From: a virus | Virus record (IMG/VR): IMGVR_UViG_3300045988_123818 | Strand: one strand, 5' to 3' | Length of the DNA: 64,000 nt | Shown here: piece by piece, positions 1-64,000 of the stretch | Position numbering within the stretch: position 1 is the first letter of the stretch | How the letters are laid out: each line of letters begins with the position of its first letter | Notes under the pieces: model-generated | Databases searched by the model: none | Told to the model about the DNA's origin: nothing | The model's input: only the letters and a program-made list of their open reading frames with translations | Made by a program: the position numbers and the translations under genes

Positions 1-13
1 ATATAAGATTAAA

Positions 14-121
14 ATGACCTCGTACTACAAATATACAGAAGGTTATGATGTTTTTTGTCCTGAATGCTGCTATGAGCCTGATGTTATTAGAATAACTAAA
101 GGCGAAAACTTACAAAAATAA
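14..121 (+). CDS. small or 5-prime-truncated ORF (35 aa from the ATG), Cys-containing (CPECC)
   Basis: ATG at 14 and TAA at 119-121. The frame stays open to the window edge, so it may be the C-terminus of a longer gene. A hairpin terminator follows. Confidence 0.3.
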   Translation: MTSYYKYTEGYDVFCPECCYEPDVIRITKGENLQK

Positions 122-152
122 GTACAATATATTTTAATTTATACTAATTCTT

Positions 153-196
153 AATACGCAAACTTGGTCATTAAACTAAGTTTGCGTATTTTTGTA
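153..196 (+). terminator. hairpin terminator (13-bp perfect stem) overlapping a TAnnTTTG -7 box
   Basis: aatacgcaaactt (153-165) pairs perfectly with aagtttgcgtatt (178-190) and is followed by ttt. TATTTTTG at 187-194 lies 33 nt upstream of the ATG at 227. Confidence 0.55.
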
Positions 197-226
197 TCAC
201 AAAACCTCTTAAACCGTTTTCCTTGA

Positions 227-697
227 ATGACAAAAAATAATTACGATATTACCCGTTTGCAACGTGAGGCTCTTAGAAAAGCCTACTGTGATGTATGCAA
301 GCACTCCCGTCCGTGGAGTCAGCAAGACGCATACGTCAAGACTGCCAAGCATCCGGCTCCTCGTTATTATATCACGGCTAAAGAGGCTTACGAGAAACTT
401 CGACGCATGGCCGTTGGCGACAACTCTATTGTCGATGCTTTGGGCGATTCAAAACGTCGGCTCTACTATTCGCTTTTCGAGCGAATGAAGGAACTCTCGC
501 AGCGAAAGGAGTATGTCAACAAGTCCCTGTGGTTTCTGTGCCCTATACTTGTCTCGCTTCCGGCTCCCGAGTTCTTCTTGTCGCCACGCACGGTTAAAGA
601 TATATTTGTTAAGTACAGGCTTTATGGAAAGGATTTCCGACATCGTGAAGTGTATGGCAGTGGACGTAAAAGCAAAGCTACTGTTAACGATACTTAG
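227..697 (+). CDS. hypothetical protein (156 aa)
   Basis: Long ORF with a -7 box upstream. No motif recognised. Confidence 0.6.
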   Translation: MTKNNYDITRLQREALRKAYCDVCKHSRPWSQQDAYVKTAKHPAPRYYITAKEAYEKLRRMAVGDNSIVDALGDSKRRLYYSLFERMKELSQRKEYVNKSLWFLCPILVSLPAPEFFLSPRTVKDIFVKYRLYGKDFRHREVYGSGRKSKATVNDT

Positions 698-1136
698 TCT
701 CTTCGGTTCGCTTCCTTATAGAGGTATGGGGGTTCTGGCTAACGATAGCCTGATCCCCCACCTCACTTACAGCTTCCAACACGCCAACATTTGGCACATG
801 CTTGCCAATTTGTTTGTCCTGTGGAACATCAAGCAAAAGATGAATGTCGTGTCGGGCTTTTTGATTGCCGTAGCTGCGAGCTTCTTGCCTATGTTTACAG
901 ACAGGTCTACTGTCGGTATGTCGGGCTTGCTCTTCGCCATGTTCGGCATTATGTGGGGCAAGCGAGGCGACTTTAGAGGATGTCTTAAGGCTGGTATGCC
1001 CGTTATCCTTATAATGATGTTGATACCAGGCATTAATGGCCTGCTTCACCTTTATTGTTATTTGTTTGGTTACATTTGGTTTAAGTTGTTTTCATATACT
1101 AAGAAGGTCATTAGGTTAATAAAGAAAGGGTTTTAA
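654..1136 (+). CDS. minimal rhomboid-family intramembrane serine protease (about 161 aa, 6 predicted TM segments)
   Basis: HANIWHMLAN matches the TM2 signature H-x4-H-x3-N. GMSG matches the catalytic GxSG. LLHLYCYLFG supplies the TM6 His. The start is uncertain (ATG at 624, 654 or 726), and the ORF-track start at 513 overlaps the upstream gene. Confidence 0.75.
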   Translation: MAVDVKAKLLLTILSLFGSLPYRGMGVLANDSLIPHLTYSFQHANIWHMLANLFVLWNIKQKMNVVSGFLIAVAASFLPMFTDRSTVGMSGLLFAMFGIMWGKRGDFRGCLKAGMPVILIMMLIPGINGLLHLYCYLFGYIWFKLFSYTKKVIRLIKKGF

Positions 1137-1164
1137 TACTTTTATTCATATTTTATAATTAAGA

Positions 1165-1199
1165 AGAAGGCAGTCCGTGATGGATAGCCTTCTTTTTTT
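1165..1199 (+). terminator. rho-independent terminator between convergent genes
   Basis: agaaggc (1165-1171) pairs with gccttct (1187-1193), followed by a T7 run. Confidence 0.5.
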
Positions 1200-3861
1200 A
1201 TCTCATCTTTTCCGTAAATAGTGGCTGAAAATCCACAACCGTTCCGGCAAACGCATCCGTAGCAAGCATATTGCTTAGCTTATAACTTAAGGTGTAGTAT
1301 TTCCATGGCTTGCCGTGCAACGAATGTAGCTCACACCAGTTCCTACAATCGTTTGAGCCATATATACGTAGCGCTATCTTGCCGTTCGCCGTATCAAAGA
1401 GGTGCAATATCTGATGTATTGTCTTTAGCTGCAACGACGAACCTAACTTCAGAGGACGTGTCGTAAATGTTCCGCTATATAGTGTTGTGTCGTCATTGAT
1501 GTCTGGCTTCGATGTTAGTGATAGTACAGTCGCGTCATTGAGCTGTATGATGTTGTCGGGATAGTTATTCACCACAGCAATCACCTTTCCTGGCAACGAT
1601 GCCTTGGCGAAGGTTCCGTCATGTATCGAATATACATATTCATATTGCTCCTTGGGGTTGATGATATGCAGAAGCGAGTCACGGTAGTCGTACGCTATTA
1701 ACGAATCTCTAAGGTACCCAAGGAAGTCTCCATTGCCTACTTCAAGAAATTGCGACGGGTTGCGTCCTCGTAATTTGTCCGACACACAAGTCACCTTTCC
1801 TCCTGACACAGCCATAAGACCCTTGGCCGAAGCGAAGAATACAACACTGCCCGTTGGCGTTATCGATGCAGCATTGTTGCACACCTCGCGCGATATGGGG
1901 TAACTCGCTGCATACAATCCTTCCGAACTTACCGACATGCCATAAATGCCTTCCGTCGTGAAAACTAACAGAGGGTACTGGCCAAACTGTCCTTGTGATA
2001 TTGGCTCTGTGTTGGCTACTATGCCGAGTATGTTGCCCGTGCCTACTGTGTTGTCTCCTGAGGCTTGGAAGACAAAGGGATTGTTCACTATTGAGGTGAA
2101 TATCTGTGATGATAGAAACTCGTAGGCTGTTGGGTCTGGCGAAGGGCGGCTCACGTTCTCATTCGTAATCGTTGAATACAGAGGCAGTGTGCGGAATGCG
2201 TAGGCTCCATTAAGGCGCTCATGACGCTGTAGGGGTATACGGAAGCTTGCAGCGCTGTTTACGTCGTATACTATTACCTCGGTAGCATTCGTATCGGGAT
2301 AGTAGAACCATGAGTTGGCTACCTCTTTTAGTGTTTCTACCATGTCTGATACTACCCATGTGTCCATTGTGTCGCTTACGATGTGCACAAAATACTGCAA
2401 CCTGCAATCTCGCTGCACTATGTCCGAGTTGGCGATGAACGACGAAAAGCCTTTGAATGGATAACGCTTTACCCCAAAGAGGTTTAGTCGTTTGTTGTAC
2501 GTATACATACTCTCTGGTTTCATCGTTGTCCATCCGTAATAATCGTCTACTGACAGTTGCTCCTGTTGTAACAGTGCGCTCACTACTCCTTGCTTTATTG
2601 GCGCATCCTTCCATACTGTATTGTATATCTTATCTATCTTTACAGAGAATAGTTTAAAGAACTGTGTCTTTGCCAGCAACTCGTCTATTATCTCGTCCTC
2701 TGTCTTGAACTTTTTGGGCAATACAATATCTCTTGCCGGGAATGTCTTGAGGTTGAACACTATCTTCTTTCTTGCATTACCTCTGAATACAGCCTCGTCA
2801 TATCTCATTCCTAAGAAATCTACTACCTCTGTATTGTTTGTTTGTTCCGGATTCATGATGCTCCAATTGTCGTCTACATTAAAAGGTAGCACCTCGTCCG
2901 AAGCGAACACTACTATATCCTTCACTATGTCGCTCCACTCGTCTATGTCTTCTCCACCTACCTGATATTGCAGTTTTACGTACGAAGGACAATAGAGTAG
3001 TTTTAACGCCGAGCCTGTATCCTCCACTACCTCATGATTTTTCCATCCTACGGGCACAATGTAGTTGTTGCGTGTTATCGTAGGAAACACAGCCACGGGT
3101 GCCGATATACGTGCATAGGTACCGTCGAAAAGGCGTAGCGCAAATCGCACAAAAAAGGGGAATGCAAATGCGTTTTTCTCCTTGACAAGGTTTAGTATCA
3201 GGGATACATGGCCAGATATGGCTGTCTGCAAGTCGTCCACACGGTCGTCCTTTGGTCTGAATGTTTCGTATCTGGTGCCTGCTTCTAATGCGTTGCTACC
3301 AAGATGACTGAATGATCCGTCGTCGTTGTAGTAAGCACCAACAGTCGGATGGTCTACCAGGTAGTCTATGTCGCACAATTGGCTCTTCTTGGTTACAAGC
3401 GACTCGATGATAGGTGCTGAGGTTCGGAATTTTACCCTTGGCTTGGGCAACTCATTGCCAAGATATTTGTACGTTCCTCCTTTATATAATAGGTATGCTA
3501 AGCCTTTGTCTGTGGCCACAATAAGCGTATTGCCTACCGACGATATATTTTTAAGGCTTTTACCTATTGATATACCCTCTTGTTGGGTTTTGTCTATTGA
3601 CGATTTCTCGAAGTCTACTTTTGCAAACGTGATATTGCCCAACACCTCATCGTATAGAATGGCATTGCAGTAGTCTGGTCCTTTGTGTATGTAGACCACT
3701 TGGTTGGTAACGGTACCTGAAAGAGGGGAAGGTAATTGTATAGGGTGCATTTCGCCTGACTTATACACCATTCCTACCAACTCTACAAGTTCCGTATCAT
3801 CTGTCAACATTCCCGATGGCGATGTTGTTATTCCTTTTGAGTATGATAGCGATTTCTGCAT
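1198..3861 (-). CDS. large hypothetical protein (887 aa), probably virion-associated
   Basis: Uninterrupted 2.6-kb ORF tightly packed downstream of TerL. No catalytic motif recognised. Confidence 0.8.
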   Translation of the reverse strand: MQKSLSYSKGITTSPSGMLTDDTELVELVGMVYKSGEMHPIQLPSPLSGTVTNQVVYIHKGPDYCNAILYDEVLGNITFAKVDFEKSSIDKTQQEGISIGKSLKNISSVGNTLIVATDKGLAYLLYKGGTYKYLGNELPKPRVKFRTSAPIIESLVTKKSQLCDIDYLVDHPTVGAYYNDDGSFSHLGSNALEAGTRYETFRPKDDRVDDLQTAISGHVSLILNLVKEKNAFAFPFFVRFALRLFDGTYARISAPVAVFPTITRNNYIVPVGWKNHEVVEDTGSALKLLYCPSYVKLQYQVGGEDIDEWSDIVKDIVVFASDEVLPFNVDDNWSIMNPEQTNNTEVVDFLGMRYDEAVFRGNARKKIVFNLKTFPARDIVLPKKFKTEDEIIDELLAKTQFFKLFSVKIDKIYNTVWKDAPIKQGVVSALLQQEQLSVDDYYGWTTMKPESMYTYNKRLNLFGVKRYPFKGFSSFIANSDIVQRDCRLQYFVHIVSDTMDTWVVSDMVETLKEVANSWFYYPDTNATEVIVYDVNSAASFRIPLQRHERLNGAYAFRTLPLYSTITNENVSRPSPDPTAYEFLSSQIFTSIVNNPFVFQASGDNTVGTGNILGIVANTEPISQGQFGQYPLLVFTTEGIYGMSVSSEGLYAASYPISREVCNNAASITPTGSVVFFASAKGLMAVSGGKVTCVSDKLRGRNPSQFLEVGNGDFLGYLRDSLIAYDYRDSLLHIINPKEQYEYVYSIHDGTFAKASLPGKVIAVVNNYPDNIIQLNDATVLSLTSKPDINDDTTLYSGTFTTRPLKLGSSLQLKTIHQILHLFDTANGKIALRIYGSNDCRNWCELHSLHGKPWKYYTLSYKLSNMLATDAFAGTVVDFQPLFTEKMR

Positions 3862-3873
3862 ATCTGTTTTATT

Positions 3874-6012
3874 TTATATTGATGCCTCTGTCTTCACTCC
3901 GTCCGAATGTCCTCTCAGTCCTTCGTCTGTTCTCCACTTAGGCATTTCCATTTCATGTGTCGATACATATAGGGCTATGGCTGTTGACATCAGTACGTCG
4001 TCATGATTGCCCGAACCATCGATGTTTCCAAGCGAACCGTCCTCTTTCCTTTCGTAGATACGTAGCTCATGATACATTTCTGTGTCTGGCTCATGCCAGA
4101 GTCCATCATCCACAAAAGCCTCAAGGTTATCTATCAGCCAGCCTTTCGTTATTTTATTGGTCTGGAATCCATACTTGGCAAGCACATTGCCCGTCGTGTC
4201 CTCAGGCGACGAGCGCCTCTGGTACAGGTTGGGATAGTAGTCCGCTATCTCATTGATTATAGAGCCAAAGTGGTCGCCCTCGGTGTTGTTGTTCTTCTCG
4301 CGGTCGGCCGTGTTGCTCTCTATCACAAGCAGCGCATCGTCGTAATAGTGAGCAAGAGCTGCTGCTTTCCACGCAAGTACGTCATGTCTGCAATGTCCTC
4401 TGTATCGGGCTACCACACGTGGCTTATCCTTCATTGATGGCATCATGCCCATTCTGTCAAGCACGGTCATTACGGTATAGTCCGAAGTGGACGACTTGCC
4501 TCCAATATCCACGCTCACCACATATCTGTCTGCTACATGCAATATATTGTTGTTTGGCAAGCTCCATATCTTCAACTCGCCTTCTCCGTCTTCCCTTATC
4601 TTTATCTTTGCATTCTTTATAGCCTCCGTCGATTTCTCACCAGTGGTTACAATGTCTGCCATGTACTTAGGCTTCTTTACCTCGCCCTGCCTTAGGTCGT
4701 CTATTGAGTATGGGTTAAATACGAGTTTGCCCGAGTTTCTAAATGCCTCTTCCTCGTCGATAGGGGCCTCAGTCGCACAGAATGCGTGTGTCTTAAATTT
4801 GTTTCGGTAGTTTCTATACCAGTTGATTGCCTGGAAACAAGCTCCCTTTTCCCACATTCGCCAAAAGAATTTGCCTGTCTCTCTATATCCCTTGGGACAG
4901 GTTGAGCGGCCTTTGTTCTTTAGCAGCCACATAGCAAACTCCCTCTCGTCCTCCACTGGCTCCATGTCGTTCTCAATGATGAAGCAGGGTATGAAGATGA
5001 ATGCGTATGCGTCATTGTTCGATGGGTCCATTGCCAGTTGGCAACGGTCATAGAAGAAGCCCGAAGTTCCTCGTCCTGTTGACTCAAACACCTCTACGTT
5101 GTCTTCTTTGTTATGTATGCCGCCCGAAATTGACGAGATTACGCCTTCTGGGTCATGTTCTGGTGTCTTCTTCCAATATGCCACCTCCGAATAGTGAGCA
5201 CAGTGGAAGTTGTTACCACGCACGGCATCAAAGTTATCGAACGAGGCTACCGTCAGCGTCGAACGTCTCAACGCCTTGTTGCCATCTGTCACAATAAAGT
5301 CGTCGGGTGAGTTTTCGTATGGCGATAGCCTCAACTGTGTTCCTGGGTGTCCTATCGTCCATCCTTTCTGTCTTTCCACCGCCTTTCGGTACATCGCCTT
5401 AATCTTCTTCGATGTTCCTTTCACCTGCGACAGAACAATAGCGTTCCAACCGTCATGCCGAAAGTCTTGAATCCACTTAATATACAGCTGCGTCAATGTC
5501 GAGCCACCCCATTGTCGTGCCTTTAGGATTACCACACGTATTGCCTTTTTCTTGTGTCTCAGCTCCTCAAACAGATTGATAAGTCTTCGCTGCGGATAGT
5601 TAAGCCTGAACGGTATCATTTCACCTGATACCTTGTCCTCAATCTTATCCGTCACGAGCAATGCAAACTCTGGGTCTTCTCTGAATCTCACCTTGAATAT
5701 CTCAAAGGTCAGCAGCTTTCTTAGCTTCTGTGTGTCTTCCGAATCTTCGTCATACTCCTTGTGAAGCACTTGTATTAATACTTCTTTCATCGAGCCGAAA
5801 TGCTGTAGGTTTTTATACAGCAGGGTTCTCATGCACTCCTTCGGTACATACATCTTCGGAATGATGAAGTCTGGAATCTCAAGACATACTCTGTTCTTAA
5901 AATCATAACAACCCACACCTGTCCACGGGTCATACTCACCGAAAATTTCATCATATCGTTTCTTATTTTCGGCAAGCAATTTATCTATGTCAAGGTCGGT
6001 TATTGTCGTCAT
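3874..6012 (-). CDS. terL: terminase large subunit
   Basis: KARQWGGST resembles a Walker A motif. HYSEVAYW resembles Walker B. The RNaseH-like nuclease motifs VVSVDIGG and NHDDVLMSTAIAL are present. The 712-aa size fits. Confidence 0.85.
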   Translation of the reverse strand: MTTITDLDIDKLLAENKKRYDEIFGEYDPWTGVGCYDFKNRVCLEIPDFIIPKMYVPKECMRTLLYKNLQHFGSMKEVLIQVLHKEYDEDSEDTQKLRKLLTFEIFKVRFREDPEFALLVTDKIEDKVSGEMIPFRLNYPQRRLINLFEELRHKKKAIRVVILKARQWGGSTLTQLYIKWIQDFRHDGWNAIVLSQVKGTSKKIKAMYRKAVERQKGWTIGHPGTQLRLSPYENSPDDFIVTDGNKALRRSTLTVASFDNFDAVRGNNFHCAHYSEVAYWKKTPEHDPEGVISSISGGIHNKEDNVEVFESTGRGTSGFFYDRCQLAMDPSNNDAYAFIFIPCFIIENDMEPVEDEREFAMWLLKNKGRSTCPKGYRETGKFFWRMWEKGACFQAINWYRNYRNKFKTHAFCATEAPIDEEEAFRNSGKLVFNPYSIDDLRQGEVKKPKYMADIVTTGEKSTEAIKNAKIKIREDGEGELKIWSLPNNNILHVADRYVVSVDIGGKSSTSDYTVMTVLDRMGMMPSMKDKPRVVARYRGHCRHDVLAWKAAALAHYYDDALLVIESNTADREKNNNTEGDHFGSIINEIADYYPNLYQRRSSPEDTTGNVLAKYGFQTNKITKGWLIDNLEAFVDDGLWHEPDTEMYHELRIYERKEDGSLGNIDGSGNHDDVLMSTAIALYVSTHEMEMPKWRTDEGLRGHSDGVKTEASI

Positions 6013-6015
6013 GTC

Positions 6016-6387
6016 TTATAATCCTTCGTATTCTTTCAGTTCCTCATAGTCCGCATCCTCTATCTTCGGCACAGGCTCTGCCCCGATAGCTAACGGATCA
6101 TCTGTCTTTGTGGTCGATAACGCCACCAATTCCTGGAAGTCCTTGTTTATACCCACCGACACATCCACCTGCGACTGCTTCGGCACCACATGTTTCTGCA
6201 TGTCATGATACAGCAGCAACCAAGCTTTCGGGTCATGATCCGCAAGCTCCTCAAACAGCTCCTCAAACTTTTCCTGATTCTTCGATAGCAAATCACGGAT
6301 AAATTCCTTCTGTGCCTTCTTTCCTTTCGGCAACAGCTTCTTCCTGTTCTCCGACAAAAGAGGTATGTCGTCCAATGTCTTCACCAT
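6016..6387 (-). CDS. hypothetical acidic protein (123 aa), in the positional slot of a small terminase subunit
   Basis: Lies immediately upstream of TerL. The function is positional inference only. Confidence 0.6.
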   Translation of the reverse strand: MVKTLDDIPLLSENRKKLLPKGKKAQKEFIRDLLSKNQEKFEELFEELADHDPKAWLLLYHDMQKHVVPKQSQVDVSVGINKDFQELVALSTTKTDDPLAIGAEPVPKIEDADYEELKEYEGL

Positions 6388-6423
6388 ATATTTTCCTTTC
6401 CTTCGGTGTTACAACACCTCACA

Positions 6424-7029
6424 TCAAAACGGATTCAAGTGTTTCCTAATCGTTCCCGGCAACACCCTACTGCTCAGTTCTTTTATCACCTTCTCTCCGT
6501 CCTCCAAGTTTTTCCCCCTGTCTATCGTTCTCTGGTCTCTCGATGTTAACGTGTTGGAGAGATATTCAAACAACGCCCCATCTACCAAATACTTATGAAT
6601 GGCTTGCACCAACGCATCATACACCGTCGCATCCCAATAATCCGGCATCACCAGTATTATCTCTTTCTCCTGCCATTCTTTCAGTTCGTTCATTCTCGCC
6701 ACTCCTTCTGGTTTAGCCACATAAGCCGACAGTATTCTTTCCACCGACGCTATATATTGGTCAAACCATCTGTAGAACATTGGTCTGTGCGAGTCCGCTT
6801 CCGATGTTGTCACCTCAGTCTCTTCCTGTGTCTTCCTCGTAGCCTTGTCTATCAATGATGTCACAGAGTCCACATCAAACAACAGTTGGTCTGCCTGTAT
6901 GTAGATATGCTTTATGCTATGCCCGTATGCTCTCCTTGGTGGTTGTGGCTCAAGGGGGTTAGCTACTGGTATCCACCCTCTCTGTCTTGAAGCTACAAAC
7001 GGATGCAATTCCGAAAAATCCTTTTTCAT
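6424..7029 (-). CDS. hypothetical protein (201 aa)
   Basis: Long ORF in the packed virion operon. Confidence 0.7.
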   Translation of the reverse strand: MKKDFSELHPFVASRQRGWIPVANPLEPQPPRRAYGHSIKHIYIQADQLLFDVDSVTSLIDKATRKTQEETEVTTSEADSHRPMFYRWFDQYIASVERILSAYVAKPEGVARMNELKEWQEKEIILVMPDYWDATVYDALVQAIHKYLVDGALFEYLSNTLTSRDQRTIDRGKNLEDGEKVIKELSSRVLPGTIRKHLNPF

Positions 7030-7042
7030 ATCCTTTTTGTTT

Positions 7043-7831
7043 TTAGTAGTACTCCTTCGACACTATCACCGTAAACTCCACATACACATTGTCTGTATGT
7101 CGTGAGAATAGTCTTATCCTCGCTACTCCCGTGTTACGTGGCACAAGCTCAAATGTCATTGGTGCTCTGTAGCGCATTATCTCCACTATGCTTGGGTCTT
7201 CCGAGCGTGCTTCAATGTCGTCTACTGCTCCTGCGTCAATACTGTACGACACCGTGGCATTCTCGTCCACACGTATTATTATCTCGCCCTCCGCGTCTGT
7301 TCCGTCTACCTTTGCAGTTAGTGTTGTGGGATATTTTATTGTTGGTACTGTTGGTGCCGACAATACAAAGCAGCGTCTTATCGCAATCTCGTCCGCTGCT
7401 ACTGCCGACTGATACGGTGCTGCCTGGTTTAGGTTGCCCAACTTTACCCACCATTCGTAGCACATTGTGTCCTCTACAAACTTGGATACAAGTCTTGCCA
7501 ATGTGTCTGTTAGTGATCCGTTGTATCTTCGCGACACGTTTAGCGTGAACTCTACTATGTCGTTTGTCTTGTCGTTGTAGTATATGGCATTGTCGCCTAT
7601 CGTCTGTGCTGTAGGCACGTAGTAGTCTACAAAGATTATCTTTGCTTTTTCGAGTGCTGTTGTCAGGTCATGGTCCAATGTGCGCTCGTGCACCTCTTCG
7701 TCTCCTGCTATCTCGAAGTATGGCGTTTTCTGCCCTGGCTGTGCTGCCTCGTCTATCTTGCCTTTAAGATAGGTAGCTGCCTTTACAGCCTCGATTATCA
7801 CGGATTTTATTATCTGGAATTTTATTATCAT
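7043..7831 (-). CDS. hypothetical virion protein with a possible Ig-like C-terminal beta domain
   Basis: 262-aa ORF. The C-terminal 90 aa have an alternating beta pattern (ATVSYSIDAG...VYVEFTVIV) reminiscent of Big_2 domains. This was not verified. Confidence 0.65.
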   Translation of the reverse strand: MIIKFQIIKSVIIEAVKAATYLKGKIDEAAQPGQKTPYFEIAGDEEVHERTLDHDLTTALEKAKIIFVDYYVPTAQTIGDNAIYYNDKTNDIVEFTLNVSRRYNGSLTDTLARLVSKFVEDTMCYEWWVKLGNLNQAAPYQSAVAADEIAIRRCFVLSAPTVPTIKYPTTLTAKVDGTDAEGEIIIRVDENATVSYSIDAGAVDDIEARSEDPSIVEIMRYRAPMTFELVPRNTGVARIRLFSRHTDNVYVEFTVIVSKEYY

Positions 7832-7856
7832 GGTGACTTACTGTTTTTGTTTATAC

Positions 7857-8354
7857 CTATAGTTCAACCGAGCCCACACAGTCCGCAAGCGTCTTGTCCG
7901 CACTGCCTGGCGGTGTCTTCGTAAATATCAGTCGTGTGGCTGCAAGTAGCTGTGCCTGCACGTCCGTAGCATATTTTCCAGCAAGGTCTGGCAGTACCAT
8001 CGCCAATACCGATTGCGTTACATAAGCAATGAGTAGTGATTTCACACTGTCTTGTGCTGCTCCTGATAGTGCATCGTTGCTTCGGGTAGTGTTCACAACG
8101 AACGCTATATATTCTGCTTTATGTCCTCCGGGCTTCTTCCCAATTTCATACCCAGACAACACTGGCGATAGATTTGATGTCACAAGCTGCGCTCCGTCTA
8201 TTATGCATTGTCGCATTACCGTGTCTTCCACACTTGATAGTGTTGACACCGAGAACAGCGTGTCGCCCTTCTGTGTGCTATGGTGTTTTCCTATGATGGA
8301 CAGTTGCCGTTTTACGGCTTCTTTCACATCTTCAAGATATATGGCTATATCCAT
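7857..8354 (-). CDS. hypothetical protein (165 aa)
   Basis: ORF packed between the portal candidate and the downstream genes. Confidence 0.7.
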   Translation of the reverse strand: MDIAIYLEDVKEAVKRQLSIIGKHHSTQKGDTLFSVSTLSSVEDTVMRQCIIDGAQLVTSNLSPVLSGYEIGKKPGGHKAEYIAFVVNTTRSNDALSGAAQDSVKSLLIAYVTQSVLAMVLPDLAGKYATDVQAQLLAATRLIFTKTPPGSADKTLADCVGSVEL

Positions 8355-8371
8355 ATTTTACATTTTTGATA

Positions 8372-10363
8372 TTATTGCATCAAGTATCCTTGCGCTTGTT
8401 CTACTGCCTGTTGGTTTGCCTCGGGCACTACTCCGTTCTGTGGCGCTTGCTGCCCCATTGCCTCTTGCTGCGCCCTTAGCTCTTCCATATTACTCTGCAC
8501 GTCCTGCAGCAGCTTGTCTGCAAACGGCTCATTCAGGTTCTGTAGATACTGTATGATGTTGATGGCTCCCTTGTCAAACAACATGTCAAGCTTGTCGTTT
8601 ACGTTGTTCTGATAGGTGGCTGTGGCAGCAGCGTTCTTGATAGAAATCTTGAACATTATGTCTCTTGCGCCCAGTCTGTCATACTCTATCGGGTATGTGC
8701 TATCGCTATTGAAGATGGGTCGGCCGTCCTCATAGTATTGTTTTATCGTCATGCACTTCTTCTGTGCAATATTTTCAGTAAACGATTCCATGTCTTTCAG
8801 TATCGAGTAGAGCGAGGTTGAGGCATTCTGCGACTCTTGCGCATATCTCGAGGCCGATGTTCCAGCCGTTGGCGTCTTGCCTTGCAATGCGCCCGACACA
8901 TTCGACACTTCGCGCATCAGGTTCAGCTCCATCTGCAACAGCTCGTTTGTTCCAAGATTCACGGCGTTCGACGTGATAATGTCTGGCCTTGAGTTTGGCA
9001 GCGTTGCCTTTGGCGTGTAGAATATCATTCCGTCATACTCCGTCGCTTGCTCGGCAAACTCGTCTGGTGTCATTCCGTCCAATACCTGTGTAGGGATAAG
9101 CCATACACCCTTGGCCGACGAGCGTATTGCCATGTCGTTCATTATTATCAAACGGTTTATGTATCTCTGCTGGTCTATCACGTTTGCCATGAACGGATGT
9201 ATTTCTCCGTTGATGTACGGATAGAGCTTTATCGTGAATGGATGCGACTTAAAATCGTATGGCGTCTCTCCGCTACATAGCACGGTTCCGTCTGGTGCCA
9301 TAAACGTGTAGTACCAATACTTGTCTGCCACTTTCTTTGCCGTGATATAGGCTCTGTCTTCTGGCGGTACTCCCATCAGGTCATACTGCTCCTTTCTCTT
9401 CACATTCTTCGCGTTTAGCTCTGCTATCAACACTTTGTCGTCACATTCTATGCGGAAGTAGGCATCACTTTCGTTTTTCGCTATCGGGTCGTAGCATTGG
9501 TATCTGTATTTCGTTTCAGTCGTCCACGCTTCTATTACTCTCACGTATCGTCCGCGCTTCGACGGTATATCAAATGATATGTTCGACAGGTCGTTTGTGT
9601 CGTTGTGCATAGTTCCTTCCGTCTGACTGTCGTCTGGGTCTATGTCGAATATCCTGTTCAGGTCGTCTATACTAAGTCCGTACTCGTCTTTCGCAAATTT
9701 CTTGTACAGGTCGTTTATAGACTCGTCATGCAGCACGCCTATCAGCGACAGGTCAAGGTGTCTTGGGTCTGATCCTCCTTCCCAAAACACATAGTTTGGC
9801 TCTATGTAGTCTGTCCACGAGTCTTCTATCTCCTGTGTTCTGTCTTCGTATGTCTCTCGACACACCATTACTCCTCCTACAAGGTAGTCTTCAAGCGCGT
9901 GCTTCAACAATATCTCCATCTGTGTGTTTTGCCAGTTGCATTGCATAGTGGCAGACATCATATCCGAGAGTGACTGTGAAGAGCGTGTTCTTGCAAAGCA
10001 CACTGGCTCTGTACCTTGCTTTGCGTACATTCCCACAAGTGTGTTCAATATCGACACCATCACATTGTTCGACAACGGCACAGAGCCTTTTCTTTTCAGA
10101 TATTCTCTTTCCGTCATGTCATAGTAGTATCCGTTCTTGTACACTCTCACTGTGTCGCCCCATTGGTCGCCGTAGCAGTATCTCTTGGCCCTGTCTCTAA
10201 CCATACGCACAGCCTCCAGGTTGTTCCATGCCTGCCAACATCGCTGCAGCAGCTCATAGTCCGTCTTCTTGCCCGACTGTCTCTCCTTACGTCTCCGTAC
10301 GGTGTCAAACGTCTTGCCCGAAGTCGGCATTACACGTGATAAGGTGGGTATATTTTTCTGCAT
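8372..10363 (-). CDS. portal protein candidate (663 aa)
   Basis: Supported by size, by being the first gene of the operon divergent from scaffold and capsid, and by a Gln-rich helical C-terminus. There is no motif-level proof. Confidence 0.6.
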   Translation of the reverse strand: MQKNIPTLSRVMPTSGKTFDTVRRRKERQSGKKTDYELLQRCWQAWNNLEAVRMVRDRAKRYCYGDQWGDTVRVYKNGYYYDMTEREYLKRKGSVPLSNNVMVSILNTLVGMYAKQGTEPVCFARTRSSQSLSDMMSATMQCNWQNTQMEILLKHALEDYLVGGVMVCRETYEDRTQEIEDSWTDYIEPNYVFWEGGSDPRHLDLSLIGVLHDESINDLYKKFAKDEYGLSIDDLNRIFDIDPDDSQTEGTMHNDTNDLSNISFDIPSKRGRYVRVIEAWTTETKYRYQCYDPIAKNESDAYFRIECDDKVLIAELNAKNVKRKEQYDLMGVPPEDRAYITAKKVADKYWYYTFMAPDGTVLCSGETPYDFKSHPFTIKLYPYINGEIHPFMANVIDQQRYINRLIIMNDMAIRSSAKGVWLIPTQVLDGMTPDEFAEQATEYDGMIFYTPKATLPNSRPDIITSNAVNLGTNELLQMELNLMREVSNVSGALQGKTPTAGTSASRYAQESQNASTSLYSILKDMESFTENIAQKKCMTIKQYYEDGRPIFNSDSTYPIEYDRLGARDIMFKISIKNAAATATYQNNVNDKLDMLFDKGAINIIQYLQNLNEPFADKLLQDVQSNMEELRAQQEAMGQQAPQNGVVPEANQQAVEQAQGYLMQ

Positions 10364-10423
10364 ATTTCTATCTTACGTCATTGTCTATCAGCGCAAAAAT
10401 ACTCTAAATGACAGCGCGAAATG

Positions 10424-10464
10424 CCGTGTTTCGTCTGTCCCAAAGTTGCAGGTACGAAACACGG
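10424..10464. promoter_or_regulatory. perfect 11-bp inverted repeat in the portal/scaffold divergent region
   Basis: ccgtgtttcgt (10424-10434) pairs with acgaaacacgg (10454-10464), separated by a 19-nt spacer. Confidence 0.4.
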
Positions 10465-10563
10465 AAAAACGGACGCAAAAAATCGGGATATTCGCAAGCG
10501 TAAACAAAAATATGTAGATACCCGGAAAAGGTAAAGAATAATACACCTTATTATATATAAGAT

Positions 10564-11325
10564 ATGGCAGAAGAAAATAATGAAATCAAGACCGAAGCTC
10601 AGTCGCAAGCAGCGGCTACAGCTCCACCCGTAGACGACCGACCCAACCGCAAGGCTTTCTCCGAGCGTTTTGCCAAACGCCACAAGGACATCGACTTTGA
10701 GGACAAGGAGGCTCGCTACGCTGCTATGAACGACGATGCCGACGCCCTATCCCGATATGAGGAGGATGGCAAGGCTCTCAGCGAAATGTTCGACAACAAC
10801 CGTTGGGTTGCAGCTATGGCTATGGACCTTACAAAGAATCCCGACCTAAACCCTATCACATGGATAGCTTCTCATGGCATCGACATCGGCGCTGCTATGC
10901 AGGACGAGAAGATAGGCAAGGAGGTGGCTCAGCAGATTGCCGACTTTCAGCAGAAGAAGGCTGACGAGGAAAACCACGAAAAAGAACTTGTTGCCAACCT
11001 CCAAAAGTCGGCCGATGCTATGGACGAACTTGGTCTTGACGACGACGCTAAAGCCGACCTTTGGGAGAGTTTCTTCAAGGTTATCGGCGACGCCGAGGAT
11101 GGTATAGTCTCCACCGAGACGTGGCAGCTCTTCAAAAACGCGCAAAACTACGACGCTGATGTGGCTTCCGCACGCGAGGAGGGTGCTATGCAAGGCCGTA
11201 ACGAAAAGATTCAGAACAAGGTCAAGCGTTCCGAAAAGACCGAAATTCCGCCTTCTCTCAGTACTAACGGTGGTGTGTCACCCACCAAAAAGAAGTCCAG
11301 TGGCTTCTGGGATGGTCTGGTTTAA
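10564..11325 (+). CDS. scaffolding protein candidate
   Basis: Acidic, helical 253-aa protein directly upstream of the capsid gene. Confidence 0.55.
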   Translation: MAEENNEIKTEAQSQAAATAPPVDDRPNRKAFSERFAKRHKDIDFEDKEARYAAMNDDADALSRYEEDGKALSEMFDNNRWVAAMAMDLTKNPDLNPITWIASHGIDIGAAMQDEKIGKEVAQQIADFQQKKADEENHEKELVANLQKSADAMDELGLDDDAKADLWESFFKVIGDAEDGIVSTETWQLFKNAQNYDADVASAREEGAMQGRNEKIQNKVKRSEKTEIPPSLSTNGGVSPTKKKSSGFWDGLV

Positions 11326-11372
11326 AAGTAAAACACATTTTATTATTTATTAATTTCTAAAATATCAATTAA

Positions 11373-13058
11373 ATGAAACACTATCGGTTTATTAATTTTA
11401 TTAAAAGCGGACGTTTCCTTACTTGGCTCTTACTTATGCTTCTCTCCGTTGTAACTGGCGGCTCGTCGCTCATGGCTGTTGGCGACAATGTTGCGCCTCA
11501 GATTGGCGACGAGGGTCCTGACCCGGCTTCCGCTGCTGAGGCTGCTGCCAACGAACCCGTTGAGCCTGGCAAGAGCGACCTCAACAGCCCCGGTGGCAAA
11601 AAGGATGGTCAGGATTTAACGGGCTCTCAGGCTTCATCCACCCAGCTCAAAGAGGGTGACATGATTGACGATGAATGGGATAATAACATTGTCAAATTCT
11701 ACCCATACAAGACTCCGCTTCTCAGTATCGCTCGACAGGTCGCTGGTAAGGTTCCTATCAAGAACTGGACTGCCAAACACATGCGCATCGGTGGCGAAAC
11801 TCTCGATGGTAAGACTACTGCTCCAATCACTGGTGGCGACACCATCGAGCTTAACTCTACCAACTTCTCTGGTTCTCTCCGTCCGTTCTACAAGTGCTCT
11901 ACTGTCTACGTTCCCGACGTTGAGGGCTACAAGGAAGGTTCTACTACCGTGCGCGAGGGCGTTCTTCAGCTCTACGTTATCGAGTCCAACGGCAAGAAGG
12001 TCACTCTCCAGGCTACCAACGGCAAGGCTAAGGACAATGGCACTCCTGCCGACGACCTTGACAGCATGACCTGCCCCGACATTCCTTCGGGCTCTGTCTT
12101 CCTCGTTGGCTCAACTGCCGCAAGCGAGTCTCAGCTTATGGTTCCTCCTGAGAACATGCAGCCTCGCGAGAAGGAGGTTTGTGTGCAGAAGAAGCTGCTC
12201 AACATTCTCTTCACTACCGACTACGAGAAAGTACAGACCAAGGTGCCTATCACCGTCAAAGACCTCAAGGCTGATGCTATCATGAAGTACAACCTCCGCG
12301 CTGAGCGTTCTTACTGGCTTGGTACTAAACGACGCTTCAAGGTGCTCACCGAGGATGGTGCTGTAGAGGACGTTTACATTGCTGAGGGCATCTTGTCTCA
12401 GATTACCAATAAGTATGCTATTGGCGACGTTCATGAGTGGGCCGATTGGATTGCTCTCTCTAAGCTTCAGTTCACCGACTTTGCCGAGAACAACCACGCT
12501 TACGTCTTCGCTGGCAAGAACTTCATCGAGCGCATGGAGAAGATGAAGATTGACAAGGATGGCAAGAACGACATCATCAATCACGACGAGTTCGACCTTA
12601 CTTTCAAGCGCATCAAGGACACATTCGGTACTTTCGATGTTGTTTGGGATCAGACTCTCGACCTTATGCACATGGAGGACTTTGCCGTTATCATCGACCT
12701 TAAGGCGAGTCGTCGCTACGTGCGTGTTGCCAACAAGGAGCGCACCAACGACATGTCTAAGGGTGCAGGTGCTATCCGCGACGCTAAGCGTTGGATTCAC
12801 GAGGAGGCCGATTGTATCGCTCTCCGTGGCTACAACTCTATACTTGTTGGTCCTGAGGAAAAGATTTCTAAGCTTGGCGGGTCCACTCTTACCACTATCA
12901 TCTCTGCTCCCAAACTCCCCGAGACTCCGTCTAACGGCATGAAGGTTGCCCTTACCGAGGACTACGTCTCTGGCGATTTTCAGTACGACAAGGGTACCGT
13001 CTACTACTACAACGGCACCAAGTGGGAACTCTACAGTGGTCAGGACGTGGCTGCATAA
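11373..13058 (+). CDS. major capsid protein candidate (561 aa) with an N-terminal hydrophobic and acidic extension
   Basis: Lies after the scaffold gene and is followed by a strong hairpin. The segment FYPYKTPLLSIARQV resembles the conserved N-terminal motif of HK97-fold coat proteins of the SU10/DUF5309 type. That comparison is from memory. Confidence 0.7.
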   Translation: MKHYRFINFIKSGRFLTWLLLMLLSVVTGGSSLMAVGDNVAPQIGDEGPDPASAAEAAANEPVEPGKSDLNSPGGKKDGQDLTGSQASSTQLKEGDMIDDEWDNNIVKFYPYKTPLLSIARQVAGKVPIKNWTAKHMRIGGETLDGKTTAPITGGDTIELNSTNFSGSLRPFYKCSTVYVPDVEGYKEGSTTVREGVLQLYVIESNGKKVTLQATNGKAKDNGTPADDLDSMTCPDIPSGSVFLVGSTAASESQLMVPPENMQPREKEVCVQKKLLNILFTTDYEKVQTKVPITVKDLKADAIMKYNLRAERSYWLGTKRRFKVLTEDGAVEDVYIAEGILSQITNKYAIGDVHEWADWIALSKLQFTDFAENNHAYVFAGKNFIERMEKMKIDKDGKNDIINHDEFDLTFKRIKDTFGTFDVVWDQTLDLMHMEDFAVIIDLKASRRYVRVANKERTNDMSKGAGAIRDAKRWIHEEADCIALRGYNSILVGPEEKISKLGGSTLTTIISAPKLPETPSNGMKVALTEDYVSGDFQYDKGTVYYYNGTKWELYSGQDVAA

Positions 13059-13091
13059 AGTTTTTTATTTCCGTAATAAATTAGTTGTCCC

Positions 13092-13146
13092 GATAAGTCC
13101 TCGCTGAGCAACGGCTTTGCTCGCTAATGTCTCAGCGAGGCTTATC
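13092..13146 (+). terminator. 16-bp hairpin after the capsid gene, with a competing inner hairpin
   Basis: gataagtcctcgctgag (13092-13108) pairs with ctcagcgaggcttatc (13131-13146) with one bulge, followed by ttt. An inner gagcaa/ttgctc stem overlaps the left arm. Confidence 0.55.
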
Positions 13147-13164
13147 TTTAAAATCAAAAACTCA

Positions 13165-13584
13165 ATGATTAAGATATATAGATTAAAACAGGCTCTCAAC
13201 AATGGTCATCATGTTCTTGTTGGCGCAGGTGGCAACAAGGTTCACTACGAGTTCACAGGTGGCAACGTCATTGCTGGCACTTGTCCTGAACTTTCTCTTA
13301 AAGGCAAGTACTTTCAAGACCTTCTTGAGAGCAGTAAGCTTTTCAAGTCCGGTACAGTGGTGTTGGTCCGCGAAATCGAAACCTCCGACGACATCGACCC
13401 CGTCCCAACTCCCGAGCCAACCCCCAAGAAGCAGGTGGATAGTGTCGATTCTGTCACCACCCCCGACGAGCTTCTTGTTTACGTCAACACTAACTACTCC
13501 AAGAATTTCACCAGTCCTGCCAAGGCTCTCGCTTTTGCAGCTAAGGAAGGCATCGTCTTCCCCAAACTGTCCCTTGGCGAGTAG
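13165..13584 (+). CDS. hypothetical protein (139 aa) with a Pro/Thr linker
   Basis: The ORF-track start at 13117 lies inside the hairpin. The ATG at 13165 is more plausible. Confidence 0.65.
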   Translation: MIKIYRLKQALNNGHHVLVGAGGNKVHYEFTGGNVIAGTCPELSLKGKYFQDLLESSKLFKSGTVVLVREIETSDDIDPVPTPEPTPKKQVDSVDSVTTPDELLVYVNTNYSKNFTSPAKALAFAAKEGIVFPKLSLGE

Positions 13585-13602
13585 TTTCTTAAAGCATTAG
13601 TT

Positions 13603-14271
13603 ATGACTATCTCCGAAATCATCAACAAAGTAAAATGGTGTATCGACCACGAGACTCATGAGGATGCCAAGCTTGCCGACAATGGAGAGGATTCCTACAT
13701 GGATAATATCATACGTGCCAAAATCAACGACGCACGCCGATGGCTCGCCGTAGCCACCTCCCAATCCATCACCCTCTCCTCATCTCCAAGCTCCTCTTCC
13801 TCCTCCAGTGTTACAACACTCACTATCACCCCCTATGATGGCTTTTCCGACATCGCCACCATCACCATCCCCTTGTCTCTTTCCACCGTCACCTTATCTC
13901 GCGTACGTCTCTCGTCATGGCACAAGGCTGCCATACCTATTCTCGACACCTCCGACGACGCTCTGCTTATGTTCGACGAAACCGCCAAGGGTACTGTCAA
14001 CCGACCTCTCGCCACTGTCATGCAAGGCTCTCCTACGAGAATCCTTGTTCAGCCTTACACCTCTACCGACACTGCCGAGATTGTCTATATCGGTATAGCT
14101 TCCGACATCGACACTTCTTCTGATGATACCACCGTAGATATTCCAACCATCCACGAGTCTGCCTTCATCTACTACATTGCCTACCTCTTGCTTACCGCCT
14201 ACCAAGACCCACGTGCGCAAGCAATGTTCGCTATTGCAGTCCAGCTGACAGGCTCCAAACAGTCCGTATAG
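13603..14271 (+). CDS. hypothetical virion protein (222 aa) with a poly-Ser tract
   Basis: Long ORF in the packed late operon. Confidence 0.7.
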   Translation: MTISEIINKVKWCIDHETHEDAKLADNGEDSYMDNIIRAKINDARRWLAVATSQSITLSSSPSSSSSSSVTTLTITPYDGFSDIATITIPLSLSTVTLSRVRLSSWHKAAIPILDTSDDALLMFDETAKGTVNRPLATVMQGSPTRILVQPYTSTDTAEIVYIGIASDIDTSSDDTTVDIPTIHESAFIYYIAYLLLTAYQDPRAQAMFAIAVQLTGSKQSV

Positions 14272-14273
14272 TT

Positions 14274-14552
14274 ATGTACACTCTCACTGCATCATACTCT
14301 CCCGAAGAACTTGCCTGGGTAACTCCCGAAGTTCAGTTTCAGCGTGACATCTACCTCATCGTCACCCTCAAACGCCCCGGCAAACTCATCATCCGGCAAC
14401 GTGTCTCCGATGGTTCCAATCCGCGCGTGCCTATCCGACGTCACAAAGATATGACCTCCTTCAAGCTCCGCCTCACCATCCTCCCCGAAACCGTCGGACT
14501 ACAGATTTTCACATCAACCGAACCAAAAGAAATTAAATATGCCTACATTTAG
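14274..14552 (+). CDS. hypothetical protein (92 aa)
   Basis: Packed ORF starting 3 nt after the upstream stop. Confidence 0.65.
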   Translation: MYTLTASYSPEELAWVTPEVQFQRDIYLIVTLKRPGKLIIRQRVSDGSNPRVPIRRHKDMTSFKLRLTILPETVGLQIFTSTEPKEIKYAYI

Positions 14553-14784
14553 AGAAGACCCTAAAATCGGTTCTAAGGTCCCATTAATCAAAACTGCCGA
14601 CCTTAACGACAAGTCGGTCACTGAGAAGAAGTTGGCCGACGGAAGTATAACTAAGGACAAAATTGCCACTGGTGCAATAACAAAAGACAAACTCTCAAAT
14701 GATATTCTGAATGGTATTGCGATTGAGAGAATAACAGAAAAAGAAATCGAAGAAATAGTAGGAGAGAAAGGAGACATAAAATGA
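14539..14784 (+). CDS. small fibre-associated protein with short repeats
   Basis: Contains the repeats KSVTEKKLADGSITKDKIATGAITKDKL, which are typical of phage fibre shafts. Overlaps both neighbours. Confidence 0.55.
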   Translation: MPTFREDPKIGSKVPLIKTADLNDKSVTEKKLADGSITKDKIATGAITKDKLSNDILNGIAIERITEKEIEEIVGEKGDIK

Positions 14785-15596
14785 ATAAGTTTGTAGATGA
14801 TAAAGGACTTAAAAGATATACTGACAATATGAAACTTCTTCTTAAGAAGAAAGTTTCTAAGAAAAGACCTTATGGTCAGATAGTTATTGGTAAATCAATA
14901 AATCCAAAATCGTATGATTGGGGAACAATATATGCTTTTCGTGGACATCCATGTATAACAGTATGGAGTGATAATAAAGTTGAGACATTTAATATAATTA
15001 TTCGTGATAATACAGGTACAGATGTAAGTAATACGTATCAATCATCAGGAATACCACTTATCAACAAAAAAACTAAATTCGCTCATTTAATAAACTTAAT
15101 TGGATATCAAAGAAACATTCCATGTGGTTTTAGAATGTTTAATCCATATACAAATGGAGACACTACTATACATTTACGAGAAGTAAGTATTCCACATGCT
15201 AACCTTACAGGTACTTCAAAAAAGTATAGTTGGGTTAATGGGAAACGTGTGACAAGTAAAAAGGGAACTTTTGAGATGGCTTGTGAAACATTGAAATATA
15301 GGTTTAATCCTAAGGAAGACTATACAGGGGTTGGTATAGTAAAGTCATATCAGTTAAGTAATGGAGTTGTTGGAGTACCATATTGGAAGCATAGTGTATC
15401 TCGAGGTAAACCTTATAGAGATAAATTTCCTAATAAAAAGAAAAAATATACAAGATTTACGAGAAAAACTTCTGAATTAGGTGGTGGTTTATGGCTTGTA
15501 CGTTTCTATGATGGAAGGAGTAAAACATATATGAATGATGTAAAAGTATATGTAAGGAAAACCAAAGAAGGAAAGCTTATTTTCAAAAGGACATAA
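14781..15596 (+). CDS. tail-fibre or receptor-binding cassette 1 (271 aa, AT-rich)
   Basis: The N-terminus MNKFVDDKGLKRYT is shared with the next two genes. GC content is clearly lower than in the flanks. Confidence 0.6.
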   Translation: MNKFVDDKGLKRYTDNMKLLLKKKVSKKRPYGQIVIGKSINPKSYDWGTIYAFRGHPCITVWSDNKVETFNIIIRDNTGTDVSNTYQSSGIPLINKKTKFAHLINLIGYQRNIPCGFRMFNPYTNGDTTIHLREVSIPHANLTGTSKKYSWVNGKRVTSKKGTFEMACETLKYRFNPKEDYTGVGIVKSYQLSNGVVGVPYWKHSVSRGKPYRDKFPNKKKKYTRFTRKTSELGGGLWLVRFYDGRSKTYMNDVKVYVRKTKEGKLIFKRT

Positions 15597-15779
15597 AAAA
15601 AGGTAGCGTTATACAATAAGGATACTACACCACAAGGCATGTACTTCATTAACCATATAACTTACTACCCATTGCAAAGATACTATATAATATTCAGTTT
15701 TACAAGAGTTTGAGTAATAAAATAAATATAAAATATAAAGTTTAACAAACATTAGTAATAAATTAACAAACAAACAATT

Positions 15780-16772
15780 ATGACAAAATTTGTAGACAGT
15801 TTAGGACTAAAAAGATTAGTCACAAAGATTGCTGAAGCAGTTAGCAATGGAACTTGGCTGCCCGTGAGGAAGGGAGAAGGTGAAGGTGCTGTTGTAGAAG
15901 GAAATATTGGTAACAACAAGGCAACTGGAAGCTTTTCACATGCCGAAGGTGATTCTACAGCAAGTGGAAATAGATCTCATGCCGAAGGCAGTGCCTCTGC
16001 TATTGGAAATAGGTCTCATGCAGAAGGATTAAGCACAATAACGCGAGGTGATGCTTCTCATGCAGAAGGAAATGTAACAGAAGCAGCAGGAGACTTTTCT
16101 CATGCAGAGGGTTGGAAGACTGTATCAGAAGGAGATGCCTCGCATGCCGAGGGTGGTAGCACTAAAGCTAAGGGAAGAAATTCTCATGCAGAAGGAAAAC
16201 AAACTAAAGCATACAGTGTATTCTCCCACGCAGAAGGTTATATGACAGAGACTGGCTCTGAAAGTGACACTAACACTACTGGTGGCGCACAACATGCAGA
16301 GGGTTATAAGACAAAAGCTGTAGCACTGAGATCACATGCAGAAGGTTCTGAAACACAGGCTTTGGGATTTGCAAGCCATGCAGAAGGTTTGCGTACTATA
16401 GCACGTGGTTATAGGTCACATACTGAGGGACAAGATACTTGTATATTAAGTACTGGAGGTCATGCACAGGGAATGGCTAATTATCACACAAATGATTTGT
16501 CTGTTATACATGATATAGGTATAGGTACTGTTACTGATAGTACGGAGGAAGGTGGCACTCCTACTATTACAAGACTTTCTGCCGAGGCTATTATATGTAC
16601 AGAGGATAATAAGAATGGTTATAAATATCTGATTGGTGTAGGTGGATATGCTGGCCAGGCAATTGGTCCAGACACTAAGAGTGTGCAAGAAGTGATAGCA
16701 GACCTTGAAAAAGGAGTGGCAGCAACAGAGACTATGACTGTTGAGGATATTAGGGAGATAATGAGTGCATAG
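15780..16772 (+). CDS. tail-fibre cassette 2 with about 13 SHAEG repeats
   Basis: N-terminus MTKFVDSLGLKRL. Carries repeats of about 14 aa of the form xxSHAEGxxTxAxG, which resemble the Hep_Hag/YadA-head type. Confidence 0.75.
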   Translation: MTKFVDSLGLKRLVTKIAEAVSNGTWLPVRKGEGEGAVVEGNIGNNKATGSFSHAEGDSTASGNRSHAEGSASAIGNRSHAEGLSTITRGDASHAEGNVTEAAGDFSHAEGWKTVSEGDASHAEGGSTKAKGRNSHAEGKQTKAYSVFSHAEGYMTETGSESDTNTTGGAQHAEGYKTKAVALRSHAEGSETQALGFASHAEGLRTIARGYRSHTEGQDTCILSTGGHAQGMANYHTNDLSVIHDIGIGTVTDSTEEGGTPTITRLSAEAIICTEDNKNGYKYLIGVGGYAGQAIGPDTKSVQEVIADLEKGVAATETMTVEDIREIMSA

Positions 16773-16824
16773 AAATAAAAAATAAGATAAATAGTAACAT
16801 AAATTTTTTTTAAAACAAACAGTT

Positions 16825-17697
16825 ATGACAAAGTATTTAGACAAGGTAGGCCTTACAGAGTATACTAAGCTGATGAAGGCTCATGTAGCAAAGAGTACCT
16901 TAAAACTTGGTGAATCATCAGGTACGGCTTATGACGGAGCAAAGGGTAAGGCAAATGCAGACTTCATCAGTGGGGTGAAGAACGGCAACCTCGCCCTTGT
17001 GAAACCAGAAATCAGAGGCAGATGGAATGTGTTCAACGCAGCTGGTACAGCAGTGGAATCAATGGTTTCATCATCAACCTCCCTGTCACTTGAAAACGGT
17101 TATCAAGCATCATGGACAGGCGCATTCTCATATCCAGCAGCAAAGGAAGGCCAGAAAGTTCCAACAAGTGTATCTGGTAATTGGACTGCACTTCCAGCAG
17201 CAAATACACCCTCTGCAACATACACAACCCCAGAGAAGGTAAAGACTGACACCACCATCTCTGCAACCATCGCAGCTGCCAAAACTGGTCTTATGGTTGT
17301 TGGTTCAGATGTAAAGCCCGCAAGTGGCAATGACACAAAGACAGCATCTGCAAGTGTACACTTCTATCATCGCCGTTACTTTGGTTTGGCTTCAACATCA
17401 AGTATAACAGCAGATGTTATAAAGGGTTTGAGTAAGACAGACCTTAATAATTCACGCACAGCAAAGCTTGAAGGTATCTCAGCAACAGATGCCCAGTACT
17501 ATGTAATAGCTTATCCAAAGGCAATGGGTGAGTTGATTAAGATAGTACAGAATGGAGCCACACCATTGCTGAATGGAGGTTTTGAAAAGAGTGAGGTAAC
17601 AGTGACAAATGCAGCTGGTGCTTCAATAGTTTACTTGGTATACCGTACAGTAAACCCAGGAGCATTGAAGGATAACTCATTCCTGGATATAGCATAA
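16825..17697 (+). CDS. tail-fibre cassette 3 (290 aa)
   Basis: N-terminus MTKYLDKVGLTEYT is shared with cassettes 1 and 2. Confidence 0.6.
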   Translation: MTKYLDKVGLTEYTKLMKAHVAKSTLKLGESSGTAYDGAKGKANADFISGVKNGNLALVKPEIRGRWNVFNAAGTAVESMVSSSTSLSLENGYQASWTGAFSYPAAKEGQKVPTSVSGNWTALPAANTPSATYTTPEKVKTDTTISATIAAAKTGLMVVGSDVKPASGNDTKTASASVHFYHRRYFGLASTSSITADVIKGLSKTDLNNSRTAKLEGISATDAQYYVIAYPKAMGELIKIVQNGATPLLNGGFEKSEVTVTNAAGASIVYLVYRTVNPGALKDNSFLDIA

Positions 17698-17730
17698 ATA
17701 ATTGTTTAACATTAAAAACATAAAAAAGAT

Positions 17731-18756
17731 ATGGCATTAAAACAAGCAAATACGCTGGCTCCAAGTAATGTGTCAGCAACAGGTTTTGCCTTGGCAGACG
17801 CAAGACATATTGGAGGTCATAAAGTTGTAGCAAGCCTTACGGCTTTGTATGCATTGCAGGATTGGCAGCTGCTTAATCCTGGGGAAACAGACACAGCATT
17901 GGCATTAGGTCAGCAGTGGTATGTTAAGGGAATTGGTTTCTATAGACTAACCAACTGGGCTAATCGTAAAACATCAAGTGGTTGGATAAAGGAAGTAGAT
18001 CCAAATAACATTGACACTACTCTGTTTCAGATTGTTTCTGCTCTTCCTACAAGTGGCATTAATAAGAATCGTATATATCTTGTAGCTTCGGCAAACAGAG
18101 ACCCTAATGGTAAAAATATATATGCCGAGTATATCTATACTGGTGATACCTCAGCCACCTATGACGCAACCAAGTGGGAGAAAATTGGTGAATATACACC
18201 AACAGTGGACTTATCGCCTTACATGAAGTTGGAGCAGAAGGGTGTGGCTAATGGTGTAGCTACCTTGGATGCAAATGGCAAGGTTACTGATGGACAGTTG
18301 TGGGATGCAACAAGCGAGAATCATGGCTTGATGTCAGAAGAAGATAAGAAAATTCTTGATACAATCAATGATGAACTATATGCGGGTAAATACTCTGATG
18401 TATGTAAGTTTGATGATATATTTACACCCCTTATTGGGGATGTTGAAATACTTCAGCAATCACTTTCTGAGTCTGTTGTAAACTATGATATTGTCTATCT
18501 TACAACTAAAAATATGTTTGTAGCAAGACATGAGGGTAAATATTATAATAACTGGGCGCATAGAGAAGAAACCTTTGGTGCCTTAAATACTCCAGTAGAA
18601 GGTAAATTGTATTTAAAGAAAGCAGGACTGTCAGTGGCTGGTTCGATTGCATCACCTACTTTATATACGGGTGATAGTAATGGTCTCTATCCTCTTGCTA
18701 ATCAGGCCGATATTCAGGTAATGTCTAATGAGGAGATTGATGCTTTGTTTGCATAA
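17731..18756 (+). CDS. tail-associated or receptor-binding protein candidate (341 aa)
   Basis: Last gene of the late plus-strand operon. The assignment is positional only. Confidence 0.5.
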   Translation: MALKQANTLAPSNVSATGFALADARHIGGHKVVASLTALYALQDWQLLNPGETDTALALGQQWYVKGIGFYRLTNWANRKTSSGWIKEVDPNNIDTTLFQIVSALPTSGINKNRIYLVASANRDPNGKNIYAEYIYTGDTSATYDATKWEKIGEYTPTVDLSPYMKLEQKGVANGVATLDANGKVTDGQLWDATSENHGLMSEEDKKILDTINDELYAGKYSDVCKFDDIFTPLIGDVEILQQSLSESVVNYDIVYLTTKNMFVARHEGKYYNNWAHREETFGALNTPVEGKLYLKKAGLSVAGSIASPTLYTGDSNGLYPLANQADIQVMSNEEIDALFA

Positions 18757-18780
18757 ACATAAGTTATAACAAGTAAATAA

Positions 18781-18818
18781 AAGTGGTGAACCTTCTAAAG
18801 GGTCCACCACTTTTTCTT
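18781..18818. terminator. bidirectional terminator between convergent operons
   Basis: gtggtgaacc pairs with gggtccaccac (6+3 bp, one mismatch). T-runs are present on both strands. Confidence 0.6.
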
Positions 18819-18822
18819 TTCT

Positions 18823-21800
18823 TTAATCAATCTTATCCAAATCTTCTACAGCCTCCTGTATTATCATCTCAATATTCTTATTCGCGAAGTCCACCTGCTT
18901 CTTATCATCGGCCCACTTCTTTCTCATCGTGTTCCAATGGCGCATTCGCTTTTCCGCATTCTTGATGATATTCACCTTTCTTTGCTCAGGTGAGCCTTCG
19001 AACTTTTCCAATGCAGCAGCATTTTCAATCCTCTTCATCGTAGGCACGTTCTTCGATTTCAGCTTGTCGTTATTGGCGATAGTCTGTTCCATTTCCTCCT
19101 TGTAGTTATACCATTTGGCTTTGGTTCTCGCCATGCTCGACTGTTCTCTTGGAGTATAGAAGAGTGAGCGCAAGAATGGCACATCGCCCACTTCTATCTC
19201 GTCTGTCTTGCCAGTCGTTGCCTTTGCACCCAAGCCTGCAGTGCGTTGAGTAAATGTGCCCATACCGCCACTCCACGAACCGAAGAAATGATTGAGCATC
19301 GACGGGTCCGTTGCCCAGTCAAGAACCTCGTTGCCCTTCATTTCCGGATTACCAGGAGCTATATTGTTTGTCTTGGCGTTCACCCACTTGTTCAAGTCCA
19401 CAAGTCTTGCCGGAACATTATTATAGGCGTTCTGCCATGCCGGGTTAAGCTCTGTCTTATCGCCCGTTCGTCTTATCGGCGCACCCTTCCAGTCGTTGTT
19501 AAGCCACCATTCAATGAACGGAACTATAGCAGTAGGAGCAATACCTTCTGTAGTCATGCCAACTCCGTTTTCCAAGCTCTTTTCATAGTTCGGATTATTC
19601 AAGAAGTCCACCACCGGGAATAGCTGCGACATACATCCCACGGCATCCATAGCCATGTTTCGCTGGCTCTTCACATTCTGGGCAAATGTTTGTCCTGCTG
19701 CCAAGTCGCCAAGACTATAGAATGCTCTCAGCTCAATAGCCAACGGCACTGTCACAAATTTGTTATTGCCCACATATATACACAGGTTGTTTCTCCTGAT
19801 ATAGTCTGGTAACTCGCCATACGGGTCTTTCACGTTGCCTCTGTCCTTCTCGTCCTCATTCTGTATAATAGCATTGTTGACAGCAGCCATAATCAACGCT
19901 AAGGCAAACGGTGCAGATGTCATAGCAACAGTAGTACCCACAGGCGCACGCTTGATATTCTTTAACAGCAGGTTCGTACTCTGAATGCCAGCATTAAAGA
20001 ACATCGAGTAGTTTCTTAGGTAGCCTGCCACAAAGCCGTATGTGTTTCGCCTTGCCTTCTGCCAATCACCCATTTCTCCGTTCTTGAAGCTCTTTATAGC
20101 ATCACCCGAACCATGACGGTTGAAGTTTGTCGATACCTCCTTTGCGTCATACGCGCTTCTTGCTGCCGAACGTCCCAAGTCTCTTGATGTGCAATATGTG
20201 GCGAAGCGTGCCATATTCTCAGCCACCTCGTTCAAGCTCTCAACGTTCTCGCCCAATTTCTTAAGCAGTTCCACAGCATTAACCACAACCTTCTTCGCGC
20301 CCTTTGCCGACTCCTTTTCCACAATACTCTTGTAGCTCTTCTCCATGTCGTGCATCGAGAACAACTGAACAAAACCTGTCTCGCCGCCGTTCTCCATGAA
20401 CTCCTTGAAGTATCGCTCCATCTTCGAGTTGCCAAGCGTGCCCTCTCTGTATCGGGCATACAGTCCGAAGCCTACACCATTCTTGAAGTCTTTCATCTTC
20501 ATGCTCTTCAATCTTCCTGCGCCCTCATTGTAGAACACATTCAGCGGATTAAGCTCACCATAATAGCGTGCCCATTTCTTAGCATATCTTCCACCTTCCT
20601 TTGCCCTCACATGCGAAGATGCAAATTCCGCGTCTCTCACGATGTTTCTCATTACAAACTCCGGACTCCACGATGTTGAGGCCATAGCCATCCATCGTGT
20701 CACAGTCTGCAACCACTTTTGGCTTGCCTTGCCGTTCTCCAGCATTCCGTTCAAAGCCTGTGCCGCTCTCGGATTGCCAAGCACCACAAATCTGTGTGTT
20801 CGTCCTGCTATCTTCACGTCCACAAAGTGTTGGCTCTTGTCCTTCGCTCTTTGGAACTTGAAGCCGATGTCCGTGCTGTTGCTCAGACTCTTTGCCTCGC
20901 CCTTAGCTTGCTTGGCCCTCATGTCCGTTTCAAAGGCATCCACAATTTCTGCAACTTCATCAGCTTCGGCTCCTTCGGGAATCTTCGGATAAGCCTCCTC
21001 CCAAATGTCGTTACCGTTTCTGTCTGTGCCTATTTTTTCTACCCAAACCTTTGTCTCCTTCACAAGATTCTGCTCTCCGCTGTTTCTCACGAATCGCGCA
21101 AAGGCTTGCTTTATAGTGTTCTGCCCTCCGTTTCTTATCGCACGGTTGCCCATCAAGCCTATCTGTGCCAATATCTCCACATTGCTCAGACTCTTTCGTC
21201 CCTTGGCGTTCATCAGCGTCGTACCGATATAGTTGCTTGGGTCGCCCATTTCTGTCACATATCCGTATACGTCCTCAGCGGTAGCCTCGTCAAACTTTCT
21301 CAACGGTACATACCAGTCGAACATGCCCAATACTCCGTCATGTGTAATTTGACTTATCAGTCCACTCTCGTAGTCCGAATTTACAGAATAATCAGTAGCT
21401 GCCTTCACCTTCTTCCAGAAGTCGGCAACTGAGCCTTTCTTCATGCTTTCCATGCTCGCCTCCTGGTTCATTACCTCGTCAATAGCTCCGGCATCATCGT
21501 ATGGTGCTTTCTTGTCTGCAATACCCTGCAAGCCGTGCATACCCGAATAGTCATGCTCCTCAGCCTTGAAGTCCTTGTCCAAGTTCTTTACAATCCACTC
21601 GTCCATCTGACGGTAGTACTCTTTCAAGTCTATCTGTCCCGAGTCAAGCTTCTTTCTAAGGTCGTATTTTTCGCCCTTCCAAGCAGTCTCCAAAGCATCA
21701 ATACTATCGGATTCTTCACTCTTCACTTTTCGTTCTTCCCTTATCCAGTCTCTCACGAACAGCACACGGTTTCTCTCCAATCCATGCTTTCTAATCATAT

Positions 21801-24800
21801 ACAGATTGAAGTTCCTTATTCTGTCCTCCACCTTCTTGCCGTCGAAGCTGTCCAACACGCTCGACATAGCCTTGTCAAGCGGCTCCATATAGTGTATTTC
21901 GAAGAGCTTGGATTTGTCGCTCATCTTGCCCTCCGTGATATTTTGCATCAGATATGGATTCATCGAGCTTGCCACATCTTCAATCTTCCTGATAGACGGA
22001 TCAATAGCCTCCATCAGTTTCTTCAACGAGAGCATATTGTCCATGAAAGCCTCCGTAGCCATATAGCTATGACGGTCCAGGGCATGATGGTATCTGTCCA
22101 AAGCGGTAGCAGCACTTGGAGCCGTGCGGTAGTGTATCTCTCCGTCCGTTGTCTCCAGCCATTCCTCGCGACTCATGTTCTCGAAGTCATGGCTCTTGCC
22201 GTCGTTGTCATACAGCTCGCCGCCCTCAATCTTCGTGTACTCCGTCTTCTCATGCTCTATCTTCCACCTCACAGCCTCAGCTCTCAGCTTCCACAGCGGA
22301 CTGTCTCCATGCTTCTGCACGTTCTTCGCAAGCCACAGCATATACTTCACGTCCTTCACGTTAGGCGAAACTCTGTAGCCTATCTCATGCAGGGCATCTG
22401 TCACCTTATTCTTAATGTAGTTCCAGAATCCCGGCTCACCCTTTCCGTCCTCTGCGCTCTTGGCGATAAACTCTTCAATAGCGTCATAGAATCCAAGGTG
22501 ATTCATGTTCATCTTTTCCTTCACATAAGCTCTCAGCTCAGCATTGATAGGGTTGTCCAAGTCCATCCAAAGGTCTCTCATGTAGGAGTCAAACTTATCT
22601 CCAAGCAGTCCTCTCATACCCTTGTGTCCTACAGTCTCGTGCCAAACGGTTTTCTCCGCGGTATACGTGTCATGGATGTTCGGCATATACAGATGCACCT
22701 CGCCCGTCTTCTCGTCATACCAGCCAGTCACCTGCTTGCCGCTCTCTATATCCTTGCGCACCTTCGGGTTCTCAATCTCCTCAACCGAGTTCACCATCTT
22801 CACCTTGCCTCCAGTTCTCTTGGCAACCTTCTCCACGGTCTTGATGATACGCTCGCTCATAGCATTCGAAGCCCCTGAAGTCTTCTCAGGTGTTACAACA
22901 CCCTTGTCGTAGCTCCACCCATTCTCGTCAACATCAGCCATAGCTGCATCGTCTATAGTCTTGTTGAAGTCTTCAAGAATATCCTCAATGGCTTTATCCA
23001 TCTTGCTCTTGTCCGAAACCTCAAAGAGTTTCTTCACAGCGTCCTTCACACGTTCCCACACGCTTCGGTCTCCCTTGCGCATAAGCTCCTTTGCGAAGTT
23101 CACCACTCTGTCCATCACTCCAAGGTCAAGTGCTTTTCTCTGACGTGGGTCTGCCATCTGTGCTGCAAACTCATACTCGTCCTCAAGTCCATAGTTATTC
23201 TCTCTAAACTTCTCTTGGTTCCCAACGGCACGGTCGTATATCTCCGATATTGTCTCAACTGCCTCTATCTGTTTTTGGGTGAGCATACCGTCTGCCTTGC
23301 CGCTCTTCACAAGATGAATGGCTCCGTTCACACCCTCATGTATCATTTCATGAAGAATGGTCACAGGTAACTCTACCTTAGAAGAAGATGTTTTTACAAG
23401 TCCGTCAATAGAATATCTTATATCGCGTTCAGGCGAAGCGTAGCCCATTGGACTTGTCAGTTTGCCACTATTTATTTCATCCTGTACACCAAAGTCTACA
23501 CCAAGGCGTTTTAGCACATCGCGTGTTTGGGCAAACAGTTTTCCGAGTTCTGGGGAGGTGTTAGACTGTCTAAATATCTTTTCAACCTCTCCAAATCCGA
23601 TTTCACTTCCGGCTGACAATCCGTAAGTGTTTCTGAGATTTTCTGCTCTAACTCGTCTATAGTCAAGTTCTCTATTGATTGCAGCCAAGGCAATTCTGTC
23701 TTGTGCTTTATTTCTATGTCCTTGAAGCGTAGTCTTATTATCCGCATTAACGGACGCGAGTCTTCCAGTTCCCGCTCTCTCCGAATCTTCGCCTGTATTG
23801 CTTTCCTTTCTTCTGAGTTCATTTTCTAATTGTTTCTTTTGGTTCTCTAATACTGATTTTCGATAACGGGAAGCAAGGAAAATCTTATCTGAAACAGCTT
23901 GCATAAATTCTTCTTTGCTGTCAAAATCACTCTCTACCTCCCCAATCTCTTCATCAAACTTCTTCTCAATTCCCTCCGATGTCTTCTTGTCAACATCTTC
24001 CGGCACAACACGGCCATCGCGCTGTCCTTTCGAACCGCCCTTCGCCTTGTTATACACCTCAGCAGCGTGCTCCACTCTGTACATCACACTCTTGCCCTCG
24101 TACTTCTTCTTCAAGTATCGCTGCATTTCCTCCTCGGTCATGCCTGCCAACTTGCAAGTCAGTTTCTTTAGCTCCGCAATCACAGCCTGGCTCGTCTCGT
24201 TTCTTGTCTGACGCTCCTGTTGCTCAAAGGTCTCGTACGTGATGCCAAGGAATTTCTTCTTCTGCTCGGCACTATAACCCTCCATATCAAACGGAATAGA
24301 GTAGTCCTTCCAATCGCCTCTGACACGCACGTTGATGCCACCCTCGTTAAAGTCTACCCGCACGTTCTTCAACTCCTCCAAGTCCTTAACCGTCTGCTTA
24401 CTCTTCTTCATCATTATCGCATTGGTGTCGATAATGCGGTCGGGCATTTCCACGTCGCGCAAATCCTCGAAGAAGTCCTCTATCTTGTCGTAGTGACCGC
24501 CCAAGTCCCACTTCTCGGGATGGCCAGCCTTTGCTCGCATAGCCTCGTTGCTTATCTTGTCCACCACCACAACACGGCATACTACCTTCGTACCTGCCTG
24601 TTCGAACACGATGTCGGGCAGCTCCACCTCCGCACGTAGCACGGCGGTCTTCTCGCCCTCAATCCACTTGTCAAACTTCTTGTCCGTTGATCCTCTCGGT
24701 ATGAGAGCCACCACCCGACCGCCTTCTTCCAAGTGTTTAAATGCCTTACCCAAGTGAGCAATGGCTGTTGCTCCAGCCGTGCCGAACGGTGGGTTCATCA

Positions 24801-27800
24801 CCACCACGTCGTGCTTGTTGCTGATGTCGTAGTTCTCGAATATGGTGTTCACGAACTTTCGTCCCAAGCCTCCTGCCTTCAACTGCAACTTGGTGAACAG
24901 ACTCTGGCTCGGCTCAATGGCTGTCATTCGGTTGCCCTTTGGCACATATCGCGCAATGGCTCCATGTCCTGCGCTCGGTTCCATTGCCGTGTCGCCTTCG
25001 CCCATGTTCGCCCATTCCACCATCTTGTAGCCCAATGGTTCCGGGGTAGGGAAGTAGTCCACGCCCTCACGGTTGCGCGAGTTAAGCTTCTGGTTGGAGT
25101 AGTAGTCAAGCACAGCGTCATCGTATGGGTCGGCGTTCTGCTCCTTTGGCGCGTCAAACTCCTTGCCGCCAACGCCCTGCTGCTCAATTGGCACAACTCC
25201 GCTATGCTCCAGTATGCCCTTGGCGAAACTGTCTCTCAAGCTTCGCGCCTTACTGCCAAGCGCAAGGTTCTCCGTCGTCGATACCTGGTTGTTGAACTTC
25301 TCGCCGAACAGCATCATTTCTGAGTTCAGTCCCAATATCGGGTACTCAAATATGGCGTTGCTCTTGTTGCCGATACGGTAGGTGCGTCCCTCTATCTGCA
25401 AGACTGTGATAGGGCTTTGTGGCAGAGCCAATGTTATGCACACTCGCTGATGCTCGCCCGTCTTGTCATGCAGCGAGATTCCCTCCTTGCCGCTCGCCTC
25501 CTGAATCACGATGATGTTCTTGCCGCTGTTGTCGTCGTTGAAGGTGTCCACGGCCTTGTCCTTCACCTTTGAGCTTTCCTTGCCACTAAAGAACAGCACG
25601 TTGTCCTTGCCGAACACCTTGGCTATCTGCTCTCTTGGCATACTGTAGTCCAATGTCTGCTCCCACTTCAACAAGTCGGCATACTTCCGGCTGAAAGCTC
25701 TAACAGCCTGTATCGCCTCGTTCTTTGCTTCGCCTGGCTTCATAAGTGAGATAGAGTAATTAGCTCTATCCAACATCAAGGCGAACGGCGGCTTTATAGG
25801 TTCCTTTGTCTCCACTCTTCGGTGGAATATCACGACCTTGCGTCCTGCGTCCAAATGGGCCTTTATGCGCTCGATAATGTTAGCCACCTTCATAGTCTCA
25901 AACAGCGCGCTACCATAAGTATAGTCGCCTATCGTCTTACGGTAAGCGTCTGCCAGCACTCCGTGTCCTCTTACGGCATCCTGCACAGCTTGGTTGAACT
26001 GCTCCGCATGGTCGGGCGATACCGTCGGGAAGTCTCTTGAATAGTCATACGGACTGTCTATAATGCGTCCGCTCATGGTTCCCAACGTGTCTAGCAGATA
26101 GTCAGAGAAGGCTATCTCCTGCTTGGCTACAGCTTCGGGATTACTCGTGCTCTGCTCCAGTCTGCCATAACGGAACTTGTATGCAGCGCCAAAATGGTCA
26201 AGATAGAACTGTGTGCGCCCGCTCATTCTTCCGCCCTTTTCTTCTTCGGGATATTTGAAAATGTATCCCTCCGCATAGTCAAGGTTCTCGCGTGTATTGA
26301 ACGGTGTGGCTGAAAGGAAGATAGTCTTTGTGTCCTTCCATTCGCTTTTTGCCTGCGCCTCAAGCTTAGGCATCACCTCATTTATGTAATGACTAAAAGC
26401 CTTCTTGAATTCGCTGTGTATCTCTCCAAGCTTCGGGAAACTGGCATAATCTCCAGGAGTAAAGTTTATTATCTCCTTCGGTAATGCTTTACTTGTAGCG
26501 TATGATATGTCACGTGCCGTTGCGCTCGGATGGCTCGCTTTGTATTCGTCCTGTATACGTTTTACTTCTTTATCGCGCTCAGCGTTAAACTGCTCGCTAA
26601 GGCTCTTCATCTTCTGATAGTCTGCATTCGTCTCTTGTAGCCTAAGGAAGCAATGATTCTCGCTTCTGTTCGTCATCATGTAGTGCTGCATACTACGTGC
26701 TGTCTCCGCACCATTCTTGTTTTCCATGATACGGTGACTCTCGTCGTATATCACAGCATCCCACTTGGTTTCCAGCAGCTTCTTGTTCACTCCGAAGTTG
26801 GCGAATGTGGTGATCACCACGCCCTCGCCGCTTTCCGTCGTAGCCGTTGTGCCACGCTCCTTGGCTATGCTGTCAAGGTCGCGAATCTCCATGTTCAGAT
26901 TGCGTCCGTCCTTTATCCAGTCGCTCACCTTCTTCTGGCTCGGTGTCACAATAAGTATTCGTCCCTTGCCCTGCTTCACAAGTCGCTTCGCAATGCCAAG
27001 TCCCGTGAATGTCTTGCCCGTACCCGTGCCGTTGGTGAACATGTAGCCCTTGCCATAGGCGTGCTCTCTGTCCGCATGTTCCTTGCCGAAGAACTGTGTC
27101 TCTGCTTTCAGTACGTCCTCCTGCTGCTGAGGCAGAAGATAGGGTAGGGTCTCCTCGATGTTCTTCTTGTCGCCTATCTTCACCTTGATAGGCTCGGCCT
27201 CCATCTGTCTCTGATACTTATCGTTCAGAGGCTCTGAAAGCTTGTTTCTCAGCTTCTCGTTTCCGTGGATGCCTGCCCATTCGCCGATGGTATGGGTCTC
27301 ACCGTCCATCTGGTAAGGAGTGTTCCAATAGTCTTCGATGAATCTGTCAACATCATCATCGCTGAGGCCTATCATCTTCAACTCCTCGCCTTCCTCGGCG
27401 CGCATAGCTGCCTTCCACTCGTTGAACTTGTAGATACCTTCCTTTATTTTCAGCACAGCTCCATTAAGGTGCATCTTGAACAACTCGGGGAGCATTTCTA
27501 TCTGCTCGGGCGAAAGGTTCAGCTTCTTGAAGGGAGTCAAGGCTATCTTCACATATCCTTGTCCTGCCTTCTTCCATCTTTCCCAAAAGTCCTTTTTCTT
27601 CTGCTCGTATTCGGCGCGCTCCTGTTTTAGTCGCTCAGATGTACTATCTGGGAAATGAGTTCCTTGCTTGGTTGCAGGCTTCCGTCCTGCATTCGGGTCA
27701 AGAGGTCCATTGCCGCCGCCTTGTCCTCCTCGCTTAGGTACATTTCCCTCATTGCCAGCTCCACCGCCTCCTCGGGTGTCAGTACTTCCGGCAGATACGG

Positions 27801-30800
27801 CATCCATTCCGGGTGTATTTCCTTCACCTTTGTCAACGCGCGGTTTTCCAGTAGATACAGGAGTGTCGTTCTCACCGCCCGTTCCGCTCTCTCGCTCTCC
27901 GGGTGTAGTTCGTTCGCCGTCTGTTCTATCCACTGGTCCATCAGGTCCTCCGCCTTCTCGTCCTCGTCCCAATCCCAATTCTTGGCTGCCTCCAGTATTG
28001 GGAGCATCCAACTGTGTTCCGTCTTTTGTTCCGCTATTGTCGGGAACATTCTCATGTCTACTTCTAACATCGTTCCAAATTTTAAAGTAAGAAATTGCGT
28101 TAATTATATTGCCCTTGTCGCCACGCAAGTATGCGAGTGCGGCAGGTATCAACTCTTTGTTCTCCTCAGAAGTCAGCTCGTTTATCTCTGTTTCCGTAAG
28201 AGGATTCTTCGATGATACGGCTTCTCGTTCCTCCAAGTCCATCTGTTCCCAAGGCTTGTCTATCTTCTCGGCTTCTGCCTTGCCTACTTCCTCGCCAAGA
28301 ATCTTTCCTATCTCTCGACCGATAATCCTGCGTCGCTCCACCAAGCCAATACCGTTTCCTCTCAGCTTGGTTTCCATCGCCTGTTTCATCTTCTCTGTAG
28401 CACGCTTTATATCAGAAGCGTCGCCACTCTCCTTTGCCTTCGCCAGTTCCTCCTTAGCCTTCTGCACCTGCTCGTCCTTATACATTTCTGCAGTATGCGC
28501 CAACCAAGCCAACGGATTTGTCTTCGAAGGTTCCTCCTTTGTCTTCTCACCCTTCGGGTCTATAGCGTCTTTTATATCGCCCTTCGGTGTTACAACACTA
28601 TCGGATTTTTCACTTTTCTCTTTTCCCTTTTCACTCTCCCTCTTGACAGCCTTGTCTACTTCTCGCTGTCCTTCTGCTGGTTCGTTTCCTCCTGGTGCTT
28701 GCGGTTCAGTTCCCTCAGAGCTGCCAGCATCGCCATTTCCTTCTTTGCTTGAATGTCTTGTTTCATAGTCTTTCCAATTTCTAAGTTTTAAAAATTCGTT
28801 TACAAAATCTTCCTTTGTAGGCCTCTCGCCAAACATTTCCGCCTGACTGGCATCCGCATAATGAGCTGCATTACGGTTATATGCCATCATCAGCTCACGG
28901 AAGTCCTCAACCTTACCCTCCAGAGCAAGAGCGATAGCCTGAGATATAGGGTCAAATCTGTCCGCAGCGTTCTCGCCAAACATAGCAGGAGTGCGCAAGT
29001 ATGCGTCCACACCGCTTCCGCCTTGACGAGCTTCATATACCAACTGCACAGCCTTGTCTATCTCCTTCATCAGAGCATAGTCGCCAAGTTTCATGTTGTC
29101 TGTCACAGCACGGATGCCATTCAGAGCCTTTGTCTTAAGCATTCCGTCAACGCCCATCATACGGATAGTGTTTTCTGAGAACACGCTGCCAAGCAACAGA
29201 TTCTTCACGAAGTCCTTGCCTGCTGCCGAGAGCTTGTCTTCACTCTCACGCAATCCGGCTACCTCGTTCAGACCAATCACGCCCTTATCTATTAAACGCT
29301 TTAGCAACGAGTTTATTGCTGTAGGATTGTTAAAGAATGCATCAAGATTACCGCTTCCCTCTATCTCTGATATAATAGTGCCTATCTCGTCTGCAGAAAG
29401 CTTCTTCGAGTTCGCCACTGCTTGCTGTGTATTGCCCTGTGTCTTCTTCTCGTTCTTGTTGAACTTGGCGAAGGTTGCCGTGTCATACTTCATCGGCTCG
29501 TCACTCACAAGAACAAGGCGCGGATGCTTTATTCCGCTCTGCTCAATCTGCTCTGCGGTGAAGCCGTAATTCTCTGCATTCTCCTTCAATGCTTCAAGAT
29601 AAGCACTGTCGGTACCGTTCTTTGCTGCCTTCTGTCCCGCCATCGTTCTGCCGTTACCGTCAACAACAATGCCGTCAGATGTCACAACCGGAACCTGGTC
29701 TACTGCCTGTCCGTCATACTTCATGGCTATCATATCAGTTACCAGCTGAGCCTGCTTGTCATTCTCATAGTCACGGTCATTGATAGTCCTGCCTTCTTCG
29801 TTCACGGGGAAACCATCACTCTTCTTATATCCGTCGTTGGCATTATGCGAAGGTGTCAGACTGTCTGCTTCAACAATCTCATAGTGTCCTCTTAGCTTGC
29901 TTCCGTCAGCCAATGTACGTGTACGCTTGTTGCCCACAATACGCTTACCGCTTTCAAACTTCTCACGAACAGCGCCTAAATTACCTGCTTCACTTACCGA
30001 ACCTTCTTCACCTGCACTACCTACCTTCTCCATTCCAGCCTTAACCTTATTCGCGGTCATTACCTTCTTGATATTGGTATATAGCTCCAGTTCTGCTTTG
30101 GCGGCATCAACCGCCTTCGTCTTCTGAGCCTCAGCTTCCTTGGCGTCGTTCAAGTCGCCCGTGTAATCCACCTTTATTTTTTCGGCTTCTTTCAGCATCT
30201 TCTCGGCTCTCTTTATCTGTCCGTCTACAGCAGCTTCTGCGTTCTCGCCAAACTGCGAAGACATCCACTCCGCTCCATGTTCGGGTGTCATTTGCGAGTA
30301 GTCAGCAGTCTCACGGCCTTTCGTGTCCTTCATCATCGGCACAGGTGACCCATCGGCAAATGTTAAAGTCTCGTTACTTCCATTGCCATTATCGGATGGA
30401 TTATTTTTTTCTCCTTCCCCTATAGGCTTTACATCTTCAACTCCAGGCGCCGACGCACCCTCCTTCGGTGTTACAACACTCTCAGTCTTAGTATCGGATT
30501 TTTCACTTTTCTCTTTTCCCTTTTCACTCTCAGCGTAAGCCACCGAGTTCTTCTCCTCCAACATCGTCTGATAGTTCTTGGCATAGTCCTCCGTCTTTTC
30601 CACATGGTCAAGCTGCACGTCCTTCTTGCTCACGAAGTCCATCTCCTTTGTATTCGGGTCAAGCACGCTAAGCATGTCGCCAACGCTTTCTCTCGCTCTA
30701 CCCTCATTATCAAAGGCAACATCGCCCGCTCCAACAATAAGTACTCTGCCATTGTTGTCCTTCACAAACAACATCTGGCCGCCATCCTGCTTCTCGCCGT

Positions 30801-33735
30801 TCAGCTCGCCCTTATAGCTCCATTGCTCCACATGCTTCTGCACGGTCTCAGCAATCTTCTGTTCAGTTCCGCGATACATGCCCACAGCCTTAGCCTTGGC
30901 GTTGATGTAGTCGGCAAAAGGTGCAAGCTGTTCCTGCGTCAGTCCCGAGTTTATCAGCTCCATGTATATCTGAGGTTCCGAAAGACCTTCCTTTGTCAGT
31001 CTCTCATACTCCTGCTTCAACACATCGTTGCTTTCCAAGGCTGCATTAAACGCCTTTTCGGCATTATTCATGTTGTTCAGCACCTCAGCCACAGCCTCGT
31101 TGTTAGGATTCTCCGTGCCAAGGTTATTCTCCTCAACCACGTCCTTGCCCTCTGTCTGCGACTGGTCGGGATGCAACGTTCCTTCCGGGAACTGCTCTCC
31201 CTCATAAGCCTTTCTCAGAGCCACACAAGCGTTCTGTTCTCCCTCGCTGCGCTTCAACGGGTCTTTATCCATAGCTGCCTTCAACTGTTCAGCAGTAAAG
31301 CCAAACGTTTCGGCTACAGTCTCCAAGGTTTCTTGCGCCACCTTCTCGTCCTTTATCTGAGCTGCACCATAGGCATTACCCAAACGTTGGTTTTCGCGTC
31401 TCAGTCTGAGTGAGTAAACTACAGAGTCTCGTTCGTCTTCAGTTTTGACGATATGTTCTGACAATAGCTCTCCATATTTACTATACTCGCTTACAGTGCC
31501 TCCTCCATAACCAATATACTCCATCATAGGACGTGACGAAGGAACCGTTCCCATAACCAAAGCAGAGAACTTAGCCTTTGTGTCCCAAGGTATTGTATTG
31601 TCTGCCATTATCTCATCATAGGCAGTCTTCACAAATTCAGCGTCCGTATCCTTATACGACTCCTCACCTTTCCCTTTGGCTGCGGTCTTCTTTGCTCGCA
31701 TCGCCCAAGATGTCAGACTTTCTTTTCTCGTCAGCGGATTGTCGTGTACGTCATATCCGTAGACAGACTCCTTGCGCTTCGGTGCAGACGCGCTTCCGAA
31801 CAGCTGTTCTTTCTCCTCATTAGTGAAAGTATATCCACCAAAGGCTGCTCTCTGTCCGTCAGATGTCATAAGGTTTTTAATGTTTCTCGCCACCATGTCA
31901 AGATAGCTTTCCTTCTTGCCATCCTTCGCATAACGCTTAGGCAGTCTTGCATGTGTCAGCTTCAAGGCTACAACATTGGCGCAAGCCTCAAGGTTTCCCT
32001 CTACGCTCAGCCAATCTGTATCATGTCCCTCTATCATCTTGGCAACATTACCACCCATGTGCATACCAACGCCTTCCATAGCCAACTGGAACACCTTGGC
32101 AGGAATACGCTTCACGCCACTCACATTATAGATTCCTGCACCTACAGCACCGCCAATGCCGCCCATAGTAGCCCAGCTTGCGCCCTCAGAAAGACCGCCC
32201 ATAGTCATAAGCTTCACGGTATTGCCAATAGAAGTATCATCGCCAGTAGAGTAGTTCTGCACGGCTGCATTCGTCGAACCGTACAGCACACCCGTCACGC
32301 CTTGACTCACAGCACCCGTTGCAGCCATTCTGACGATACGACCGCGCAATGACGTGTTCGCTATTCTTGCTGCCTGGGCTACTCCGTTACCCATAACCTT
32401 GCCTGCCACGGCTGCACCAGCCTTTCCTAATGCGCCAAACACAGGAGCGTCTGCAGCAAAGCTCAATGTTCCGCGTGCAACTCTCGCACCCATACCCGGC
32501 TTAACATAAGGATTTTCCCCGTTATCGGTCATAGCCATGCCTTGCTGAGCATACTGTCTCTGCTTCTTTGACATCATGCCCATCGACAAGATAGTGCCTA
32601 TCATCGAGTCGTTGACACCACGGATGATATATTCTGCCGTACTCTTAGGCATATTACGGCTCAATTCGCTCTTCTCAAACTCCTCAGCTATCTTTGCTTG
32701 CAAGCCAGGAGCTATATAATTCTTTACATAATCCTCTGGGTCGATACCTAACGAAGCTGCCTTTTCTACTATTTCCTTCTGCATCTTCGGGTCAGAGAAC
32801 AACCCAGCCATGTCTTTCTCGGCATTCTTGCTGAGCTGATTCATTAGCTTGTCAGGATCAAGGGCTTCATTGTAAGCCTTTCCTGCTGCCATATATGCAA
32901 ATGGAGAAGCCTTGCTCAAAGCATCTTCTGCTGCAACACCTTTAACTGTCGCATCCTTAAACATCTTTTGGATACTATTGTTTATATATCCGCCAAGCTG
33001 TTTGTCAACAAGCTGTCTGCTGCTTTCTTCCAACTCATCCTCCAACTGTCCCCTTGTCTTCACAAGGTTATTGTTCACGTCCTCGTTCCCAAGGTCAAAG
33101 GCAGGAGCATTCCTTCGTCTTATCTCACCCTCAGCATTTCTACCAGCCTCTTGTCCAGCCTGTTCCATTCTACGCTCCAGTGACTTCTGTGCTCTTCTCA
33201 CACCGCCTACCATCTGTTTTACAGCACCCGGCTTTGTATAGTCTATAGGCATCTGCTCTTCATCGCGTCTTTTCGAGGCGTCAGCCTCCCTAAGACCCTT
33301 CACAAGCTCACTCTCCTTACCCACAGACACAGAAGGCGCAGCAGCGCCCCTATTCAAAGGCTTACCACCCATAGCAAAGCTATCGGATTCTTCACTCTTC
33401 ACTCTTCCCTCTTCACTTTCACCTCCCCACTTCTCTTGCGCTACCCGCTCCTGTGCGCGTCCCAATGCAGAACTATAGGATTTTTCACTTTTCCCTTTTA
33501 CCTTTTCTCTTCTCACGGTTCTTCCCGTAAACAGATGAGCACCAAAGTCACCAACACGACTCGCATCCTTTACGCTCACATCGCCTCTTCGCCCTGTCTT
33601 TCGGTCTATCACCTCCATTCGAGCACCAGGAAATGCTTTTGCAAATCCCATCGGGTCCTTGTCATACGCTGTCTTGTCTACCGTATGCCTGTTACCTTTC
33701 GCATCCTTGAAATAATAATATCTATTGTCTGCCAT
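18823..33735 (-). CDS. giant polyvalent protein (4970 aa): Gly-zipper region, ParB-like, SNF2/DExH helicase, N6-adenine MTase, two HExxH zincins, C-terminal TM module
   Basis: VVDGNGRTMA (about 29650). GTGTGKT (about 27020), DESH (about 26740) and QIEGRTYRIGN (about 25380). EPSAGHG (about 24970) and NPPFG (about 24785). HEMIHEG (about 23340) and HETVGH (about 22625). The TM segment SAPFALALIMAAV (about 19900). Confidence 0.9.
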   Translation of the reverse strand: MADNRYYYFKDAKGNRHTVDKTAYDKDPMGFAKAFPGARMEVIDRKTGRRGDVSVKDASRVGDFGAHLFTGRTVRREKVKGKSEKSYSSALGRAQERVAQEKWGGESEEGRVKSEESDSFAMGGKPLNRGAAAPSVSVGKESELVKGLREADASKRRDEEQMPIDYTKPGAVKQMVGGVRRAQKSLERRMEQAGQEAGRNAEGEIRRRNAPAFDLGNEDVNNNLVKTRGQLEDELEESSRQLVDKQLGGYINNSIQKMFKDATVKGVAAEDALSKASPFAYMAAGKAYNEALDPDKLMNQLSKNAEKDMAGLFSDPKMQKEIVEKAASLGIDPEDYVKNYIAPGLQAKIAEEFEKSELSRNMPKSTAEYIIRGVNDSMIGTILSMGMMSKKQRQYAQQGMAMTDNGENPYVKPGMGARVARGTLSFAADAPVFGALGKAGAAVAGKVMGNGVAQAARIANTSLRGRIVRMAATGAVSQGVTGVLYGSTNAAVQNYSTGDDTSIGNTVKLMTMGGLSEGASWATMGGIGGAVGAGIYNVSGVKRIPAKVFQLAMEGVGMHMGGNVAKMIEGHDTDWLSVEGNLEACANVVALKLTHARLPKRYAKDGKKESYLDMVARNIKNLMTSDGQRAAFGGYTFTNEEKEQLFGSASAPKRKESVYGYDVHDNPLTRKESLTSWAMRAKKTAAKGKGEESYKDTDAEFVKTAYDEIMADNTIPWDTKAKFSALVMGTVPSSRPMMEYIGYGGGTVSEYSKYGELLSEHIVKTEDERDSVVYSLRLRRENQRLGNAYGAAQIKDEKVAQETLETVAETFGFTAEQLKAAMDKDPLKRSEGEQNACVALRKAYEGEQFPEGTLHPDQSQTEGKDVVEENNLGTENPNNEAVAEVLNNMNNAEKAFNAALESNDVLKQEYERLTKEGLSEPQIYMELINSGLTQEQLAPFADYINAKAKAVGMYRGTEQKIAETVQKHVEQWSYKGELNGEKQDGGQMLFVKDNNGRVLIVGAGDVAFDNEGRARESVGDMLSVLDPNTKEMDFVSKKDVQLDHVEKTEDYAKNYQTMLEEKNSVAYAESEKGKEKSEKSDTKTESVVTPKEGASAPGVEDVKPIGEGEKNNPSDNGNGSNETLTFADGSPVPMMKDTKGRETADYSQMTPEHGAEWMSSQFGENAEAAVDGQIKRAEKMLKEAEKIKVDYTGDLNDAKEAEAQKTKAVDAAKAELELYTNIKKVMTANKVKAGMEKVGSAGEEGSVSEAGNLGAVREKFESGKRIVGNKRTRTLADGSKLRGHYEIVEADSLTPSHNANDGYKKSDGFPVNEEGRTINDRDYENDKQAQLVTDMIAMKYDGQAVDQVPVVTSDGIVVDGNGRTMAGQKAAKNGTDSAYLEALKENAENYGFTAEQIEQSGIKHPRLVLVSDEPMKYDTATFAKFNKNEKKTQGNTQQAVANSKKLSADEIGTIISEIEGSGNLDAFFNNPTAINSLLKRLIDKGVIGLNEVAGLRESEDKLSAAGKDFVKNLLLGSVFSENTIRMMGVDGMLKTKALNGIRAVTDNMKLGDYALMKEIDKAVQLVYEARQGGSGVDAYLRTPAMFGENAADRFDPISQAIALALEGKVEDFRELMMAYNRNAAHYADASQAEMFGERPTKEDFVNEFLKLRNWKDYETRHSSKEGNGDAGSSEGTEPQAPGGNEPAEGQREVDKAVKRESEKGKEKSEKSDSVVTPKGDIKDAIDPKGEKTKEEPSKTNPLAWLAHTAEMYKDEQVQKAKEELAKAKESGDASDIKRATEKMKQAMETKLRGNGIGLVERRRIIGREIGKILGEEVGKAEAEKIDKPWEQMDLEEREAVSSKNPLTETEINELTSEENKELIPAALAYLRGDKGNIINAISYFKIWNDVRSRHENVPDNSGTKDGTQLDAPNTGGSQELGLGRGREGGGPDGPVDRTDGERTTPGERESGTGGENDTPVSTGKPRVDKGEGNTPGMDAVSAGSTDTRGGGGAGNEGNVPKRGGQGGGNGPLDPNAGRKPATKQGTHFPDSTSERLKQERAEYEQKKKDFWERWKKAGQGYVKIALTPFKKLNLSPEQIEMLPELFKMHLNGAVLKIKEGIYKFNEWKAAMRAEEGEELKMIGLSDDDVDRFIEDYWNTPYQMDGETHTIGEWAGIHGNEKLRNKLSEPLNDKYQRQMEAEPIKVKIGDKKNIEETLPYLLPQQQEDVLKAETQFFGKEHADREHAYGKGYMFTNGTGTGKTFTGLGIAKRLVKQGKGRILIVTPSQKKVSDWIKDGRNLNMEIRDLDSIAKERGTTATTESGEGVVITTFANFGVNKKLLETKWDAVIYDESHRIMENKNGAETARSMQHYMMTNRSENHCFLRLQETNADYQKMKSLSEQFNAERDKEVKRIQDEYKASHPSATARDISYATSKALPKEIINFTPGDYASFPKLGEIHSEFKKAFSHYINEVMPKLEAQAKSEWKDTKTIFLSATPFNTRENLDYAEGYIFKYPEEEKGGRMSGRTQFYLDHFGAAYKFRYGRLEQSTSNPEAVAKQEIAFSDYLLDTLGTMSGRIIDSPYDYSRDFPTVSPDHAEQFNQAVQDAVRGHGVLADAYRKTIGDYTYGSALFETMKVANIIERIKAHLDAGRKVVIFHRRVETKEPIKPPFALMLDRANYSISLMKPGEAKNEAIQAVRAFSRKYADLLKWEQTLDYSMPREQIAKVFGKDNVLFFSGKESSKVKDKAVDTFNDDNSGKNIIVIQEASGKEGISLHDKTGEHQRVCITLALPQSPITVLQIEGRTYRIGNKSNAIFEYPILGLNSEMMLFGEKFNNQVSTTENLALGSKARSLRDSFAKGILEHSGVVPIEQQGVGGKEFDAPKEQNADPYDDAVLDYYSNQKLNSRNREGVDYFPTPEPLGYKMVEWANMGEGDTAMEPSAGHGAIARYVPKGNRMTAIEPSQSLFTKLQLKAGGLGRKFVNTIFENYDISNKHDVVVMNPPFGTAGATAIAHLGKAFKHLEEGGRVVALIPRGSTDKKFDKWIEGEKTAVLRAEVELPDIVFEQAGTKVVCRVVVVDKISNEAMRAKAGHPEKWDLGGHYDKIEDFFEDLRDVEMPDRIIDTNAIMMKKSKQTVKDLEELKNVRVDFNEGGINVRVRGDWKDYSIPFDMEGYSAEQKKKFLGITYETFEQQERQTRNETSQAVIAELKKLTCKLAGMTEEEMQRYLKKKYEGKSVMYRVEHAAEVYNKAKGGSKGQRDGRVVPEDVDKKTSEGIEKKFDEEIGEVESDFDSKEEFMQAVSDKIFLASRYRKSVLENQKKQLENELRRKESNTGEDSERAGTGRLASVNADNKTTLQGHRNKAQDRIALAAINRELDYRRVRAENLRNTYGLSAGSEIGFGEVEKIFRQSNTSPELGKLFAQTRDVLKRLGVDFGVQDEINSGKLTSPMGYASPERDIRYSIDGLVKTSSSKVELPVTILHEMIHEGVNGAIHLVKSGKADGMLTQKQIEAVETISEIYDRAVGNQEKFRENNYGLEDEYEFAAQMADPRQRKALDLGVMDRVVNFAKELMRKGDRSVWERVKDAVKKLFEVSDKSKMDKAIEDILEDFNKTIDDAAMADVDENGWSYDKGVVTPEKTSGASNAMSERIIKTVEKVAKRTGGKVKMVNSVEEIENPKVRKDIESGKQVTGWYDEKTGEVHLYMPNIHDTYTAEKTVWHETVGHKGMRGLLGDKFDSYMRDLWMDLDNPINAELRAYVKEKMNMNHLGFYDAIEEFIAKSAEDGKGEPGFWNYIKNKVTDALHEIGYRVSPNVKDVKYMLWLAKNVQKHGDSPLWKLRAEAVRWKIEHEKTEYTKIEGGELYDNDGKSHDFENMSREEWLETTDGEIHYRTAPSAATALDRYHHALDRHSYMATEAFMDNMLSLKKLMEAIDPSIRKIEDVASSMNPYLMQNITEGKMSDKSKLFEIHYMEPLDKAMSSVLDSFDGKKVEDRIRNFNLYMIRKHGLERNRVLFVRDWIREERKVKSEESDSIDALETAWKGEKYDLRKKLDSGQIDLKEYYRQMDEWIVKNLDKDFKAEEHDYSGMHGLQGIADKKAPYDDAGAIDEVMNQEASMESMKKGSVADFWKKVKAATDYSVNSDYESGLISQITHDGVLGMFDWYVPLRKFDEATAEDVYGYVTEMGDPSNYIGTTLMNAKGRKSLSNVEILAQIGLMGNRAIRNGGQNTIKQAFARFVRNSGEQNLVKETKVWVEKIGTDRNGNDIWEEAYPKIPEGAEADEVAEIVDAFETDMRAKQAKGEAKSLSNSTDIGFKFQRAKDKSQHFVDVKIAGRTHRFVVLGNPRAAQALNGMLENGKASQKWLQTVTRWMAMASTSWSPEFVMRNIVRDAEFASSHVRAKEGGRYAKKWARYYGELNPLNVFYNEGAGRLKSMKMKDFKNGVGFGLYARYREGTLGNSKMERYFKEFMENGGETGFVQLFSMHDMEKSYKSIVEKESAKGAKKVVVNAVELLKKLGENVESLNEVAENMARFATYCTSRDLGRSAARSAYDAKEVSTNFNRHGSGDAIKSFKNGEMGDWQKARRNTYGFVAGYLRNYSMFFNAGIQSTNLLLKNIKRAPVGTTVAMTSAPFALALIMAAVNNAIIQNEDEKDRGNVKDPYGELPDYIRRNNLCIYVGNNKFVTVPLAIELRAFYSLGDLAAGQTFAQNVKSQRNMAMDAVGCMSQLFPVVDFLNNPNYEKSLENGVGMTTEGIAPTAIVPFIEWWLNNDWKGAPIRRTGDKTELNPAWQNAYNNVPARLVDLNKWVNAKTNNIAPGNPEMKGNEVLDWATDPSMLNHFFGSWSGGMGTFTQRTAGLGAKATTGKTDEIEVGDVPFLRSLFYTPREQSSMARTKAKWYNYKEEMEQTIANNDKLKSKNVPTMKRIENAAALEKFEGSPEQRKVNIIKNAEKRMRHWNTMRKKWADDKKQVDFANKNIEMIIQEAVEDLDKID

Positions 33736-33759
33736 ATTTATTTATCGTGTTTTTATATT

Positions 33760-35208
33760 CTACTTCACATACTGACTCCAGTTCGTTCCTTTACCAGTAG
33801 ATGTACCACCTTTGGCTTGTGCCTTCGGCTTACTGCCAGAGCCTTGCCATCTTATAGGGTTCGCGCCCTTGCGCTGTCCCCTAATCTGCTTGGCTTCACT
33901 CTTCGACACCCTCTTGGTCACATATCCAACCTTTCTGCCCGAAGTGTTCACGCCACGCTTGGCCTTGTCGCTCGTCCTGATGTCAGCATAGCCAAATCCG
34001 TCCCTGAACGTCTTTCTAAGCGACTCGCCACGGCTTGAAGCGTCAAGCAAGCCATAGCTAATGGCACTCTGAATAATCTTACTTGCTCGATCTGCACTTG
34101 GATTCACCATCTTGCCGTCACTTCCCTCATATCCATTCATAGCACGGTCGAGTTCACGCTGCTTCTGAGGAGTAATCATACCAAGATTACGCATTTCTGT
34201 CCAAGCCTGGGCTTCCTGCTGAGGCGTAAGCTGTTTCTTGCTTGCCAGTCTTCCGTATGGAGTGGCATATCCATAACCGCCTCCTACGCCGCCGCTGCTT
34301 CCCGAGCCTCCAGCCGCTTTTGCCATTGACAAAGCCAGTCTGCTCGCACTTAGTCTTTCAGTAGCCTTGTTGTGGCGTTTGGTTTCGCCTAACCTCTCAC
34401 CTGCCAACTTCAAGTTGCCTTCTTGTACCCCAAGCAAACCATCGCGATATGCCTTCAAGTCCTTAGCGTTCTGGTCTGCTCTCTTGTCAGCACTTTTCTT
34501 AAGCTCAACCATCTGCCCTTTATAAGCTCTGTCTGCATCTGCTGCATCCATCTTTATCTGCAAGTTGGCATTCTTATACGCAGCGTCAGCCTCAGCAGCA
34601 GCTTTTCTCGCACGTTCTGCCTTTCTCTTGTCAAGGTCTGCTTGCATCTCAGCAGTCGGATTATTAAACTTCTGTAGCGCAGCTCCCTTGGAAGTATTAT
34701 AGATGTTCCCCATGTGTCGTATTGCGTCAGCTAAAGTGGCTATGCGCATATTGTTTCTCGTCATGCGCTCGTCATAATCATCATCACTCTCGCCTTCACG
34801 CCTTCCTGGTCGCTTCTTCGACAATCCGCCAAGCCACTTAAAGAAACCACCATCCCTTTGACTATCGTCCTTCTCAAACACAGCAGTAACACCCTTATCA
34901 CCACCAACAGCACCCAAATCAACACCAACCAAAGGCTTAGAGTTAAGAGCGTAAGAGGATGGCATCCTTCCTTCCATGTCTCTCGGATTTGACGTCTGCC
35001 ACGATTGTTGAGCCTTACTGCCCTCAGTCACAGGTTCCCCGTTAGGTGACCATCCTACATTTACAGGCATATTCTCAAACGTAGTAGGTCGTTTACCACT
35101 AAACACATTAGCTGGTTGCTGAGGCTGTGCCAAAACACCAGGAGCCACAACACCAGGCTGTGTTACAACACCCTCCCTCTTCTCCTTATCGTCCAATACT
35201 GTGTTCAT
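33760..35208 (-). CDS. hypothetical protein (482 aa), Gly-rich with a coiled coil; candidate internal or ejection protein
   Basis: Long ORF immediately upstream of the giant gene in the same operon. Confidence 0.75.
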   Translation of the reverse strand: MNTVLDDKEKREGVVTQPGVVAPGVLAQPQQPANVFSGKRPTTFENMPVNVGWSPNGEPVTEGSKAQQSWQTSNPRDMEGRMPSSYALNSKPLVGVDLGAVGGDKGVTAVFEKDDSQRDGGFFKWLGGLSKKRPGRREGESDDDYDERMTRNNMRIATLADAIRHMGNIYNTSKGAALQKFNNPTAEMQADLDKRKAERARKAAAEADAAYKNANLQIKMDAADADRAYKGQMVELKKSADKRADQNAKDLKAYRDGLLGVQEGNLKLAGERLGETKRHNKATERLSASRLALSMAKAAGGSGSSGGVGGGYGYATPYGRLASKKQLTPQQEAQAWTEMRNLGMITPQKQRELDRAMNGYEGSDGKMVNPSADRASKIIQSAISYGLLDASSRGESLRKTFRDGFGYADIRTSDKAKRGVNTSGRKVGYVTKRVSKSEAKQIRGQRKGANPIRWQGSGSKPKAQAKGGTSTGKGTNWSQYVK

Positions 35209-35593
35209 AATCCTCCAAGTTTTTCTTCAACAAGTCAAACGCCTGACCAAGGGTATTGACAAACTTCTCCGCCTTTTCCCTACGCTTGTACTGAAATACT
35301 ATCTCCTTGTTCAGTACAGCAATCACCTCGCACTTCTCTGACATGCGCTTAGCGTTCTTCTTCTTTATCCTCTCTATCACCTTGTCCTTATACGCCAAAG
35401 CATTCTCGGCAGACTTCAAGCAACGTTCAAACCAGTCACGCTCCTTTGTCACACCAGCAAGAGCCGACTTCAAACGCTCAATCTCTGCTGCTTGCTCGTC
35501 AACGAGCGAATCCTTCAACAAACCCGCAGCCTCCATCACACGATTAACGTCTACACCTTTCTTCGCGTTTATATCAATCTTTTTCTTTCCCAT
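35186..35593 (-). CDS. hypothetical coiled-coil protein (135 aa)
   Basis: ORF with a 23-nt overlap onto the downstream gene. Confidence 0.7.
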   Translation of the reverse strand: MGKKKIDINAKKGVDVNRVMEAAGLLKDSLVDEQAAEIERLKSALAGVTKERDWFERCLKSAENALAYKDKVIERIKKKNAKRMSEKCEVIAVLNKEIVFQYKRREKAEKFVNTLGQAFDLLKKNLEDYEHSIGR

Positions 35594-35638
35594 AGTATAA
35601 TCTTTTTTATTATTTTCCTACATGCGTTACAACGCTCC

Positions 35639-36430
35639 CTACACTCCCGTCACATTCTTCAACTTGTCCGAGTATTGGCTATACAAAACCTCGTTCTCGT
35701 TAATCTTAGGAACAACCGAGCCTCCCATAGCTGCCTTGGCTTGTGGGCTTGATACATCAACCTTGCCAGGCTTTGATGCCTTAGGAGTACCATCCAAACC
35801 AGGAGCTGCACTCATCATCGCATTACTCATATTCTGAGCGGCTGCAGCCGTAGTCTCTGCCTGCTGATTGTAAATATCCTCTCTCTGCTTAGAAAGACTC
35901 TGTTCGTTCCTCATGTGCTGATCCGAAACACTCGCCTTTCTCGCCGTGTCATTGGCGCCAATATTCGCAATAGTATTACCCATCGTCCTATTTGCTGCCT
36001 CCTTTGCCATTGCTGTACTCGCGGCTGTTCCACCGCCAACGGCTGCAGCTCCATCCGCCTTACGAATGTAATTGTCCTGAACCTCCTGAGCCCTACGCAT
36101 CAAGTTCTGACCAGCCTTTGTATCCAAGTAGTCCGTATTATACTCCTTGTCATACCAAGCCTTCTCCGCATTCGTGCGATATTTCTGCTCGGCCAATGCT
36201 CTCTTGGCTGCCTTACGCGACTTAAGACCTCCAAACAACGAACTACCTACACTCAAACCTAAACTGGCTGCACCAAGCAAACCTATCATCGGATTATTCG
36301 CGCCCGACAACTCACTAAAGCCTAATGGCAACCTAAAGTATCTGCTAATGTCTGTCATATCTATATCTTTTTTAATAACCATAACTAACATTCTTTCTCT
36401 CCAGTACCTTTTTCTTGGGGAATATAACAT
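35639..36430 (-). CDS. hypothetical protein with an N-terminal Gly-rich hydrophobic segment (start uncertain)
   Basis: Long ORF. The first ATG at 36430 lies inside repeat unit 1, so the internal ATGs at 36391, 36382 or 36358 are more likely starts. Confidence 0.7.
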   Translation of the reverse strand: MLYSPRKRYWRERMLVMVIKKDIDMTDISRYFRLPLGFSELSGANNPMIGLLGAASLGLSVGSSLFGGLKSRKAAKRALAEQKYRTNAEKAWYDKEYNTDYLDTKAGQNLMRRAQEVQDNYIRKADGAAAVGGGTAASTAMAKEAANRTMGNTIANIGANDTARKASVSDQHMRNEQSLSKQREDIYNQQAETTAAAAQNMSNAMMSAAPGLDGTPKASKPGKVDVSSPQAKAAMGGSVVPKINENEVLYSQYSDKLKNVTGV

Positions 36431-36623
36431 TGACCCCCCTTTCCGGTAGTACCTTTTCCAGGAAATATACTAACGACCTCCTTTCTGTGGAGTACCTTTT
36501 CTGGGGAAAATGATGATGACCTCCTTTGAGAACAGTACCTTTTTATACCTATGCTTTTATCTACTATAATTCGCAGCCAGTACCTAAGCCCCCACCCCCT
36601 TTGGGTCGTTCATCATCCACCTA
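36403..36623. repeat. five tandem 43-45-bp direct repeats, each starting AGTACCT
   Basis: AGTACC occurs at 36403, 36448, 36491, 36534 and 36579. Units 1-3 share AGTACCTTTT...GG.AA.AT...GACCYCCTTT. Units 4-5 are degenerate. Confidence 0.75.
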
Positions 36624-37448
36624 TGCCTCATCGCTTCCTTATCCTCGCCATCATGCCCTAACCTCTCCAACACGTCAGCACTAACCTATCCTCCCATATC
36701 ACCCACCATGCCACATACCACTCATGCCACTATCGCCACCCCTCCACATCATCAAGAGCAATCATCTTTCCCTCGTTCTCTCTACCATGCGTCTACCAAA
36801 GCCACTTTGTAACCTCCTAACTCACTATCTATCAGTCATTTACCCCTTTGGGCTATGACCCCATGAGGGTCATGTTTCAATCGCTTCGATATTTTGGACG
36901 CATCTTAGACATGGCTATAGGGTGCACATAGAACAAGGGAAGAAGCCCAATACCCCAAAAGAAGCCTAAAAGGTCCTTAGTTGCGTCAAATTTACGGAGA
37001 ACAACAACATCTTTTTCCGTATTTCGTCATGTCACAATTTTTTACTTTCCCTCACCAATCCCTTTATCGGGCACTTAATACCAAAAACCGACATACAGAC
37101 TAATTTGTTTGGTCTAACCCCCGTAATTTTTGTGACCACCTAAAAGGATAGAGGAAATTTAGAACAACTCAAAGGCATATAGATGTACGCACGAAAAACC
37201 ACTTTTGTAACAAAAAAGTCAAAAGAAGACAAAACAAAGAGTTGCAAAGGTCAGTAAAAACGGCTTACAAGTCGGAAAAACACGGAAAAATCACAAAAAC
37301 ACGCCTTATACGCTCAATAATGCGCACAAAGCACCTCACCGCATAAACACAAAAAGCCACTCCTGTGAGGATAGAGTGACTTATATATATAATATAGGAT
37401 AAAAGGTGTTTATCTGTATTGGATAAAGGGAGAACAATGGGGAGATAA

Positions 37449-37465
37449 GGGAGGCTGCGCCTCCC
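37449..37465. repeat. GGGAGGC hairpin, copy 1
   Basis: gataaGGGAGGCtgcGCCTCCCaa, 43 nt downstream of the stop of the 37508 gene. Confidence 0.5.
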
Positions 37466-37507
37466 AAGGGCTGACGCCCTACCCTCCACTGAGGCTAACG
37501 CCCATTG

Positions 37508-37885
37508 CTATTTGCCAATATTTCTTTCGAGTCTATACACGTATTTCTGGAATGAAATATAACTGTCGTATTCTTTCCCTAATGGTCCGATTATTTTTAA
37601 AAACCAAAAAAGGGCAATCAAAAATACAGCACAATACAACATATTACATATATATGATATAAAATTGTTTCCAATTATTAGTTTGCTTATGTATTTAGGG
37701 ATAAATGTGAAATAACACATTGTAAACGCAATAGCTAAAGCCACTATAACAATACCCAACAAAGCACGTAAGCAGTAATGAAATGTGTATATCATTCCAT
37801 TGTCTTGCACGCTTTCACAAAAGATAAGGAACAGATACACAAGGAACACTATTGCACATACGATACCTAATATTTTCCACTTCAT
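37508..37885 (-). CDS. 4-TM membrane protein (125 aa, AT-rich)
   Basis: Four hydrophobic segments. ATGA overlap with the upstream HTH gene. Confidence 0.65.
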   Translation of the reverse strand: MKWKILGIVCAIVFLVYLFLIFCESVQDNGMIYTFHYCLRALLGIVIVALAIAFTMCYFTFIPKYISKLIIGNNFISYICNMLYCAVFLIALFWFLKIIGPLGKEYDSYISFQKYVYRLERNIGK

Positions 37886-38175
37886 TTCGATATACTTCTT
37901 ATTTCTTCCACGATTGTATTGAACTCCTCCAGAGAATCAGCCGTGTAATGGATGCCCTTGAAGCGCACGAAGGCTGCAAAGTCGCTGTCTTTCTCTTCTT
38001 CGAACAGTTCACCGATTCTGCAACCTATGGCAGCAGCAAACTTCTCAGCAGTAGAAACACGCATGTCGTTTTTATCATTCAGCAGTCTATTAACTGATAC
38101 ACGATTTATGCCAAGACGTTTTGCAATCTCGTCTTGTGTTATACCATATCTCTTTAATACTTCTTTTATTCTCAT
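37882..38175 (-). CDS. XRE-family HTH transcriptional regulator
   Basis: ITQDEIAKRLGINRVSVNRLLND is a canonical HTH_3 pattern. It is divergent from the early operon. Confidence 0.8.
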   Translation of the reverse strand: MRIKEVLKRYGITQDEIAKRLGINRVSVNRLLNDKNDMRVSTAEKFAAAIGCRIGELFEEEKDSDFAAFVRFKGIHYTADSLEEFNTIVEEIRSISK

Positions 38176-38187
38176 ACTGTGATTTTA

Positions 38188-38369
38188 ATACGTTACATTA
38201 TTATTGCTACAAATTTACTGATTATAATTCATATGTAGTATTATTACGTTAATATCTTAACAAGTTTTAAACCGATATACGTTACTTTGTTACTTTGGTT
38301 AAGTAACGTTAATTAGTTACATTTTCTCGGCTAAAAACTTGCTTATGTAACATATATACGTTACCTTTG
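38188..38369. promoter_or_regulatory. operator/promoter array with ATACGTTAC boxes and two -7 boxes
   Basis: ATACGTTAC at 38188, 38277 and 38356. An inverted GTAACGT at 38303. TACCTTTG (+) at 38362-38369. TAAATTTG (-) at 38210-38217. Confidence 0.55.
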
Positions 38370-38425
38370 TAAGCGTAATCAAGAGATTGCATCAACATTA
38401 ATATTAACAATTTAAACATACAATT

Positions 38426-38755
38426 ATGGAAATCTACAAAATTAAGAGAAACGGATGCGAGGTAAATGTAATATTTACAGGAAAGCAATACATCTTCCAC
38501 AACTCATACTTCGGTATACTCGCTGTGGCAACACGAAAAGGCTATAAGGATGAAGAAATGCACACCTTTATTCTTGAGTACGGAGACGAAAACACGTTAG
38601 GAGGTTCATTTGGTGGTAGCTATTGCGAAACAATGGCAAAGCAGTTCATCAACAAGACAGAATCACAATACGTGAAGTGTAAAACTTATTACGAAGTTGT
38701 GGAAGTTGACGTGAACAGAAAATATTATGTAGATATATTGGCAAAGGAACGCTAA
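38426..38755 (+). CDS. hypothetical protein (109 aa)
   Basis: First ORF of the early plus-strand operon, with the conserved leader. Confidence 0.7.
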   Translation: MEIYKIKRNGCEVNVIFTGKQYIFHNSYFGILAVATRKGYKDEEMHTFILEYGDENTLGGSFGGSYCETMAKQFINKTESQYVKCKTYYEVVEVDVNRKYYVDILAKER

Positions 38756-38804
38756 CAACCATCCGTGAGCGACAGGCGCACATCGGGTTCGAGACCCGAC
38801 ACGG
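38756..38804 (+). ncRNA. structured post-stop RNA motif, copy 1
   Basis: The stop codon is followed by CAACCATCCGT. P1 is ccgtg/cacgg, then a 15-nt bulge, then P2 tcgggt/acccga. Confidence 0.35.
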
Positions 38805-38828
38805 CACTAACTTTTAAAACATACAGAT

Positions 38829-38984
38829 ATGATAACATTAGCACAAGAGATTTGTTGTTTAGATTGCAAATATGCGCACTTCTATTTCAGCAACATTAAT
38901 TCTTGCTTTGACAAGATAGTTTGTCAAGCTAACGGCAACCCAAACGGATGGAGCGGTTGTAGTAGATATTCAACAAAACATTAA
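38829..38984 (+). CDS. Cys-rich mini-protein (51 aa)
   Basis: Falls below the ORF-track cutoff. Preceded by AAAACATACAGAT-ATG. Contains 6 Cys. Confidence 0.45.
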   Translation: MITLAQEICCLDCKYAHFYFSNINSCFDKIVCQANGNPNGWSGCSRYSTKH

Positions 38985-39003
38985 CCCCTAAAACATTACA
39001 GAT

Positions 39004-39255
39004 ATGAAACAGAGTGCATATTTAGGCTTTAGTTATGATAATTGTAGCACAACAAGGAAGCTCAAAAGCAAGACCCTTAAGGGTATGTTCGCTGAAGCCA
39101 AGAGAATAGTAGACAAGTACAACAAGGTCGGTTGTCTGAAGATAACCTTACATTATGGTGTATACCTCGCACCTGTACCAAGATATGCGGGAGACTGCAA
39201 ATTTATGGAGTTTACTTTGTACGACCGCAAGGAAGAAGAGAGAATACGACACTAA
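39004..39255 (+). CDS. hypothetical protein (83 aa)
   Basis: ORF with the conserved leader AAAACATTACAGAT-ATG. Confidence 0.65.
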   Translation: MKQSAYLGFSYDNCSTTRKLKSKTLKGMFAEAKRIVDKYNKVGCLKITLHYGVYLAPVPRYAGDCKFMEFTLYDRKEEERIRH

Positions 39256-39268
39256 AAACATTACAGAT

Positions 39269-39358
39269 ATGATAGAACTTATAATTGTAGTTATGGTTGC
39301 CTCCTATGTAGCGGGTATATATGTAGGTAGACATTGGAGAGAGTTTACACAAGAATAA
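39269..39358 (+). CDS. 29-aa single-TM peptide
   Basis: Has the same conserved leader. It is the C-terminal part of track ORF 39155..39358, whose 5-prime part overlaps the previous gene. Confidence 0.35.
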   Translation: MIELIIVVMVASYVAGIYVGRHWREFTQE

Positions 39359-39370
39359 ATCGGAAGATAA

Positions 39371-39388
39371 GGGAGGCAGCAGCCTCCC
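39371..39388. repeat. GGGAGGC hairpin, copy 2
   Basis: gataaGGGAGGCagcaGCCTCCCaa, 13 nt after a stop codon. Confidence 0.5.
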
Positions 39389-39412
39389 AACGCTTCGCCT
39401 AACTTAAATCTC

Positions 39413-39604
39413 ATGGCACAGAAGACAAGAGTAGTTAATCTTACACCAATAGACGCTATACTATTGCGCAATGTCTTTAATTGCTATATCGACAACAAGC
39501 GCAAGCAGCTACAGCGTAAGAACCTCGCACCGATAACACGAAGGTTTATTGATGATGATATTGAATGTATAACAGAACTCATGACAAAAATCTTTAACAA
39601 ATGA
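39413..39604 (+). CDS. hypothetical protein (63 aa)
   Basis: ORF with an ATGA overlap onto the next gene. Confidence 0.6.
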   Translation: MAQKTRVVNLTPIDAILLRNVFNCYIDNKRKQLQRKNLAPITRRFIDDDIECITELMTKIFNK

Positions 39605-39825
39605 ACAAGTTATTAGTATCAGCACTGATAGCAAGCACATCGCTTGCAATCGTAACAACAAAGAAAGCAGTAGACGCAGAGTACGATAGAGCACAGATTA
39701 AAGAAGATGTACGCCTACTTATGAACGATATTGAAGAGTATGGAGACATCGATACTTATACAGGTTCAGACCACTTCGAACGTCTGTACGAATGGTCGCA
39801 CAATCTTAAAAACAAAGAACAATGA
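39601..39825 (+). CDS. hypothetical protein with an N-terminal signal or TM segment (74 aa)
   Basis: Hydrophobic N-terminus. Overlap-coupled to both neighbours. Confidence 0.6.
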   Translation: MNKLLVSALIASTSLAIVTTKKAVDAEYDRAQIKEDVRLLMNDIEEYGDIDTYTGSDHFERLYEWSHNLKNKEQ

Positions 39826-40061
39826 TTGAAGAAGTAAAAATCAATGGCACACCCTTTTTTGTGGGTTTGGCAGATGTGTACGGTGGAAAGATGTGGTTCA
39901 TCTGCAAATGGTATCTTGACAACGAACCATCCACTCGTAAATTCTGGACTAAGAAGGAACTCGAAGACCACTTGCGCACAATACCGAACAAAATTATCAA
40001 GCGTGAGCTACTCACAATGTTACACAAGCTACACGGCAGAGCAGTCTGTTACGCACGTTAG
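39822..40061 (+). CDS. hypothetical protein (79 aa)
   Basis: Coupled ORF. Confidence 0.65.
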   Translation: MIEEVKINGTPFFVGLADVYGGKMWFICKWYLDNEPSTRKFWTKKELEDHLRTIPNKIIKRELLTMLHKLHGRAVCYAR

Positions 40062-40110
40062 CAACCATCCGTTGGGGATAGAAACCATATCGGAGCGACA
40101 CCGACAACGG
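40062..40110 (+). ncRNA. structured post-stop RNA motif, copy 2
   Basis: The stop codon is followed by CAACCATCCGT. P1 is ccgttg/caacgg, then a 15-nt bulge, then P2 tcgg/ccga. Confidence 0.35.
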
Positions 40111-40138
40111 AGCAATATAAACTTTAAACATTACAATT

Positions 40139-40486
40139 ATGAAGACAAGCATTATCCCCTGTCCTATCAACGAGAAGGACTTATGTAGCGACACCCTATT
40201 TGACGGTCTATTTGATAATAGTCAGTATGTGGAGCGAGGAAACAGATATGTCGGTTTTATCTGTGATAATATCGCCAAGGTTGAGTATAACAACAACTTC
40301 GTTCACATGTCATTCGAAAACTCTCTACACGATAGAGAGGCAAAGCAAATCGAAGAGTGGGCACGTGAGATAGAAGACAGCTACAACGAAAATCTGATAG
40401 ACGAAGATGTACGGTTAAATGTACGCTTTAAAGTCTTTGCGAAGTCTTGCGATGTATACATCGAATATATCATCAACGAGAAGTAA
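40139..40486 (+). CDS. hypothetical protein (115 aa)
   Basis: ORF with the conserved leader. Confidence 0.65.
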   Translation: MKTSIIPCPINEKDLCSDTLFDGLFDNSQYVERGNRYVGFICDNIAKVEYNNNFVHMSFENSLHDREAKQIEEWAREIEDSYNENLIDEDVRLNVRFKVFAKSCDVYIEYIINEK

Positions 40487-40578
40487 CCCCACACAGGCTG
40501 AATGTGGTTCAAGCCACTCCACTTCGATGCAAGGTCGGAGCAGCCACCAATATTAACAACAATTTAAATCATACTATT

Positions 40579-40767
40579 ATGGCAAAGTACAAAGTATTGG
40601 TTATTGAAACCTTAAGCAAAGAGGTTGTTATCGAGGCTAATAGCGCAAAAGAGGCAAAGGCTATCGCTAACGATATACGCAGCAAAGGAGAGCTAATCCT
40701 TACGGCTGATGATTTTGATAACTTCTCAATCCATTGTTGGGAAACTTGTAAAATTAACGAAAAATAG
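40579..40767 (+). CDS. DpnD/PcfM-like small protein (62 aa)
   Basis: MAKYKVLVIETLSKEVVIEANSAKEA...LTADDFDNF fits the family pattern as I recall it. The track ORF start at 40447 was rejected. Confidence 0.55.
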   Translation: MAKYKVLVIETLSKEVVIEANSAKEAKAIANDIRSKGELILTADDFDNFSIHCWETCKINEK

Positions 40768-40774
40768 AAACACT

Positions 40775-41143
40775 ATGACATTACAGGAATATCTTGAAAC
40801 TAAGTTGGGTGAAATGGCAAGCCAAGACCCAAACTTCCGTGAGCGTTACGAGGACAAGAAGAAATCTATGACCAATTGCCTCTGTTATGTCACTCAACAG
40901 GCACGCAAACAAGCGATAAAGGGTTGTGCTGCAATTTCCGACGAAGACGTTTTGCAGATGGCTGTCCACTATTACCAAGAGAAGGACGTCAATCCAACCA
41001 ATGACACCCCAAAGGCTAAGGTAGTGGCAGCAGCACCCAAGCAAGAAAAACCGCAGCCAGTACTTATCCCCAAGCCACAACCCAAGAAAAAGGCTAAGAA
41101 AGTAGACAACTCATTACAACTTGATTTATTTGGAGAATTTTAA
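40775..41143 (+). CDS. PcfK-like protein (122 aa)
   Basis: Contains C..YV...A, D.DV...AVHYY.E, a Pro/Lys linker and a terminal LQLDLFGEF. The family match is recalled, not searched. Confidence 0.55.
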   Translation: MTLQEYLETKLGEMASQDPNFRERYEDKKKSMTNCLCYVTQQARKQAIKGCAAISDEDVLQMAVHYYQEKDVNPTNDTPKAKVVAAAPKQEKPQPVLIPKPQPKKKAKKVDNSLQLDLFGEF

Positions 41144-41144
41144 C

Positions 41145-42341
41145 ATGAAACCACGCAATAAGATAGAACAAGAGGTCGTTAACCTCTCACACAAGTTAGG
41201 CGAGATAGGCAAGCGAGACAACGCTCGCCTAATCCGCAACACATACGGCTCTTGCAAGTACGAGGATATGTACAACCGATGCTATGCCGTTATCAACCAG
41301 TCTTACAAAGGTTGGCAAGTGCTCAGATATTTCTGTATCGACCGTCACGGCAAGCGTGATATTTCCTATAGCACATGGGAGGTGTTCCAACTTTGGAACA
41401 AGGTAGGCGAAAAGCAGATACTTATAGCACGTCAGAGAGCGTTCCATTATTACGTAGACGCTTTTCTCCTTTCCTCCCCAATGGAGATACGGCAAAATCC
41501 AAAATACTGCGCATCGTGGCTGCACTTCACCGACGTAGGCTTTTCCTATATGTACGACAAGTCCATCGACGGCACATACAAGTATTGCGACAGCCTTATT
41601 CTTGCAACTGAGCGCAAGCAATGGTATCGTTTCCTGTCCGTAGACAAGTTTGCCGAGACAATCCTTAAGCAGCGTCACGAACTTGCCGAGTACATGCTTA
41701 CTAACAACATACTTGACAAGGAATACATGAAAGCCGTGCGCATTATGTTCCGCCACAACTATGTGCCAATGAACGAAGGGCACACGGCATACAATCTCTA
41801 CTTCGACATGCTACAGAACATGAAGTATATAGGATGCGACCTCTCTAACCCTCATTTCGTGTGTCCCGATAATCTCATGCACACGCACGACTGGGCATTG
41901 CACGCTCGTCAGGCTCTCGAAGCCAAGCGCAAGACCAAAGCCGAGCACGAAGAGGAGATACAGCGCATCAAGCGTGCTATGGACAAAAACGAGAAGTACA
42001 TCAAGGCTCGTAGCTGCTTCTTCGACATGACCATCAGCGACAATCTAATCACGTGTCACGTCCTACAGTCGGTAGACGAGTTCTACGAGGAAGGCACAGC
42101 GATGCACCATTGTGTATACGCTAATAGGTATTACGAAAAGCAGAACTCACTCATTCTTTCCGCTCGCATCGACGACAAGCGTATTGAGACAGTAGAGGTA
42201 GACCTTAAGCAGATGAAGGTTGTTCAGTGTTATGGTGCTTGCGACAAGTTCACGCTCTATCACGACCGCATTGTCAATCTCGTCAACAACAACATGAATA
42301 TGATTAAACAATGTCTAACATCTAAACAAATAGCAATATGA
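41145..42341 (+). CDS. PcfJ-like protein (398 aa)
   Basis: C-terminal GTAMHHCVYANRYY...ETVEVDL...VVQCYG motif. Adjacent to the PcfK-like gene. Confidence 0.55.
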   Translation: MKPRNKIEQEVVNLSHKLGEIGKRDNARLIRNTYGSCKYEDMYNRCYAVINQSYKGWQVLRYFCIDRHGKRDISYSTWEVFQLWNKVGEKQILIARQRAFHYYVDAFLLSSPMEIRQNPKYCASWLHFTDVGFSYMYDKSIDGTYKYCDSLILATERKQWYRFLSVDKFAETILKQRHELAEYMLTNNILDKEYMKAVRIMFRHNYVPMNEGHTAYNLYFDMLQNMKYIGCDLSNPHFVCPDNLMHTHDWALHARQALEAKRKTKAEHEEEIQRIKRAMDKNEKYIKARSCFFDMTISDNLITCHVLQSVDEFYEEGTAMHHCVYANRYYEKQNSLILSARIDDKRIETVEVDLKQMKVVQCYGACDKFTLYHDRIVNLVNNNMNMIKQCLTSKQIAI

Positions 42342-42739
42342 CAAGACAAGAAATCTACAAGTCACGATTCCGCACACTTACCACGGCTGAGAAGAAACGT
42401 ATTCTCAGCCGACTCTTCCCAGATGGCTACATCGAATGCAAGGACAATATCCCCGACGAGCAGACTTTTGCCGGTTACACCGAGGATTACGGACTCATTG
42501 AAGTCAGATTTTCCCTGTTTGACAGCCGTATAGACATATCTCGTGAGTTCGACACCGAAAGGACAAAATGGCTGTTCATCAACGACATCACCAACAGGGC
42601 ACTCGCTAAGGATAACGTCTATGCCAGGAACTCATCACAATTGTTTCCGTTCGACGACAATTCCCACTACTTTGTAGCGGACATGAACGAGCACAAGTTT
42701 TTCATCGGACTAAACCAAAACAAATCACAAGCAATTTAA
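42338..42739 (+). CDS. hypothetical protein (133 aa)
   Basis: ATGA-coupled ORF. Confidence 0.7.
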   Translation: MTRQEIYKSRFRTLTTAEKKRILSRLFPDGYIECKDNIPDEQTFAGYTEDYGLIEVRFSLFDSRIDISREFDTERTKWLFINDITNRALAKDNVYARNSSQLFPFDDNSHYFVADMNEHKFFIGLNQNKSQAI

Positions 42740-42751
42740 AACAATACAATT

Positions 42752-43021
42752 ATGAAAAAGAAATTCACATTTTTCTTCCCTATGTCGGGAGAGACCATAA
42801 CAAAAGAGTTTAACCTACTCGCAGTAAAGGACGCTACAGTAAAATATCTCCGCAAGCAGTCGGAGGTTCGTGGGGACATTTGCCTTGTGTCTGACGAGAA
42901 AGGCGAAATCGTGGCAATGGCGCACATCGACGACAACATGAAGGTAAAGTTCTTCATCGAGGATAATTCAGTCTCAGACATCAAAGCCATAGGGGATATT
43001 TCCCTTGAAGCCAACGCCTAA
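42752..43021 (+). CDS. hypothetical protein (89 aa)
   Basis: ORF with the conserved leader. Confidence 0.65.
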   Translation: MKKKFTFFFPMSGETITKEFNLLAVKDATVKYLRKQSEVRGDICLVSDEKGEIVAMAHIDDNMKVKFFIEDNSVSDIKAIGDISLEANA

Positions 43022-43142
43022 CCGTAAATTTTTATTAACTTTGCAAAACAGAAAGGAGGAATCCATTATGAACGCTAAAGAATGGTGCATAGTAATAGTA
43101 TTTATCTTAGCTTTGATACTTGCCTGTTAGGGCATAACCAAT

Positions 43143-43176
43143 GGCGAGTCATGACAATCTTGTGGCTCGCCTTTTC
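43143..43176 (+). terminator. rho-independent terminator
   Basis: ggcgag pairs with ctcgcc, followed by ttttcttt. A 19-aa TM mini-ORF (43068-43127) with an AAAGGAGGA sequence lies just upstream. Confidence 0.5.
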
Positions 43177-43202
43177 TTTCAACACCAAACACACTTAATC
43201 AT

Positions 43203-43901
43203 ATGAAATCAATAATAGTAATATACGACGACCTCTTCGAACTCGACCGCACCGAAGTAGCCTATCAAGGCGAGACGCAACTGAAGTCAATCGTCAAGTC
43301 GCTCATGGCTGATTATCCCGAGAGCGAGAAGGCAGAAGTCTACAACAAGATTACCCAATCTCTCGTTTATGCTTACAGACGTGACAGCAAAGGCAATGTC
43401 TACGAGATAGAACGATACGTCCCCAAGCGACCGAGCCGACCAAGAGCCACTATGACACCCGACCCCAAGTTTCCAAAACGCATGACCTTTTGGATGAACG
43501 ATGCAGTATACGACCGCCTTGACAATCTGAGAGGACACAGAGCTTCCTTCGTGCGCAAGGCAGTAGAGGAGAAACTTGAGCGAGATGGCGACCCGCTGCC
43601 TATTGACCCATGCCCCAAAGTAGAAGGACACCCCGACCGTCGCTATCATCGTTTGTTCAAGTCGCTACCTCCAACATTACGCACATACGATGCACGTGAG
43701 ACCTACCGCTCACCGCTCACCATCACCAAGACCCCCGAAAATCTATGGCGAGTCTCCTATGGCGAATACTCCACCCTACAAGGCGCACCTTCTACCGAGA
43801 ACAAAGACTTGCTTTCGGCTCTCGAATGGCTTGATATTTGGCTCAAAAAATACGGCAACAAGTGGATCGTCGGCAAAGTGATAAAGGATGAGGAGAAATA
43901 A
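43203..43901 (+). CDS. protein with a central ribbon-helix-helix-like segment (232 aa)
   Basis: MTFWMNDAVYDRLDNLRGHRASFVRKAVEEKLER resembles the CopG/Arc pattern. Confidence 0.6.
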   Translation: MKSIIVIYDDLFELDRTEVAYQGETQLKSIVKSLMADYPESEKAEVYNKITQSLVYAYRRDSKGNVYEIERYVPKRPSRPRATMTPDPKFPKRMTFWMNDAVYDRLDNLRGHRASFVRKAVEEKLERDGDPLPIDPCPKVEGHPDRRYHRLFKSLPPTLRTYDARETYRSPLTITKTPENLWRVSYGEYSTLQGAPSTENKDLLSALEWLDIWLKKYGNKWIVGKVIKDEEK

Positions 43902-43919
43902 TCTCCTTATCCTTTTTTT
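43884..43919 (+). terminator. rho-independent terminator
   Basis: aaggatgaggaga pairs with tctccttatcctt (13 bp with one G-U pair), followed by a T7 run. Confidence 0.6.
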
Positions 43920-44024
43920 AATACATATCAAGAAAAACGTGCATTTGTTTACAAAATCTTTCTAAAATCTTTCATTTTATTATTATTTTCGCTATATTTA
44001 CGTTTTTTCTAAAACAATAAGGTT

Positions 44025-44495
44025 ATGAAAGAGTTACCAAAACAAACAACAGCAGAGGTGAGCGTAATACTCAACCGCTCAATTTTCTTCTTCTATTCTA
44101 AGGCTCTTCGATACGTGCCTGTTTCCCTCATGCTCTGTCATTGGTATGGAGTATACAGTTTTCACGACAATCCACGCGAGATACTCATAGACATTCGTGA
44201 GAACGAGGAATGTATAGCCTATCTCTACTTCATGGTCTACATCTTCCCCGTTGTCTTCATGCTCCCTGCAAGTCACTTTTTTAAGCTATGTTGGATATGG
44301 CGCATACCGTTCACCTACATCATTGGCACAAATGCCATACGGCTCTATTACGGCTCATGGCTCATAACTAACGAAATGTACGATGCCGACTTCATCCTTA
44401 TCCTCATGACCTTGGCTCTGTATGTCTGTGCCATCGTACAGGTGACATGCCGCATCTTCCGACGCAACAGAACGTCTAACACTAAAACCAAATAA
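44025..44495 (+). CDS. multi-TM membrane protein (156 aa)
   Basis: At least four hydrophobic segments. Confidence 0.65.
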   Translation: MKELPKQTTAEVSVILNRSIFFFYSKALRYVPVSLMLCHWYGVYSFHDNPREILIDIRENEECIAYLYFMVYIFPVVFMLPASHFFKLCWIWRIPFTYIIGTNAIRLYYGSWLITNEMYDADFILILMTLALYVCAIVQVTCRIFRRNRTSNTKTK

Positions 44496-44497
44496 CT

Positions 44498-44962
44498 ATG
44501 AATGTACGCAACTTACTTGCTGACGCTTTCGATAGCGCAGCTTCACGCATCCGCAACAACTCTTGCGGAATGACAGACCAGGAGATGGAGTCTGCTCTTC
44601 ACAAAATGCTCTATCTGCTCGACTCCGACCACCATTTCAACGAAGACAACGCACGTGCTGCCATCGCACGTATGTACTACTTCTGTGACGACACGCACAA
44701 ATGCTATGCTCCGTTCTTTGCATACGAGGAGATAAAGGCAGCTTACGACAAGATGCAGCCGACCTTGCCCGACGATTACAATTTCTGGGACTTTTGTGTT
44801 ACCGTCAACCTCATGTACTCAAACCACATCGAAACACTCCGCTCATGGTTTCGTGACCGCAGCCGACTACTACAGAAGTCATGCGAGTTAGCACGAAGCT
44901 TCCTCCTTGACGAGGACACCGACCACCCAACAGACAAGATTTGGTGGTATGTAAATTCTTAA
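44498..44962 (+). CDS. hypothetical protein (154 aa)
   Basis: Packed ORF. Confidence 0.7.
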   Translation: MNVRNLLADAFDSAASRIRNNSCGMTDQEMESALHKMLYLLDSDHHFNEDNARAAIARMYYFCDDTHKCYAPFFAYEEIKAAYDKMQPTLPDDYNFWDFCVTVNLMYSNHIETLRSWFRDRSRLLQKSCELARSFLLDEDTDHPTDKIWWYVNS

Positions 44963-44964
44963 TC

Positions 44965-45006
44965 GAAAGGCGGATGAATAGGTTTTCCCTGTCCATCCGC
45001 CTTTTT
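44965..45006. terminator. bidirectional terminator at the convergence point
   Basis: gaaaggcggatg pairs with catccgcctttt. Confidence 0.6.
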
Positions 45007-45007
45007 G

Positions 45008-45361
45008 TTATTCCTCCTGTTTGCTTTGCTCGTACTGCTTGCACTTGTTGCGCAGCCATGACTCCAAGTTCTGTGTCTCCTCCATGAGCCGCTTCTTGCT
45101 TTCAAAGCTCAAAAGACTTGGTACTGTTGCGTGTACCCTACCAGTATATTTATTACGTACAAATATGTGAGTAAATACTTTACAATCGTGTTTGTTGGGC
45201 AATGGGATAATGCCGAACAGCTTTCTTTGTGAACAAAGATATATATATCCCATTAGGAAGACCTCCGCTACCTCCTCTCCGCTAATCTTCATTTCTTTTT
45301 CTGCTTCCAACATCATGTTGCTAACAGAAACCTCTGTGCTGTAGATAATTCTTTTCTCCAT
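45008..45361 (-). CDS. hypothetical protein (117 aa)
   Basis: ORF; last gene of the long minus-strand block. Confidence 0.65.
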   Translation of the reverse strand: MEKRIIYSTEVSVSNMMLEAEKEMKISGEEVAEVFLMGYIYLCSQRKLFGIIPLPNKHDCKVFTHIFVRNKYTGRVHATVPSLLSFESKKRLMEETQNLESWLRNKCKQYEQSKQEE

Positions 45362-45410
45362 AGTGTGTTTGTTTAATGCTACAACTTAATCCCACGGTGT
45401 TTTAATTGTT

Positions 45411-45593
45411 CTACGCTTCTAGTAACCTTTCGCACACAACACAAGCACCATTATGAGAATATTGATTATAACAAAAAAGGATAATCGGTATGAGCACTAC
45501 CCACCACGACCAGTTAATCACTCCGCAGATCTTCAACACGATAAAGGCGATCTGCAATGTTGCCATGAAAAATTCTAAAATGTTAATCTTCAT
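45411..45593 (-). CDS. 2-TM small membrane protein (60 aa)
   Basis: Two hydrophobic helices. Confidence 0.5.
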   Translation of the reverse strand: MKINILEFFMATLQIAFIVLKICGVINWSWWVVLIPIILFCYNQYSHNGACVVCERLLEA

Positions 45594-45598
45594 ATTAT

Positions 45599-45859
45599 TT
45601 AAATTTTATAAATTTGTGGTGGTATAAAACCACCTTTATTTTTATTCAAAAATTCATCGAAGGGCTTCTTCTTTTTCCCTCTTGGAACGCTCAGAAAAAC
45701 CATATCGAAGGACGGTTTGCTATATTCTCTATAAACATATTTATATCGATTATTATAACGGTCACTAATTTTCGTCAGTTTTATGTTATTCTTCTTGCAA
45801 GAAGGATATTCAACTGGAACTTCCTTCTTAGCCTTTTTCTTTGCAATACGTATTTTCAT
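45599..45859 (-). CDS. small basic protein (86 aa), N-terminus MKIRIAKKKAKK
   Basis: ORF. Its N-terminal motif is shared with the 46006 and 55252 genes. Confidence 0.5.
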   Translation of the reverse strand: MKIRIAKKKAKKEVPVEYPSCKKNNIKLTKISDRYNNRYKYVYREYSKPSFDMVFLSVPRGKKKKPFDEFLNKNKGGFIPPQIYKI

Positions 45860-46052
45860 GTCGCCTCCATTTTATAATGTTAAACCTTGAGCAGCGGAAG
45901 TAAGTCCTATAAGGGACAAACTCCCCCTTGCTCCTTTCCTCTTCCATGCGCCTTTGGTAGAGCATGGTCAGCTCACGACTCGCTTTCCGGTCTAACAGAT
46001 TGCCGTTATAGACTCTCCATCTTACTGGATATAGAAAAATCTGCCTTCCCAT
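45828..46052 (-). CDS. hypothetical protein (74 aa)
   Basis: ORF overlapping both neighbours. The start is uncertain. Confidence 0.4.
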   Translation of the reverse strand: MGRQIFLYPVRWRVYNGNLLDRKASRELTMLYQRRMEEERSKGEFVPYRTYFRCSRFNIIKWRRHENTYCKEKG

Positions 46053-46371
46053 TACTGTCCCCTTCCTTACCGCTTTGTTCGGCTTTTAATCGTTTCAACA
46101 TCTTGCGTAGTCTGTTTATCTCCCTTAACTTTGCCTCAACAGCACTCGACAGTTTCTGTGTATATTGAGGCAGTCGTCGCAAAGCTGCATTCAAGCGTTG
46201 GTCTAACTTCCAAGTTGCTGAAGGAGCGCCGCCCATCTGAGAACCATAGTAGTTCCAATGGCTTGTCCAATACGGATGATACTTATATCTACTGTGAGTG
46301 TCGCACATTCTACAATAGAAACCATAAGTAGCACTCGCCTTAATTATCTTCTTTGCCAATCTTGCTTTCAT
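46006..46371 (-). CDS. small basic protein (121 aa), N-terminus MKARLAKKIIK
   Basis: ORF. Confidence 0.55.
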   Translation of the reverse strand: MKARLAKKIIKASATYGFYCRMCDTHSRYKYHPYWTSHWNYYGSQMGGAPSATWKLDQRLNAALRRLPQYTQKLSSAVEAKLREINRLRKMLKRLKAEQSGKEGDSNGKADFSISSKMESL

Positions 46372-46374
46372 AGG

Positions 46375-46779
46375 CTATTCTTTTTTGATGTTCAACTTCT
46401 CCTGCCATTCCTTATCGTGGATAGAGCCAACAATCTCTACATCGCGTTTATAGTCGTTAACAACGACTCCATATAACGGCCATGTGCTTGTGAATAGAGG
46501 GATGGCATACACCACATCGAAGCAGTAACCGCGAACACCATCAACAACATGACCGATAACTTTGCCATTATGGGCGAGGATATCACCGTCATATATTTCC
46601 TTGCCGTTCTTGTCTTCCAGTCCTGTGTTACTGCCTACAGTCTCTGGATCAACCTCATACCCACCAACCATAGTACGAGGCTCTAAGCCTGTTGTTGTCA
46701 CTTTTTGGTTGTGAACCAAGTCACCATATCGCCAAGCGTCCGTAAAGACGTCTTTGCCACGAAATTTAATTGTTCTCAT
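46375..46779 (-). CDS. YopX-family protein
   Basis: IKFRGKD...GLEDKNGKEIYDGDIL...VEIVGSIHD fits the YopX pattern. Confidence 0.8.
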   Translation of the reverse strand: MRTIKFRGKDVFTDAWRYGDLVHNQKVTTTGLEPRTMVGGYEVDPETVGSNTGLEDKNGKEIYDGDILAHNGKVIGHVVDGVRGYCFDVVYAIPLFTSTWPLYGVVVNDYKRDVEIVGSIHDKEWQEKLNIKKE

Positions 46780-46782
46780 AAA

Positions 46783-46992
46783 TTATTCCTCCTTAAGTTT
46801 TACAGGTTCATCATTCCAGTTAAGCTCTCGTCCGATAAGCTTCTTTATGCTGCCATTAGGAAGTTGGAAACCATAGGCTCCATATCTATCTTGCGGCAAC
46901 CAATAGTTGTGCTCGACACAATCCCCAGCCCACATATCAGGCTTACAGTTGAATATCCATTCACCAATAAAATCTACCGCTACCCATGCCAT
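46783..46992 (-). CDS. hypothetical protein (69 aa)
   Basis: Packed ORF. Confidence 0.6.
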   Translation of the reverse strand: MAWVAVDFIGEWIFNCKPDMWAGDCVEHNYWLPQDRYGAYGFQLPNGSIKKLIGRELNWNDEPVKLKEE

Positions 46993-46994
46993 GA

Positions 46995-47372
46995 TTATTC
47001 CTCCTTTATGCCGAAGGGTGTACCATCGATAAATTTATACATCTTAAACATATATTCATAATCAAGCCAATTTTCTTTTGTACCAAAATTTATCCTGTCA
47101 TCCATAATACCTATAATATTGAAATATCCATGAGATGCTTTTATCCACCCAAAAGGCTGATGTTTCTGTATTTCCTGCCAACACTCTACTGCATCCTTAA
47201 ATGGGCGGTACTTGGGCTCTGACTTGATGCGGTATTCATTTGATTCAATATCGAATGTTGGCGTGGAGGTTCCGCTCCAATGTTCTTCGCCTAATTCTCT
47301 GTACTCTATTTTTCTGCCTTCTACGAACGCCTGTATAATAGGCAGAAGGTCTTTTGCTTCACTACGATTCAT
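46995..47372 (-). CDS. hypothetical protein (125 aa)
   Basis: Packed ORF. Confidence 0.7.
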   Translation of the reverse strand: MNRSEAKDLLPIIQAFVEGRKIEYRELGEEHWSGTSTPTFDIESNEYRIKSEPKYRPFKDAVECWQEIQKHQPFGWIKASHGYFNIIGIMDDRINFGTKENWLDYEYMFKMYKFIDGTPFGIKEE

Positions 47373-47395
47373 TGTTACTACTATTTGATTGTTAA

Positions 47396-47737
47396 TTATT
47401 CCATGGATATATTTATAAAATTTTTAACCTCCTGCAAATACAGACCTCCACAATCCTTTTCAAGCTCAATCATTTTTTGCTTGCTAAAGTTTGCGAGTTT
47501 TATCATTTCGACGGTTTGCACATCTTCGAGTTTCTGTACTATTCGAGCTTGTATTAGCAACCATGCTCCTCTTTCAAAATCTGTTATGTGGCTTTTCTCA
47601 GTCTTACTCAGGGCATGTCGACAAGCTCCGCACAGTTCTCGCATTCTTTTTTCGAGTTGCTCAAAGGTGTATTGTCTCCAATGATAGCCAATATAATCGC
47701 CATATATTACAGCTTCTTTTAATATTTCTTCGTTCAT
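47396..47737 (-). CDS. hypothetical protein (113 aa)
   Basis: Packed ORF. Confidence 0.65.
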   Translation of the reverse strand: MNEEILKEAVIYGDYIGYHWRQYTFEQLEKRMRELCGACRHALSKTEKSHITDFERGAWLLIQARIVQKLEDVQTVEMIKLANFSKQKMIELEKDCGGLYLQEVKNFINISME

Positions 47738-48057
47738 TTTTCTTCCTCCAATTCTTTTACAATCATTTTTACTCGCTCATATACAGAGCCGTTCCAACCA
47801 TCTTCTTGATAGTGATTATCATTGACATAATCGTCCACTCTGTTTATGAAGTCTTCAGAACTAACACCTTCTTCGTAATCCTTTTGGTCGGAAAGTTCAG
47901 AAAGAAGGCCAAAGCAATCCTTGTGCATTTTGAGTGTGCATCTACCCTCTTGTTGGAACTGACGAATATACCTATCGCCAACTTCTATAGGACAATTGCA
48001 TAAACAACAAGTGTGAGGCTTACGAGCTTTATGTTCAGTGTTAATGATGTCGTACAT
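47734..48057 (-). CDS. Cys-rich protein (107 aa), HTCCLCNC...HKDC
   Basis: ORF with a probable zinc-binding N-terminal cluster. Confidence 0.65.
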   Translation of the reverse strand: MYDIINTEHKARKPHTCCLCNCPIEVGDRYIRQFQQEGRCTLKMHKDCFGLLSELSDQKDYEEGVSSEDFINRVDDYVNDNHYQEDGWNGSVYERVKMIVKELEEEK

Positions 48058-48059
48058 GT

Positions 48060-48686
48060 CTAATATTTTTTACCTCCATGATGATAAGACCGCGTCTCGT
48101 TGTATTTCAACTTAGTGTTTATATGCCAAACAATGTCTATACCAAGACTATTTGCATAGTCTATACAAAGATACGCTATGTTGCATAATCTAATAATTGT
48201 GCTTCGATTCTGAAATTCCCTTACATCACAGTCCATTAGAAGTTTCGTCAAGTCGTAGACATTTTCAGCTACTGTCTGTTCCTTTATTCTCTCTCTTGTA
48301 GCAGGGAACAAGCCTCTGTCTTCGTCCTCTATTGGTAGTTCTAACGATGCAAGACATGACACAATACGTATCACAACATCTGCAAGTTCGTCTTCAACAG
48401 TATCTTTGACTGTTAGTTCAAACCAGTTTTTGAAAACCTTAGAATCGCTAATATAATTATGTGCTTCTGATAGAGTCATTGAGTACAATGGATCTGTACT
48501 ATCCTTTATACAATCCATAATAATATTTCTCGACCATCTGTCTTTTCTGTCTGCTTCCAACATTTCCGACAGTTCACTTATTATAAGGGCCATGAAACGT
48601 TTGTAATTTTTCATAACTCCCCATCCATTGCTTTTGTTTATTTCATTTGCATTTTTACTGATTGCTTGTAATGTTTCTTTTTCCAT
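48060..48686 (-). CDS. MazG-like all-alpha NTP pyrophosphohydrolase
   Basis: Contains ELSEMLEA and DELADVVIRI, and a C-terminal KLKYNETRSYHHGGKKY. Confidence 0.75.
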   Translation of the reverse strand: MEKETLQAISKNANEINKSNGWGVMKNYKRFMALIISELSEMLEADRKDRWSRNIIMDCIKDSTDPLYSMTLSEAHNYISDSKVFKNWFELTVKDTVEDELADVVIRIVSCLASLELPIEDEDRGLFPATRERIKEQTVAENVYDLTKLLMDCDVREFQNRSTIIRLCNIAYLCIDYANSLGIDIVWHINTKLKYNETRSYHHGGKKY

Positions 48687-48738
48687 GTTTTTTTTGTTTT
48701 AATATCTCCCTGCTGTCACAAGGAAGACGTTGACATAG

Positions 48739-48882
48739 TTATTTTCTTTTACGTTTTCTGTTTTGCAGATACTGTCCGTATTCTTTTGGTGAGCTTGTAA
48801 ATATTGGACCGCAAGCTTCCATAATCACAGGCTTGTTGTAATAAAGTCTGTATATGTTTTCTATCCGTTCTATATTGTTCAT
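48739..48882 (-). CDS. 47-aa basic mini-protein
   Basis: Below the ORF-track cutoff. ATGA overlap with the upstream gene's stop. Confidence 0.4.
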   Translation of the reverse strand: MNNIERIENIYRLYYNKPVIMEACGPIFTSSPKEYGQYLQNRKRKRK

Positions 48883-49139
48883 TTCCTTTCCTTTTTTATC
48901 CATCCTTGTTCTACACAATAGTCATAAGCCTTTTGTATTGCCTCGGTAGGAGTGTTTTCTTCTTCAACAGGGAAATAATAATGCTCACCATCCGACCAAT
49001 AAAGATGCCATTTACTGCCATAAAGACATAAAAGGGGTGTATACTCTCCTTTATCACTCATTCGTGCTACACCATCATCAGGATCGATGTCAATAGTTGG
49101 TAGTGACATGAGCATTTTGTCAATTATATTCTCCATCAT
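48879..49139 (-). CDS. hypothetical protein (86 aa)
   Basis: Coupled ORF. Confidence 0.65.
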   Translation of the reverse strand: MMENIIDKMLMSLPTIDIDPDDGVARMSDKGEYTPLLCLYGSKWHLYWSDGEHYYFPVEEENTPTEAIQKAYDYCVEQGWIKKERK

Positions 49140-49543
49140 TTTTTGTCCTCCAAAAAATCAATGTTAAGTTTATACTTCTCTTTTACTTTCTTGAATTTAT
49201 CCAAGAGGAAAGGGTTTTGCAAGATTGCATCCTTTACTTCTTGTACAGTACCATATTCAACTAATACGATAGTCTTACTACCTGGGCGTTCATCATCTGG
49301 AGAATAAGGGACACCGTAACATGTGTAAGGTACTCCGTCTGACAAGTAACGTAGAAAGGTTCCAGTATTCCCATCTAAAATCTCATCAGTTATGATTCTG
49401 TCAATCTCTTGAAAATCCTTATACTCTTTTCGTGTAAGATTAAATTTGATTCCCAAAGGATAATGCCCAACACAGCCATCAGTACCGAAGTATATTATGC
49501 GGTTTGGCTGCTTATTATGTTCTACTGGTTCAAATGTTGACAT
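49136..49543 (-). CDS. hypothetical protein (135 aa)
   Basis: Coupled ORF. Confidence 0.7.
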   Translation of the reverse strand: MSTFEPVEHNKQPNRIIYFGTDGCVGHYPLGIKFNLTRKEYKDFQEIDRIITDEILDGNTGTFLRYLSDGVPYTCYGVPYSPDDERPGSKTIVLVEYGTVQEVKDAILQNPFLLDKFKKVKEKYKLNIDFLEDKK

Positions 49544-49545
49544 AG

Positions 49546-49722
49546 TTACAAATTTTCTATTTTTTCTATAAGTTGTTTACGTGAAAGTCCACTATAGTAA
49601 TATTCACCATGTACTGTTAGGACAGAACTATTTTCACCGCACCAATCATGGATTTCCTTGATGTCTGATACTGGAATACTAACAGTATCGCGTGTACCAG
49701 AAATTACTTCTATAAACTTCAT
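49546..49722 (-). CDS. 58-aa mini-protein
   Basis: Hand-translated as MKFIEVISGTRDTV...IEKIENL. Fills a gap in the operon and has an ATGA overlap. Confidence 0.5.
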   Translation of the reverse strand: MKFIEVISGTRDTVSIPVSDIKEIHDWCGENSSVLTVHGEYYYSGLSRKQLIEKIENL

Positions 49723-49877
49723 TGTTCTTCTTCATTTCTTGGTTTTAAATTTTCACAACGGCATGTTGCTTCTCCGAAATTGATATTGGCAGGGAAAAAG
49801 TGATAATAACTACAATATCCACCAAATAGGTCCGCATAAGGACAGCACGGACAATCCCCTTGTATTACATTCTTCAT
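49719..49877 (-). CDS. 52-aa Cys-rich mini-protein
   Basis: Hand-translated as MKNVIQGDCPCCPY...CRCENLKPRNEEEQ. Confidence 0.5.
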   Translation of the reverse strand: MKNVIQGDCPCCPYADLFGGYCSYYHFFPANINFGEATCRCENLKPRNEEEQ

Positions 49878-49891
49878 CTTTGTTTATTTAT

Positions 49892-49916
49892 CTCTCCCTG
49901 CTGTCACCAGGGAGAG
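49892..49916. repeat. perfect 9-bp hairpin CTCTCCCTG-ctgtcac-CAGGGAGAG
   Basis: Intergenic within the operon. A degenerate copy lies at 48705-48727 and a half copy at 56175-56189. Confidence 0.55.
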
Positions 49917-49928
49917 GAGTGATTAAAT

Positions 49929-50063
49929 TTAAAGATTACCTGATGTTCCATCCCAAGAGTAAACAAACTCTCCTAAGGATTTCCAACCTAAACAAATTTC
50001 TCCATGTTTTCTATAATCACAAGTATTATAGCTTTTACATTTAGAGCAATCTGGCTTACTCAT
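49929..50063 (-). CDS. 44-aa Cys-containing mini-protein
   Basis: Hand-translated as MSKPDCSKCKSYNTCDYRKHGEIC... Has an 8-nt overlap with the upstream gene's end. Confidence 0.45.
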   Translation of the reverse strand: MSKPDCSKCKSYNTCDYRKHGEICLGWKSLGEFVYSWDGTSGNL

Positions 50064-50565
50064 CTACAACCTCCCAATCTTCCGCAAATACATCAGATGA
50101 GGAAGGAACCCAAGAGTCTGCTCTACCATCTGGATTGATGATAAGCATCTGATTAGTGTAGTCAATGTGAGGATTCTCACGACTCATCAAGATATTCTTG
50201 GCAGACTGAGGGAGTGACTGCATATTTGGGATGATGTCAGCTTCAATGTGTGAAGGAACCTGCTTTACGATAAACAATCCCTTACCATTCCATCCCTTGC
50301 GTCTTACAGCAAGACCAGCCTTCAGTAATTTAATAGCACCACCGAAGTTAACAGAACCTATTTCAGAATAGGCTTCCTCAAACACACTCTTAGGAGACCA
50401 AGACTTATATCCGTCTTTGTACTCTACTAAGTAGCCATCTTCCTCAACGGTTGCTGGCTTCAGTTCTCTACCAAGCACTTTCTGTGCTTCTGTCATAGTC
50501 ATAGGCTCTGCCATAATGACCTTCATACCAATAAACTTTTTCATATTATTTATATTTAATCCCAT
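50056..50565 (-). CDS. DUF2829 (Tad2/MW1434-like) protein with an N-terminal extension
   Basis: FGGAIKLLKAGLAVRRKGWNGKG...SWVPSSSDVFAEDWEVV matches the DUF2829 pattern. The N-terminal EDGYLVEYKDGYKSWSPKSVFEEAY is a common fusion partner. Confidence 0.8.
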   Translation of the reverse strand: MGLNINNMKKFIGMKVIMAEPMTMTEAQKVLGRELKPATVEEDGYLVEYKDGYKSWSPKSVFEEAYSEIGSVNFGGAIKLLKAGLAVRRKGWNGKGLFIVKQVPSHIEADIIPNMQSLPQSAKNILMSRENPHIDYTNQMLIINPDGRADSWVPSSSDVFAEDWEVVDE

Positions 50566-50897
50566 AAGGGATGGTTAATAAGTCCAAACTCGTAGACGAA
50601 GACGTAGGGGTTGCGCTTCCATGTGCCTTTTCCTGCGATCTTGTCAATGAGCAGGGAGTATGGTTTTTTGGCTGTCCCATAGGTGGCAGATTCATCTGTG
50701 ATGCTGTAAAAATGCGCCTTGTTTATTCTGCTCTCAAAATCCACGATACCCTCAGCCAAACAATCCTCTTCGCTGATGTCTTGCAGACGCTCGATACGTA
50801 TGTCGGTGGACTGGTATGCCGTGACGTATTCGTCCTCAAAGGCCATGTGTGCGGTCTCACGGAACTTGACGTTTTCGAGGGAGAAGGGACAGCTCAT
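50556..50897 (-). CDS. hypothetical protein, possibly ASCH/PUA-like
   Basis: The support is weak: RLQDISEEDCLAEGI...WKRNPYVFVYEF resembles the C-terminal ASCH pattern. Confidence 0.45.
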   Translation of the reverse strand: MSCPFSLENVKFRETAHMAFEDEYVTAYQSTDIRIERLQDISEEDCLAEGIVDFESRINKAHFYSITDESATYGTAKKPYSLLIDKIAGKGTWKRNPYVFVYEFGLINHPLWD

Positions 50898-51616
50898 TTG
50901 CTGCCTCCTTCCGTGGATGGAACTTTTGTGCCGAGGAGGTGGGCGGTGTGCTCGTTGTAGGGGATGCAGTAACGAAAATTATTGCCTAAACAAGCATAAG
51001 GAAAGTCTTTATCATCCCCCCTGTAATGTGAGAAACAGTTAGCGTACCAGTCATGTTCTTTACAGTCTCTCACTAATACTTTGTCGAACGGCTTGAACGG
51101 ACATTCGGGCTTTATTGGCTCAACTTGCAGGGTTTCGGGATTATATTTGCCATTGTAGTGCTCCTCTGCGTCAACAATAAAGCCTCTCGCGAATTCTTCA
51201 GACTCCTTGTAGAATGATTCTACGGCAAACACAATATCTTCATCCCATTCGTCTACTTCTGCATGATGTACGATTGACGCATAAAACGACGTGTAATCAT
51301 CGCTCTCCCAACCCTTAAAAACAGCTTGTGCCCCATCATCTATACTGCGCACCACGTCTCCTCGCTTGAAGAACTTTGTCCAGTCGCGCATTTCTGAGGA
51401 GGGGAAGAGGAGACATTCTGCAGAAGGATATTTTTCATAAAGTCTACCATCAGAAGTAAAATTACCTTTGCGGTCAATGCCGGTAGCTATCCATATTGGA
51501 TATGCAGAATTACTGTATATTTTCCAAAGTTCGATCTCGCCATATATCGGTGAGTACAGCTTTATCCCCTTCGGGCAGTCTTTCAATATCTCTGCTATGT
51601 TAATCTTGTTTTCCAT
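50894..51616 (-). CDS. hypothetical protein (240 aa)
   Basis: Coupled ORF. Confidence 0.7.
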   Translation of the reverse strand: MENKINIAEILKDCPKGIKLYSPIYGEIELWKIYSNSAYPIWIATGIDRKGNFTSDGRLYEKYPSAECLLFPSSEMRDWTKFFKRGDVVRSIDDGAQAVFKGWESDDYTSFYASIVHHAEVDEWDEDIVFAVESFYKESEEFARGFIVDAEEHYNGKYNPETLQVEPIKPECPFKPFDKVLVRDCKEHDWYANCFSHYRGDDKDFPYACLGNNFRYCIPYNEHTAHLLGTKVPSTEGGSK

Positions 51617-51652
51617 TGTTGTAATTTTTATTGTAACACATTTCCAAAAATT

Positions 51653-51901
51653 CTATTTTCCCGTTGGTATTTCTTCGTCAGTTCCATGCGTGACCGAATC
51701 TAATTGTCTGCAAATCTGCTTGTACATCAGCTTGCACCATTCGTCGGCAGGAGTGCCGTTTAGGCTGTCAGCATACTCCTTGATGGTAGTCAGAGCTACA
51801 TATGCGCCAACGTAAGCACTATTCATGTCGCTCTCTCGTGATTCTTCTTCTGTCACTCCACCCAGAAGGAGGATAAGCCATGTCTTGATTTTCTTCTTCA
51901 T
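51653..51901 (-). CDS. small protein with an N-terminal signal-like segment (82 aa)
   Basis: N-terminus MKKKIKTWLILLLGG. Confidence 0.6.
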   Translation of the reverse strand: MKKKIKTWLILLLGGVTEEESRESDMNSAYVGAYVALTTIKEYADSLNGTPADEWCKLMYKQICRQLDSVTHGTDEEIPTGK

Positions 51902-52146
51902 AGTTGTATGTTTCGTAGGATGAAAGGTTGTGAGGATTGAGTCCTTAGAAGATGGACTTTGACTAACTTGTGTACAGCACGTGGCTGCGCCTTGTTAAAA
52001 TCATTAACTATACGACGTTCAAGTTCTGTGTGCCATACAGGTTTATCTGTGCCAGGAAGAGTGATTTCGGCACGGACTCGCTGACCGTTGTCAAAAGTGA
52101 GAATAGCTGTGCGCTGCTCACGAGGTACAAATGGATTGTGTTTCAT
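51898..52146 (-). CDS. hypothetical protein (82 aa)
   Basis: Coupled ORF. Confidence 0.6.
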   Translation of the reverse strand: MKHNPFVPREQRTAILTFDNGQRVRAEITLPGTDKPVWHTELERRIVNDFNKAQPRAVHKLVKVHLLRTQSSQPFILRNIQL

Positions 52147-52253
52147 TTCGCACTCCTTTCTGATATAGATTGTATCGTTTTGTTATTATTTACTTTGATG
52201 TTTATAGGAGTATCTTCTTTGAAGTATTCCCATAATGTGTGCTCTTCTTTCAT
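52143..52253 (-). CDS. 36-aa mini-ORF
   Basis: Hand-translated as MKEEHTLWEYFKED... ATGA overlap with the next gene. Confidence 0.35.
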   Translation of the reverse strand: MKEEHTLWEYFKEDTPINIKVNNNKTIQSISERSAK

Positions 52254-52395
52254 TACTCTGTTGTTTTTATCGTTTCTTTACATTCTCATACAGCTCCACG
52301 ATTTCCTCGTCTGTCAGCTCACCTTCCTTGTCCAGTCCATACAGAAAGAATTTCTCCTTTGATATGGACGTCACACCTGCCTGTGCTGCAAACAC

Positions 52396-52914
52396 CTATA
52401 TACCTCTTAGTGTGCCCGTCTTGCGGAATATGTCCACTATCTTTCGCACGTAGGCGATGAAGTTTTGTGTCTGCTTGTCGTAGACAATTCTGCAATCTTT
52501 CGTCGGCTCATCTTTGTCTGACGGTTCTTCTGTTCTGCTGTCAAACAGTTCCTCTATAGCGCCGATATTCAACCCAGCCTTGCGCAATTGGTTGCCGTAC
52601 GCCTTTAAGCTGCCGCACAGTTGCTTCACTACCTCCACCGTATAGCGTGCGCCCTTCAGTTTCTCATACTCCTCATTGAGATTGTCGTACTGCTTTTTCA
52701 GGTGCTTGTATTCGCCCTCAATGGCGCTTTGCTTGTTCTTCGCCTCCATGCGCTCAAGCATATTGCGGTAGAGCACGTCCTTCTGCTCTACGAGCATGTT
52801 CAGACGCTCGTTCTCCTTTTTTAGCTCATCGCGCTCTGCCACCACCTTGTCGTAGTTGCGCAGTATTATACGTGCTTGGTCTATAGGCGAGAGGTCTTTG
52901 TTGAATGTTGTCAT
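52396..52914 (-). CDS. coiled-coil protein (172 aa)
   Basis: ORF with a heptad-like K/E/L-rich centre. Confidence 0.7.
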   Translation of the reverse strand: MTTFNKDLSPIDQARIILRNYDKVVAERDELKKENERLNMLVEQKDVLYRNMLERMEAKNKQSAIEGEYKHLKKQYDNLNEEYEKLKGARYTVEVVKQLCGSLKAYGNQLRKAGLNIGAIEELFDSRTEEPSDKDEPTKDCRIVYDKQTQNFIAYVRKIVDIFRKTGTLRGI

Positions 52915-52927
52915 AATTGTAATAGTT

Positions 52928-53224
52928 TTATTGCTTATTGTTATTCGATTCTACTATGCAACTCAGTTGTTCTACCTGCTGCTGCAACTTAAACATCTCC
53001 TTGCTCGCATGGTCTCTCTCCATTCTCGCCTCTGCCACAAGTGCCGAACCTACAACCACGCTCGCTATCAACACCACCGCCACGCAAACCCATGGCAGTC
53101 TATGAGCAAAGCTATTAATGTCTCTACTTACGCCCTTAGCAAAGGCCCAGCCGTATTTTAAGGCATACACACCTGCTTCTCTTGTCGTGGCATTAGCCAC
53201 AAAGTCTATTCTTGTTGTCTTCAT
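52928..53224 (-). CDS. single-TM protein (98 aa)
   Basis: Central hydrophobic helix WVCVAVVLIASVVVGSALV. Confidence 0.6.
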   Translation of the reverse strand: MKTTRIDFVANATTREAGVYALKYGWAFAKGVSRDINSFAHRLPWVCVAVVLIASVVVGSALVAEARMERDHASKEMFKLQQQVEQLSCIVESNNNKQ

Positions 53225-53240
53225 ATTTCTTTAGTTTTAG

Positions 53241-53843
53241 TTATTTTCTTAGCGATTTACCTCTGAACACGATTTTCTTAGTTATCGCCCTCAGTCTGTC
53301 TACGGTTCGCTCCCCATATTTCTCCACCATCTTCTCTTGCGACAAATTAGTCGTGAACATCAGCAGCTTGCCTTTCTTCTCCGCCTCGTCTACAATGTCT
53401 GGGAACCTGAGGTTTCTGTTGCCATAATTTACATCCACCGATTCCTTGCCCACATCATCTATATATATAATGTGTTTCTTTACGATGTCGTCGAATTTAC
53501 TGTTCAAGTCTTTCGCGTCATATAGAGAGATTATCTTTCTTGGGAAGTGATAAAAGTTAAACAGCACCGGGAGAATCTTTGCGCCTATCAGCGTTTTGCC
53601 TCTTCCACACTCGCCACAAAGCCACAGGCCACGCCCCTTGTTGTCCGTCAGCCATTCCGCCACTTCCTCGTATTCCGACTGCCATACAGCGCCCTCACCG
53701 CAATAGTATTTCAGCCCGTTACACAGCAACAACTTTGCGTTGTCAATGTGTATGCTTACCTTCTTCGGAGACCCAAAGAAGCCTGTACCTTGCAGCGCCA
53801 GCTCATATTCCTCCCACACGGTTTTTATGTCTTTTCCTACCAT
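53241..53843 (-). CDS. DnaC/IstB-like AAA+ helicase loader
   Basis: Walker A GECGRGKT, Walker B IIYIDDVG, and a downstream sensor region. Confidence 0.8.
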   Translation of the reverse strand: MVGKDIKTVWEEYELALQGTGFFGSPKKVSIHIDNAKLLLCNGLKYYCGEGAVWQSEYEEVAEWLTDNKGRGLWLCGECGRGKTLIGAKILPVLFNFYHFPRKIISLYDAKDLNSKFDDIVKKHIIYIDDVGKESVDVNYGNRNLRFPDIVDEAEKKGKLLMFTTNLSQEKMVEKYGERTVDRLRAITKKIVFRGKSLRK

Positions 53844-54415
53844 GTTTCTTCGTTTTTAAATTCATCCTTCTCCTTATGATATATCATTCCGATGTCCTGC
53901 GAAGTCTTACGCGACAACTTCCTTTCGTCATCGTTCTTCTTCCACCTTACCAATCTCTTTGCTATCTCAAACGTCTTTTCCTTCTCAAAGCGCATCTTCC
54001 TACCTCCTTCTTTTACCTCTGTCCAATAGTCGTAAAACTCCGCAAGCATTGGTCTTGGATATATCTCGCCGAATGGTTTGAGCTGCATTCCAAACGCCAA
54101 CTTTCTCTCTTTAAGTTCCTGCTCGGGTGTCCGTTTGGTGTCCGTTTGGTGTCCGCCGACGCTATCTAACCCCTTGGGCTTCAGTGAGATAAGTGTCCGT
54201 TTGGTGTCCGTTTGGTGTCCGTTTGAATATAGAACCTTTAGATCATACAGTTCCGTGAGATACCTGCTTGTCGTTGGTCTTGTAAGTCCAAACCGCTCGC
54301 CTAATTCCTTCATTGACACGTCACATTCACCAGCCTTACCGCATTTCCTCTTGATGTAGATGTACATTCCTATCTTCACCAAGTCAAGGTCAAGTATCTC
54401 ATCGGGAATAGTCAT
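53837..54415 (-). CDS. replication initiator candidate (winged-helix N-terminus) containing internal iterons
   Basis: Lies upstream of and overlapping the loader gene. The N-terminal LGERFGLTRPTTSRYLTELYD looks like an HTH. The repeated HQTDTKRT is encoded by the iterons. Confidence 0.6.
   Translation of the reverse strand: MTIPDEILDLDLVKIGMYIYIKRKCGKAGECDVSMKELGERFGLTRPTTSRYLTELYDLKVLYSNGHQTDTKRTLISLKPKGLDSVGGHQTDTKRTPEQELKERKLAFGMQLKPFGEIYPRPMLAEFYDYWTEVKEGGRKMRFEKEKTFEIAKRLVRWKKNDDERKLSRKTSQDIGMIYHKEKDEFKNEETW
54127..54225. repeat. 11-bp iterons GTGTCCGTTTG in two phased clusters (2.6 and 3 copies)
   Basis: Copies at 54127, 54138 and 54149 (partial), and at 54193, 54204 and 54215. The cluster offset is 66 bp, which is 6 x 11. 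Confidence 0.8.
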
Positions 54416-54416
54416 A

Positions 54417-54695
54417 TTACAGCTTCTTCAAGTTATACCCCGTCACCGCATTAAACCACCGACCTTGCCACTCTCTTGTGTCAATGCTTATGTCGCATCC
54501 CACAGCGTCACCATTGCCCAGTTGGTTCACCACGTCTACTTGCGCCCCTCTAAACGTCACCACTATATTCTTCGGATATTGCAAGCTCGTCACATGCTCT
54601 ATCACAACGTCACGTTCTCTCCACTCTCTGCCAGACTGGCTTATGCCGCTCTTCTCGGGCAGAATCTTTATTATCGGTCCTTCAATATGTATCAT
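54417..54695 (-). CDS. DUF3127-family protein (OB-fold-like)
   Basis: IEGPIIKILPEKSGISQSGREWRERDVVIE...YPKNIVVTFRG...REWQGRWFN fits the DUF3127 pattern as I recall it. Confidence 0.65.
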   Translation of the reverse strand: MIHIEGPIIKILPEKSGISQSGREWRERDVVIEHVTSLQYPKNIVVTFRGAQVDVVNQLGNGDAVGCDISIDTREWQGRWFNAVTGYNLKKL

Positions 54696-54698
54696 CTT

Positions 54699-54795
54699 AA
54701 TTCCTAATTTATTAATTCAAAACAAAGTCAAAAATCAAAAATTCATAATTGCGCCCCGGCGCAACAATTCCTAATTCCTAACTCATAATTCCTAA
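54699..54795. promoter_or_regulatory. AT-rich leader with four AATTCCTAA boxes and a GC hairpin
   Basis: Boxes at 54699, 54766, 54773 and 54787. The palindrome ttgcgcc-cc-ggcgcaa lies at 54749-54764. Confidence 0.5.
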
Positions 54796-54799
54796 TTCT

Positions 54800-55219
54800 C
54801 TACACCCACCCTGCGCCACCGCTTGCCAGCTCTGCCTTTGCGTATCTCAGACCTCTCTCGTCGTCCTTGTCCGGTATCATCACCTCGTTCATCGACGCAT
54901 AATCCAGGAAGTTCCTTATCACGCTCGACATTTCAGCTGTAGTCAGGTAACACAGCGGTTTTGGTTTTTTACTTCCGTCTGCCAGGAATATATGCGGACA
55001 CACGTCCTGCTGTATCGTCCGTAGCACACTATAGAATATCTCGCCCTGCTTGTATCCGTAGTAACTGATGATGAAGTTCAGATAAGCCATCTGCTTGTTC
55101 GTAGCCACCTCTCTGTGCTTCACTATGTCTATTGCATACCCGCAGTCGCGAGCCTTGTCTATCTCTCTCATTGCAGCCATATACTGCCTTGGGTCATTCA
55201 GCCGCTCAAAAGTCGCCAT
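54800..55219 (-). CDS. hypothetical protein (139 aa)
   Basis: Long ORF. Confidence 0.7.
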   Translation of the reverse strand: MATFERLNDPRQYMAAMREIDKARDCGYAIDIVKHREVATNKQMAYLNFIISYYGYKQGEIFYSVLRTIQQDVCPHIFLADGSKKPKPLCYLTTAEMSSVIRNFLDYASMNEVMIPDKDDERGLRYAKAELASGGAGWV

Positions 55220-55251
55220 ACCCCCTTACCCCCTTTCCAATTATTTCATTA

Positions 55252-55470
55252 TTAATGCATCAAAATAGTACCATTAAAATGTTGCCAATTTTCAAGCAAC
55301 CGCCTTTGAAGTTCTCTTTTGACTTCGTTTAAGCATTTCAACTTCCACTTTGTGCAGCGTCCTTTTACAACAAATTCGCTATAAGGGATTAACCACAATC
55401 CGCTTGTCGTATGTCGCATATGACGCTCAACGTGCTTCGCTGCCTTCTTTATCTTCCTCGGTACTCTCAT
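55252..55470 (-). CDS. small basic protein (72 aa), N-terminus MRVPRKIKKAAK
   Basis: ORF. Confidence 0.5.
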   Translation of the reverse strand: MRVPRKIKKAAKHVERHMRHTTSGLWLIPYSEFVVKGRCTKWKLKCLNEVKRELQRRLLENWQHFNGTILMH

Positions 55471-55714
55471 GTAGCAAATCGTTTTTAAAACGCATCATTA
55501 CCTCCTCAAAACTACACTCCTTGCTCTGAAGGTTCTTGACAAAATCTTGTAGCGCATCTACAACCTTGTAATCAGAATCATATTTTTTAATAAAGGCAGA
55601 ATCTTTTAATATGCAATTTATGATAAACTTTAGTGCTTCTATCACACGTTTATCACCACTATTCCGTACAAGTTCGTTATAGTCCTTTACGGATATTGTT
55701 ACCCTTGGTTCCAT
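55427..55714 (-). CDS. hypothetical protein (95 aa)
   Basis: ORF. Confidence 0.6.
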   Translation of the reverse strand: MEPRVTISVKDYNELVRNSGDKRVIEALKFIINCILKDSAFIKKYDSDYKVVDALQDFVKNLQSKECSFEEVMMRFKNDLLHESTEEDKEGSEAR

Positions 55715-55725
55715 AATTCCTATTT

Positions 55726-56022
55726 TTAAAGTTCATCAAATTCTTTTTGCAAACGCTTCTCTGTCTCCACTAATAAATCAAGGAGTTTATTTTTAAACTC
55801 CCTGTCGAGTTCTAAAAGTAAATCAATGCTCTTCAATGCCCCTTCTTTTGGTCCCCCACTAATAAATAGATAATTAGTGTTTTTACAAGCATCTATACAC
55901 CTACTCTTAATGATAGCTTTTTGATATACTTCTTCTTTCATATTGTTGTTTGTTAAAACTTCTTCAAGACAGACAAGCACAGCAAACTGGAGTTTTGTCA
56001 GGGCTTTCACCTGTAGTTTCAC
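55726..56022 (-). CDS. hypothetical protein (98 aa)
   Basis: ORF. Confidence 0.6.
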   Translation of the reverse strand: MKLQVKALTKLQFAVLVCLEEVLTNNNMKEEVYQKAIIKSRCIDACKNTNYLFISGGPKEGALKSIDLLLELDREFKNKLLDLLVETEKRLQKEFDEL

Positions 56023-56045
56023 GTCATTTTGCGGACGTTCCTTGT

Positions 56046-56077
56046 CTTGCTTTATTAGGCAAGGCTAATAAAGCAAG
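56046..56077. terminator. perfect 13-bp hairpin at an operon boundary
   Basis: cttgctttattag-gcaagg-ctaataaagcaag. There is no clear U-tract. Confidence 0.45.
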
Positions 56078-56195
56078 GCTTGAAACCTTTGCTGAATTGT
56101 CTATGCGGTAATTGATATTTTACGGCTACAGCAAATGCCAACCAGTCTAAAACGGCTCAACTTCATACTGTACTTGCTGTCAGGGAGAGTGCTTA

Positions 56196-56978
56196 TTACT
56201 TGGTCATCATGATCTGCGGCACATTTCCGTAAACCGGGAGCTTGCCATCCCACTTCTCAATCCACATCTTTTTGAGGATTGCAGGAGTGAGACTTGCAGA
56301 CTTGAGTTCGTTGGCCTCGCGCTCAGCACGTGCCTGCACGAGCATCTTCTCGGCTTCTGCCTTCTTGACGGCAACCTCGTTGAGTGCTCGCTGCGCCTCC
56401 TGAATGGCCTTGTTCTTCTGGTTGACTGCCTGCACGATAGAGTTTGGGTATTTGAGACCAGAGGTGAGTTGTTCGAGATGGAAGTGCTCATTGGCAAGTG
56501 CTTCGCTTAGTTGTGCCTCTATAGCACGTTCAACAGTATCGCGATTGCTGACAATCTGGTCGGTGGTGTACTTGTTAAGCTGTATACGGAAGGCATCCTT
56601 GACGTAGTTGTACAGCGTACCATTGACAATACTGCCGAGTTCTTTGCGGTACTTTTTGAATACCTTGGGGGCGTTGCCGTCAATCATCTTGAGAGAGACT
56701 GTAGGGTCTACTGTGAACGCAGAACCGTCCTTTGCATTAACGGTGAAAGCGGGGTAGTCGATGGTCTGGACGAACGTGGGGTACTCGTAGACCTCCTCGG
56801 TGAAGGGGTTGTACCACACACGGCCAGTGACGAGACTAACGTCGTCAACACCCTTGTCTGTACCATAAAGGTTAACGAGGATACCCTCGGAGCCTGCGTC
56901 GATGCGCTCGCTGCAAGAGGTTAGAGACACGGCTGCTGCGAGCAGCGAAAACATACAGATTGATTTAATTTTACTCAT
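56196..56978 (-). CDS. SPFH/Band-7 (prohibitin-like) lipoprotein
   Basis: Signal peptide and lipobox (AAAVSLTSC). An SPFH-like core is followed by an Ala/Glu-rich helix, AQRALNEVAVKKAEAEKMLVQARAEREANE. Confidence 0.75.
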   Translation of the reverse strand: MSKIKSICMFSLLAAAVSLTSCSERIDAGSEGILVNLYGTDKGVDDVSLVTGRVWYNPFTEEVYEYPTFVQTIDYPAFTVNAKDGSAFTVDPTVSLKMIDGNAPKVFKKYRKELGSIVNGTLYNYVKDAFRIQLNKYTTDQIVSNRDTVERAIEAQLSEALANEHFHLEQLTSGLKYPNSIVQAVNQKNKAIQEAQRALNEVAVKKAEAEKMLVQARAEREANELKSASLTPAILKKMWIEKWDGKLPVYGNVPQIMMTK

Positions 56979-57171
56979 TGTTTTTATTATTTTTAAAAGT
57001 GAGACAATTCGTTGCTAAGGACAAGAGCGTCCAAAATAAAAGGATTGCTACGCTAATCAGATTTGTTGCTGTGTCAGCTTTACTTACACCTCTCAGCGCA
57101 ATGCTGACAACAATGAGTGTTGTAACAACCCACACCACAAAAGCGGTTACTTTCCATTTAGATATTTTCAT
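56971..57171 (-). CDS. 2-TM small membrane protein (66 aa)
   Basis: Overlaps the SPFH gene start by 8 nt. Confidence 0.55.
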   Translation of the reverse strand: MKISKWKVTAFVVWVVTTLIVVSIALRGVSKADTATNLISVAILLFWTLLSLATNCLTFKNNKNNE

Positions 57172-57185
57172 TTTGTTCTATTTTC

Positions 57186-57905
57186 TTACATTAATACAAT
57201 TTTCAATCCCTTCTTCGCCACCCATGTCGGCACACCAGTCTGTCCCGCCACCGTCAGCTCAGCGTGTTTCTCGTCCAGATGTCTCTCGCTTGCATGTATC
57301 AGCGTTATCGTTCTCGCTGTCTTGTCCGCCTCGCACATCTTCAAGTACTCCACACAATGCTTCAAGCTCATGTGACTCAGCCTTATTCTGTCCGCTTGTG
57401 ATGCTACCGTACGTCCTCCTCTCACAGCTTCGTCAAGCATATCGTCCTGATAATTCGCCTCGATAAGATAATGCGACACTCCCTTCACCACTTGATGCAG
57501 ATTCCAACAGTCCGTAGCAAACATGAGCGTCTTTATCTCTGGATGATGCACAAGATAAGCGAAGCATTCCACGTCATGCTCAACTTTCAGAGGCGTTACT
57601 CTAAAGTCTCCAACTTGATATGTCTTGCCATGCTCCACCGCCGTAACGCCAAATTTATTGTTCTCTTTTACAGCAGCTGTCGAGTATACGTCTATCCCGG
57701 CACTGGTAAACTCACGCACATACTTACAATGGTCTCCATGTTCATGACTTACTATCATGCCACAAGCACGACTTCTTTTAAGCCTTCCTACGTCTTGATA
57801 TTCTCTCAAATGACAGCCAGCCTCAATCAGAAGCTGGTCGCCATTCTCTGCTTCGAGCAGATAGCCATTGCCCTTACTCGAACTGCCTACGATGCGTAGT
57901 TCCAT
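57186..57905 (-). CDS. metallo-beta-lactamase-fold hydrolase (probable nuclease)
   Basis: The HxHxDH motif appears as SHEHGDH. Directly downstream of RecT. Confidence 0.8.
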   Translation of the reverse strand: MELRIVGSSSKGNGYLLEAENGDQLLIEAGCHLREYQDVGRLKRSRACGMIVSHEHGDHCKYVREFTSAGIDVYSTAAVKENNKFGVTAVEHGKTYQVGDFRVTPLKVEHDVECFAYLVHHPEIKTLMFATDCWNLHQVVKGVSHYLIEANYQDDMLDEAVRGGRTVASQADRIRLSHMSLKHCVEYLKMCEADKTARTITLIHASERHLDEKHAELTVAGQTGVPTWVAKKGLKIVLM

Positions 57906-58807
57906 TACTTAAACGGATTATCGTCCTCTGCAGCCGTGGCAGCTTCCGCGCTTGCAGCGCCATCATTCACCACTTCTCCCGTCTCTGCGTCCACGTTGAT
58001 CACCTCCTTGGCTTCCGCAAATTCCGTATCACGATAGTCTTCTATCGTTGGAGCATCGTCCACACTAAAGGCATTCTGCATTTCGATACTCAAATATCCT
58101 TCCTTTGAGAGAAGTCTACGGAGTACGGTCTTTTTTGCCATCTCGTTAAAATTGCCGTACCATCCAATAGATTTACCTGGGCCTTGTTTCAACTGACGTT
58201 CTGCAAGCTCTGCCAGTTCCTCGTTCGACATTTTGCAGTTCTTCATCGATGGCGAGTATATTTTACAATAAGTAGCCATTTCGTCGATGGTCATATACAG
58301 CATACTTCTAAAGCCATTCTTCAATTCAAAGAAGGAGAAGTAGCCAACAGGCTTTTCCGACAATTTCTCTCCATTGAGATTAAATCCGCCTGTAAGCTTG
58401 TCGAAATCTTGAAGTTCGCCTTCATATACCACACCTGCATTGATTATTTTGTAGAGTCCGCTTCGGATTGCCAACTGAAATAAGCCCTTGTAGCCGATAA
58501 TCATTGTTGGAGTATTACCGTAAGCCACGAGATAAGCATAGCCTAACTGTTTACTTAACGGTAATTTTAACGAGGCTGCCTTCATTGCTTCTGCCATCAA
58601 CAACTTAGGGTCACACGCCCATAGTTTTGGTTCACCCGTGAATATCTCCATGAGTGATGTGGCGAACACTCCAGAATTCTCCCTAAGTACAGTCTTCAAC
58701 TCTTGCTGATAATAACTACTATCTACGATTTTTTTGAAAGCCAATACAGCATTTTGTTTGACTGTTCGTTGTGGCTGTTGGGCCACCGCTGTTGTTGTCT
58801 GTGTCAT
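57905..58807 (-). CDS. recT: RecT-family single-strand annealing protein
   Basis: GYKGLFQLAIRSGLYKIINAGVVYEGE is the RecT core pattern. The C-terminus is acidic. Confidence 0.8.
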   Translation of the reverse strand: MTQTTTAVAQQPQRTVKQNAVLAFKKIVDSSYYQQELKTVLRENSGVFATSLMEIFTGEPKLWACDPKLLMAEAMKAASLKLPLSKQLGYAYLVAYGNTPTMIIGYKGLFQLAIRSGLYKIINAGVVYEGELQDFDKLTGGFNLNGEKLSEKPVGYFSFFELKNGFRSMLYMTIDEMATYCKIYSPSMKNCKMSNEELAELAERQLKQGPGKSIGWYGNFNEMAKKTVLRRLLSKEGYLSIEMQNAFSVDDAPTIEDYRDTEFAEAKEVINVDAETGEVVNDGAASAEAATAAEDDNPFK

Positions 58808-59013
58808 TTTTCTATATATTTTATCAGTTCTTCTTTACTTTTAAACACGTGCTCCTCCTTTACGGGAGGAAACACGCAAAATCTATATTGCACGAATGGC
58901 TTTGATGTACCAAGCACTTGCACGTCCACTCCTGTTATCTTGCAGCATTGTGCTCGGTAATCATCCAGAAACCACACCGCGTCACCGATATTGTGCTTAG
59001 TCTTTATATCCAT
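58804..59013 (-). CDS. hypothetical protein (69 aa)
   Basis: Coupled ORF. Confidence 0.55.
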   Translation of the reverse strand: MDIKTKHNIGDAVWFLDDYRAQCCKITGVDVQVLGTSKPFVQYRFCVFPPVKEEHVFKSKEELIKYIEK

Positions 59014-61045
59014 AGCGCTCTATCGTTAGCTCCTTGTCTTCTGTCACCATCAGTCTTATCTGCTGTCCTCCGTCATACAACGGATTCAGCACTGCCTCGG
59101 CATTGTCTATCATGCAAGGCACGTTCACTTGATAGTATTCCTTCAAAGCTCTCGCGATATCCAGTCCAGCATTCATCTTTGCAGCTGTGTTCGAGTCAGA
59201 ATAGGGCACACCGTCCACCGAGCACTCACACCAAGGCTTGTCTGTTCCGTCCAACTGTCGTCTGAACATCGACCACTTTACCAGTCTAAAGTGTTTGTTT
59301 ACGATGTTCTCCATAGCCTCGCAGGCCATCTTCTGATAGTCGCTCACGGCTGCTATCTTGTCGTCAAGCTCGTCAAGCTGCTCTTGCCATACCTTTCGGT
59401 CGTTCTTCACAGCCTTTATCTGCTCGTTCACCTTATCCCATTGTGTCCTTACCGAGAGCCGCGCGTGTAGCGCATCCAACTCCGCCTCCTGGTCTTTTAT
59501 CTTCTTTTCCAAGTCGGCCTTAAGCTTCTTGTCCTCTTCGCTCATGCCCTCGTCAGTCGGCTTCTCCTGCTCAGCCTCTACCTTCTCTATACGGTCGCAC
59601 ACCTGCTTGTATTCTGGCTTCTCCGCAAGCAGTGTCTCTACACTCACCTTCTCATTTCCCTTCTTTACCTGTTCCTCCAGTGCCTTTTGGGCCTCTTTTA
59701 ACACTACTTCTGCCTTGTCAAGTTGCGTCTGTGTGGTCTTCTGATCCAGCTTGAAGCTTTCAATCTCCTTCTCACACGCCTTTACATCTTCTTTTATTTT
59801 TGTAGCGTCATTTCTCAGTTTCTTAAGGTCCTCAGCTTGGTTGTTGAGGAAAGCCTTTTCCGATTCCTCTTTTATCTTCTGCACCTGGTCCTCAGGCAAA
59901 GGCTGCTTGCAGGTAGGACAGAAGGCATCATCCTCGTTCCATTCCCACGTTCTTGCCTTTATAATACTCCACTTTGCTGCTCCGTCTGCCATCTCTGCGT
60001 TAAGTTCGCTGATACGGGTGTTGCATCTATTAATAGACTCGTCATACGACTTTACTTTTTTCTTCAAGTCCTCTACAGTTTGTTCAGCTTCCGTCACAGC
60101 CTTATCACATGCTGTCTTTGCCTCAGCGTTAGCCTTTATTATCTCGCCCAACATGCGCTGTGCCGAATTTTCCATCATGCGCTTGCGCTTGTGGTCAAGG
60201 TTCAGAATGTTTATATTCTGCTGTTTGCGTACCAAGTCTGCACCACCGCCGTTTATGGTGTTCAGACTATTGCGCATCTTGTCTATTTCCAGCCCTTTAT
60301 CGTCAATCTGCTTCTCTATCGCGTCCCAGTCTTCCGCTTTTGGCACCACCTTATTCAACGATCCAAGCCTTACGGGTATATCGTCAAGCTTGTCCTGTAT
60401 TTCCTTGCGATTGTATTTCAGATGTTTCAGCTCCTTGTCGATGTCTTCCTTCTCAAGCAGTTCTTTCACAGCGTCAAAGCGTGCGTCGCCACCCGTCACA
60501 TCCTCCACACTCGGAACGCCGTACATGTCGTTCAGCATCTTGCGCTGCTCGCTCCATTCCATTCCTACAAAAGCATAAGGCGATGAACAGAGCCTGAACA
60601 CCTTTTCCGGACAAATCCTGTCAACAACCTTCTTAAAGTCTCCAGCTGTCACTACCTCTCCGTCTACCTTGTACGTGTAGTTGTTAGTCACGCTACCATC
60701 TTTCTTGCGTGTCTCGGTAAGTATTCGGGTTAGCAAATGGTTCCCTGTCCACAAGGGTATGCCTTCAAGAAAGTCCGAGTCGTCACGCGTGCACAACCTA
60801 ATCTCAACCGAGTGTTCCACATCTTCAATCTCGTTGCCGTGCTCGTCCTTGGTCTTTATACCAAACTTGGTGTCACCAGCTTGGTTCGTTCCAAACAGTA
60901 CCCAACTAATAGCGTCTGCTATCGTCGATTTACCTATGCCGTTACAGCCTTTCACCACATTGATGCGGCTGCTAAACTCGTAATCGGCTTTTTCCGCACC
61001 CTTGAAGTACCTCAGGTGCAACTCGTAAATACATATCTCTTTCAT
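58997..61045 (-). CDS. SbcC/Rad50-like SMC ATPase
   Basis: Walker A GCNGIGKST. A long coiled coil with a central CPTC zinc hook. C-terminal CMIDNAE resembles Walker B. Confidence 0.85.
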   Translation of the reverse strand: MKEICIYELHLRYFKGAEKADYEFSSRINVVKGCNGIGKSTIADAISWVLFGTNQAGDTKFGIKTKDEHGNEIEDVEHSVEIRLCTRDDSDFLEGIPLWTGNHLLTRILTETRKKDGSVTNNYTYKVDGEVVTAGDFKKVVDRICPEKVFRLCSSPYAFVGMEWSEQRKMLNDMYGVPSVEDVTGGDARFDAVKELLEKEDIDKELKHLKYNRKEIQDKLDDIPVRLGSLNKVVPKAEDWDAIEKQIDDKGLEIDKMRNSLNTINGGGADLVRKQQNINILNLDHKRKRMMENSAQRMLGEIIKANAEAKTACDKAVTEAEQTVEDLKKKVKSYDESINRCNTRISELNAEMADGAAKWSIIKARTWEWNEDDAFCPTCKQPLPEDQVQKIKEESEKAFLNNQAEDLKKLRNDATKIKEDVKACEKEIESFKLDQKTTQTQLDKAEVVLKEAQKALEEQVKKGNEKVSVETLLAEKPEYKQVCDRIEKVEAEQEKPTDEGMSEEDKKLKADLEKKIKDQEAELDALHARLSVRTQWDKVNEQIKAVKNDRKVWQEQLDELDDKIAAVSDYQKMACEAMENIVNKHFRLVKWSMFRRQLDGTDKPWCECSVDGVPYSDSNTAAKMNAGLDIARALKEYYQVNVPCMIDNAEAVLNPLYDGGQQIRLMVTEDKELTIERYGYKD

Positions 61046-61049
61046 ATTA

Positions 61050-61256
61050 TCAAAATTTAGAATCCTTCAAATATATTGTTACACCGTTCAGAGTCTTGAA
61101 GTAGTTTATGTCGCCATCTTTCAATAGTTCCTTCAATACCTCCCTTAAATCCTCCTGTACGGCTGTCTTCAATTCTGCAAAGCTCACACCCATCGGTCTC
61201 TTTGTATCGTCGGGCATCATCTTCTGCAGCTTCTGTAAAACATATTCCTTGTTCAT
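61050..61256 (-). CDS. hypothetical protein (68 aa)
   Basis: ORF preceded by promoter-like motif copy A. Confidence 0.6.
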   Translation of the reverse strand: MNKEYVLQKLQKMMPDDTKRPMGVSFAELKTAVQEDLREVLKELLKDGDINYFKTLNGVTIYLKDSKF

Positions 61257-61353
61257 GTTATATTTTGTTTTATAGTTTCGTAGTAAAATGCTGTTCTATT
61301 CTCACGAACCGAACAACAAGAGTGTTGTATGACAAATAAAATTAAGATTTTCG

Positions 61354-61433
61354 TGGGGGCAGAGGGAATCGAACCCTCACATCGGAACCACTTCTTTATA
61401 ACTCTACGCTACCCAAGCCGTAGTCACGCCCCC
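61354..61433 (-). ncRNA. tRNA-like element with acceptor, D and T arms but no foldable anticodon arm
   Basis: The reverse complement is GGGGGCG-TGA-CTAC-GGCTTGG-GTAG...GAGGG-TTCGATT-CCCTC-TGCCCCC-A. The acceptor stem is 7 bp and the T-loop is canonical. The middle 25 nt, around AGAGTTATAAAGAAG, cannot form a 5-bp stem. Confidence 0.45.
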
Positions 61434-61544
61434 TTAAAACTGTCCTATGCTCACGCACCAGACAGGCAAAAAGTCTTGTAATACACGTTATAGCCACTGC
61501 TATCATCTAACATTAATAACATTTTACATACCAATATGAGCTTA

Positions 61545-62015
61545 TCAATTCATTCCTTTCAGTCGTTCGGTCTCCTTGCTGTAGTACTCAATAAGTTTCT
61601 CCAGTTCCCAATTCGACCATTTCTTCATTTCGTGCTTCCTCGATTCCAGCAATATCACTCTCTGCTCGCCAATCTTTCTTATCAACCCCTGGCGATAGTC
61701 AAGTATATTACCGTCCTTGTAGCGGTTGCAGTGCCGACATTGCGCCGAACAATTGTCTTCCGAGAACCTTAGAGCCATGTTCGTTCGTGATATGTAGTGT
61801 CCGCAGTCGGCTTGCTCAAACGGCAATACTCTTCCGCAGCTAATACATCTGAAGTACTTAAAGCCAAATTCCTTCGAGTCTCGCAAACGTATATACATCG
61901 AGAACACTCTATCAAGCTTATCCTTAAGCGATTTTGTGCTTCTCCATTTTCCCGTCCTTGCAGTTTTCCCCCAAGTGTCGGACTTGTTTTTATCTTTCTT
62001 TTTCTTCCAAAACAT
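61545..62015 (-). CDS. ninG: NinG/Rap-like recombination protein
   Basis: LDRVFSMYIRLRD...CISCG...CGHYISR...QCRHCNRYKDGN fits the NinG pattern. Confidence 0.8.
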   Translation of the reverse strand: MFWKKKKDKNKSDTWGKTARTGKWRSTKSLKDKLDRVFSMYIRLRDSKEFGFKYFRCISCGRVLPFEQADCGHYISRTNMALRFSEDNCSAQCRHCNRYKDGNILDYRQGLIRKIGEQRVILLESRKHEMKKWSNWELEKLIEYYSKETERLKGMN

Positions 62016-62019
62016 ATCC

Positions 62020-62199
62020 TTAGTATATCTCCTCCTTTCTACCCATGTCGGCAGAACGTTGTTTAATCTTCAAGTTTAGGCAGTGTATCCGCCTCATGCG
62101 CCACTCAAACAGCCTCAGCGAGCCCCTGTCTCTCTCGAGCAGCTTGTATATCTCGTCAACCCTATCTTGATAGGTGCGTGTCGTAAAAAGTTGCAGCAT
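62020..62199 (-). CDS. hypothetical protein (59 aa from the internal ATG)
   Basis: The track ORF extends to 62298, but its 5-prime part is occupied by promoter-like motif copy C. Confidence 0.45.
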   Translation of the reverse strand: MLQLFTTRTYQDRVDEIYKLLERDRGSLRLFEWRMRRIHCLNLKIKQRSADMGRKEEIY

Positions 62200-62328
62200 A
62201 GCATTGGTTTTTAAAGATTTAAAAAAACTGTCTATCCTCCCGAACCAACAGCCCGAATAGTCTAACGACACAGACTCCTCCGTGCCACATCTAAACAAAC
62301 TGCTTTAATATCTGATTGTCAGCTTTCT

Positions 62329-62553
62329 CTATTCTTCAAACATCGGCAATCTCACCTTCCTTCCCCCTAAGGAGTCCAAGGCCATCTTGCGTATGTTCTG
62401 TGCCACGCTCGAGTGTGAACGGTAAGCAAGCGCATTGTACACAGCTGTTCTTTTATATCCAAACCGATTCATCAGTACGGAAATTTGTTCCTTTGGAACA
62501 ATTATTTTCGTTTTATTTATCAACTTTGCCATATTATCTGTATATTTGCACAA
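62329..62553 (-). CDS. small putative DNA-binding protein (Cro-position)
   Basis: Divergent from the CI-like gene. A -7 box TACATTTG lies on the minus strand at 62595-62602. An alternative ATG is at 62532. Confidence 0.5.
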   Translation of the reverse strand: MCKYTDNMAKLINKTKIIVPKEQISVLMNRFGYKRTAVYNALAYRSHSSVAQNIRKMALDSLGGRKVRLPMFEE

Positions 62554-62568
62554 TAAATAAGTTTATGT

Positions 62569-62633
62569 AACGGTTGTAAACCGTTTTACCGATGCAAATG
62601 TACAACTATATGGGCAACTGCCCAAATATTTGG
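62569..62633. promoter_or_regulatory. switch region with three palindromes
   Basis: AACGGTT-gta-AACCGTT (62569-62585), GGGCAacTGCCC (62612-62623) and CCAAATATTTGG (62622-62633). Confidence 0.5.
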
Positions 62634-62697
62634 ACATAAAACTACTTTTTATTTATATATTTTTACATACGATTACATTAATAAACATTTTACAGCT

Positions 62698-63060
62698 ATG
62701 ACAACCATTACCGAACGCCTCGAAGCCCTACGCCGACATTACAACCTCTCGGCTCGTGGTCTTGCCGATCGTCTTGACCAGCGTCCGTCAACAGTCGTAA
62801 ACTATTGCAACGGCTCACAGCCTCCCAAGTTGGAGTTTATCGAGCACGTGTTAGACCTCTTCCCAGAAATCTCTGCAGAATGGCTTATACGAGGCAAAGA
62901 GCCAATGCTCGTCACCGAGCATCCCGACCTTGCCGTGCTTAAGAAAAAGTACGAGACAGAAATACTTGTCAAGGAAGGCATCATTAAAGAGCTGCGCTCC
63001 ATTATTCTGGAGAAGAACCAGAACAAGCAGTCTCCCGACCGTCAACAACTTGTAGGGTAG
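62698..63060 (+). CDS. CI-like HTH repressor (XRE/phage CI N-terminal type)
   Basis: LEALRRHYNLSARGLADRLDQRPSTVVNYCNG...AEWLIRGKEPM. Confidence 0.8.
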   Translation: MTTITERLEALRRHYNLSARGLADRLDQRPSTVVNYCNGSQPPKLEFIEHVLDLFPEISAEWLIRGKEPMLVTEHPDLAVLKKKYETEILVKEGIIKELRSIILEKNQNKQSPDRQQLVG

Positions 63061-63458
63061 TCCCGTTATACCCTTGGCTTAAAAAAGACGATTAAAGCCA
63101 ACAAAAAAAAGGTAGCTGTCCTCACGGATGGCTACCTTAGCAATAAAAGTACAATGTGTATGTAACTAAAAACGTAACTAATAACAACTCTTATATTAAT
63201 TTCTTCGCGACTTCTCTATACCATATCGACTTTTAAAAGTTTTGTCTAAAATAAAGAGAAAGAAACAAAGAGAAAATACAATAATTTATCATCAATATTC
63301 TTCATTAAACTTCTAAAAGAGTTTCAGAAGGCTGATGCTTTTTGAGCAGACTCTCCCCTTATAGAGGACTTGAAAATCCGTCTATAAGTAAGAGTCCGTA
63401 TAACGATGAGTCCCGTCAGGATCAACCCCCGTCACCACCACTTGCCAGCTAACGACAG

Positions 63459-63680
63459 TTAGTGTATGAAGCTTTCGGTGTTCGCTACCGTCCTTCCCGC
63501 GTCTTCTCCAATCAACTCTTGCGCTTCTGCCCTGGGTCCCACTTGCAGTGTTTGTTTCAAGTCGAAATGTTGCGTGGTGTATTTAGCCGTCTCTTCCACT
63601 CCGACCTTTTGAATGGGGACAAAAAAAGAGTCCCCATTCGCCGTTCGTGTAACGCTCCGAACTTTGAACGAGGACTCCAC
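63459..63680 (-). CDS. doubtful 73-aa ORF (GTG start) in a GC-richer island
   Basis: TATCTTTG -7 box on the minus strand at 63743-63750. No motif recognised. The island could instead be an RNA. Confidence 0.25.
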   Translation of the reverse strand: MESSFKVRSVTRTANGDSFFVPIQKVGVEETAKYTTQHFDLKQTLQVGPRAEAQELIGEDAGRTVANTESFIH

Positions 63681-64000
63681 ATATGTTGATTGAAGTATCC
63701 TAAATGCGCCTTATGTTAGTGCGTTACTACTAAAAAGCGATACAAAGATACGTTTTCTTGTTCATCCGACCAAATTCACTTTACATTCGTTAACACCATA
63801 AAAAATCATAATTCCGTAAACTATTTTATAAAATAGTTTGCTTGTTACCCAGAATTTACCTAACTTTGCACCATAAAAACCAAAGAAAGCTGACAATCAG
63901 ATAGTTACAATATATTATAAGTGAACCCTGCGAGGTCACTTTTAGACAATATTGCTTTTTATTTGATTGTATCGCTAACAGCTTCTTTACCAAGCTGTTA

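Follow-up and report, generated by a model that had tools for sequence, protein, structure and literature searches.

A predicted minimal rhomboid protease, encoded with an overlapping partner gene, in the core gene set of temperate Bacteroidales phages

Why should a bacteriophage carry a gene for an intramembrane protease, and which protein would such an enzyme cut? Natural substrates and roles of bacterial rhomboids have been established in few cases. The question is raised by an ORF near the start of IMG/VR virus record IMGVR_UViG_3300045988_123818, the whole 64,000-nucleotide stretch of which is referred to here as the window. A sequence-only reading of the window had described the product of this ORF as a phage-borne rhomboid of minimal size, with six hydrophobic segments, no extra domain and the full catalytic signature in the right order and spacing, whose start overlaps a preceding 156-aa ORF. 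The gene, its key codons and its partner are placed as follows.

624..1136, + strand: predicted minimal rhomboid intramembrane serine protease gene, 170 aa, six TM helices
780-782 (H53), 795-797 (H58), 807-809 (N62), 921-923 (S100, TCG), 1047-1049 (H142, CAC) and 1068-1070 (G149): key codons of the rhomboid
227..697, + strand: partner ORF, 156 aa, soluble and helical, phrog_27246 (no function label)
624..697, + strand: out-of-frame overlap of the partner 3' end with the rhomboid 5' end, 74 nt (44 nt if translation starts at ATG 654)

The rhomboid frame runs from ATG 624 to a TAA stop at 1134-1136. The alternative start at ATG 654, which gives 160 aa, is favoured by some gene callers; ATG 624 is the homologous start in distant relatives and is often their sole ATG. 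Two minus-strand ORFs within the gene (684..1049 and 767..1033) were unsupported and were set aside. Pfam PF01694 (Rhomboid) matched the window protein with 25.8 bits (E 1.3e-5), above the gathering cut-off of 22.6, and the same domain had already been precomputed for most homologues. Given that this match spans aa 45-134 only and stops short of the TM6 His, the case for that residue rests on its invariance in relatives and on the fold match. A search of the PDB with the family profile returned GlpG in 17 of 17 sequence matches (best E 7.9e-5), and a Foldseek search of the PDB with the AlphaFold2 model returned GlpG or iRhom, full-length, as matches 1 to 36 (probability 0.99-1.0, TM-score 0.48-0.62), while the next match had an E value above 1. 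Because both searches agree in this way, the rhomboid assignment stands far above chance. The model itself has six helices, with pLDDT 87.7 and pTM 0.82, and was built on a 106-sequence alignment; 25 close relatives alone gave pLDDT 65 and an uninformative fold search.

Each element of the catalytic signature was found in the order and spacing first described. HANIWHMLAN (nt 780-809) corresponds to H53..N62 and supplies the TM2 motif H53-x4-H58-x3-N62, GMSG spans G98-G101 with the catalytic Ser100, and LLHLYCYLFG contains His142. In a conservation alignment that took in representatives at no more than 50% identity, H53, H58, N62, G98, S100 and H142 were invariant in all 265-269 aligned non-gap members. 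The three TM2 residues (265-267 of 265-267 sequences) align with H145, H150 and N154 of GlpG; in TM4, no change was seen at G98 or at S100 (269 of 269 for each), S100 aligns with GlpG S201, and the Ser+4 residue (F104 in the window) is F or Y in 264 of 268 members, matching GlpG Y205. In TM6, H142 occurs without exception (266 of 266), position 145 is taken by C, A, S or G, and G149 is kept in 256 of 265, the latter two corresponding to G257 and G261 of the GlpG motif AHxxGxxxG. H142 was equated with GlpG H254 by position and by the full-length fold alignment, the sequence alignment with E. coli GlpG being out of register at TM6; the H. influenzae GlpG profile match covers profile positions 36-160 and includes the TM6 region. 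The L1 'WR' motif is typical of rhomboid proteases, though not universal. Among 261 family members, the aligned position is held 210 times by Arg and 43 times by His; the window has His46, and there is no conserved Trp. Loss of the catalytic Ser or His, the mark of pseudoproteases such as iRhom and derlin-like proteins, was not found among the aligned members, and because both residues are invariant the protein was not filed with them.

Hydropathy also gave six hydrophobic segments and no additional domain. Across 241 proteins, the mean number of Lys and Arg residues per protein was about 8 in the N-tail, L2, L4 and C-tail together, versus 1.3 in L1, L3 and L5. The helices that carry S100 and H142 begin at the low-charge loops L3 and L5, and each of the two residues sits 2-3 positions inside its helix. 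From this charge distribution, the Ser and the His of the six-TM core are predicted to face the same, periplasmic side of the membrane, a topology compatible with a rhomboid, with both termini cytoplasmic. Judged by sequence and model, ORF 624..1136 very probably encodes an active rhomboid protease.

A distinct activity is conceivable for so small a rhomboid. In a rhombosortase-like role, it would recognise a sorting signal at the C-terminus of a protein from phage or host, which is then cleaved or transferred to lipid. The rhombosortase model TIGR03902 describes a minimal six-TM rhomboid of similar length (154 positions) and was the sole NCBIfam model touched, with scores of 13.2 bits for the window protein, 27.1 for the homologue in Bacteroides phage BS-TP4 and 17.3 for that in BF1-TP2. 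These scores are far under the cut-off of 84, inspection by eye of the TM-containing ORFs showed no protein of the GlyGly-CTERM type, and we know of no description of rhombosortase systems in Bacteroidales. We regard this activity as extremely improbable.

The gene is phage-borne, as had been claimed, and recurs in related phages as a large family (2,230 clusters at 50% identity, proteins of 150-180 aa) found so far only in Bacteroidales phages and prophages. The sequence-only reading had also held that rhomboids fall outside standard phage gene sets; this stood insofar as PHROGs holds no family matching the rhomboid, but GenBank, NCBI RefSeq, JGI and UniProt/BFVD already label phage members of the family rhomboid or GlpG-like. 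In the literature we found no paper discussing phage rhomboids; one in phage DLP5 is listed as a moron (PMC5834331). The paper on the cultured isolates BS-TP4, BF1-TP2 and BKO1-TP3 leaves the gene unmentioned, and a recent broad review of the rhomboid superfamily mentions neither phages nor viruses. The tblastn search at E 1e-3 missed BKO1-TP3, which was recovered through its TerL.

The overlap with the preceding 156-aa ORF proved to be a family trait. A soluble partner homologue of 145-156 aa lies directly upstream of the rhomboid, overlapping it, in 105 of 105 loci, and every lineage retains the overlap (29-101 nt), which occurs in two relative frames; the partner protein of the window itself was seen on 415 contigs. 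In the window, the overlap codes for the variable C-tail of the partner and the cytoplasmic N-tail of the rhomboid. Searches with the partner ORF matched phrog_27246 only, with no Pfam, NCBIfam or PDB match, and a Pfam search of 14 partner sequences returned only noise. PDB matches of the partner profile to the designed coiled coils sc-CC-7/8 (E ~2e-4) were judged spurious, arising from repetitive helices. The partner holds two internal 'PAPxF/Y-hydrophobic-S/T' repeats, which by their sequence look like the start of an HTH.

The surroundings of the pair in the window are as follows.

153..190, + strand: terminator-like hairpin, a 16-bp stem followed by TTTTTG (-20.5 kcal/mol, z -7.5, none of 200 shuffles as stable)
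187..194, + strand: promoter-like motif TATTTTTG, 33 nt upstream of ATG 227
1161..1197, in the gap between the rhomboid gene and the convergent 887-aa gene: GC-rich hairpin with a T7 run behind it on the + strand
1198..3861, - strand: conserved virion protein of 887 aa (phrog_32516), in convergent orientation to the rhomboid; a core gene common to BS-TP4 and BF1-TP2
3874..6012, - strand: large terminase subunit (TerL); most related lineages have it immediately after the rhomboid and in the same orientation, with an overlap of 8-11 nt

The first hairpin looks like the end of an upstream unit, closed right before the partner/rhomboid pair. The motif that follows fits the Bacteroides -7 promoter consensus TAnnTTTG and is possibly the pair's own promoter, a reading made by inspection of the letters rather than by statistics. 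The hairpin at 1161..1197 folds on both strands (+ strand, -18.6 kcal/mol, z -4.1; - strand, -16.3 kcal/mol, z -4.6) and is probably a bidirectional terminator. Cultured phages yielded no megablast match to the opening 6.1 kb of the window. The window lineage thus has its pair flanked by terminator-like hairpins and convergent to TerL, an arrangement that would also suit an independently expressed accessory gene and counts against the morphogenesis explanation preferred below.

By contrast, the order partner, rhomboid, TerL, with overlapping stops and starts, holds for 14 of 15 genome loci and for the three cultured isolates alike; the window lineage differs, a separate 123-aa ORF directly preceding its TerL. 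The placement of the gene 'beside the virion module' holds for the window lineage by way of the convergent arrangement alone; in relatives the gene is usually found inside the terminase operon. In most relatives the partner occupies the position usual for a small terminase subunit, which suggests that the pair might serve mainly without proteolysis: the rhomboid and a partner that is possibly a small terminase or DNA-binding protein could anchor packaging or the assembly of procapsids at the inner membrane, or the rhomboid could act as a membrane chaperone. A long overlap kept in every lineage suggests a fixed stoichiometry, and rhomboid-like proteins can act without catalysis, iRhoms being among the fold matches. 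However, the catalytic and oxyanion residues are all invariant across about 265 sequences, and pseudoproteases lose such residues. Terminase-small-subunit family models gave no match to the partner, and in the window it is the different 123-aa ORF that precedes TerL. A chiefly non-proteolytic role is therefore very unlikely.

The phage is a temperate Prevotella/Bacteroidales gut phage, with an integrase and a close relative integrated beside host relA/spoT, and it has a P22-type portal. When its lineage was compared with those of BS-TP4 and BF1-TP2, TerL identity was only 35-39%, and the proteins still detectably common to all three were the partner, the rhomboid, TerL, the portal, a 253-aa protein, the capsid, the 887-aa protein and a giant polyvalent protein. 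The rhomboid is thus no oddity of the window but a core gene, always accompanied by its upstream ORF and usually placed in the terminase operon, and the two form a core pair of a prevalent clade of temperate Bacteroidales phages of P22-portal/SU10-capsid type. One member, BS-TP4, has been detected in 31% of a set of 930 gut viromes from China (PMC12694917).

As a host-directed protease, the rhomboid would cut inner-membrane proteins of the host to the benefit of phage or lysogen, possible targets being defence TM effectors, anti-sigma factors, transport or Tat components, and ejection proteins that superinfecting phages insert into the membrane. Unstable TM helices of various kinds are targets of bacterial rhomboids, among them orphan subunits (PMC7232013) and TatA (PMC3712462). 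The temperate lifestyle would suit such a role, as would the position of the window-lineage pair, alone between two terminator-like hairpins and with a promoter-like motif. BLASTP for TM proteins common to all three lineages found none besides the rhomboid, which likewise favours a target outside the phage. By contrast, moron genes are usually patchy, whereas this pair is universal in the clade and conserved like the structural core; it normally sits within the terminase operon with overlapping reading frames, and PADLOC defence and counter-defence models match neither the rhomboid nor the partner. Taken together, we consider host-directed proteolysis unlikely, although it deserves to be kept in view.

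Lysis proteins are the classic TM proteins encoded by phages, and a rhomboid that processed a holin, an antiholin, a membrane-tethered endolysin or a spanin could couple lysis to late gene expression as a timing regulator. Close relatives carry a lysis cassette some 4 kb upstream of the partner/rhomboid pair, in which a 4-TM holin-like protein and a GH19 endolysin are encoded along with a protein that has a lipobox-like signal at its N-terminus and a TM at its C-terminus. However, such cassettes vary by lineage (GH19 here versus an amidase in BS-TP4) and are unlinked to the rhomboid in BS-TP4 and BF1-TP2; the holin-like protein alone is shared, and solely with BF1-TP2. We know of no precedent for a phage-encoded protease controlling lysis, and hold a role in lysis timing to be quite improbable.

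A role of the rhomboid in the lytic cycle or in morphogenesis is, by our estimate, somewhat favoured. The explanation that we prefer is that a catalytically competent six-helix rhomboid, reduced to its core with a shortened L1 and without an extra domain, would reside in the host inner membrane with the Ser100/His142 dyad at those ends of helices 4 and 6 that face the periplasm. It would be made together with the overlapping soluble partner, and the operon shared with the large terminase in most relatives suggests expression late in the lytic cycle. There it would cleave a phage-encoded membrane-inserting protein during virion morphogenesis. As a whole, from late synthesis with the partner to the cut, this explanation has a chance that we put slightly short of even. 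The leading candidate for the substrate, in line with the idea in the sequence-only reading that TM-bearing ejection proteins are processed, is the following.

35639..36358, - strand: T7-gp14/P22-gp7-like ejection protein, 239 aa, candidate substrate

This ORF is termed gp14-like because of its gene context and a sub-threshold match to Pfam T7_gp14 (PF24072; 23.6 bits against a gathering cut-off of 27, E 5.5e-5, profile positions 5-157 of 187). Its gene heads an ejection operon in which ORFs of 135, 482 and 4970 aa (the polyvalent protein) follow on the same strand. Since gp14-like ejection proteins are about 180-240 aa long and come first in their operon, with larger ejection proteins after them (PMC8954989), the ORF fits in size, in its hydrophobic N-terminal region and in operon position. 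Four 25-bp copies of a spaced repeat lie upstream of the gene (36387-36542), found by pattern search and missed by Tandem Repeats Finder. The protein consists of a 23-aa leader, a Gly/Ala/Ser-rich hydrophobic helix (MIGLLGAASLGLSVGSSLFGG) and a basic cluster (KSRKAAKR), followed by the remainder of the chain. A Gly-rich helix with a basic cluster behind it predicts an N-out/C-in protein, the orientation that rhomboids cut. Under the preferred explanation, the gp14/gp7-like protein would insert in this orientation into the producer-cell membrane via its small-residue-rich N-terminal helix, and a rhomboid cut would trim or release it for loading into procapsids.

Homologues with the same N-terminal helix are present in BS-TP4 and BF1-TP2, although the gp14-like protein is less uniformly common than the other core proteins: BLASTP matched it only in BF1-TP2, and the BS-TP4 gene, split across the record ends, was recovered separately by inspection of the N-terminal helix and gene repair. 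The view that those BS-TP4 genome ends mark a pac site in the gp14-like gene was dropped; their terminal redundancy of about 135 nt looks like assembly overlap. The leader of 22-24 aa is conserved within the window lineage, whereas the BS-TP4 and BF1-TP2 proteins begin right at the hydrophobic helix although both phages keep the rhomboid, indicating that leader removal is not a universal role of the enzyme. When the published rhomboid motif (large P4, small P1, hydrophobic P2') was sought by eye, the sole good fit, VGSS/LF, fell at the cytoplasmic end of the helix, which is the wrong side. To our knowledge, T7 and P22 do without a phage rhomboid, a point against the substrate proposal. Small TM proteins diverge fast, and another conserved substrate could have evaded BLASTP. 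That the gp14-like protein itself is the substrate we therefore regard as doubtful, leading candidate though it is. Equally speculative, in our estimate, is the further suggestion that this would be the first virus-encoded intramembrane protease dedicated to virion morphogenesis, co-translated with the packaging enzymes, acting on the gp14/gp7-like protein or on a different phage TM protein, and with the partner as an adaptor or link to the terminase.

Whichever target applies, a large family with invariant catalytic residues has a constant position in the packaging operon of gut phages that are very common. The small gene, a phage-sized substrate list and three cultured temperate Bacteroides phages make the target of a minimal rhomboid directly testable, and proteins of 155-170 aa are among the smallest intact rhomboid cores, useful for studies of structure and mechanism. 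Should the morphogenesis reading prove true, cultured Bacteroides phages would provide a natural enzyme-substrate pair for bacterial-type rhomboids, one that is genetically tractable; should a host protein be the target instead, phage takeover or lysogenic conversion of a new kind would be at work in a dominant gut phylum.

Two known systems resemble the proposed cleavage. Providencia stuartii AarA removes a short N-terminal extension from pre-TatA, an N-out/C-in single-pass protein, and thereby activates TatA (PMC3712462). The gp14-like protein of the window lineage has the same order of leader, small-residue helix and basic cluster as pre-TatA. By contrast, AarA is a cellular enzyme with 7 TM helices, the phage enzyme-substrate relation is hypothetical, and the gp14-like proteins of BS-TP4 and BF1-TP2 have no leader. 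[quoted passage not shown] The window phage combines a P22-type portal with a gp14-like protein that carries a leader of 22-24 aa. The gp7 protease is, however, a host enzyme, and the primary paper cited for it concerns the soluble oligopeptidase A, whereas the enzyme considered here is phage-encoded and intramembrane, and its link to the ejection protein is one that we infer.

Among cellular rhomboids, the closest comparison is with GlpG of E. coli and H. influenzae (MEROPS S54), which shares the six-TM core fold (Foldseek probability 1.0, TM-score 0.55-0.62), the TM2 H-x4-H-x3-N, the TM4 GxSG, the aromatic residue at Ser+4, the TM6 His with its small residues, and the predicted N-in/C-in topology with the dyad toward the periplasm. 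The phage rhomboid differs in being only 12-19% identical and in having no cytoplasmic N-terminal domain, so that members of the phage family measure 155-180 aa against 192-276 aa for the GlpGs. Its L1, shortened to some 24 residues, is without the Trp of 'WR', the Arg being kept in most members and replaced by His46 in the window, and its gene, overlapped by that of the partner, belongs in most cases to a terminase operon. Among phage proteins, the 'rhomboid membrane protein' of Stenotrophomonas phage DLP5, likened here by its description, is a moron of an unrelated siphophage (PMC5834331). The GlpG-like phage proteins of BFVD ('GlpG-like / Rhomboid family [Caudoviricetes sp.]', 155-160 aa) have the same fold. 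BS-TP4 gp8, BF1-TP2 gp59 and BKO1-TP3 gp50, the last of which carries the wrong label 'glycoside hydrolase', belong to the same family at about 30% identity and show the same linkage to the partner and TerL.

The rhomboid reading frame spans 170 codons on the + strand, from the ATG at 624 to 1136, and contains all three catalytic motifs in the order and spacing that the sequence-only reading had claimed: H53-A-N-I-W-H58-M-L-A-N62 in TM2, G98-M-S100-G101 in TM4 and L-L-H142-L-Y-C-Y-L-F-G149 in TM6. A hydropathy plot resolved six hydrophobic segments (approximately residues 17-32, 53-69, 75-91, 98-112, 123-137 and 140-157) with no room for an extra domain, again as proposed, and the overlap with the preceding 156-aa ORF (227..697), also noted there, amounts to 74 nt. 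Some gene callers choose an alternative ATG at 654 (160 aa); we kept the ATG at 624 because its homologue is often the sole in-frame ATG in more distant relatives. The HMM search suggested with that reading did return a match, the Pfam Rhomboid model (PF01694) scoring 25.8 bits over aa 45-134 against a curated cut-off of 22.6. Rhombosortase was the sole NCBIfam model touched, which could argue for that identity instead, but its scores lie far below threshold.

A first search gave 34 close homologues of 150-170 aa and a profile search 470 clusters, while an exhaustive profile search of 1.84 billion representatives gave 2,230 clusters with E ≤ 1e-3, of which 757 reached E ≤ 1e-10. Most of the top 150 are full-length (~145-190 aa), a few being fragments or longer proteins. 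Among 271 aligned members, H53, H58, N62, G98, S100 and H142 are invariant in all non-fragment positions, position 104 (Ser+4, GlpG Y205) is aromatic in all but four sequences, position 145 holds a small residue and G149 hardly varies. A purely structural role of the rhomboid is contradicted by these invariant catalytic residues. With a 106-sequence profile, every one of the 17 PDB sequences matched was GlpG, the best at E 7.9e-5, and GlpG's motifs in TM2 and TM4 aligned with those of the rhomboid residue for residue. Because AlphaFold2 reached a pLDDT of only 65 with a shallow alignment, the 106-sequence alignment was used instead, and the resulting model (pLDDT 87.7, pTM 0.82) retrieved exclusively GlpG and iRhom structures as Foldseek hits 1-36 (probability about 1.0, TM-score up to 0.62, alignments of 170-190 columns), with the next hit at an E above 1. 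In 241 full-length members, Lys+Arg per region amounted to 2.9 in the N-tail, 2.5 in the TM4-5 loop and 2.2 in the C-tail, with L3 and L5 nearly devoid of them. This charge distribution predicts an N-in/C-in topology with Ser100 and His142 both on the periplasmic side, a few residues below the surface, and not on the opposite sides that would speak against a rhomboid. Taken together, the protein has every defining feature of the rhomboid family that can be tested. The rhomboid is conserved, its six-helix core keeps an intact active site and it looks active; the phage rhomboids form a compact subfamily of their own.

The window represents most of a temperate podophage genome of ~73 kb and carries the following features.

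153-190 and 1161-1197: strong hairpins flanking the gene pair formed by the 156-aa ORF (hereafter the partner) and the rhomboid, window lineage
187-194: putative Bacteroides-type -7 motif TATTTTTG, in the window
1198..3861: 887-aa virion protein
3874..6012, - strand: large terminase (TerL)
8372..10363: P22-type portal
11373..13058: capsid protein
13603..14271: SU10-type adaptor
18823..33735, - strand: 4970-aa 'polyvalent' protein with ddrB-ParB, ResIII/SNF2-type helicase and LPD38 domains in a single ORF

Judging by its appearance, the 4970-aa protein probably travels in the virion and is ejected; BS-TP4, BF1-TP2 and BKO1-TP3, cultured Bacteroides phages that carry the same rhomboid family, have homologues of 3,600-5,400 aa, one of them annotated as DarB-like antirestriction. 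In near-identical contigs of 72-75 kb, the sequence beyond the window end passes through an integrase and a GH19 lysis cassette before the partner gene is reached again. Comparison with two such relatives (L003 and L004) places an integrase, a 4-TM holin-like gene, a GH19 endolysin and more small genes in the ~9 kb between the window's end and start, and in L004 the same phage is integrated adjoining a host relA/spoT gene. The lysis cassette of L003 encodes a 149-aa protein (L003 5178-5627) laid out like a unimolecular spanin: its N-terminal hydrophobic segment ends in Cys-rich, lipobox-like residues, and a TM helix lies at its C-terminus. As for the host, the 90% cluster of the window copy includes an NCBI entry labelled 'rhomboid family intramembrane serine protease [uncultured Prevotella sp.]', Leyella (Prevotella) stercorea has the nearest copy in an isolate genome, and the remaining genome hits are Bacteroidales except for one metagenome bin labelled Eubacteriales. 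At 37508-38175 (- strand) the window also encodes a 125-aa protein that has three strong TM helices and, after it, a 97-aa ORF with weak similarity to a BS-TP4 regulator of the XRE type; the two may form an immunity or exclusion module.

A partner homologue lies directly upstream of the rhomboid and overlaps it in 89/89 loci first examined, in 15/15 genome loci and in BKO1-TP3. Its length varies between 29 and 101 nt and the two genes occur in two relative frames, indicating that the overlap has been maintained rather than inherited once. Partner, rhomboid and TerL follow in this order on one strand in 14 of the 15 genome loci and in all three cultured phages, the rhomboid stop usually overlapping the TerL start by 8-11 nt; the exception is the window lineage, whose pair faces the 887-aa gene and TerL in convergent orientation. 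The rhomboid is thus in fixed linkage with its partner, usually in one overlapping operon with TerL. Although TerL is only 35-39% identical among the lineages of the window, BS-TP4 and BF1-TP2, partner, rhomboid, TerL, portal, a 253-aa protein, capsid, the 887-aa protein and the giant protein are detectable in all of them, and a gp14-like protein is also shared, though BLASTP found it only against BF1-TP2. Other than partner and rhomboid, this shared set is virion or packaging machinery. No members of the terminase clade without the pair were found, and the next TerL relatives are ~25% identical and come from unrelated environments.

A host-directed rhomboid, acting on defence effectors, regulators or the ejection proteins of incoming phages, would suit the temperate lifestyle and the free-standing transcription unit of the window lineage, but it does not square well with a gene conserved throughout the clade within the terminase operon, and PADLOC gave no match. 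Lysis control by the rhomboid is possible, yet the lysis cassettes differ from lineage to lineage and lack a conserved link to it.

The partner belongs to phrog_27246, which has no assigned function, is predicted to be soluble, and had no relatives in Pfam, NCBIfam or the PDB. A motif, PAP-x-(F/Y)-(F/Y/W)-hydrophobic-(S/T)-xxx-A, occurs twice in it and reads like the start of an excisionase/MerR-type helix-turn-helix. The internal duplication (window 227-697) comprises HPAPRYYITAKEAYEKL and LPAPEFFLSPRTVKDIF. The second copy has a PAP-x-F core (P112, A113, P114, F116) that does not vary across lineages, and the first copy retains R46 and A54 only. By position the partner stands where a small terminase subunit is expected, and it may be this subunit, a protease adaptor or something else. 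Directly preceding TerL in the window is not the partner but a 123-aa ORF (6016-6387, - strand) weakly similar to BF1-TP2 gp71 (DUF5681), and this similarity together with its site makes it an alternative small-terminase candidate.

Substrates were sought among phage membrane proteins conserved wherever the rhomboid is conserved. The standout, albeit a doubtful one, is the gp14-like protein (35639..36358, - strand, 239 aa), whose gene heads the operon that closes with the gene for the giant protein. In the proposed mechanism, the rhomboid would be expressed late, reside in the inner membrane and cut a TM segment near its periplasmic face, and would trim or release the gp14-like protein for procapsid loading. 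If the phage trims or releases this protein with its own protease, this would account for the rhomboid travelling with the morphogenesis core. In the window protein and in its BS-TP4 and BF1-TP2 homologues alike, an N-terminal Gly/Ala/Ser-rich hydrophobic helix leads straight into a Lys/Arg cluster, from which the positive-inside rule predicts N-out/C-in insertion. Rhomboids cut substrates in this orientation, one example being TatA, cleaved by AarA (PMC3712462). A conserved leader of 22-24 aa precedes the helix in the window lineage, and we take it as part of the protein because a Met at the helix start is not conserved. The idea gains appeal from P22, whose gp14-like protein, gp7, is shortened by a protease ahead of assembly and lacks 20 N-terminal residues thereafter (PMC4992974). 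It is weakened by the BS-TP4 and BF1-TP2 proteins having no leader, by the best recognition-motif fit lying on the wrong side of the helix, and by a Pfam T7_gp14 score of 23.6 bits (E 5.5e-5) that falls short of the gathering cut-off of 27. To our knowledge, T7 and P22 do without such an enzyme, which also counts against this candidate.

Directly upstream of the gp14-like gene (36387-36542, - strand) lie four direct copies of a 25-bp element, AAAGGTACT-N6-AAAGGRGGTC, at 43-45 bp spacing, where none is expected by chance. Two to four copies occur in 34 of 80 related loci, and they may be sites bound by a regulator or packaging protein. In BS-TP4 the ends of the record, which repeat ~135 nt, cut the gp14-like gene in two, leaving gp1 as its C-terminal half.

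The gene is already named rhomboid in the GenBank records of BS-TP4 and BF1-TP2, JGI and NCBI annotate relatives as 'rhomboid family', BFVD holds 'GlpG-like' podophage proteins of the same fold, and a Stenotrophomonas phage paper lists a 'rhomboid membrane protein' as a moron (PMC5834331). PHROGs has no family for it, the paper on the three isolates does not mention the gene, phage rhomboids are absent from a 2025 review of the superfamily, and none appeared in the gut-phage papers that full-text searches returned. Among the cultured relatives, TerL is mislabelled 'tail spike protein' (PQ571277, PQ571263, PQ571269), and BKO1-TP3 gp50, the rhomboid, is annotated 'glycoside hydrolase'. What appears to be newly seen is the family-level picture of a minimal rhomboid as a core gene, with an obligate overlapping partner and terminase linkage, in a phage clade that is very common in the gut. 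Rhomboids as such are an ordinary class of enzyme, the genomic context here is unusual, and the question is experimentally accessible.

The phage rhomboid resembles GlpG in the predicted depth of its Ser and His under the periplasmic surface. Unlike GlpG, it has no cytoplasmic domain, and its L1 is ~24 residues long and lacks the Trp of the 'WR' motif, whereas the Arg is retained in most of the phage family, the window copy having His46. Even compared with H. influenzae GlpG (192-196 aa), which is among the hits, it is 20-35 residues shorter.

Follow-up and report, generated by a model that had tools for sequence, protein, structure and literature searches.

Stoperators of Cluster A mycobacteriophages, recognized by L5 gp71 and by the TipsytheTRex repressor, are sites of 13 bp that occur at many genome positions, including short intergenic spaces; they have one orientation, lose function on reversal and differ in sequence between related phages (PMC9283540). 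They act on elongating transcription and not at promoters, are asymmetric, bind a monomeric repressor that has two DNA-binding domains and comprises an HTH plus a Stoperator domain, and are distributed genome-wide following the local direction of transcription (PMC9283540). The repeat analyzed here, found in a 64,000-nt stretch of phage DNA (hereafter the window), resembles stoperators in being a short, multi-copy site of one orientation in a temperate phage, located partly in short intergenic spaces. It is, however, nearly palindromic and mostly intragenic, and its inverted arms of 5–6 bp, its absolute strand and its limitation to the late module place it outside the stoperators. No stoperator-type repressor architecture was matched by Pfam or PHROGs among the window genes scanned.

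In the nut sites of lambda, a boxB hairpin bound by N has boxA alongside, in a leader position and with one site per early operon. The likeness to our repeat would lie in a small hairpin (5-bp stem) on the transcript strand, a phage-specific sequence with a cognate factor and control of terminator read-through in long operons, whereas the difference lies in the seven to eight copies here, mostly intragenic, in late genes and with no flanking box. Judged by boxA, leader and N-like protein, the repeat is not a nut site: nothing is conserved in sequence outside the 12-mer except a purine at position −1, and no N- or Q-like protein gave a family match among the window genes scanned.

P1 C1 and RK2 KorA (GTTTAGCTAAAC) and KorB use operators of 12–17 bp at roughly 7 to 17 or more places of the replicon, mainly at promoters and in some cases intragenic; orientation is irrelevant for KorA and KorB, C1 sites are fully asymmetric, and ParB-parS sites are also dispersed. 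Dispersed sites and the similar style of the 12-bp KorA palindrome are common ground, as would be global control by one protein, but the repeat described here does not fit a symmetric dimer operator, since its arms are symmetric while its centre never departs from GT on one fixed strand. T5, phiKMV-like and tf/LUZ24-like phages have nick sites with a short consensus sequence, between a few and about a dozen per genome, which keep to one strand whichever way the genes run and with which the orientation of our repeat is compatible; the known nick consensuses, however, are neither hairpins nor confined to one temporal module, so that the late-module limit would be atypical. PeSLs of T4-type phages are ~100-bp promoter-plus-stem-loop cassettes in early hyperplastic regions, likewise repeated stem-loop elements at gene boundaries that are tied to modular shuffling, whereas the present elements are bare 12-mers within late genes.

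Results

Copies and genomic setting of the repeat

The repeat is a 12-base near-palindrome that reads GTGTTGTAACAC on the minus strand, or R-GYGTTGTAACRC together with the preceding purine. It is present seven times in the window (Table 1): all six copies listed in an earlier note were located, and a seventh at 13808 (site G) had been missed. Perfect 14-mers (GGTGTTACAACACC on the plus strand) lie at 6405–6418 and 22889–22902, 13 of the 14 positions match at 28586–28599, 30467–30480 and 35159–35172, and 35624–35635 reads GCGTTACAACGC. The longer CCTTCGGTGTTACAACAC is indeed common to three sites. Those at 28587 and 30468 are located in a duplicated Lys/Glu-rich linker and are therefore not independent. 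The 8-nt core GTTGTAAC alone occurs in the window in seven forward copies and in three reverse ones (2562, 11446 and 57117), the latter mostly imperfect.

Table 1. Copies of the repeat and associated features in the window
Feature	Position	Strand	Description
Site A	35624..35635	-	GCGTTGTAACGC, both arms altered together relative to the main form; in a 45-nt spacer, with the stop codon of the gp14-like gene 3 nt before it and the ATG of the 135-aa gene 30 nt after it
Site B	35160..35171	-	GTGTTGTAACAC; 15 nt past the stop of the 135-aa gene
Site D	30468..30479	-	Lys/Glu-rich disordered linker of the 4970-aa ORF, aa 1087, SVVTPK; paralogue of site E
Site E	28587..28598	-	Linker of the giant ORF at aa 1714, between ParB-like and SNF2 modules
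Site F	22890..22901	-	Linker of the giant ORF at aa 3613, between SNF2 and LPD38 modules
Site G	13808..13819	-	Perfect 12-mer; antisense to the + strand virion gene 13603-14271
Site H	6406..6417	-	In a 36-nt spacer, 6 nt past the stop of gene 6424-7029
Operon with five of the seven sites	18823..36430	-	gp14-like gene, 135-aa gene, 482-aa gene, 4970-aa polyvalent ejected protein
Strong bidirectional intrinsic terminator	18779..18814	.	14-bp stem; separates the giant ORF from the convergent tail block
Non-coding region, ~1 kb	36431..37507	-	Upstream of the operon; Bacteroidetes-type -7 box TAAATTTG at ~36994

Five copies are inside genes and two are intergenic, and six of the seven are sense to the local gene. 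They occupy short spacers shortly past stop codons or disordered interdomain linkers, which are the few places that tolerate a fixed 12-mer. Site B corresponds to codons 13–16 (GVVT) of the 482-aa gene, which overlaps there, and lies inside a (PGVV)n-like stretch; site G, in the same absolute orientation as the other copies, follows a poly-Ser linker and is translated as SVTTL from the strand of its gene. VVT or VTT is the translation of each coding copy. The (G/S)VVT(P/Q) translation pointed out previously can be read in the coding copies, although their shared frame is weak evidence in itself, because TAA occurs in one of the other frames and Cys-Cys would be read in another. Within the giant ORF, the copies are all in a single reading frame.

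The phage is a Prevotella/Leyella-type podophage of gut Bacteroidota, called temperate since a close relative carries an integrase; RecT, an SbcC-like ATPase, NinG and several HTH proteins are among its genes. Its 4970-aa protein contains ddrB-ParB, SNF2 helicase and LPD38 modules, and the motif sites partition it into N-terminal, ParB, SNF2 and LPD38 modules. The non-coding region upstream of the operon may hold the late promoter and leader; its conservation is limited to the clade having sites A–E, and four direct repeats of ~30 nt are located at about 36400–36545. A Cro/CI-type HTH gene (37882–38175) points into the late operon, consistent with a one-directional source of transcription, and sites F and G could share a transcript only if it passed the terminator between them. 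In addition, the divergent late promoter region bears a larger inverted repeat with GTGTT/AACAC arms (10424–10434 and 10454–10464).

Several classes of elements were rejected. For an intrinsic terminator, no T run follows any copy, and the terminator scan that detects 18779–18814 lists none at the sites. For a promoter (sigma-70, or Bacteroidetes −33 TTTG / −7 TAnnTTTG), neither a second conserved box nor TAnnTTTG was found at the sites; an ECF-like TGTAAC −35 has no second box at any fixed distance, and the promoter reading also fails because most copies are intragenic. A virion RNA polymerase with hairpin promoters, N4- or crAss-like, was discarded, as the giant and 887-aa proteins have no RNAP domain or DxDGD. 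No Rfam family reached the gathering score anywhere in the window, in which no tRNA or tmRNA was found. Gene/motif co-occurrence gave only weak candidates for a cognate factor, namely the block 45008–47372, which includes basic proteins of 121 and 117 aa, and a small ORF (10388–10546); alleles of the HTH gene at 37882–38175 do not track the motif type.

Enrichment at the nucleotide level

The count against shuffled controls that had been proposed as a check gave seven matches of GYGTTACAACRC versus 0.02 expected from dinucleotide shuffles of the window, of which this is the commonest 10-mer. Chance or k-mer composition is thereby ruled out, as the earlier note had supposed. When synonymous codons were shuffled in all genes, 0.07 sense and 0.001 antisense coding copies were expected, whereas four and one were observed (P<0.001), which rules out peptide sequence plus codon usage. 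Selection on the motif thus acts at the level of nucleic acid, DNA or RNA, and not of protein; the suggestion of a nucleic-acid-level function is borne out by this enrichment, by conservation of the sites despite varying immediate flanks and by a fixed two-sided change of the arms.

Symmetry, variants and strand

The inverted arms of 5–6 bp are predicted to form a hairpin with a 4–5 bp stem and a UGUA loop (−5.8 kcal/mol, equal on both strands), which is not the dominant fold in a 71-nt context. The symmetry-preserving intergenic variant noticed earlier is real: the GCG..CGC form of site A is a compensatory two-arm change conserved in at least 11 relatives. Comparison of orthologous sites showed that another variant, GTGTTGTAGCAC, originated independently at sites C and H; its A-to-G change breaks duplex symmetry but leaves a U.G wobble pair only on the operon-sense strand. 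One orthologous-site variant breaks the pairing. Compensatory and wobble variants fit the operon-sense strand; antisense placement relative to the local gene is seen for at least one copy, and for two in the mid clade.

At all 8–9 site positions in ~19 genomes the centre reads GT, without exception on one and the same strand, and all perfect copies in these genomes are on one strand with none reversed, so the common orientation reported for the copies holds strictly, even where the local gene runs opposite. As to the proposed hairpin or dyad-symmetric site, the core of the claim stands, but the invariant asymmetric centre argues against a simple symmetric dimer site, which could not tell GT from AC.

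Conservation in related phages

The motif sites are conserved among ~19 related gut-virome genomes, and the comparative alignment places them at orthologous positions. Perfect copies are all confined to the ~30 kb late/virion module, with up to eight copies in relatives. In the relative 079676, eight sites, seven of them sense to the local gene, fall inside 31 kb of the 68 kb covered, and its early half (~40 kb) has none. The spacing between sites widens away from the gp14 end (0.46, 1.8, 2.9, 4.0, 5.7, 8.6 and 7.4 kb). The 12-mer of site H is unchanged in four haplotypes, in which the adjacent 4 nt differ and the downstream spacer carries a 30-nt indel; its distance to the downstream ATG (that of the terS-position gene 6016–6387 in the window) is not conserved, being 18 nt here versus 48 nt in the mid clade. 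A translational role, which the earlier note had seen in a purine-rich tract followed by a start codon, is thus unsupported, and a translational operator tied to the start codon was rejected, since in addition most copies are not close to starts.

At site F, relatives show an exact mosaic junction where alternative left modules join one right module, and at sites A, C and E the flank types of the two sides occur in new combinations. A homology break or indel adjoins three to four of the seven sites, compared with 11.5% of random conserved 12-mers, although only one junction is exact and sites B and D have no break within 64–170 nt. Exchange of a cassette bounded by sites A and B was excluded, since the identity profile breaks near A in three genomes and near B in none. 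In IMG/VR, the 18-mer GTGTTGTAACACCGAAGG was found in at least 20 stretches, all of this phage family among the matches listed. Distant relatives, including the cultured phage BS-TP4, have neither this motif nor a third motif type, so the motif is not essential to this phage type. A literature search for the motif sequence itself returned only primers and unrelated matches.

A sister clade has no hairpin motif. It carries instead 5–15 arrays, all in one orientation, whose 10-nt unit is CTRRGCCTTW (GCCTT arrays); they take the places of sites B, C, D, F and H, and one adjoins that of G; the spacer orthologous to that of site H, for instance, carries such an array. The motif and this second oriented repeat family are therefore positionally interchangeable, which shows that the late module calls for an oriented element at intervals. 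In the array clade a tail-plus-portal segment is inverted, which leaves 40–50% of arrays antisense to the neighbouring genes, and still all arrays keep one absolute strand. Their behaviour is that of insertions, the TerL-terS spacer measuring 3 nt in the window and 97 nt in 078208, and they also occur in unrelated gut phages, co-oriented there too across gene blocks of opposite strands.

Discussion

The motif looks like a directional signal. We tentatively favour the reading that R-GYGTTGTAACRC is a hairpin site, specific to one strand, which is read in one direction through the late module, most probably on or together with late transcription. A sequence-specific factor would read the small hairpin on the one strand that encodes the operon from the gp14-like gene to the giant protein, and would be attached to a machine travelling directionally through the late module. 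This machine would most likely be RNA polymerase, or the transcript that it makes, coming in from the immunity/late-promoter side at ~37 kb. The copies would then control or 'punctuate' elongation at distributed points, lying closest together where the machine enters, with an action like that of nut/boxB sites (go) or stoperators (stop). That the readout is on RNA or coupled to transcription is an inference, as would be any choice between stop and go or any naming of the factor.

Counting against a role in transcription, site G is antisense to a tail gene, as is another perfect site found in the mid clade, and the hairpin is weak and equally stable on either strand. Given the antisense arrays of the sister clade, a transcript-based reading would require a transcript that crosses the strong 18779–18814 terminator and continues antisense through a whole gene block. 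The HTH alleles that do not follow the motif and its absence in distant relatives also weigh against the favoured reading.

A polar DNA-level signal independent of transcription, whose orientation follows the chromosome and not the genes, is rather unlikely in our estimation; it might be a site where one particular strand is nicked, a hairpin in single-stranded DNA that serves priming or recombination, or a signal to a translocase or a packaging/ejection motor. It would explain the absolute orientation even at antisense sites, and the co-orientation of arrays both across the inverted segment and across opposite-strand blocks of unrelated phages. The exact junction at site F, the excess of sites at breaks, the recombination proteins RecT, SbcC-like ATPase and NinG, and the SNF2 translocase and ParB-like domain of the giant protein agree with it as well. 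On the other hand, replication, packaging, Chi-like or nick signals are expected genome-wide or near an end and not to be missing from a ~40 kb early half, arms of five bp cannot be extruded from a DNA duplex, the genes scanned yielded neither a nickase nor an HUH enzyme, and the exact junction is a single one.

It is unlikely that the sites are duplex operators of a dimeric phage regulator, dispersed so as to silence or organize the late module in the lysogen. The dyad symmetry of 12–14 bp, preserved by the two-sided arm change, the self-contained and operator-sized site, the several HTH proteins of a temperate phage, the GTGTT/AACAC repeat and the clade specificity that a cognate protein would predict are all in its favour, but a symmetric dimer could not detect the strand-fixed GT centre (P about 0.004, 9 site positions). 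The recurrent A-to-G change, which spoils the duplex symmetry, the five intragenic sites far from promoters, the sister-clade equivalents, which are direct-repeat arrays and not palindromes, and HTH alleles that do not co-vary with the motif type oppose it further.

The module boundaries in the giant protein, the junction at site F, the reassorted flanks at A, C and E and the single reading frame might suggest a recombination linker for in-frame exchange between co-infecting relatives, including domain shuffling in the polyvalent protein. We regard this as improbable: twelve nt are too short for homologous recombination, most reassorted flanks either begin to diverge at a distance of 25–50 nt or differ by simple indels, deletions would be promoted by direct repeats, and linkers are natural junctions with or without the motif. 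A selfish or neutral repeat, spread or homogenized by strand-biased copying, as the GCCTT arrays may be too, is highly improbable; it would fit the clade limitation, the insertion-like arrays and their presence in unrelated phages, but the sites persist at orthologous positions while flanks change, two unrelated repeat families share positions, and we know of no mechanism copying a bare 12-mer into unrelated contexts. An origin of the motif by chance or as a side effect of VVT/VTT peptide repeats is scarcely credible, since in spite of the VVT or VTT in all coding copies, the (PGVV)n-like context of site B and the extra imperfect cores forming AVTT peptide repeats in a mid-clade tail-fibre gene, the codon-aware shuffles, the minority Val codon GTT (21%), the two intergenic copies and a VVT at aa 1350 of the giant protein written in other codons all speak against it.

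Returning to directional reading, we consider it possible, if doubtful, that gut Bacteroidota phages mark the boundaries of genes and domains in the late module with strand-oriented 'punctuation' repeats that can stand in for one another, and that a machine linked to the host or supplied by the phage reads them in one direction; examples would be the 12-nt hairpin here and elsewhere the CTRRGCCTTW arrays common to several unrelated phage families. Two unrelated repeat families at the same positions, one of which recurs in unrelated gut phages, suggest such a general rule, perhaps host-linked, and not a peculiarity of a single genome. If true, the repeats would represent a class of polar cis-element not yet described, and may mark the reshuffling points of giant polyvalent proteins; as the sites delimit the modules of the 4970-aa protein, they may help to explain how such proteins are assembled and diversified. 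For the study of late-gene control in temperate Bacteroidota phages, a short, oriented, clade-specific site spread along the late module offers a concrete handle, which can be mutated, inverted, swapped with GCCTT arrays or used as bait for its reader.

RESULTS

Occurrence and placement of the motif

The window was searched with the 14-mer, allowing up to two mismatches, and with exact GYGTTACAACRC, and all copies listed in the earlier note were recovered together with one more at site G (Table). That the repeat exceeds chance was borne out, since the 12-mer pattern was observed 7 times compared with 0.02 in dinucleotide-preserving shuffles; among 10-mers of the window the motif also ranks first in frequency. 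Most local genes are encoded on the minus strand, where the sequence of the element is R-GYGTTGTAACRC; alignment of all distinct sites, covering 45 nt on the upstream and 60 nt on the downstream side, revealed no other conserved sequence. Flank complementarity of the TTGTAA hexamers in the window (n = 55) was bimodal, with 3–4 paired flank bases at the seven sites and 0–1 at almost all others. When the 8-nt core alone was the criterion, three reverse-oriented, mostly imperfect copies appeared.

Coordinates of motif copies and selected genes in the window
Feature	Position	Strand	Remark
Site A	35624-35635	minus	3 nt past stop codon, spacer of 45 nt
Site B	35160-35171	minus	15 nt past stop of 135-aa gene
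Site D	30468-30479	minus	giant-protein linker, aa 1087
Site E	28587-28598	minus	giant-protein linker, aa 1714
Site F	22890-22901	minus	giant-protein linker, aa 3613
Site G	13808-13819	minus	after poly-Ser linker, in virion gene of opposite strand
Site H	6406-6417	minus	6 nt past stop codon, spacer of 36 nt
Reverse-oriented 8-nt-core copy	2562	plus	CTGTTGTAACAG
Reverse-oriented 8-nt-core copy	11446	plus	CCGTTGTAACTG
Reverse-oriented 8-nt-core copy	57117	plus	GTGTTGTAACAA
Terminase-like gene	3874-6012		
Portal	8372-10363		
4970-aa polyvalent (giant) protein	18823-33735	minus	gp16 position; ddrB-ParB, SNF2 helicase, LPD38 domains
T7 gp14-like gene	35639-36430		
PcfM/PcfK/PcfJ-like proteins	40447-42341		typical of conjugative elements
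Tad2-like (anti-Thoeris) domain protein	50056-50565		
SPFH/Band 7 protein	56196-56978		

Sites D, E and F occupy linkers that divide the giant protein into N-terminal, ParB-like (domain at aa 1277-1399), SNF2 and LPD38 modules, and D and E are paralogues, both lying within a duplicated Lys/Glu-rich linker. Spacing between sites widens with distance from the gp14 end. At both intergenic copies (6405-6426 and 35624-35641, minus) the frame of the upstream gene, past its TGA or TAG, meets the TAA of the motif, resulting in tandem in-frame stops 2–4 codons apart. At site H only (6380-6450, minus), the left motif arm (GAGGUGUU) has a second possible pairing partner in an upstream AACACUU segment, and in a 71-nt fold the structure that results is an alternative in competition with the hairpin. 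Half-sites of the motif (GTGTT/AACAC) are also included in the arms of an 11-bp inverted repeat with a 19-nt loop (10424-10434, CCGTGTTTCGT; 10454-10464, ACGAAACACGG), which lies where the portal and tail blocks diverge, in their promoter region.

The phage and its genome

The window covers most of a podophage-like genome of ~72–75 kb. Megablast with bases 1-20000 found no close cultured relative, and the nearest cultured phages, BS-TP4, BKO1-TP3 and BF1-TP2, share 34–37% portal identity; these are temperate Bacteroides phages (PMC12694917). A relative with 86% portal identity was found in an isolate assembly of Leyella (Prevotella) stercorea. About 7 kb is missing from the window, and since genes for a tyrosine integrase and an excisionase-like HTH, along with a GH19 endolysin, are present in the corresponding region of a close relative, the phage is temperate. 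Also encoded in the window are RecT, an SbcC-like ATPase, NinG, Cro/CI-type HTH proteins and a wHTH gene bearing iterons; tandem 11-nt repeats CAAACGGACAC at 54125-54225 (three copies plus two copies), inside the winged-HTH gene 53837-54415 (minus), look like replication-origin iterons within an initiator gene. BS-TP4 (L188, PQ571277.1) encodes a reverse transcriptase beside two 110-nt repeats of 92% identity (34756-35877 and 35987-37477), which looks like a diversity-generating retroelement whose target would be the end of a 2645-aa protein; no element of this kind is present in the window.

Conservation in relatives

For comparison, IMG/VR supplied more than 100 related loci, which yielded 17 re-assembled contigs. 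Genomes of a clade designated 'plus' (8 composite and 6 partial) carry 4–8 perfect copies each at orthologous positions; the common orientation seen earlier in the window held throughout, with all copies on a single strand and none reversed. An eighth position, site C, lies in relatives ~300 nt into the giant ORF and is empty in the window. The 'mid' clade keeps 1–4 perfect copies, namely F, G and H plus a second one within the tail block. The terS-position gene and the gp14-like gene delimit the ~31 kb to which all copies are confined, and no copy was found in the early half of the related genome 079676 (68 kb covered).

There is evidence for selection on the motif at the nucleotide level. 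Coding copies observed were 4 sense and 1 antisense, compared with 0.07 and 0.001 predicted by synonymous shuffles; GTT is a minority Val codon, and a fourth VVT of the giant protein is encoded by other codons. At intergenic site H the 12-mer is intact in four haplotypes that differ in 3–4 bases directly upstream and by a 30-nt indel directly downstream. Variants at orthologous sites are few in number: GCGTTGTAACGC at site A, the symmetry-preserving change described in the earlier note, has both arms altered together in all genomes having this site; GTGTTGTAGCAC originated independently at sites C and H and leaves a pair, U.G (or T.G), on the operon-sense strand alone; and GAGTTGTAACAC, seen once, breaks one pair. 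The invariant asymmetric centre, these wobble variants and the compensatory change favour a reader that recognises a single strand, as RNA or single-stranded DNA, or one whose recognition is at least polar; of the two readings proposed earlier, the dimeric site, as a symmetric duplex operator, is argued against.

GCCTT arrays in a sister clade

Five relatives with 86–94% portal identity (composites of IMGVR_UViG_3300045988_078208, _085924, _068999, _082671 and _094714; e.g. L075, L104, L086, L166) have zero hairpin motifs and carry 5–15 arrays each, in which two to four copies of the 10-nt unit CTRRGCCTTW stand in tandem (e.g. CTGAGCCTTTCTAAGCCTTACTGAGCCTTTGG); the arrays are all on one strand, often beginning with GGTAATGRGCCTTA and ending with GCCTTTGG. 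No GCCTT arrays occur in the hairpin-bearing genomes. The arrays occupy the orthologous spacer of site H, the position of site B behind the 135-aa gene, a position ~330 nt into the giant ORF (that of site C), the spacer adjoining site G, and the D and F linkers, in which translated SLGLSKPTEPL replaces GVVTPEK; in two mid-clade genomes the 8 codons of site F are simply absent. Comparison with 078208 showed that in the array clade the divergent unit of tail block and portal/terminase block (~20 kb; window 10564-18756 and 1198-10363) is inverted relative to the window, and due to this inversion 40–50% of the arrays are antisense to neighbouring genes; despite it, all arrays stay on the giant-ORF strand. 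BS-TP4 has yet another arrangement of these blocks.

Unrelated gut phages of at least three families (L170, L173, L185, L178, L182, L168) also have GCCTT arrays, co-oriented and mostly in spacers, and there too blocks of opposite-strand genes are included. More distant relatives of this phage family have neither the hairpin motif nor the arrays. The unit is similar to the 16S rRNA 3' end (CCUUUCU), and three units give a stop codon in every frame.

Homology breaks near the sites

A homology break adjoins 3–4 of the seven sites, compared with 11.5% of random conserved 12-mers, and HSP ends were clustered near sites (P about 0.02). An exact mosaic junction was seen at site F only, and in finer identity profiles a break was present near site A but absent near site B. 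Since linkers are natural junctions anyway, the association of breaks with sites is suggestive only. Among relatives the giant ORF ranges from about 13 to 17.8 kb, and the Lys/Glu-rich linkers of its product show indels and repeat-number changes directly beside motif copies.

DISCUSSION

From the sequence comparisons we robustly infer that the motif is a selected cis-element, probably read on one strand and wanted at intervals along the late module (the ~30-kb virion-gene half), that it is placed wherever fixed sequence is tolerated, and that it would be functionally interchangeable with the different oriented repeat of the GCCTT arrays. It is filed among dispersed, oriented phage regulatory sites, a known kind. 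The stoperators of Cluster A mycobacteriophages come closest: many 13-bp sites, orientation-dependent and clade-specific, lie there in short intergenic spaces and act on elongation (PMC9283540). However, the motif departs from them in site symmetry, orientation rule and genome-wide distribution, and no related repressor was detectable among the window genes scanned. With lambda nut/boxB the motif may have in common the logic of a small hairpin and a cognate factor, but not copy number, position or boxA.

We tentatively favour a nut- or stoperator-like control site, distributed in several copies and coupled to elongation of transcription, which could signal either stop or go. Candidate binding proteins would be the products of 46006-46371, 45008-45361, 37882-38175, 62698-63060 and 53837-54415, and the ParB-like domain of the giant protein. 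Restriction of the copies to the late module speaks for a link with late expression rather than with genome-wide processes, although the absolute-strand orientation spans oppositely transcribed blocks, which argues against this link and fits transcription only if one directional transcript crosses the whole module. Such a transcript might arise by read-through from the immunity/late-promoter side at ~37–38 kb, where a Cro/CI-type gene (37882-38175) and a candidate -7 box (~36994) point into the operon, and would have to pass a bidirectional terminator at 18779-18814. Four ~30-nt direct repeats (AAAAGGTACT-N7-AAAGGAGGTC; ~36400-36545, minus) lie directly upstream of and overlap the annotated gp14-like gene start, closing a non-coding leader of 1 kb whose conservation is limited to the clade with sites A–E.

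It is rather unlikely that the motif (GTGTTGTAACAC) is a polar DNA-level signal, such as a nick, single-strand hairpin or translocase signal; some of its features are shared by the strand-specific nick sites of T5 and tf. A duplex operator is improbable: some features are common to dispersed operators (P1 C1, KorA/KorB), but the asymmetric centre, wobble variants and compensatory change that favour polar recognition stand against it. A recombination linker, a selfish repeat, and a peptide-level or chance origin are minor rivals. Together, the hairpin motif and the GCCTT arrays may, though this is doubtful, make up a class of polar punctuation elements of Bacteroidota phages that has not been described before.

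Follow-up and report, generated by a model that had tools for sequence, protein, structure and literature searches.

A giant polyvalent protein, probably packaged in the virion and injected into the host, in a podovirus-type phage of gut Bacteroidales

We analysed a giant ORF in a 64,000-nucleotide stretch of viral DNA (IMG/VR record IMGVR_UViG_3300045988_123818, hereafter the window) and find that its product is most probably (at about 0.8 by our own estimate) a polyvalent protein that is packaged in the virion and injected into the host by a podovirus-type phage of gut Prevotellaceae/Bacteroidales. This reading agrees with an original prediction, made from the sequence alone, of multiple effectors delivered with the DNA, and it draws on the domain identities, their conservation pattern, the podovirus context of the gene and the presence in virions of a homologous giant, phi24B gp47, and of a positionally equivalent one, JC1 gp69. 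Polyvalent proteins are recognised by at least two unrelated effector or LPD domains, and this one combines ddrB-ParB, ResIII, methyltransferase, HEMxH, HExxxH and LPD38 domains. Its gene lies near late or virion genes (portal, adaptor, capsid homologue and an internal-protein operon; the terminase call is weak), and both ddrB-ParB and LPD38, which Iyer 2017 (J Bacteriol, PMC5512222) describes as phage-only polyvalent domains found next to late genes, score above their Pfam gathering cut-offs. The features are listed in Table 1.

Table 1. Modules, linker copies and neighbouring features of the giant ORF, in positions of the window.
Feature	Residues	Position (nt)	Strand	Remark
263-aa gene		35639-36430	-	N-terminal hydrophobic Gly-rich segment; weak T7_gp14 match
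135-aa gene		35186-35593	-	Coiled-coil-like
482-aa gene		33760-35208	-	Gly/Ala/Lys-rich; 24-nt gap to giant ORF
Giant polyvalent ORF		18823-33735	-	4970 aa, ATG start; stop codon at 18823-18825
N-terminal leader	1-119	33379-33735	-	Ends in two degenerate K/E/S-rich linker copies
Conserved N-terminal module	120-1068	30532-33378	-	Includes Gly/Ala/Val-rich, GxxxG-rich stretch
Linker repeat copy	1069-1081	30492-30531	-	ESEKGKEKSEKSD, then SVVTPK
DdrB-like ParB/Srx module	1092-1699	28639-30462	-	Pfam core 1277-1399 (nt 29539-29907)
Linker repeat copy	1700-1712	28599-28638	-	Relatives carry extra cassettes inserted exactly here
SF2 helicase/translocase, SNF2-like	2217-2789	25369-27087	-	GTGTGKT, DESH, QIEGRTYRIG
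N6-adenine-type DNA methyltransferase, EcoKI/TaqI-like	2890-3070	24526-25068	-	FPTPEP, EPSAGHG, NPPF
Variable cassette with zincin-like HEMxH...E domain	3380-3610	22906-23598	-	Invariant motif; PDB profile matches
Conserved HExxxH domain	3619-3830	22246-22881	-	Opens the conserved C-terminal ~1360 aa
Linker repeat copy	3999-4011	21705-21744	-	EERKVKSEESDS; start of LPD38 module
Conserved C-terminal LPD38 module	4011-4970	18826-21705	-	Pfam core 4637-4855 (nt 19171-19827)
Terminator-like hairpin		18779-18814	-	14-bp stem and T-rich tail, 9 nt after the stop, between convergent genes

The ORF occupies 23.3% of the window without interruption, as originally described, and it is a real gene and no assembly fusion: in 16 of 18 related viral contigs of IMG/VR the ORF is likewise unbroken, at 4427-6478 aa and with the modules in the same order (of the remaining two loci, one is interrupted by an in-frame TAG and the other extends beyond the end of its contig). 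An assembly fusion of several genes had been named as a way in which the original prediction could fail. Such an artefact, be it an assembly chimera or adjacent genes joined through sequencing errors, might seem to be favoured by the single in-frame TAG inside the giant gene of two relatives, L024 and L026, owing to which split gene calls occur in databases, and by the many database homologues that are fragments of 1000-1800 aa. However, the fragments that were checked sit at contig ends, homologues of 2806-5553 aa occur in cultured phages, and the computed chance of 4970 stop-free codons at the base composition of the window is about 10^-137, so that with the continuity in 16 independent contigs this explanation is effectively refuted. 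The size, which had been thought unusual, is ordinary for the clade: relatives reach 6478 aa, the homologue in a cultured Bacteroides phage has 5553 aa, and the unusual flavour mostly reflects the poor annotation of these phages. Near-identity DNA searches of the ORF against phage and plasmid collections returned no match, nor did the whole protein against PDB sequences.

Three modules in the middle of the protein bear the motifs of enzymes that act on DNA. The ParB/Srx-like nuclease motif VVDGNGRT (residue 1357) falls in a match to the Pfam family ddrB-ParB (PF18763; E 4e-14, 53.1 bits against a curated cut-off of 27.6 bits), and the family profile also matches residues 27-178 of P1 DdrB (E 5e-23; phmmer E 1e-8). 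The helicase carries GTGTGKT at residue 2236 and DESH at 2331 and matches phrog_10691 over its region (E 2e-239). Its assignment as SNF2/DExH was borne out in part: the motifs are present, with an SNF2-like motif VI (QIEGRTYRIG), and the general ResIII model scores above its curated cut-off at residues 2217-2348 (E 4e-11), but it is the only helicase model to do so, SNF2-rel_dom (20.5 bits, cut-off 24.9), AAA_34 (25 bits, cut-off 27) and Helicase_C all falling below theirs. For the methyltransferase, with EPSAGHG at residue 2919 and NPPF at 2981, the Pfam MTS model scored below its cut-off and the call therefore rests on phrog_6263, 'DNA methyltransferase' (E 2e-18), together with the match of the family profile in PDB to the adenine DNA methylases BsaXI (E 3e-4), type I HsdM and M.TaqI; the TP of FPTPEP, EPSAGxG and the NxP / NPP[FY] residues are invariant in the family. 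Profile searches, on which the original prediction had staked its helicase, methyltransferase and ParB-like assignments, thus supported all three. Serratia phage Parlo and Pseudomonas phage Skulduggery carry the same helicase-then-methylase pair.

Two HExxH metallopeptidase motifs had been predicted, of which one is present (HEMIH, residue 3462) and the other is in fact HExxxH (WHETVGH, residues 3698-3704), followed by EE about 50 residues downstream. In the HEMxH family the H, E, M and H and an E 56 residues downstream are invariant among 10 sequences down to 25% identity. Its profile gave marginal matches, confined to the HEMxH domain of ~130 residues and with HExxH aligned, to 9sfn_G (E 3e-4) and PhiM1 gp48 (8vb2_A, E 3e-3), which are solved tetrameric podovirus ejection or internal virion proteins. 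This cassette is absent from some close relatives or has LPD3 in its place. The H, E, H, G and EE of the HExxxH domain are invariant across Bacteroides and Vibrio phage homologues; this domain had no Pfam or PDB match, and no Pfam MPTase model matched either domain. An HEXXXH metallopeptidase variant is described for polyvalent proteins in Iyer 2017 (PMC5512222). An AF2 model of residues 3380-4010, covering both domains, was of low confidence (pLDDT 55) and placed strands and then the motif helix in the HExxxH domain; a fold search with it gave nothing significant, anthrax lethal factor, a zincin, appearing at probability 0.28. The two domains have no detectable relation to each other.

The ends of the protein are conserved. 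Residues 1-94 are matched by short, fragment-like database proteins, and the N-terminal module that follows the leader was found by exhaustive search in 113 cluster representatives; those that are near-complete mostly have 4000-6245 aa and carry it at about residues 1-1200, always N-terminally. It had no Pfam, PDB-sequence or phage-record match, profile searches included. The glycine-zipper-like hydrophobic region noticed earlier was located in it at residues 410-590 (nt 31966-32508); G makes up 18% and A 16% of this stretch, which contains six GxxxG motifs and peaks at 1.16 on the Kyte-Doolittle-19 scale.

At the other end, Pfam LPD38 matches at residues 4637-4855 (E 9e-27, above the curated cut-off). 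The predicted C-terminal module with transmembrane helices holds as to one clear hydrophobic helix (residues 4597-4626, nt 19858-19947); a second stretch is borderline, so that several helices are not supported. The AF2 model of the LPD38 module (pLDDT 78) matched 66 viral predicted structures at E<=1e-3, the best ~20 with TM 0.5-0.7 over ~950-1000 columns, and had no fold match in the PDB, solved ejectosome and ejection proteins included; the idea of a gp16-like fold was dropped for this reason. The module is common to Stx, Vibrio, Ralstonia, Ruegeria and Bacteroides phages, and in ~60-kb podoviruses of E. coli (Stx), Vibrio, Ralstonia and Bacteroides it ends proteins of 2806-5553 aa that follow a 370-510-aa protein. 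An alignment-based scan of gut genome assemblies, Bacteroidales and others, placed it at 207 loci; a scan of bacterial genomes with the single protein found no match. A stand-alone LPD38 gene in L026 was rejected, since the gene is split there by one in-frame TAG, which lies within the conserved HExxxH domain, and the other homologues of ~1000 aa that were checked as stand-alone candidates lie at contig ends.

The giant gene is the last of a late operon that ends at the terminator-like hairpin, and the three ORFs upstream on the same strand correspond to the Gly-rich or coiled-coil proteins of the original prediction. The 263-aa protein matches Pfam T7_gp14 below the 27-bit cut-off (E 7e-5, 23.2 bits) and is homologous to gp57 of Bacteroides phage BKO1-TP3, two genes upstream of the giant gene of that phage; the 482-aa protein had no detectable similarity to same-position proteins of other phages, although in Stx, Vibrio and Ralstonia phages and in JC1 the giant gene likewise comes after one for a protein of 420-510 aa. 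The plus-strand neighbours at 15780-18756, previously called tail-fibre genes, gave only weak or no family matches. The structural region encodes a P22-like portal and an SU10-like adaptor, and its capsid protein has a homologue that matches the SU10_MCP family. No tape-measure gene was seen, as stated earlier, and scans of the window with Rfam and for tRNA genes found nothing. The window belongs to a podovirus-type phage of gut Prevotellaceae/Bacteroidales, which is probably temperate because its relatives occur as prophages.

For this protein, packaging, anti-restriction activity, proteolytic processing and any conduit role are inferred, along the following lines. The giant gene would be expressed late, as the last of a four-gene internal-protein operon, and a few copies of its product would be packed inside the capsid and ejected ahead of or with the DNA via the short tail, at least partly unfolded. 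The N-terminal module of ~950 aa, which includes the amphipathic Gly/Ala-rich stretch, would form a chassis together with the last ~1360 aa, namely the HExxxH domain followed by the LPD38 module (~960 aa) and its one hydrophobic helix. This chassis may serve encapsidation, ejection and envelope crossing, replacing a T7-like large ejection protein. The middle would carry interchangeable effectors that work on DNA as infection begins, including the DdrB-like ParB nuclease/NTPase module; the SF2 translocase, coupled to the N6-adenine methyltransferase, may track along the incoming genome and methylate or shield it against restriction, as P1 DarB does, and one or two zincin-like domains could cut the polyprotein into working pieces or aid passage through the wall.

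The giant could instead be mainly a structural ejection (conduit) protein like T7 gp16 or PhiM1 gp48, with enzyme-like domains that aid envelope crossing, e.g. by wall remodelling, and do not act on defences or DNA. We consider this possible but unlikely. The position of the gene as the last of an operon that opens with a weakly T7 gp14-like gene, the HEMxH matches to solved tetrameric ejection or internal virion proteins, the lytic transglycosylase domains of some proteins with the same C-terminal module and the same role proposed for gp47 by the authors of the phi24B study all fit a conduit, but a ParB-like nuclease, an SF2 translocase and an adenine DNA methylase act on DNA and not on the envelope, the middle varies between close relatives as is typical of conflict effectors, and the C-terminal module has no fold similarity to the solved ejectosome parts. 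A conduit and an injected effector can both be true of the protein at once.

The borders between modules bear on a different question, namely whether the giant is a polyprotein. Cleavage at the K/E/S-rich linkers (ESEKGKEKSEKSD...VVTPK), carried out either by the head protease or by the zincin-like domains of the protein itself, would yield five separate products: the N-terminal, ParB and LPD38 modules, the HExxxH domain and the block of helicase and methylase. Five copies of the 13-residue linker, two of them degenerate (residues 75-88 and 106-119), and a VVTPEK half-site at residue 3612 all lie at module borders; the repeat was not found elsewhere in the window, close relatives have it at the same borders, one or two conserved zincin-like domains are present, and P1 DdrB is processed before packaging, autoprocessing also being proposed in Iyer 2017 (PMC5512222). 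Cutting at these sites nevertheless appears doubtful. The linker is confined to the closest clade (~80% identity or more), and since relatives at 25-60% identity have no repeated linker we rejected it as a general family feature. The breakpoints of cassettes inserted in relatives coincide with it, and the copies at 30492-30531 and 28599-28638 are identical at 40 of 40 nt, which recombination joints would explain at least as well. Transfer without cutting, moreover, is described for N4 virion RNA polymerase and for plasmid polyvalent proteins (PMC5512222). Between relatives the middle is mosaic, with InPase, LPD14, GGDEF, ART, LPD3 or extra methyltransferase domains. A more speculative proposal, to which we give a rather small chance, is that the gene is a plug-and-play array of cassettes between fixed N- and C-terminal ejection ends and that the 40-nt linker has a dual role as in-frame recombination joint and as zincin cleavage site after delivery. 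If this were true, the purine-rich 40-nt ESEKGKEKSEKSD linker would let co-infecting phages swap effector cassettes, and the ends would be a new kind of podovirus ejection chassis with two folds absent from the PDB.

As a virion-packaged, injected polyvalent protein, the giant would be of interest because such phages are common in human and animal gut Bacteroidales and spend about a fifth of the genome on one injected protein. A fixed chassis with exchangeable payload would offer candidate anti-defence activities (ParB-like nuclease, translocase-coupled adenine methylase, pyrophosphatase, ADP-ribosyltransferase and GGDEF) for Prevotella and Bacteroides, in which phage-host conflict is poorly understood, and two large conserved modules that are probably needed to move a 550-kDa protein into and out of the capsid.

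Among known systems, the phage-type polyvalent proteins, as described in Iyer 2017 (PMC5512222), are alike in combining many domains in one polypeptide encoded next to late or virion genes, in ddrB-ParB, LPD38 and an SF2 helicase with an EcoKI/TaqI-like methylase bearing the TP motif, in zincin-like domains including the HEXXXH variant and in mosaic orthologues. They differ in that here the methylase comes after the helicase, LPD36 was not detected with Pfam, and Pfam has no model that matches the HExxxH domain or the N-terminal module of ~950 aa; in the parts of the paper that were consulted, no linker repeat is mentioned at the junctions of cassettes.

The closest cultured relatives are the Bacteroides temperate phages BKO1-TP3 (gp55, 5553 aa), BF1-TP2 and BS-TP4 (Gut Microbes 2025, PMC12694917), a paper in which the BKO1-TP3 giant protein is not discussed. 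Their portal and a neighbouring 712-aa protein are strongly homologous (E 1e-129 and 1e-134), their capsid and scaffold-like proteins are homologous, the gene for the 263-aa protein is kept upstream, and the C-terminal ~1300 aa of the giant, HExxxH domain included, are 27% identical, whereas no N-terminal homology is detectable and the BKO1-TP3 giant gene abuts the portal gene, which is not so in this phage.

In the Stx phages, the giants of 2806-2811 aa (933W and phi24B gp47, VT2-Sakai orf71) are homologous over the C-terminal ~550 aa (24% identity, E 1e-21) and encoded at the same position, after a 421-aa protein, but they (LPD5, LPD1, MuF-C, LPD38) are about half the size and without ParB, helicase and methylase; phi24B gp47 (LPD5/LPD1/MuF-C/LPD38) was found in virions by proteomics and its authors propose an ejection protein. 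Phages JC1 (gp69), Bcep22 (gp75) and Ralstonia GP4 (3224 aa) are likewise ~60-kb temperate podoviruses, of the Bcep22-like / GP4-like kind, in which the giant gene takes ~22% of the genome and closes the morphogenesis module after a ~500-aa virion protein, and Burkholderia JC1 gp69 (4515 aa, 22.1% of the genome) was detected in purified virions by mass spectrometry. GP4 shares the LPD38 C-terminal module directly, at an identity of only ~21-22% and with no N-terminal homology; JC1 and Bcep22 are tied to GP4 by published synteny, and on that ground their 'DarB-like' giants count as positional equivalents. The hosts of these three are Betaproteobacteria, whereas here they are Bacteroidales.

The Dar system of P1 (DarB, DdrB, DarA, Hdf, DdrA, Ulx) consists of proteins that are packaged in the head and injected with the DNA, which they shield from type I restriction. 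Of these, DdrB is homologous to the ParB module here, and a helicase and an adenine methylase occur together as in DarB, the EcoKI/TaqI-like adenine methylase with its N-terminal TP motif being coupled to an SF2 ATPase as in the DarB family; in P1, however, these are several separate proteins of a myovirus. The DarB-family order of LPD36, methylase and SF2 helicase was not found, with no LPD36 match: in P1 DarB, methylase motif I (117) precedes the P-loop (857), and here the P-loop (2236) precedes motif I (2919). P1 DarB gave no match at E<=10 by phmmer and family-profile hmmsearch, and P1 was absent among the tblastn matches. With the order reversed and no detectable similarity, 'DarB-like' is best read, on sequence grounds, as analogy and not homology.

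The ejectosome of the T7 gp14/gp15/gp16 type (PhiM1 gp48-50) is comparable in its internal-protein operon ending in the largest gene, in the weak T7_gp14 resemblance of the first gene and in the marginal HEMxH match to PhiM1 gp48, the T7 gp16 analogue; the present protein differs in being ~4 times larger, in its DNA-acting enzymes and in a C-terminal module without fold match. Large putative ejection proteins have also been noted by Casjens and colleagues. The protein belongs to a described class, and neither its size nor the concept is new; because giant polyvalent injected proteins have already been described, it is not a new kind of system. What is new lies at the level of detail only, namely a helicase-then-methylase order opposite to P1 DarB, an uncharacterised ~950-aa module that is always N-terminal and a repeated 13-residue linker at cassette junctions. 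The current picture is therefore unchanged, and the concepts of polyvalent and giant ejection proteins are extended to another host group.

The giant ORF runs through 4970 codons and takes up 23.3% of the window. The probability of so many stop-free codons arising by chance, computed at the base composition of the window, is ~10^-137, and the single uninterrupted frame described in the original prediction is real. An assembly fusion was ruled out as its origin, since 16 of 18 related IMG/VR loci examined have the gene as an unbroken ORF of 4427-6478 aa in which the modules keep their order; one of the other two carries a single in-frame TAG and one runs off the contig end. The protein lies at the small end of this range for its clade, hence a length that had been regarded as unusual is well exceeded by its relatives. 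Every motif named for its modules was found in the proposed order, except that the second of two HExxH motifs is HExxxH.

In two relatives a single in-frame TAG was observed in the giant gene, with the result that gene callers divide the protein: the related locus L024 (nt 10040-10042) and L026, which is a prophage within a bacterial contig of 179 kb (nt 9842-9844). In L024 the TAG substitutes for a Gln codon shortly before the P-loop of the helicase; in L026, whose version of the protein occurred on 13 contigs, it falls within the conserved HExxxH domain. These codons could represent nonsense decay, suppression or recoding.

The ParB and helicase assignments were upheld by Pfam matches above the curated cut-offs to ddrB-ParB (E 4e-14) and ResIII (E 4e-11), and a profile links the ParB module by homology to P1 DdrB, in the N-terminal portion of the latter (E 5e-23). 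The helicase holds as a general ResIII type; SNF2-rel_dom, AAA_34 and Helicase_C, as well as MTS, score below their respective cut-offs. The helicase-methylase core matches phrog_10691 (E 2e-239). Support for the methylase comes from a match to phrog_6263, a 'DNA methyltransferase' family (E 2e-18), and from a profile of the region, with FPTPEP, EPSAGxG and NPP[FY] invariant, that matches adenine methylases in the PDB, namely BsaXI, a type I HsdM and M.TaqI. The region thereby agrees with the EcoKI/TaqI-like adenine methylases with a TP motif described for polyvalent proteins by Iyer et al. (PMC5512222). The large-protein PHROG families matched are all annotated as of unknown function. Between the ParB module and the helicase lies a low-complexity, Gly/Thr/Pro/Asp-rich stretch (27% Gly), probably a disordered spacer.

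Coordinates of the giant ORF, its modules and other features of the window
Feature	Residues (aa)	Window position (nt)	Strand
Giant ORF (ATG at 33735, stop codon at 18823-18825)	1-4970	18823-33735	-
Linker repeat copy	75-88	33474-33513	
Linker repeat copy	106-119	33381-33420	
Gly-rich region	410-590		
Linker repeat copy	1069-1081	30492-30531	
ddrB-ParB	1277-1399		
Linker repeat copy	1700-1712	28599-28638	
Low-complexity stretch	1900-2030	27646-28038	
ResIII	2217-2348		
Cassette bearing the HEMIH domain	~3231-3610		
HEMIH	3462		
Linker half-site VVTPEK	3612		
WHETVGH	3698		
Linker repeat copy	3999-4011	21705-21744	
C-terminal AF2 model	4011-4970		
Hydrophobic helix	4597-4626		
LPD38	4637-4855		
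887-aa protein		1198-3861	-
712-aa protein		3874-6012	-
P22-like portal		8372-10363	
SU10-like adaptor		13603-14271	
Three ORFs (330, 290, 341 aa)		15780-18756	+
Lower-GC region		36431-37264	
406-aa PcfJ-like protein		41121-42341	+

Of the two HE motifs, the first, HEMIH, is a true HExxH within a domain of ~230 aa, and homologues down to 25% identity retain its H, E, M and H together with a Glu 56 residues downstream. With HExxH and Glu in register, the profile of this domain matches two podovirus internal proteins of solved structure. One, 9sfn_G (E 3e-4), is an 'internal virion protein'; the other, 8vb2_A (E 3e-3), is gp48 of Pectobacterium phage PhiM1, a tetrameric ejection protein and the T7 gp16 analogue. 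The domain is borne on a variable cassette, and some close relatives are without it or have LPD3 in its position. The second motif, WHETVGH, had been read as HExxH but is HExxxH; among polyvalent-protein metallopeptidases, a HEXXXH form is explicitly described by Iyer et al. (PMC5512222). Its H, E, H and G and a downstream EE are kept in homologues from Bacteroides and Vibrio phages that share 23-28% identity, and the domain has no match in Pfam or the PDB. A zincin fold for these domains is no more than plausible, since the AF2 model of the region is poor (pLDDT 55) and a fold search with it returned nothing informative.

The two ends of the protein are conserved. An exhaustive search with aa 1-1200 retrieved only 113 cluster representatives among 1.84 billion; most near-complete homologues of the N-terminal module are 4000-6245 aa long and match at their own N-terminus, and the module has no match in Pfam or the PDB. 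The glycine-zipper-like region proposed here is Gly- and Ala-rich (18% and 16%) with six GxxxG motifs, but its hydrophobicity is borderline. One clear hydrophobic helix was found near the C-terminus, not several. It is followed by LPD38 (E 9e-27, above the curated cut-off), and the C-terminal 1300 aa match phrog_14770 (E 2e-138). The AF2 model of the C-terminal ~960 aa is usable (pLDDT 78); searched against the PDB it had no fold match. Among predicted viral structures, 66 matched it with E<=1e-3, and about 20 of these, the best, reached TM 0.5-0.7 across ~950-1000 columns. Some of the matched proteins carry names for a lytic transglycosylase, RelA/SpoT or type I methylase domain. The same module ends giant proteins of Stx phages (VT2-Sakai orf71, 2806 aa, with LPD5, LPD1, MuF_C and LPD38), Vibrio phages (3066 aa), Ralstonia GP4-like phages (3224 aa, annotated 'DarB-like') and Bacteroides phages (5553 aa), and a protein of 370-510 aa precedes the giant protein in each of these phages inspected. 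The region between the ends is mosaic among relatives, with additional cassettes, and other clade members bear InPase, LPD14, GGDEF, ART-PolyVal, LPD3 or a second methyltransferase. The pattern is therefore one of conserved termini and a variable enzymatic middle.

A purine-rich repeat of ~40 nt, encoding ESEKGKEKSEKSD and K/E/S-rich variants often with VVTPK next, occurs in five copies within the giant ORF and nowhere else in the window; the copies at aa 1069-1081 and 1700-1712 are identical (40/40 nt). The copies, like the half-site VVTPEK, coincide with module borders, and close relatives retain the linker at the same borders, with extra cassettes inserted precisely at it; the repeat is absent from relatives at 25-60% identity. 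Cleavage by a protease or in-frame recombination might take place at the repeat, or it could simply be a flexible linker that was duplicated recently; it may be a new detail.

The window represents a tailed phage without a tape measure. Besides the portal and adaptor, it encodes RecT, an SbcC-like protein, a scaffold-like protein and a 561-aa protein homologous to a protein that matches SU10_MCP. Its structural proteins show strong homology to their counterparts in BKO1-TP3, a cultured temperate phage of Bacteroides (E 1e-129 for the portal). The C-terminal module was confirmed at 207 loci in bacterial genomes, most of them Bacteroidales assemblies, the nearest copies being in Leyella stercorea (70% identity) and Segatella copri (57%). 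As predicted, the giant gene shares an operon with three small genes: it is the fourth and last on the same strand, starts 24 nt beyond a 482-aa gene and is followed after 9 nt by a terminator with a 14-bp stem. The product of the operon's first gene (263 aa) carries a hydrophobic, Gly-rich segment at its N-terminus and matches T7_gp14 below the threshold. The supposed tail-fibre neighbours, three ORFs that converge on the giant gene, gave only weak or unknown-function matches (phrog_25468; a 26-residue 'minor tail protein' match).

Several other features were observed. Upstream of the operon, a region of ~830 nt with a GC of ~0.42 has no ORF of at least 60 aa and gave an empty Rfam scan; it may be a promoter or regulatory region. 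The 887-aa protein matches phrog_32516 (E 6e-90, function unknown in PHROG) and weakly an 'internal virion protein' family, and could be another large protein with an internal or ejection role, its gene lying apart from the giant gene. The 712-aa protein adjoins the portal and is strongly homologous to BKO1-TP3 gp51 (E 6e-134), annotated as 'tail spike protein'; its sole PHROG match is weak and to a 'terminase' family, and no convincing large terminase was recognised in the window. The 406-aa protein, encoded in the early/replication region, contains a PcfJ-like domain with strong support (E 4e-32), of a family known from conjugative plasmids.

The original reading of an injected, multi-effector polyvalent protein is supported by what was established: which domains are present, the setting of the gene among late and structural genes, how conservation is distributed along the protein, and the occurrence of related giant proteins in virions. 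We infer that the product is packaged in the capsid of this phage. The terminal modules would serve encapsidation, ejection and envelope crossing, the translocase-methylase might shield incoming DNA by analogy with P1 DarB, and the zincin-like domains may cut the polyprotein.

Giant proteins that are homologous or positionally equivalent are associated with virions. The positional equivalent gp69 of Burkholderia phage JC1 (4515 aa, 22.1% of the genome) was found by mass spectrometry in CsCl-purified virions (PMC9144972), and the homologue gp47 of the Stx phage phi24B (2811 aa; LPD5, LPD1, MuF-C, LPD38) is proteomics-positive, absent from the cryo-EM map and proposed by its authors to be a packaged ejection protein (bioRxiv 10.64898/2026.04.10.717836). 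'DarB-like' can be applied to the giant ORF as an analogy only, because no similarity to P1 DarB is detectable and the dyad order is reversed, with helicase preceding methylase here; the same dyad, in this order, is also present in Pseudomonas phage Skulduggery and Serratia phage Parlo. The modest points of interest are this reversed dyad, the uncharacterised N- and C-terminal modules and the linker repeat. Neither the size nor the concept is novel: the 2017 polyvalent-protein account (PMC5512222) covers combinations of ParB, helicase-methylase and metallopeptidase and includes ddrB-ParB and LPD38 as phage-only domains, and a 2021 paper (PMC8402733) named a 5007-aa protein of podovirus Pavtok as the longest phage protein then known, with a putative role in ejection.
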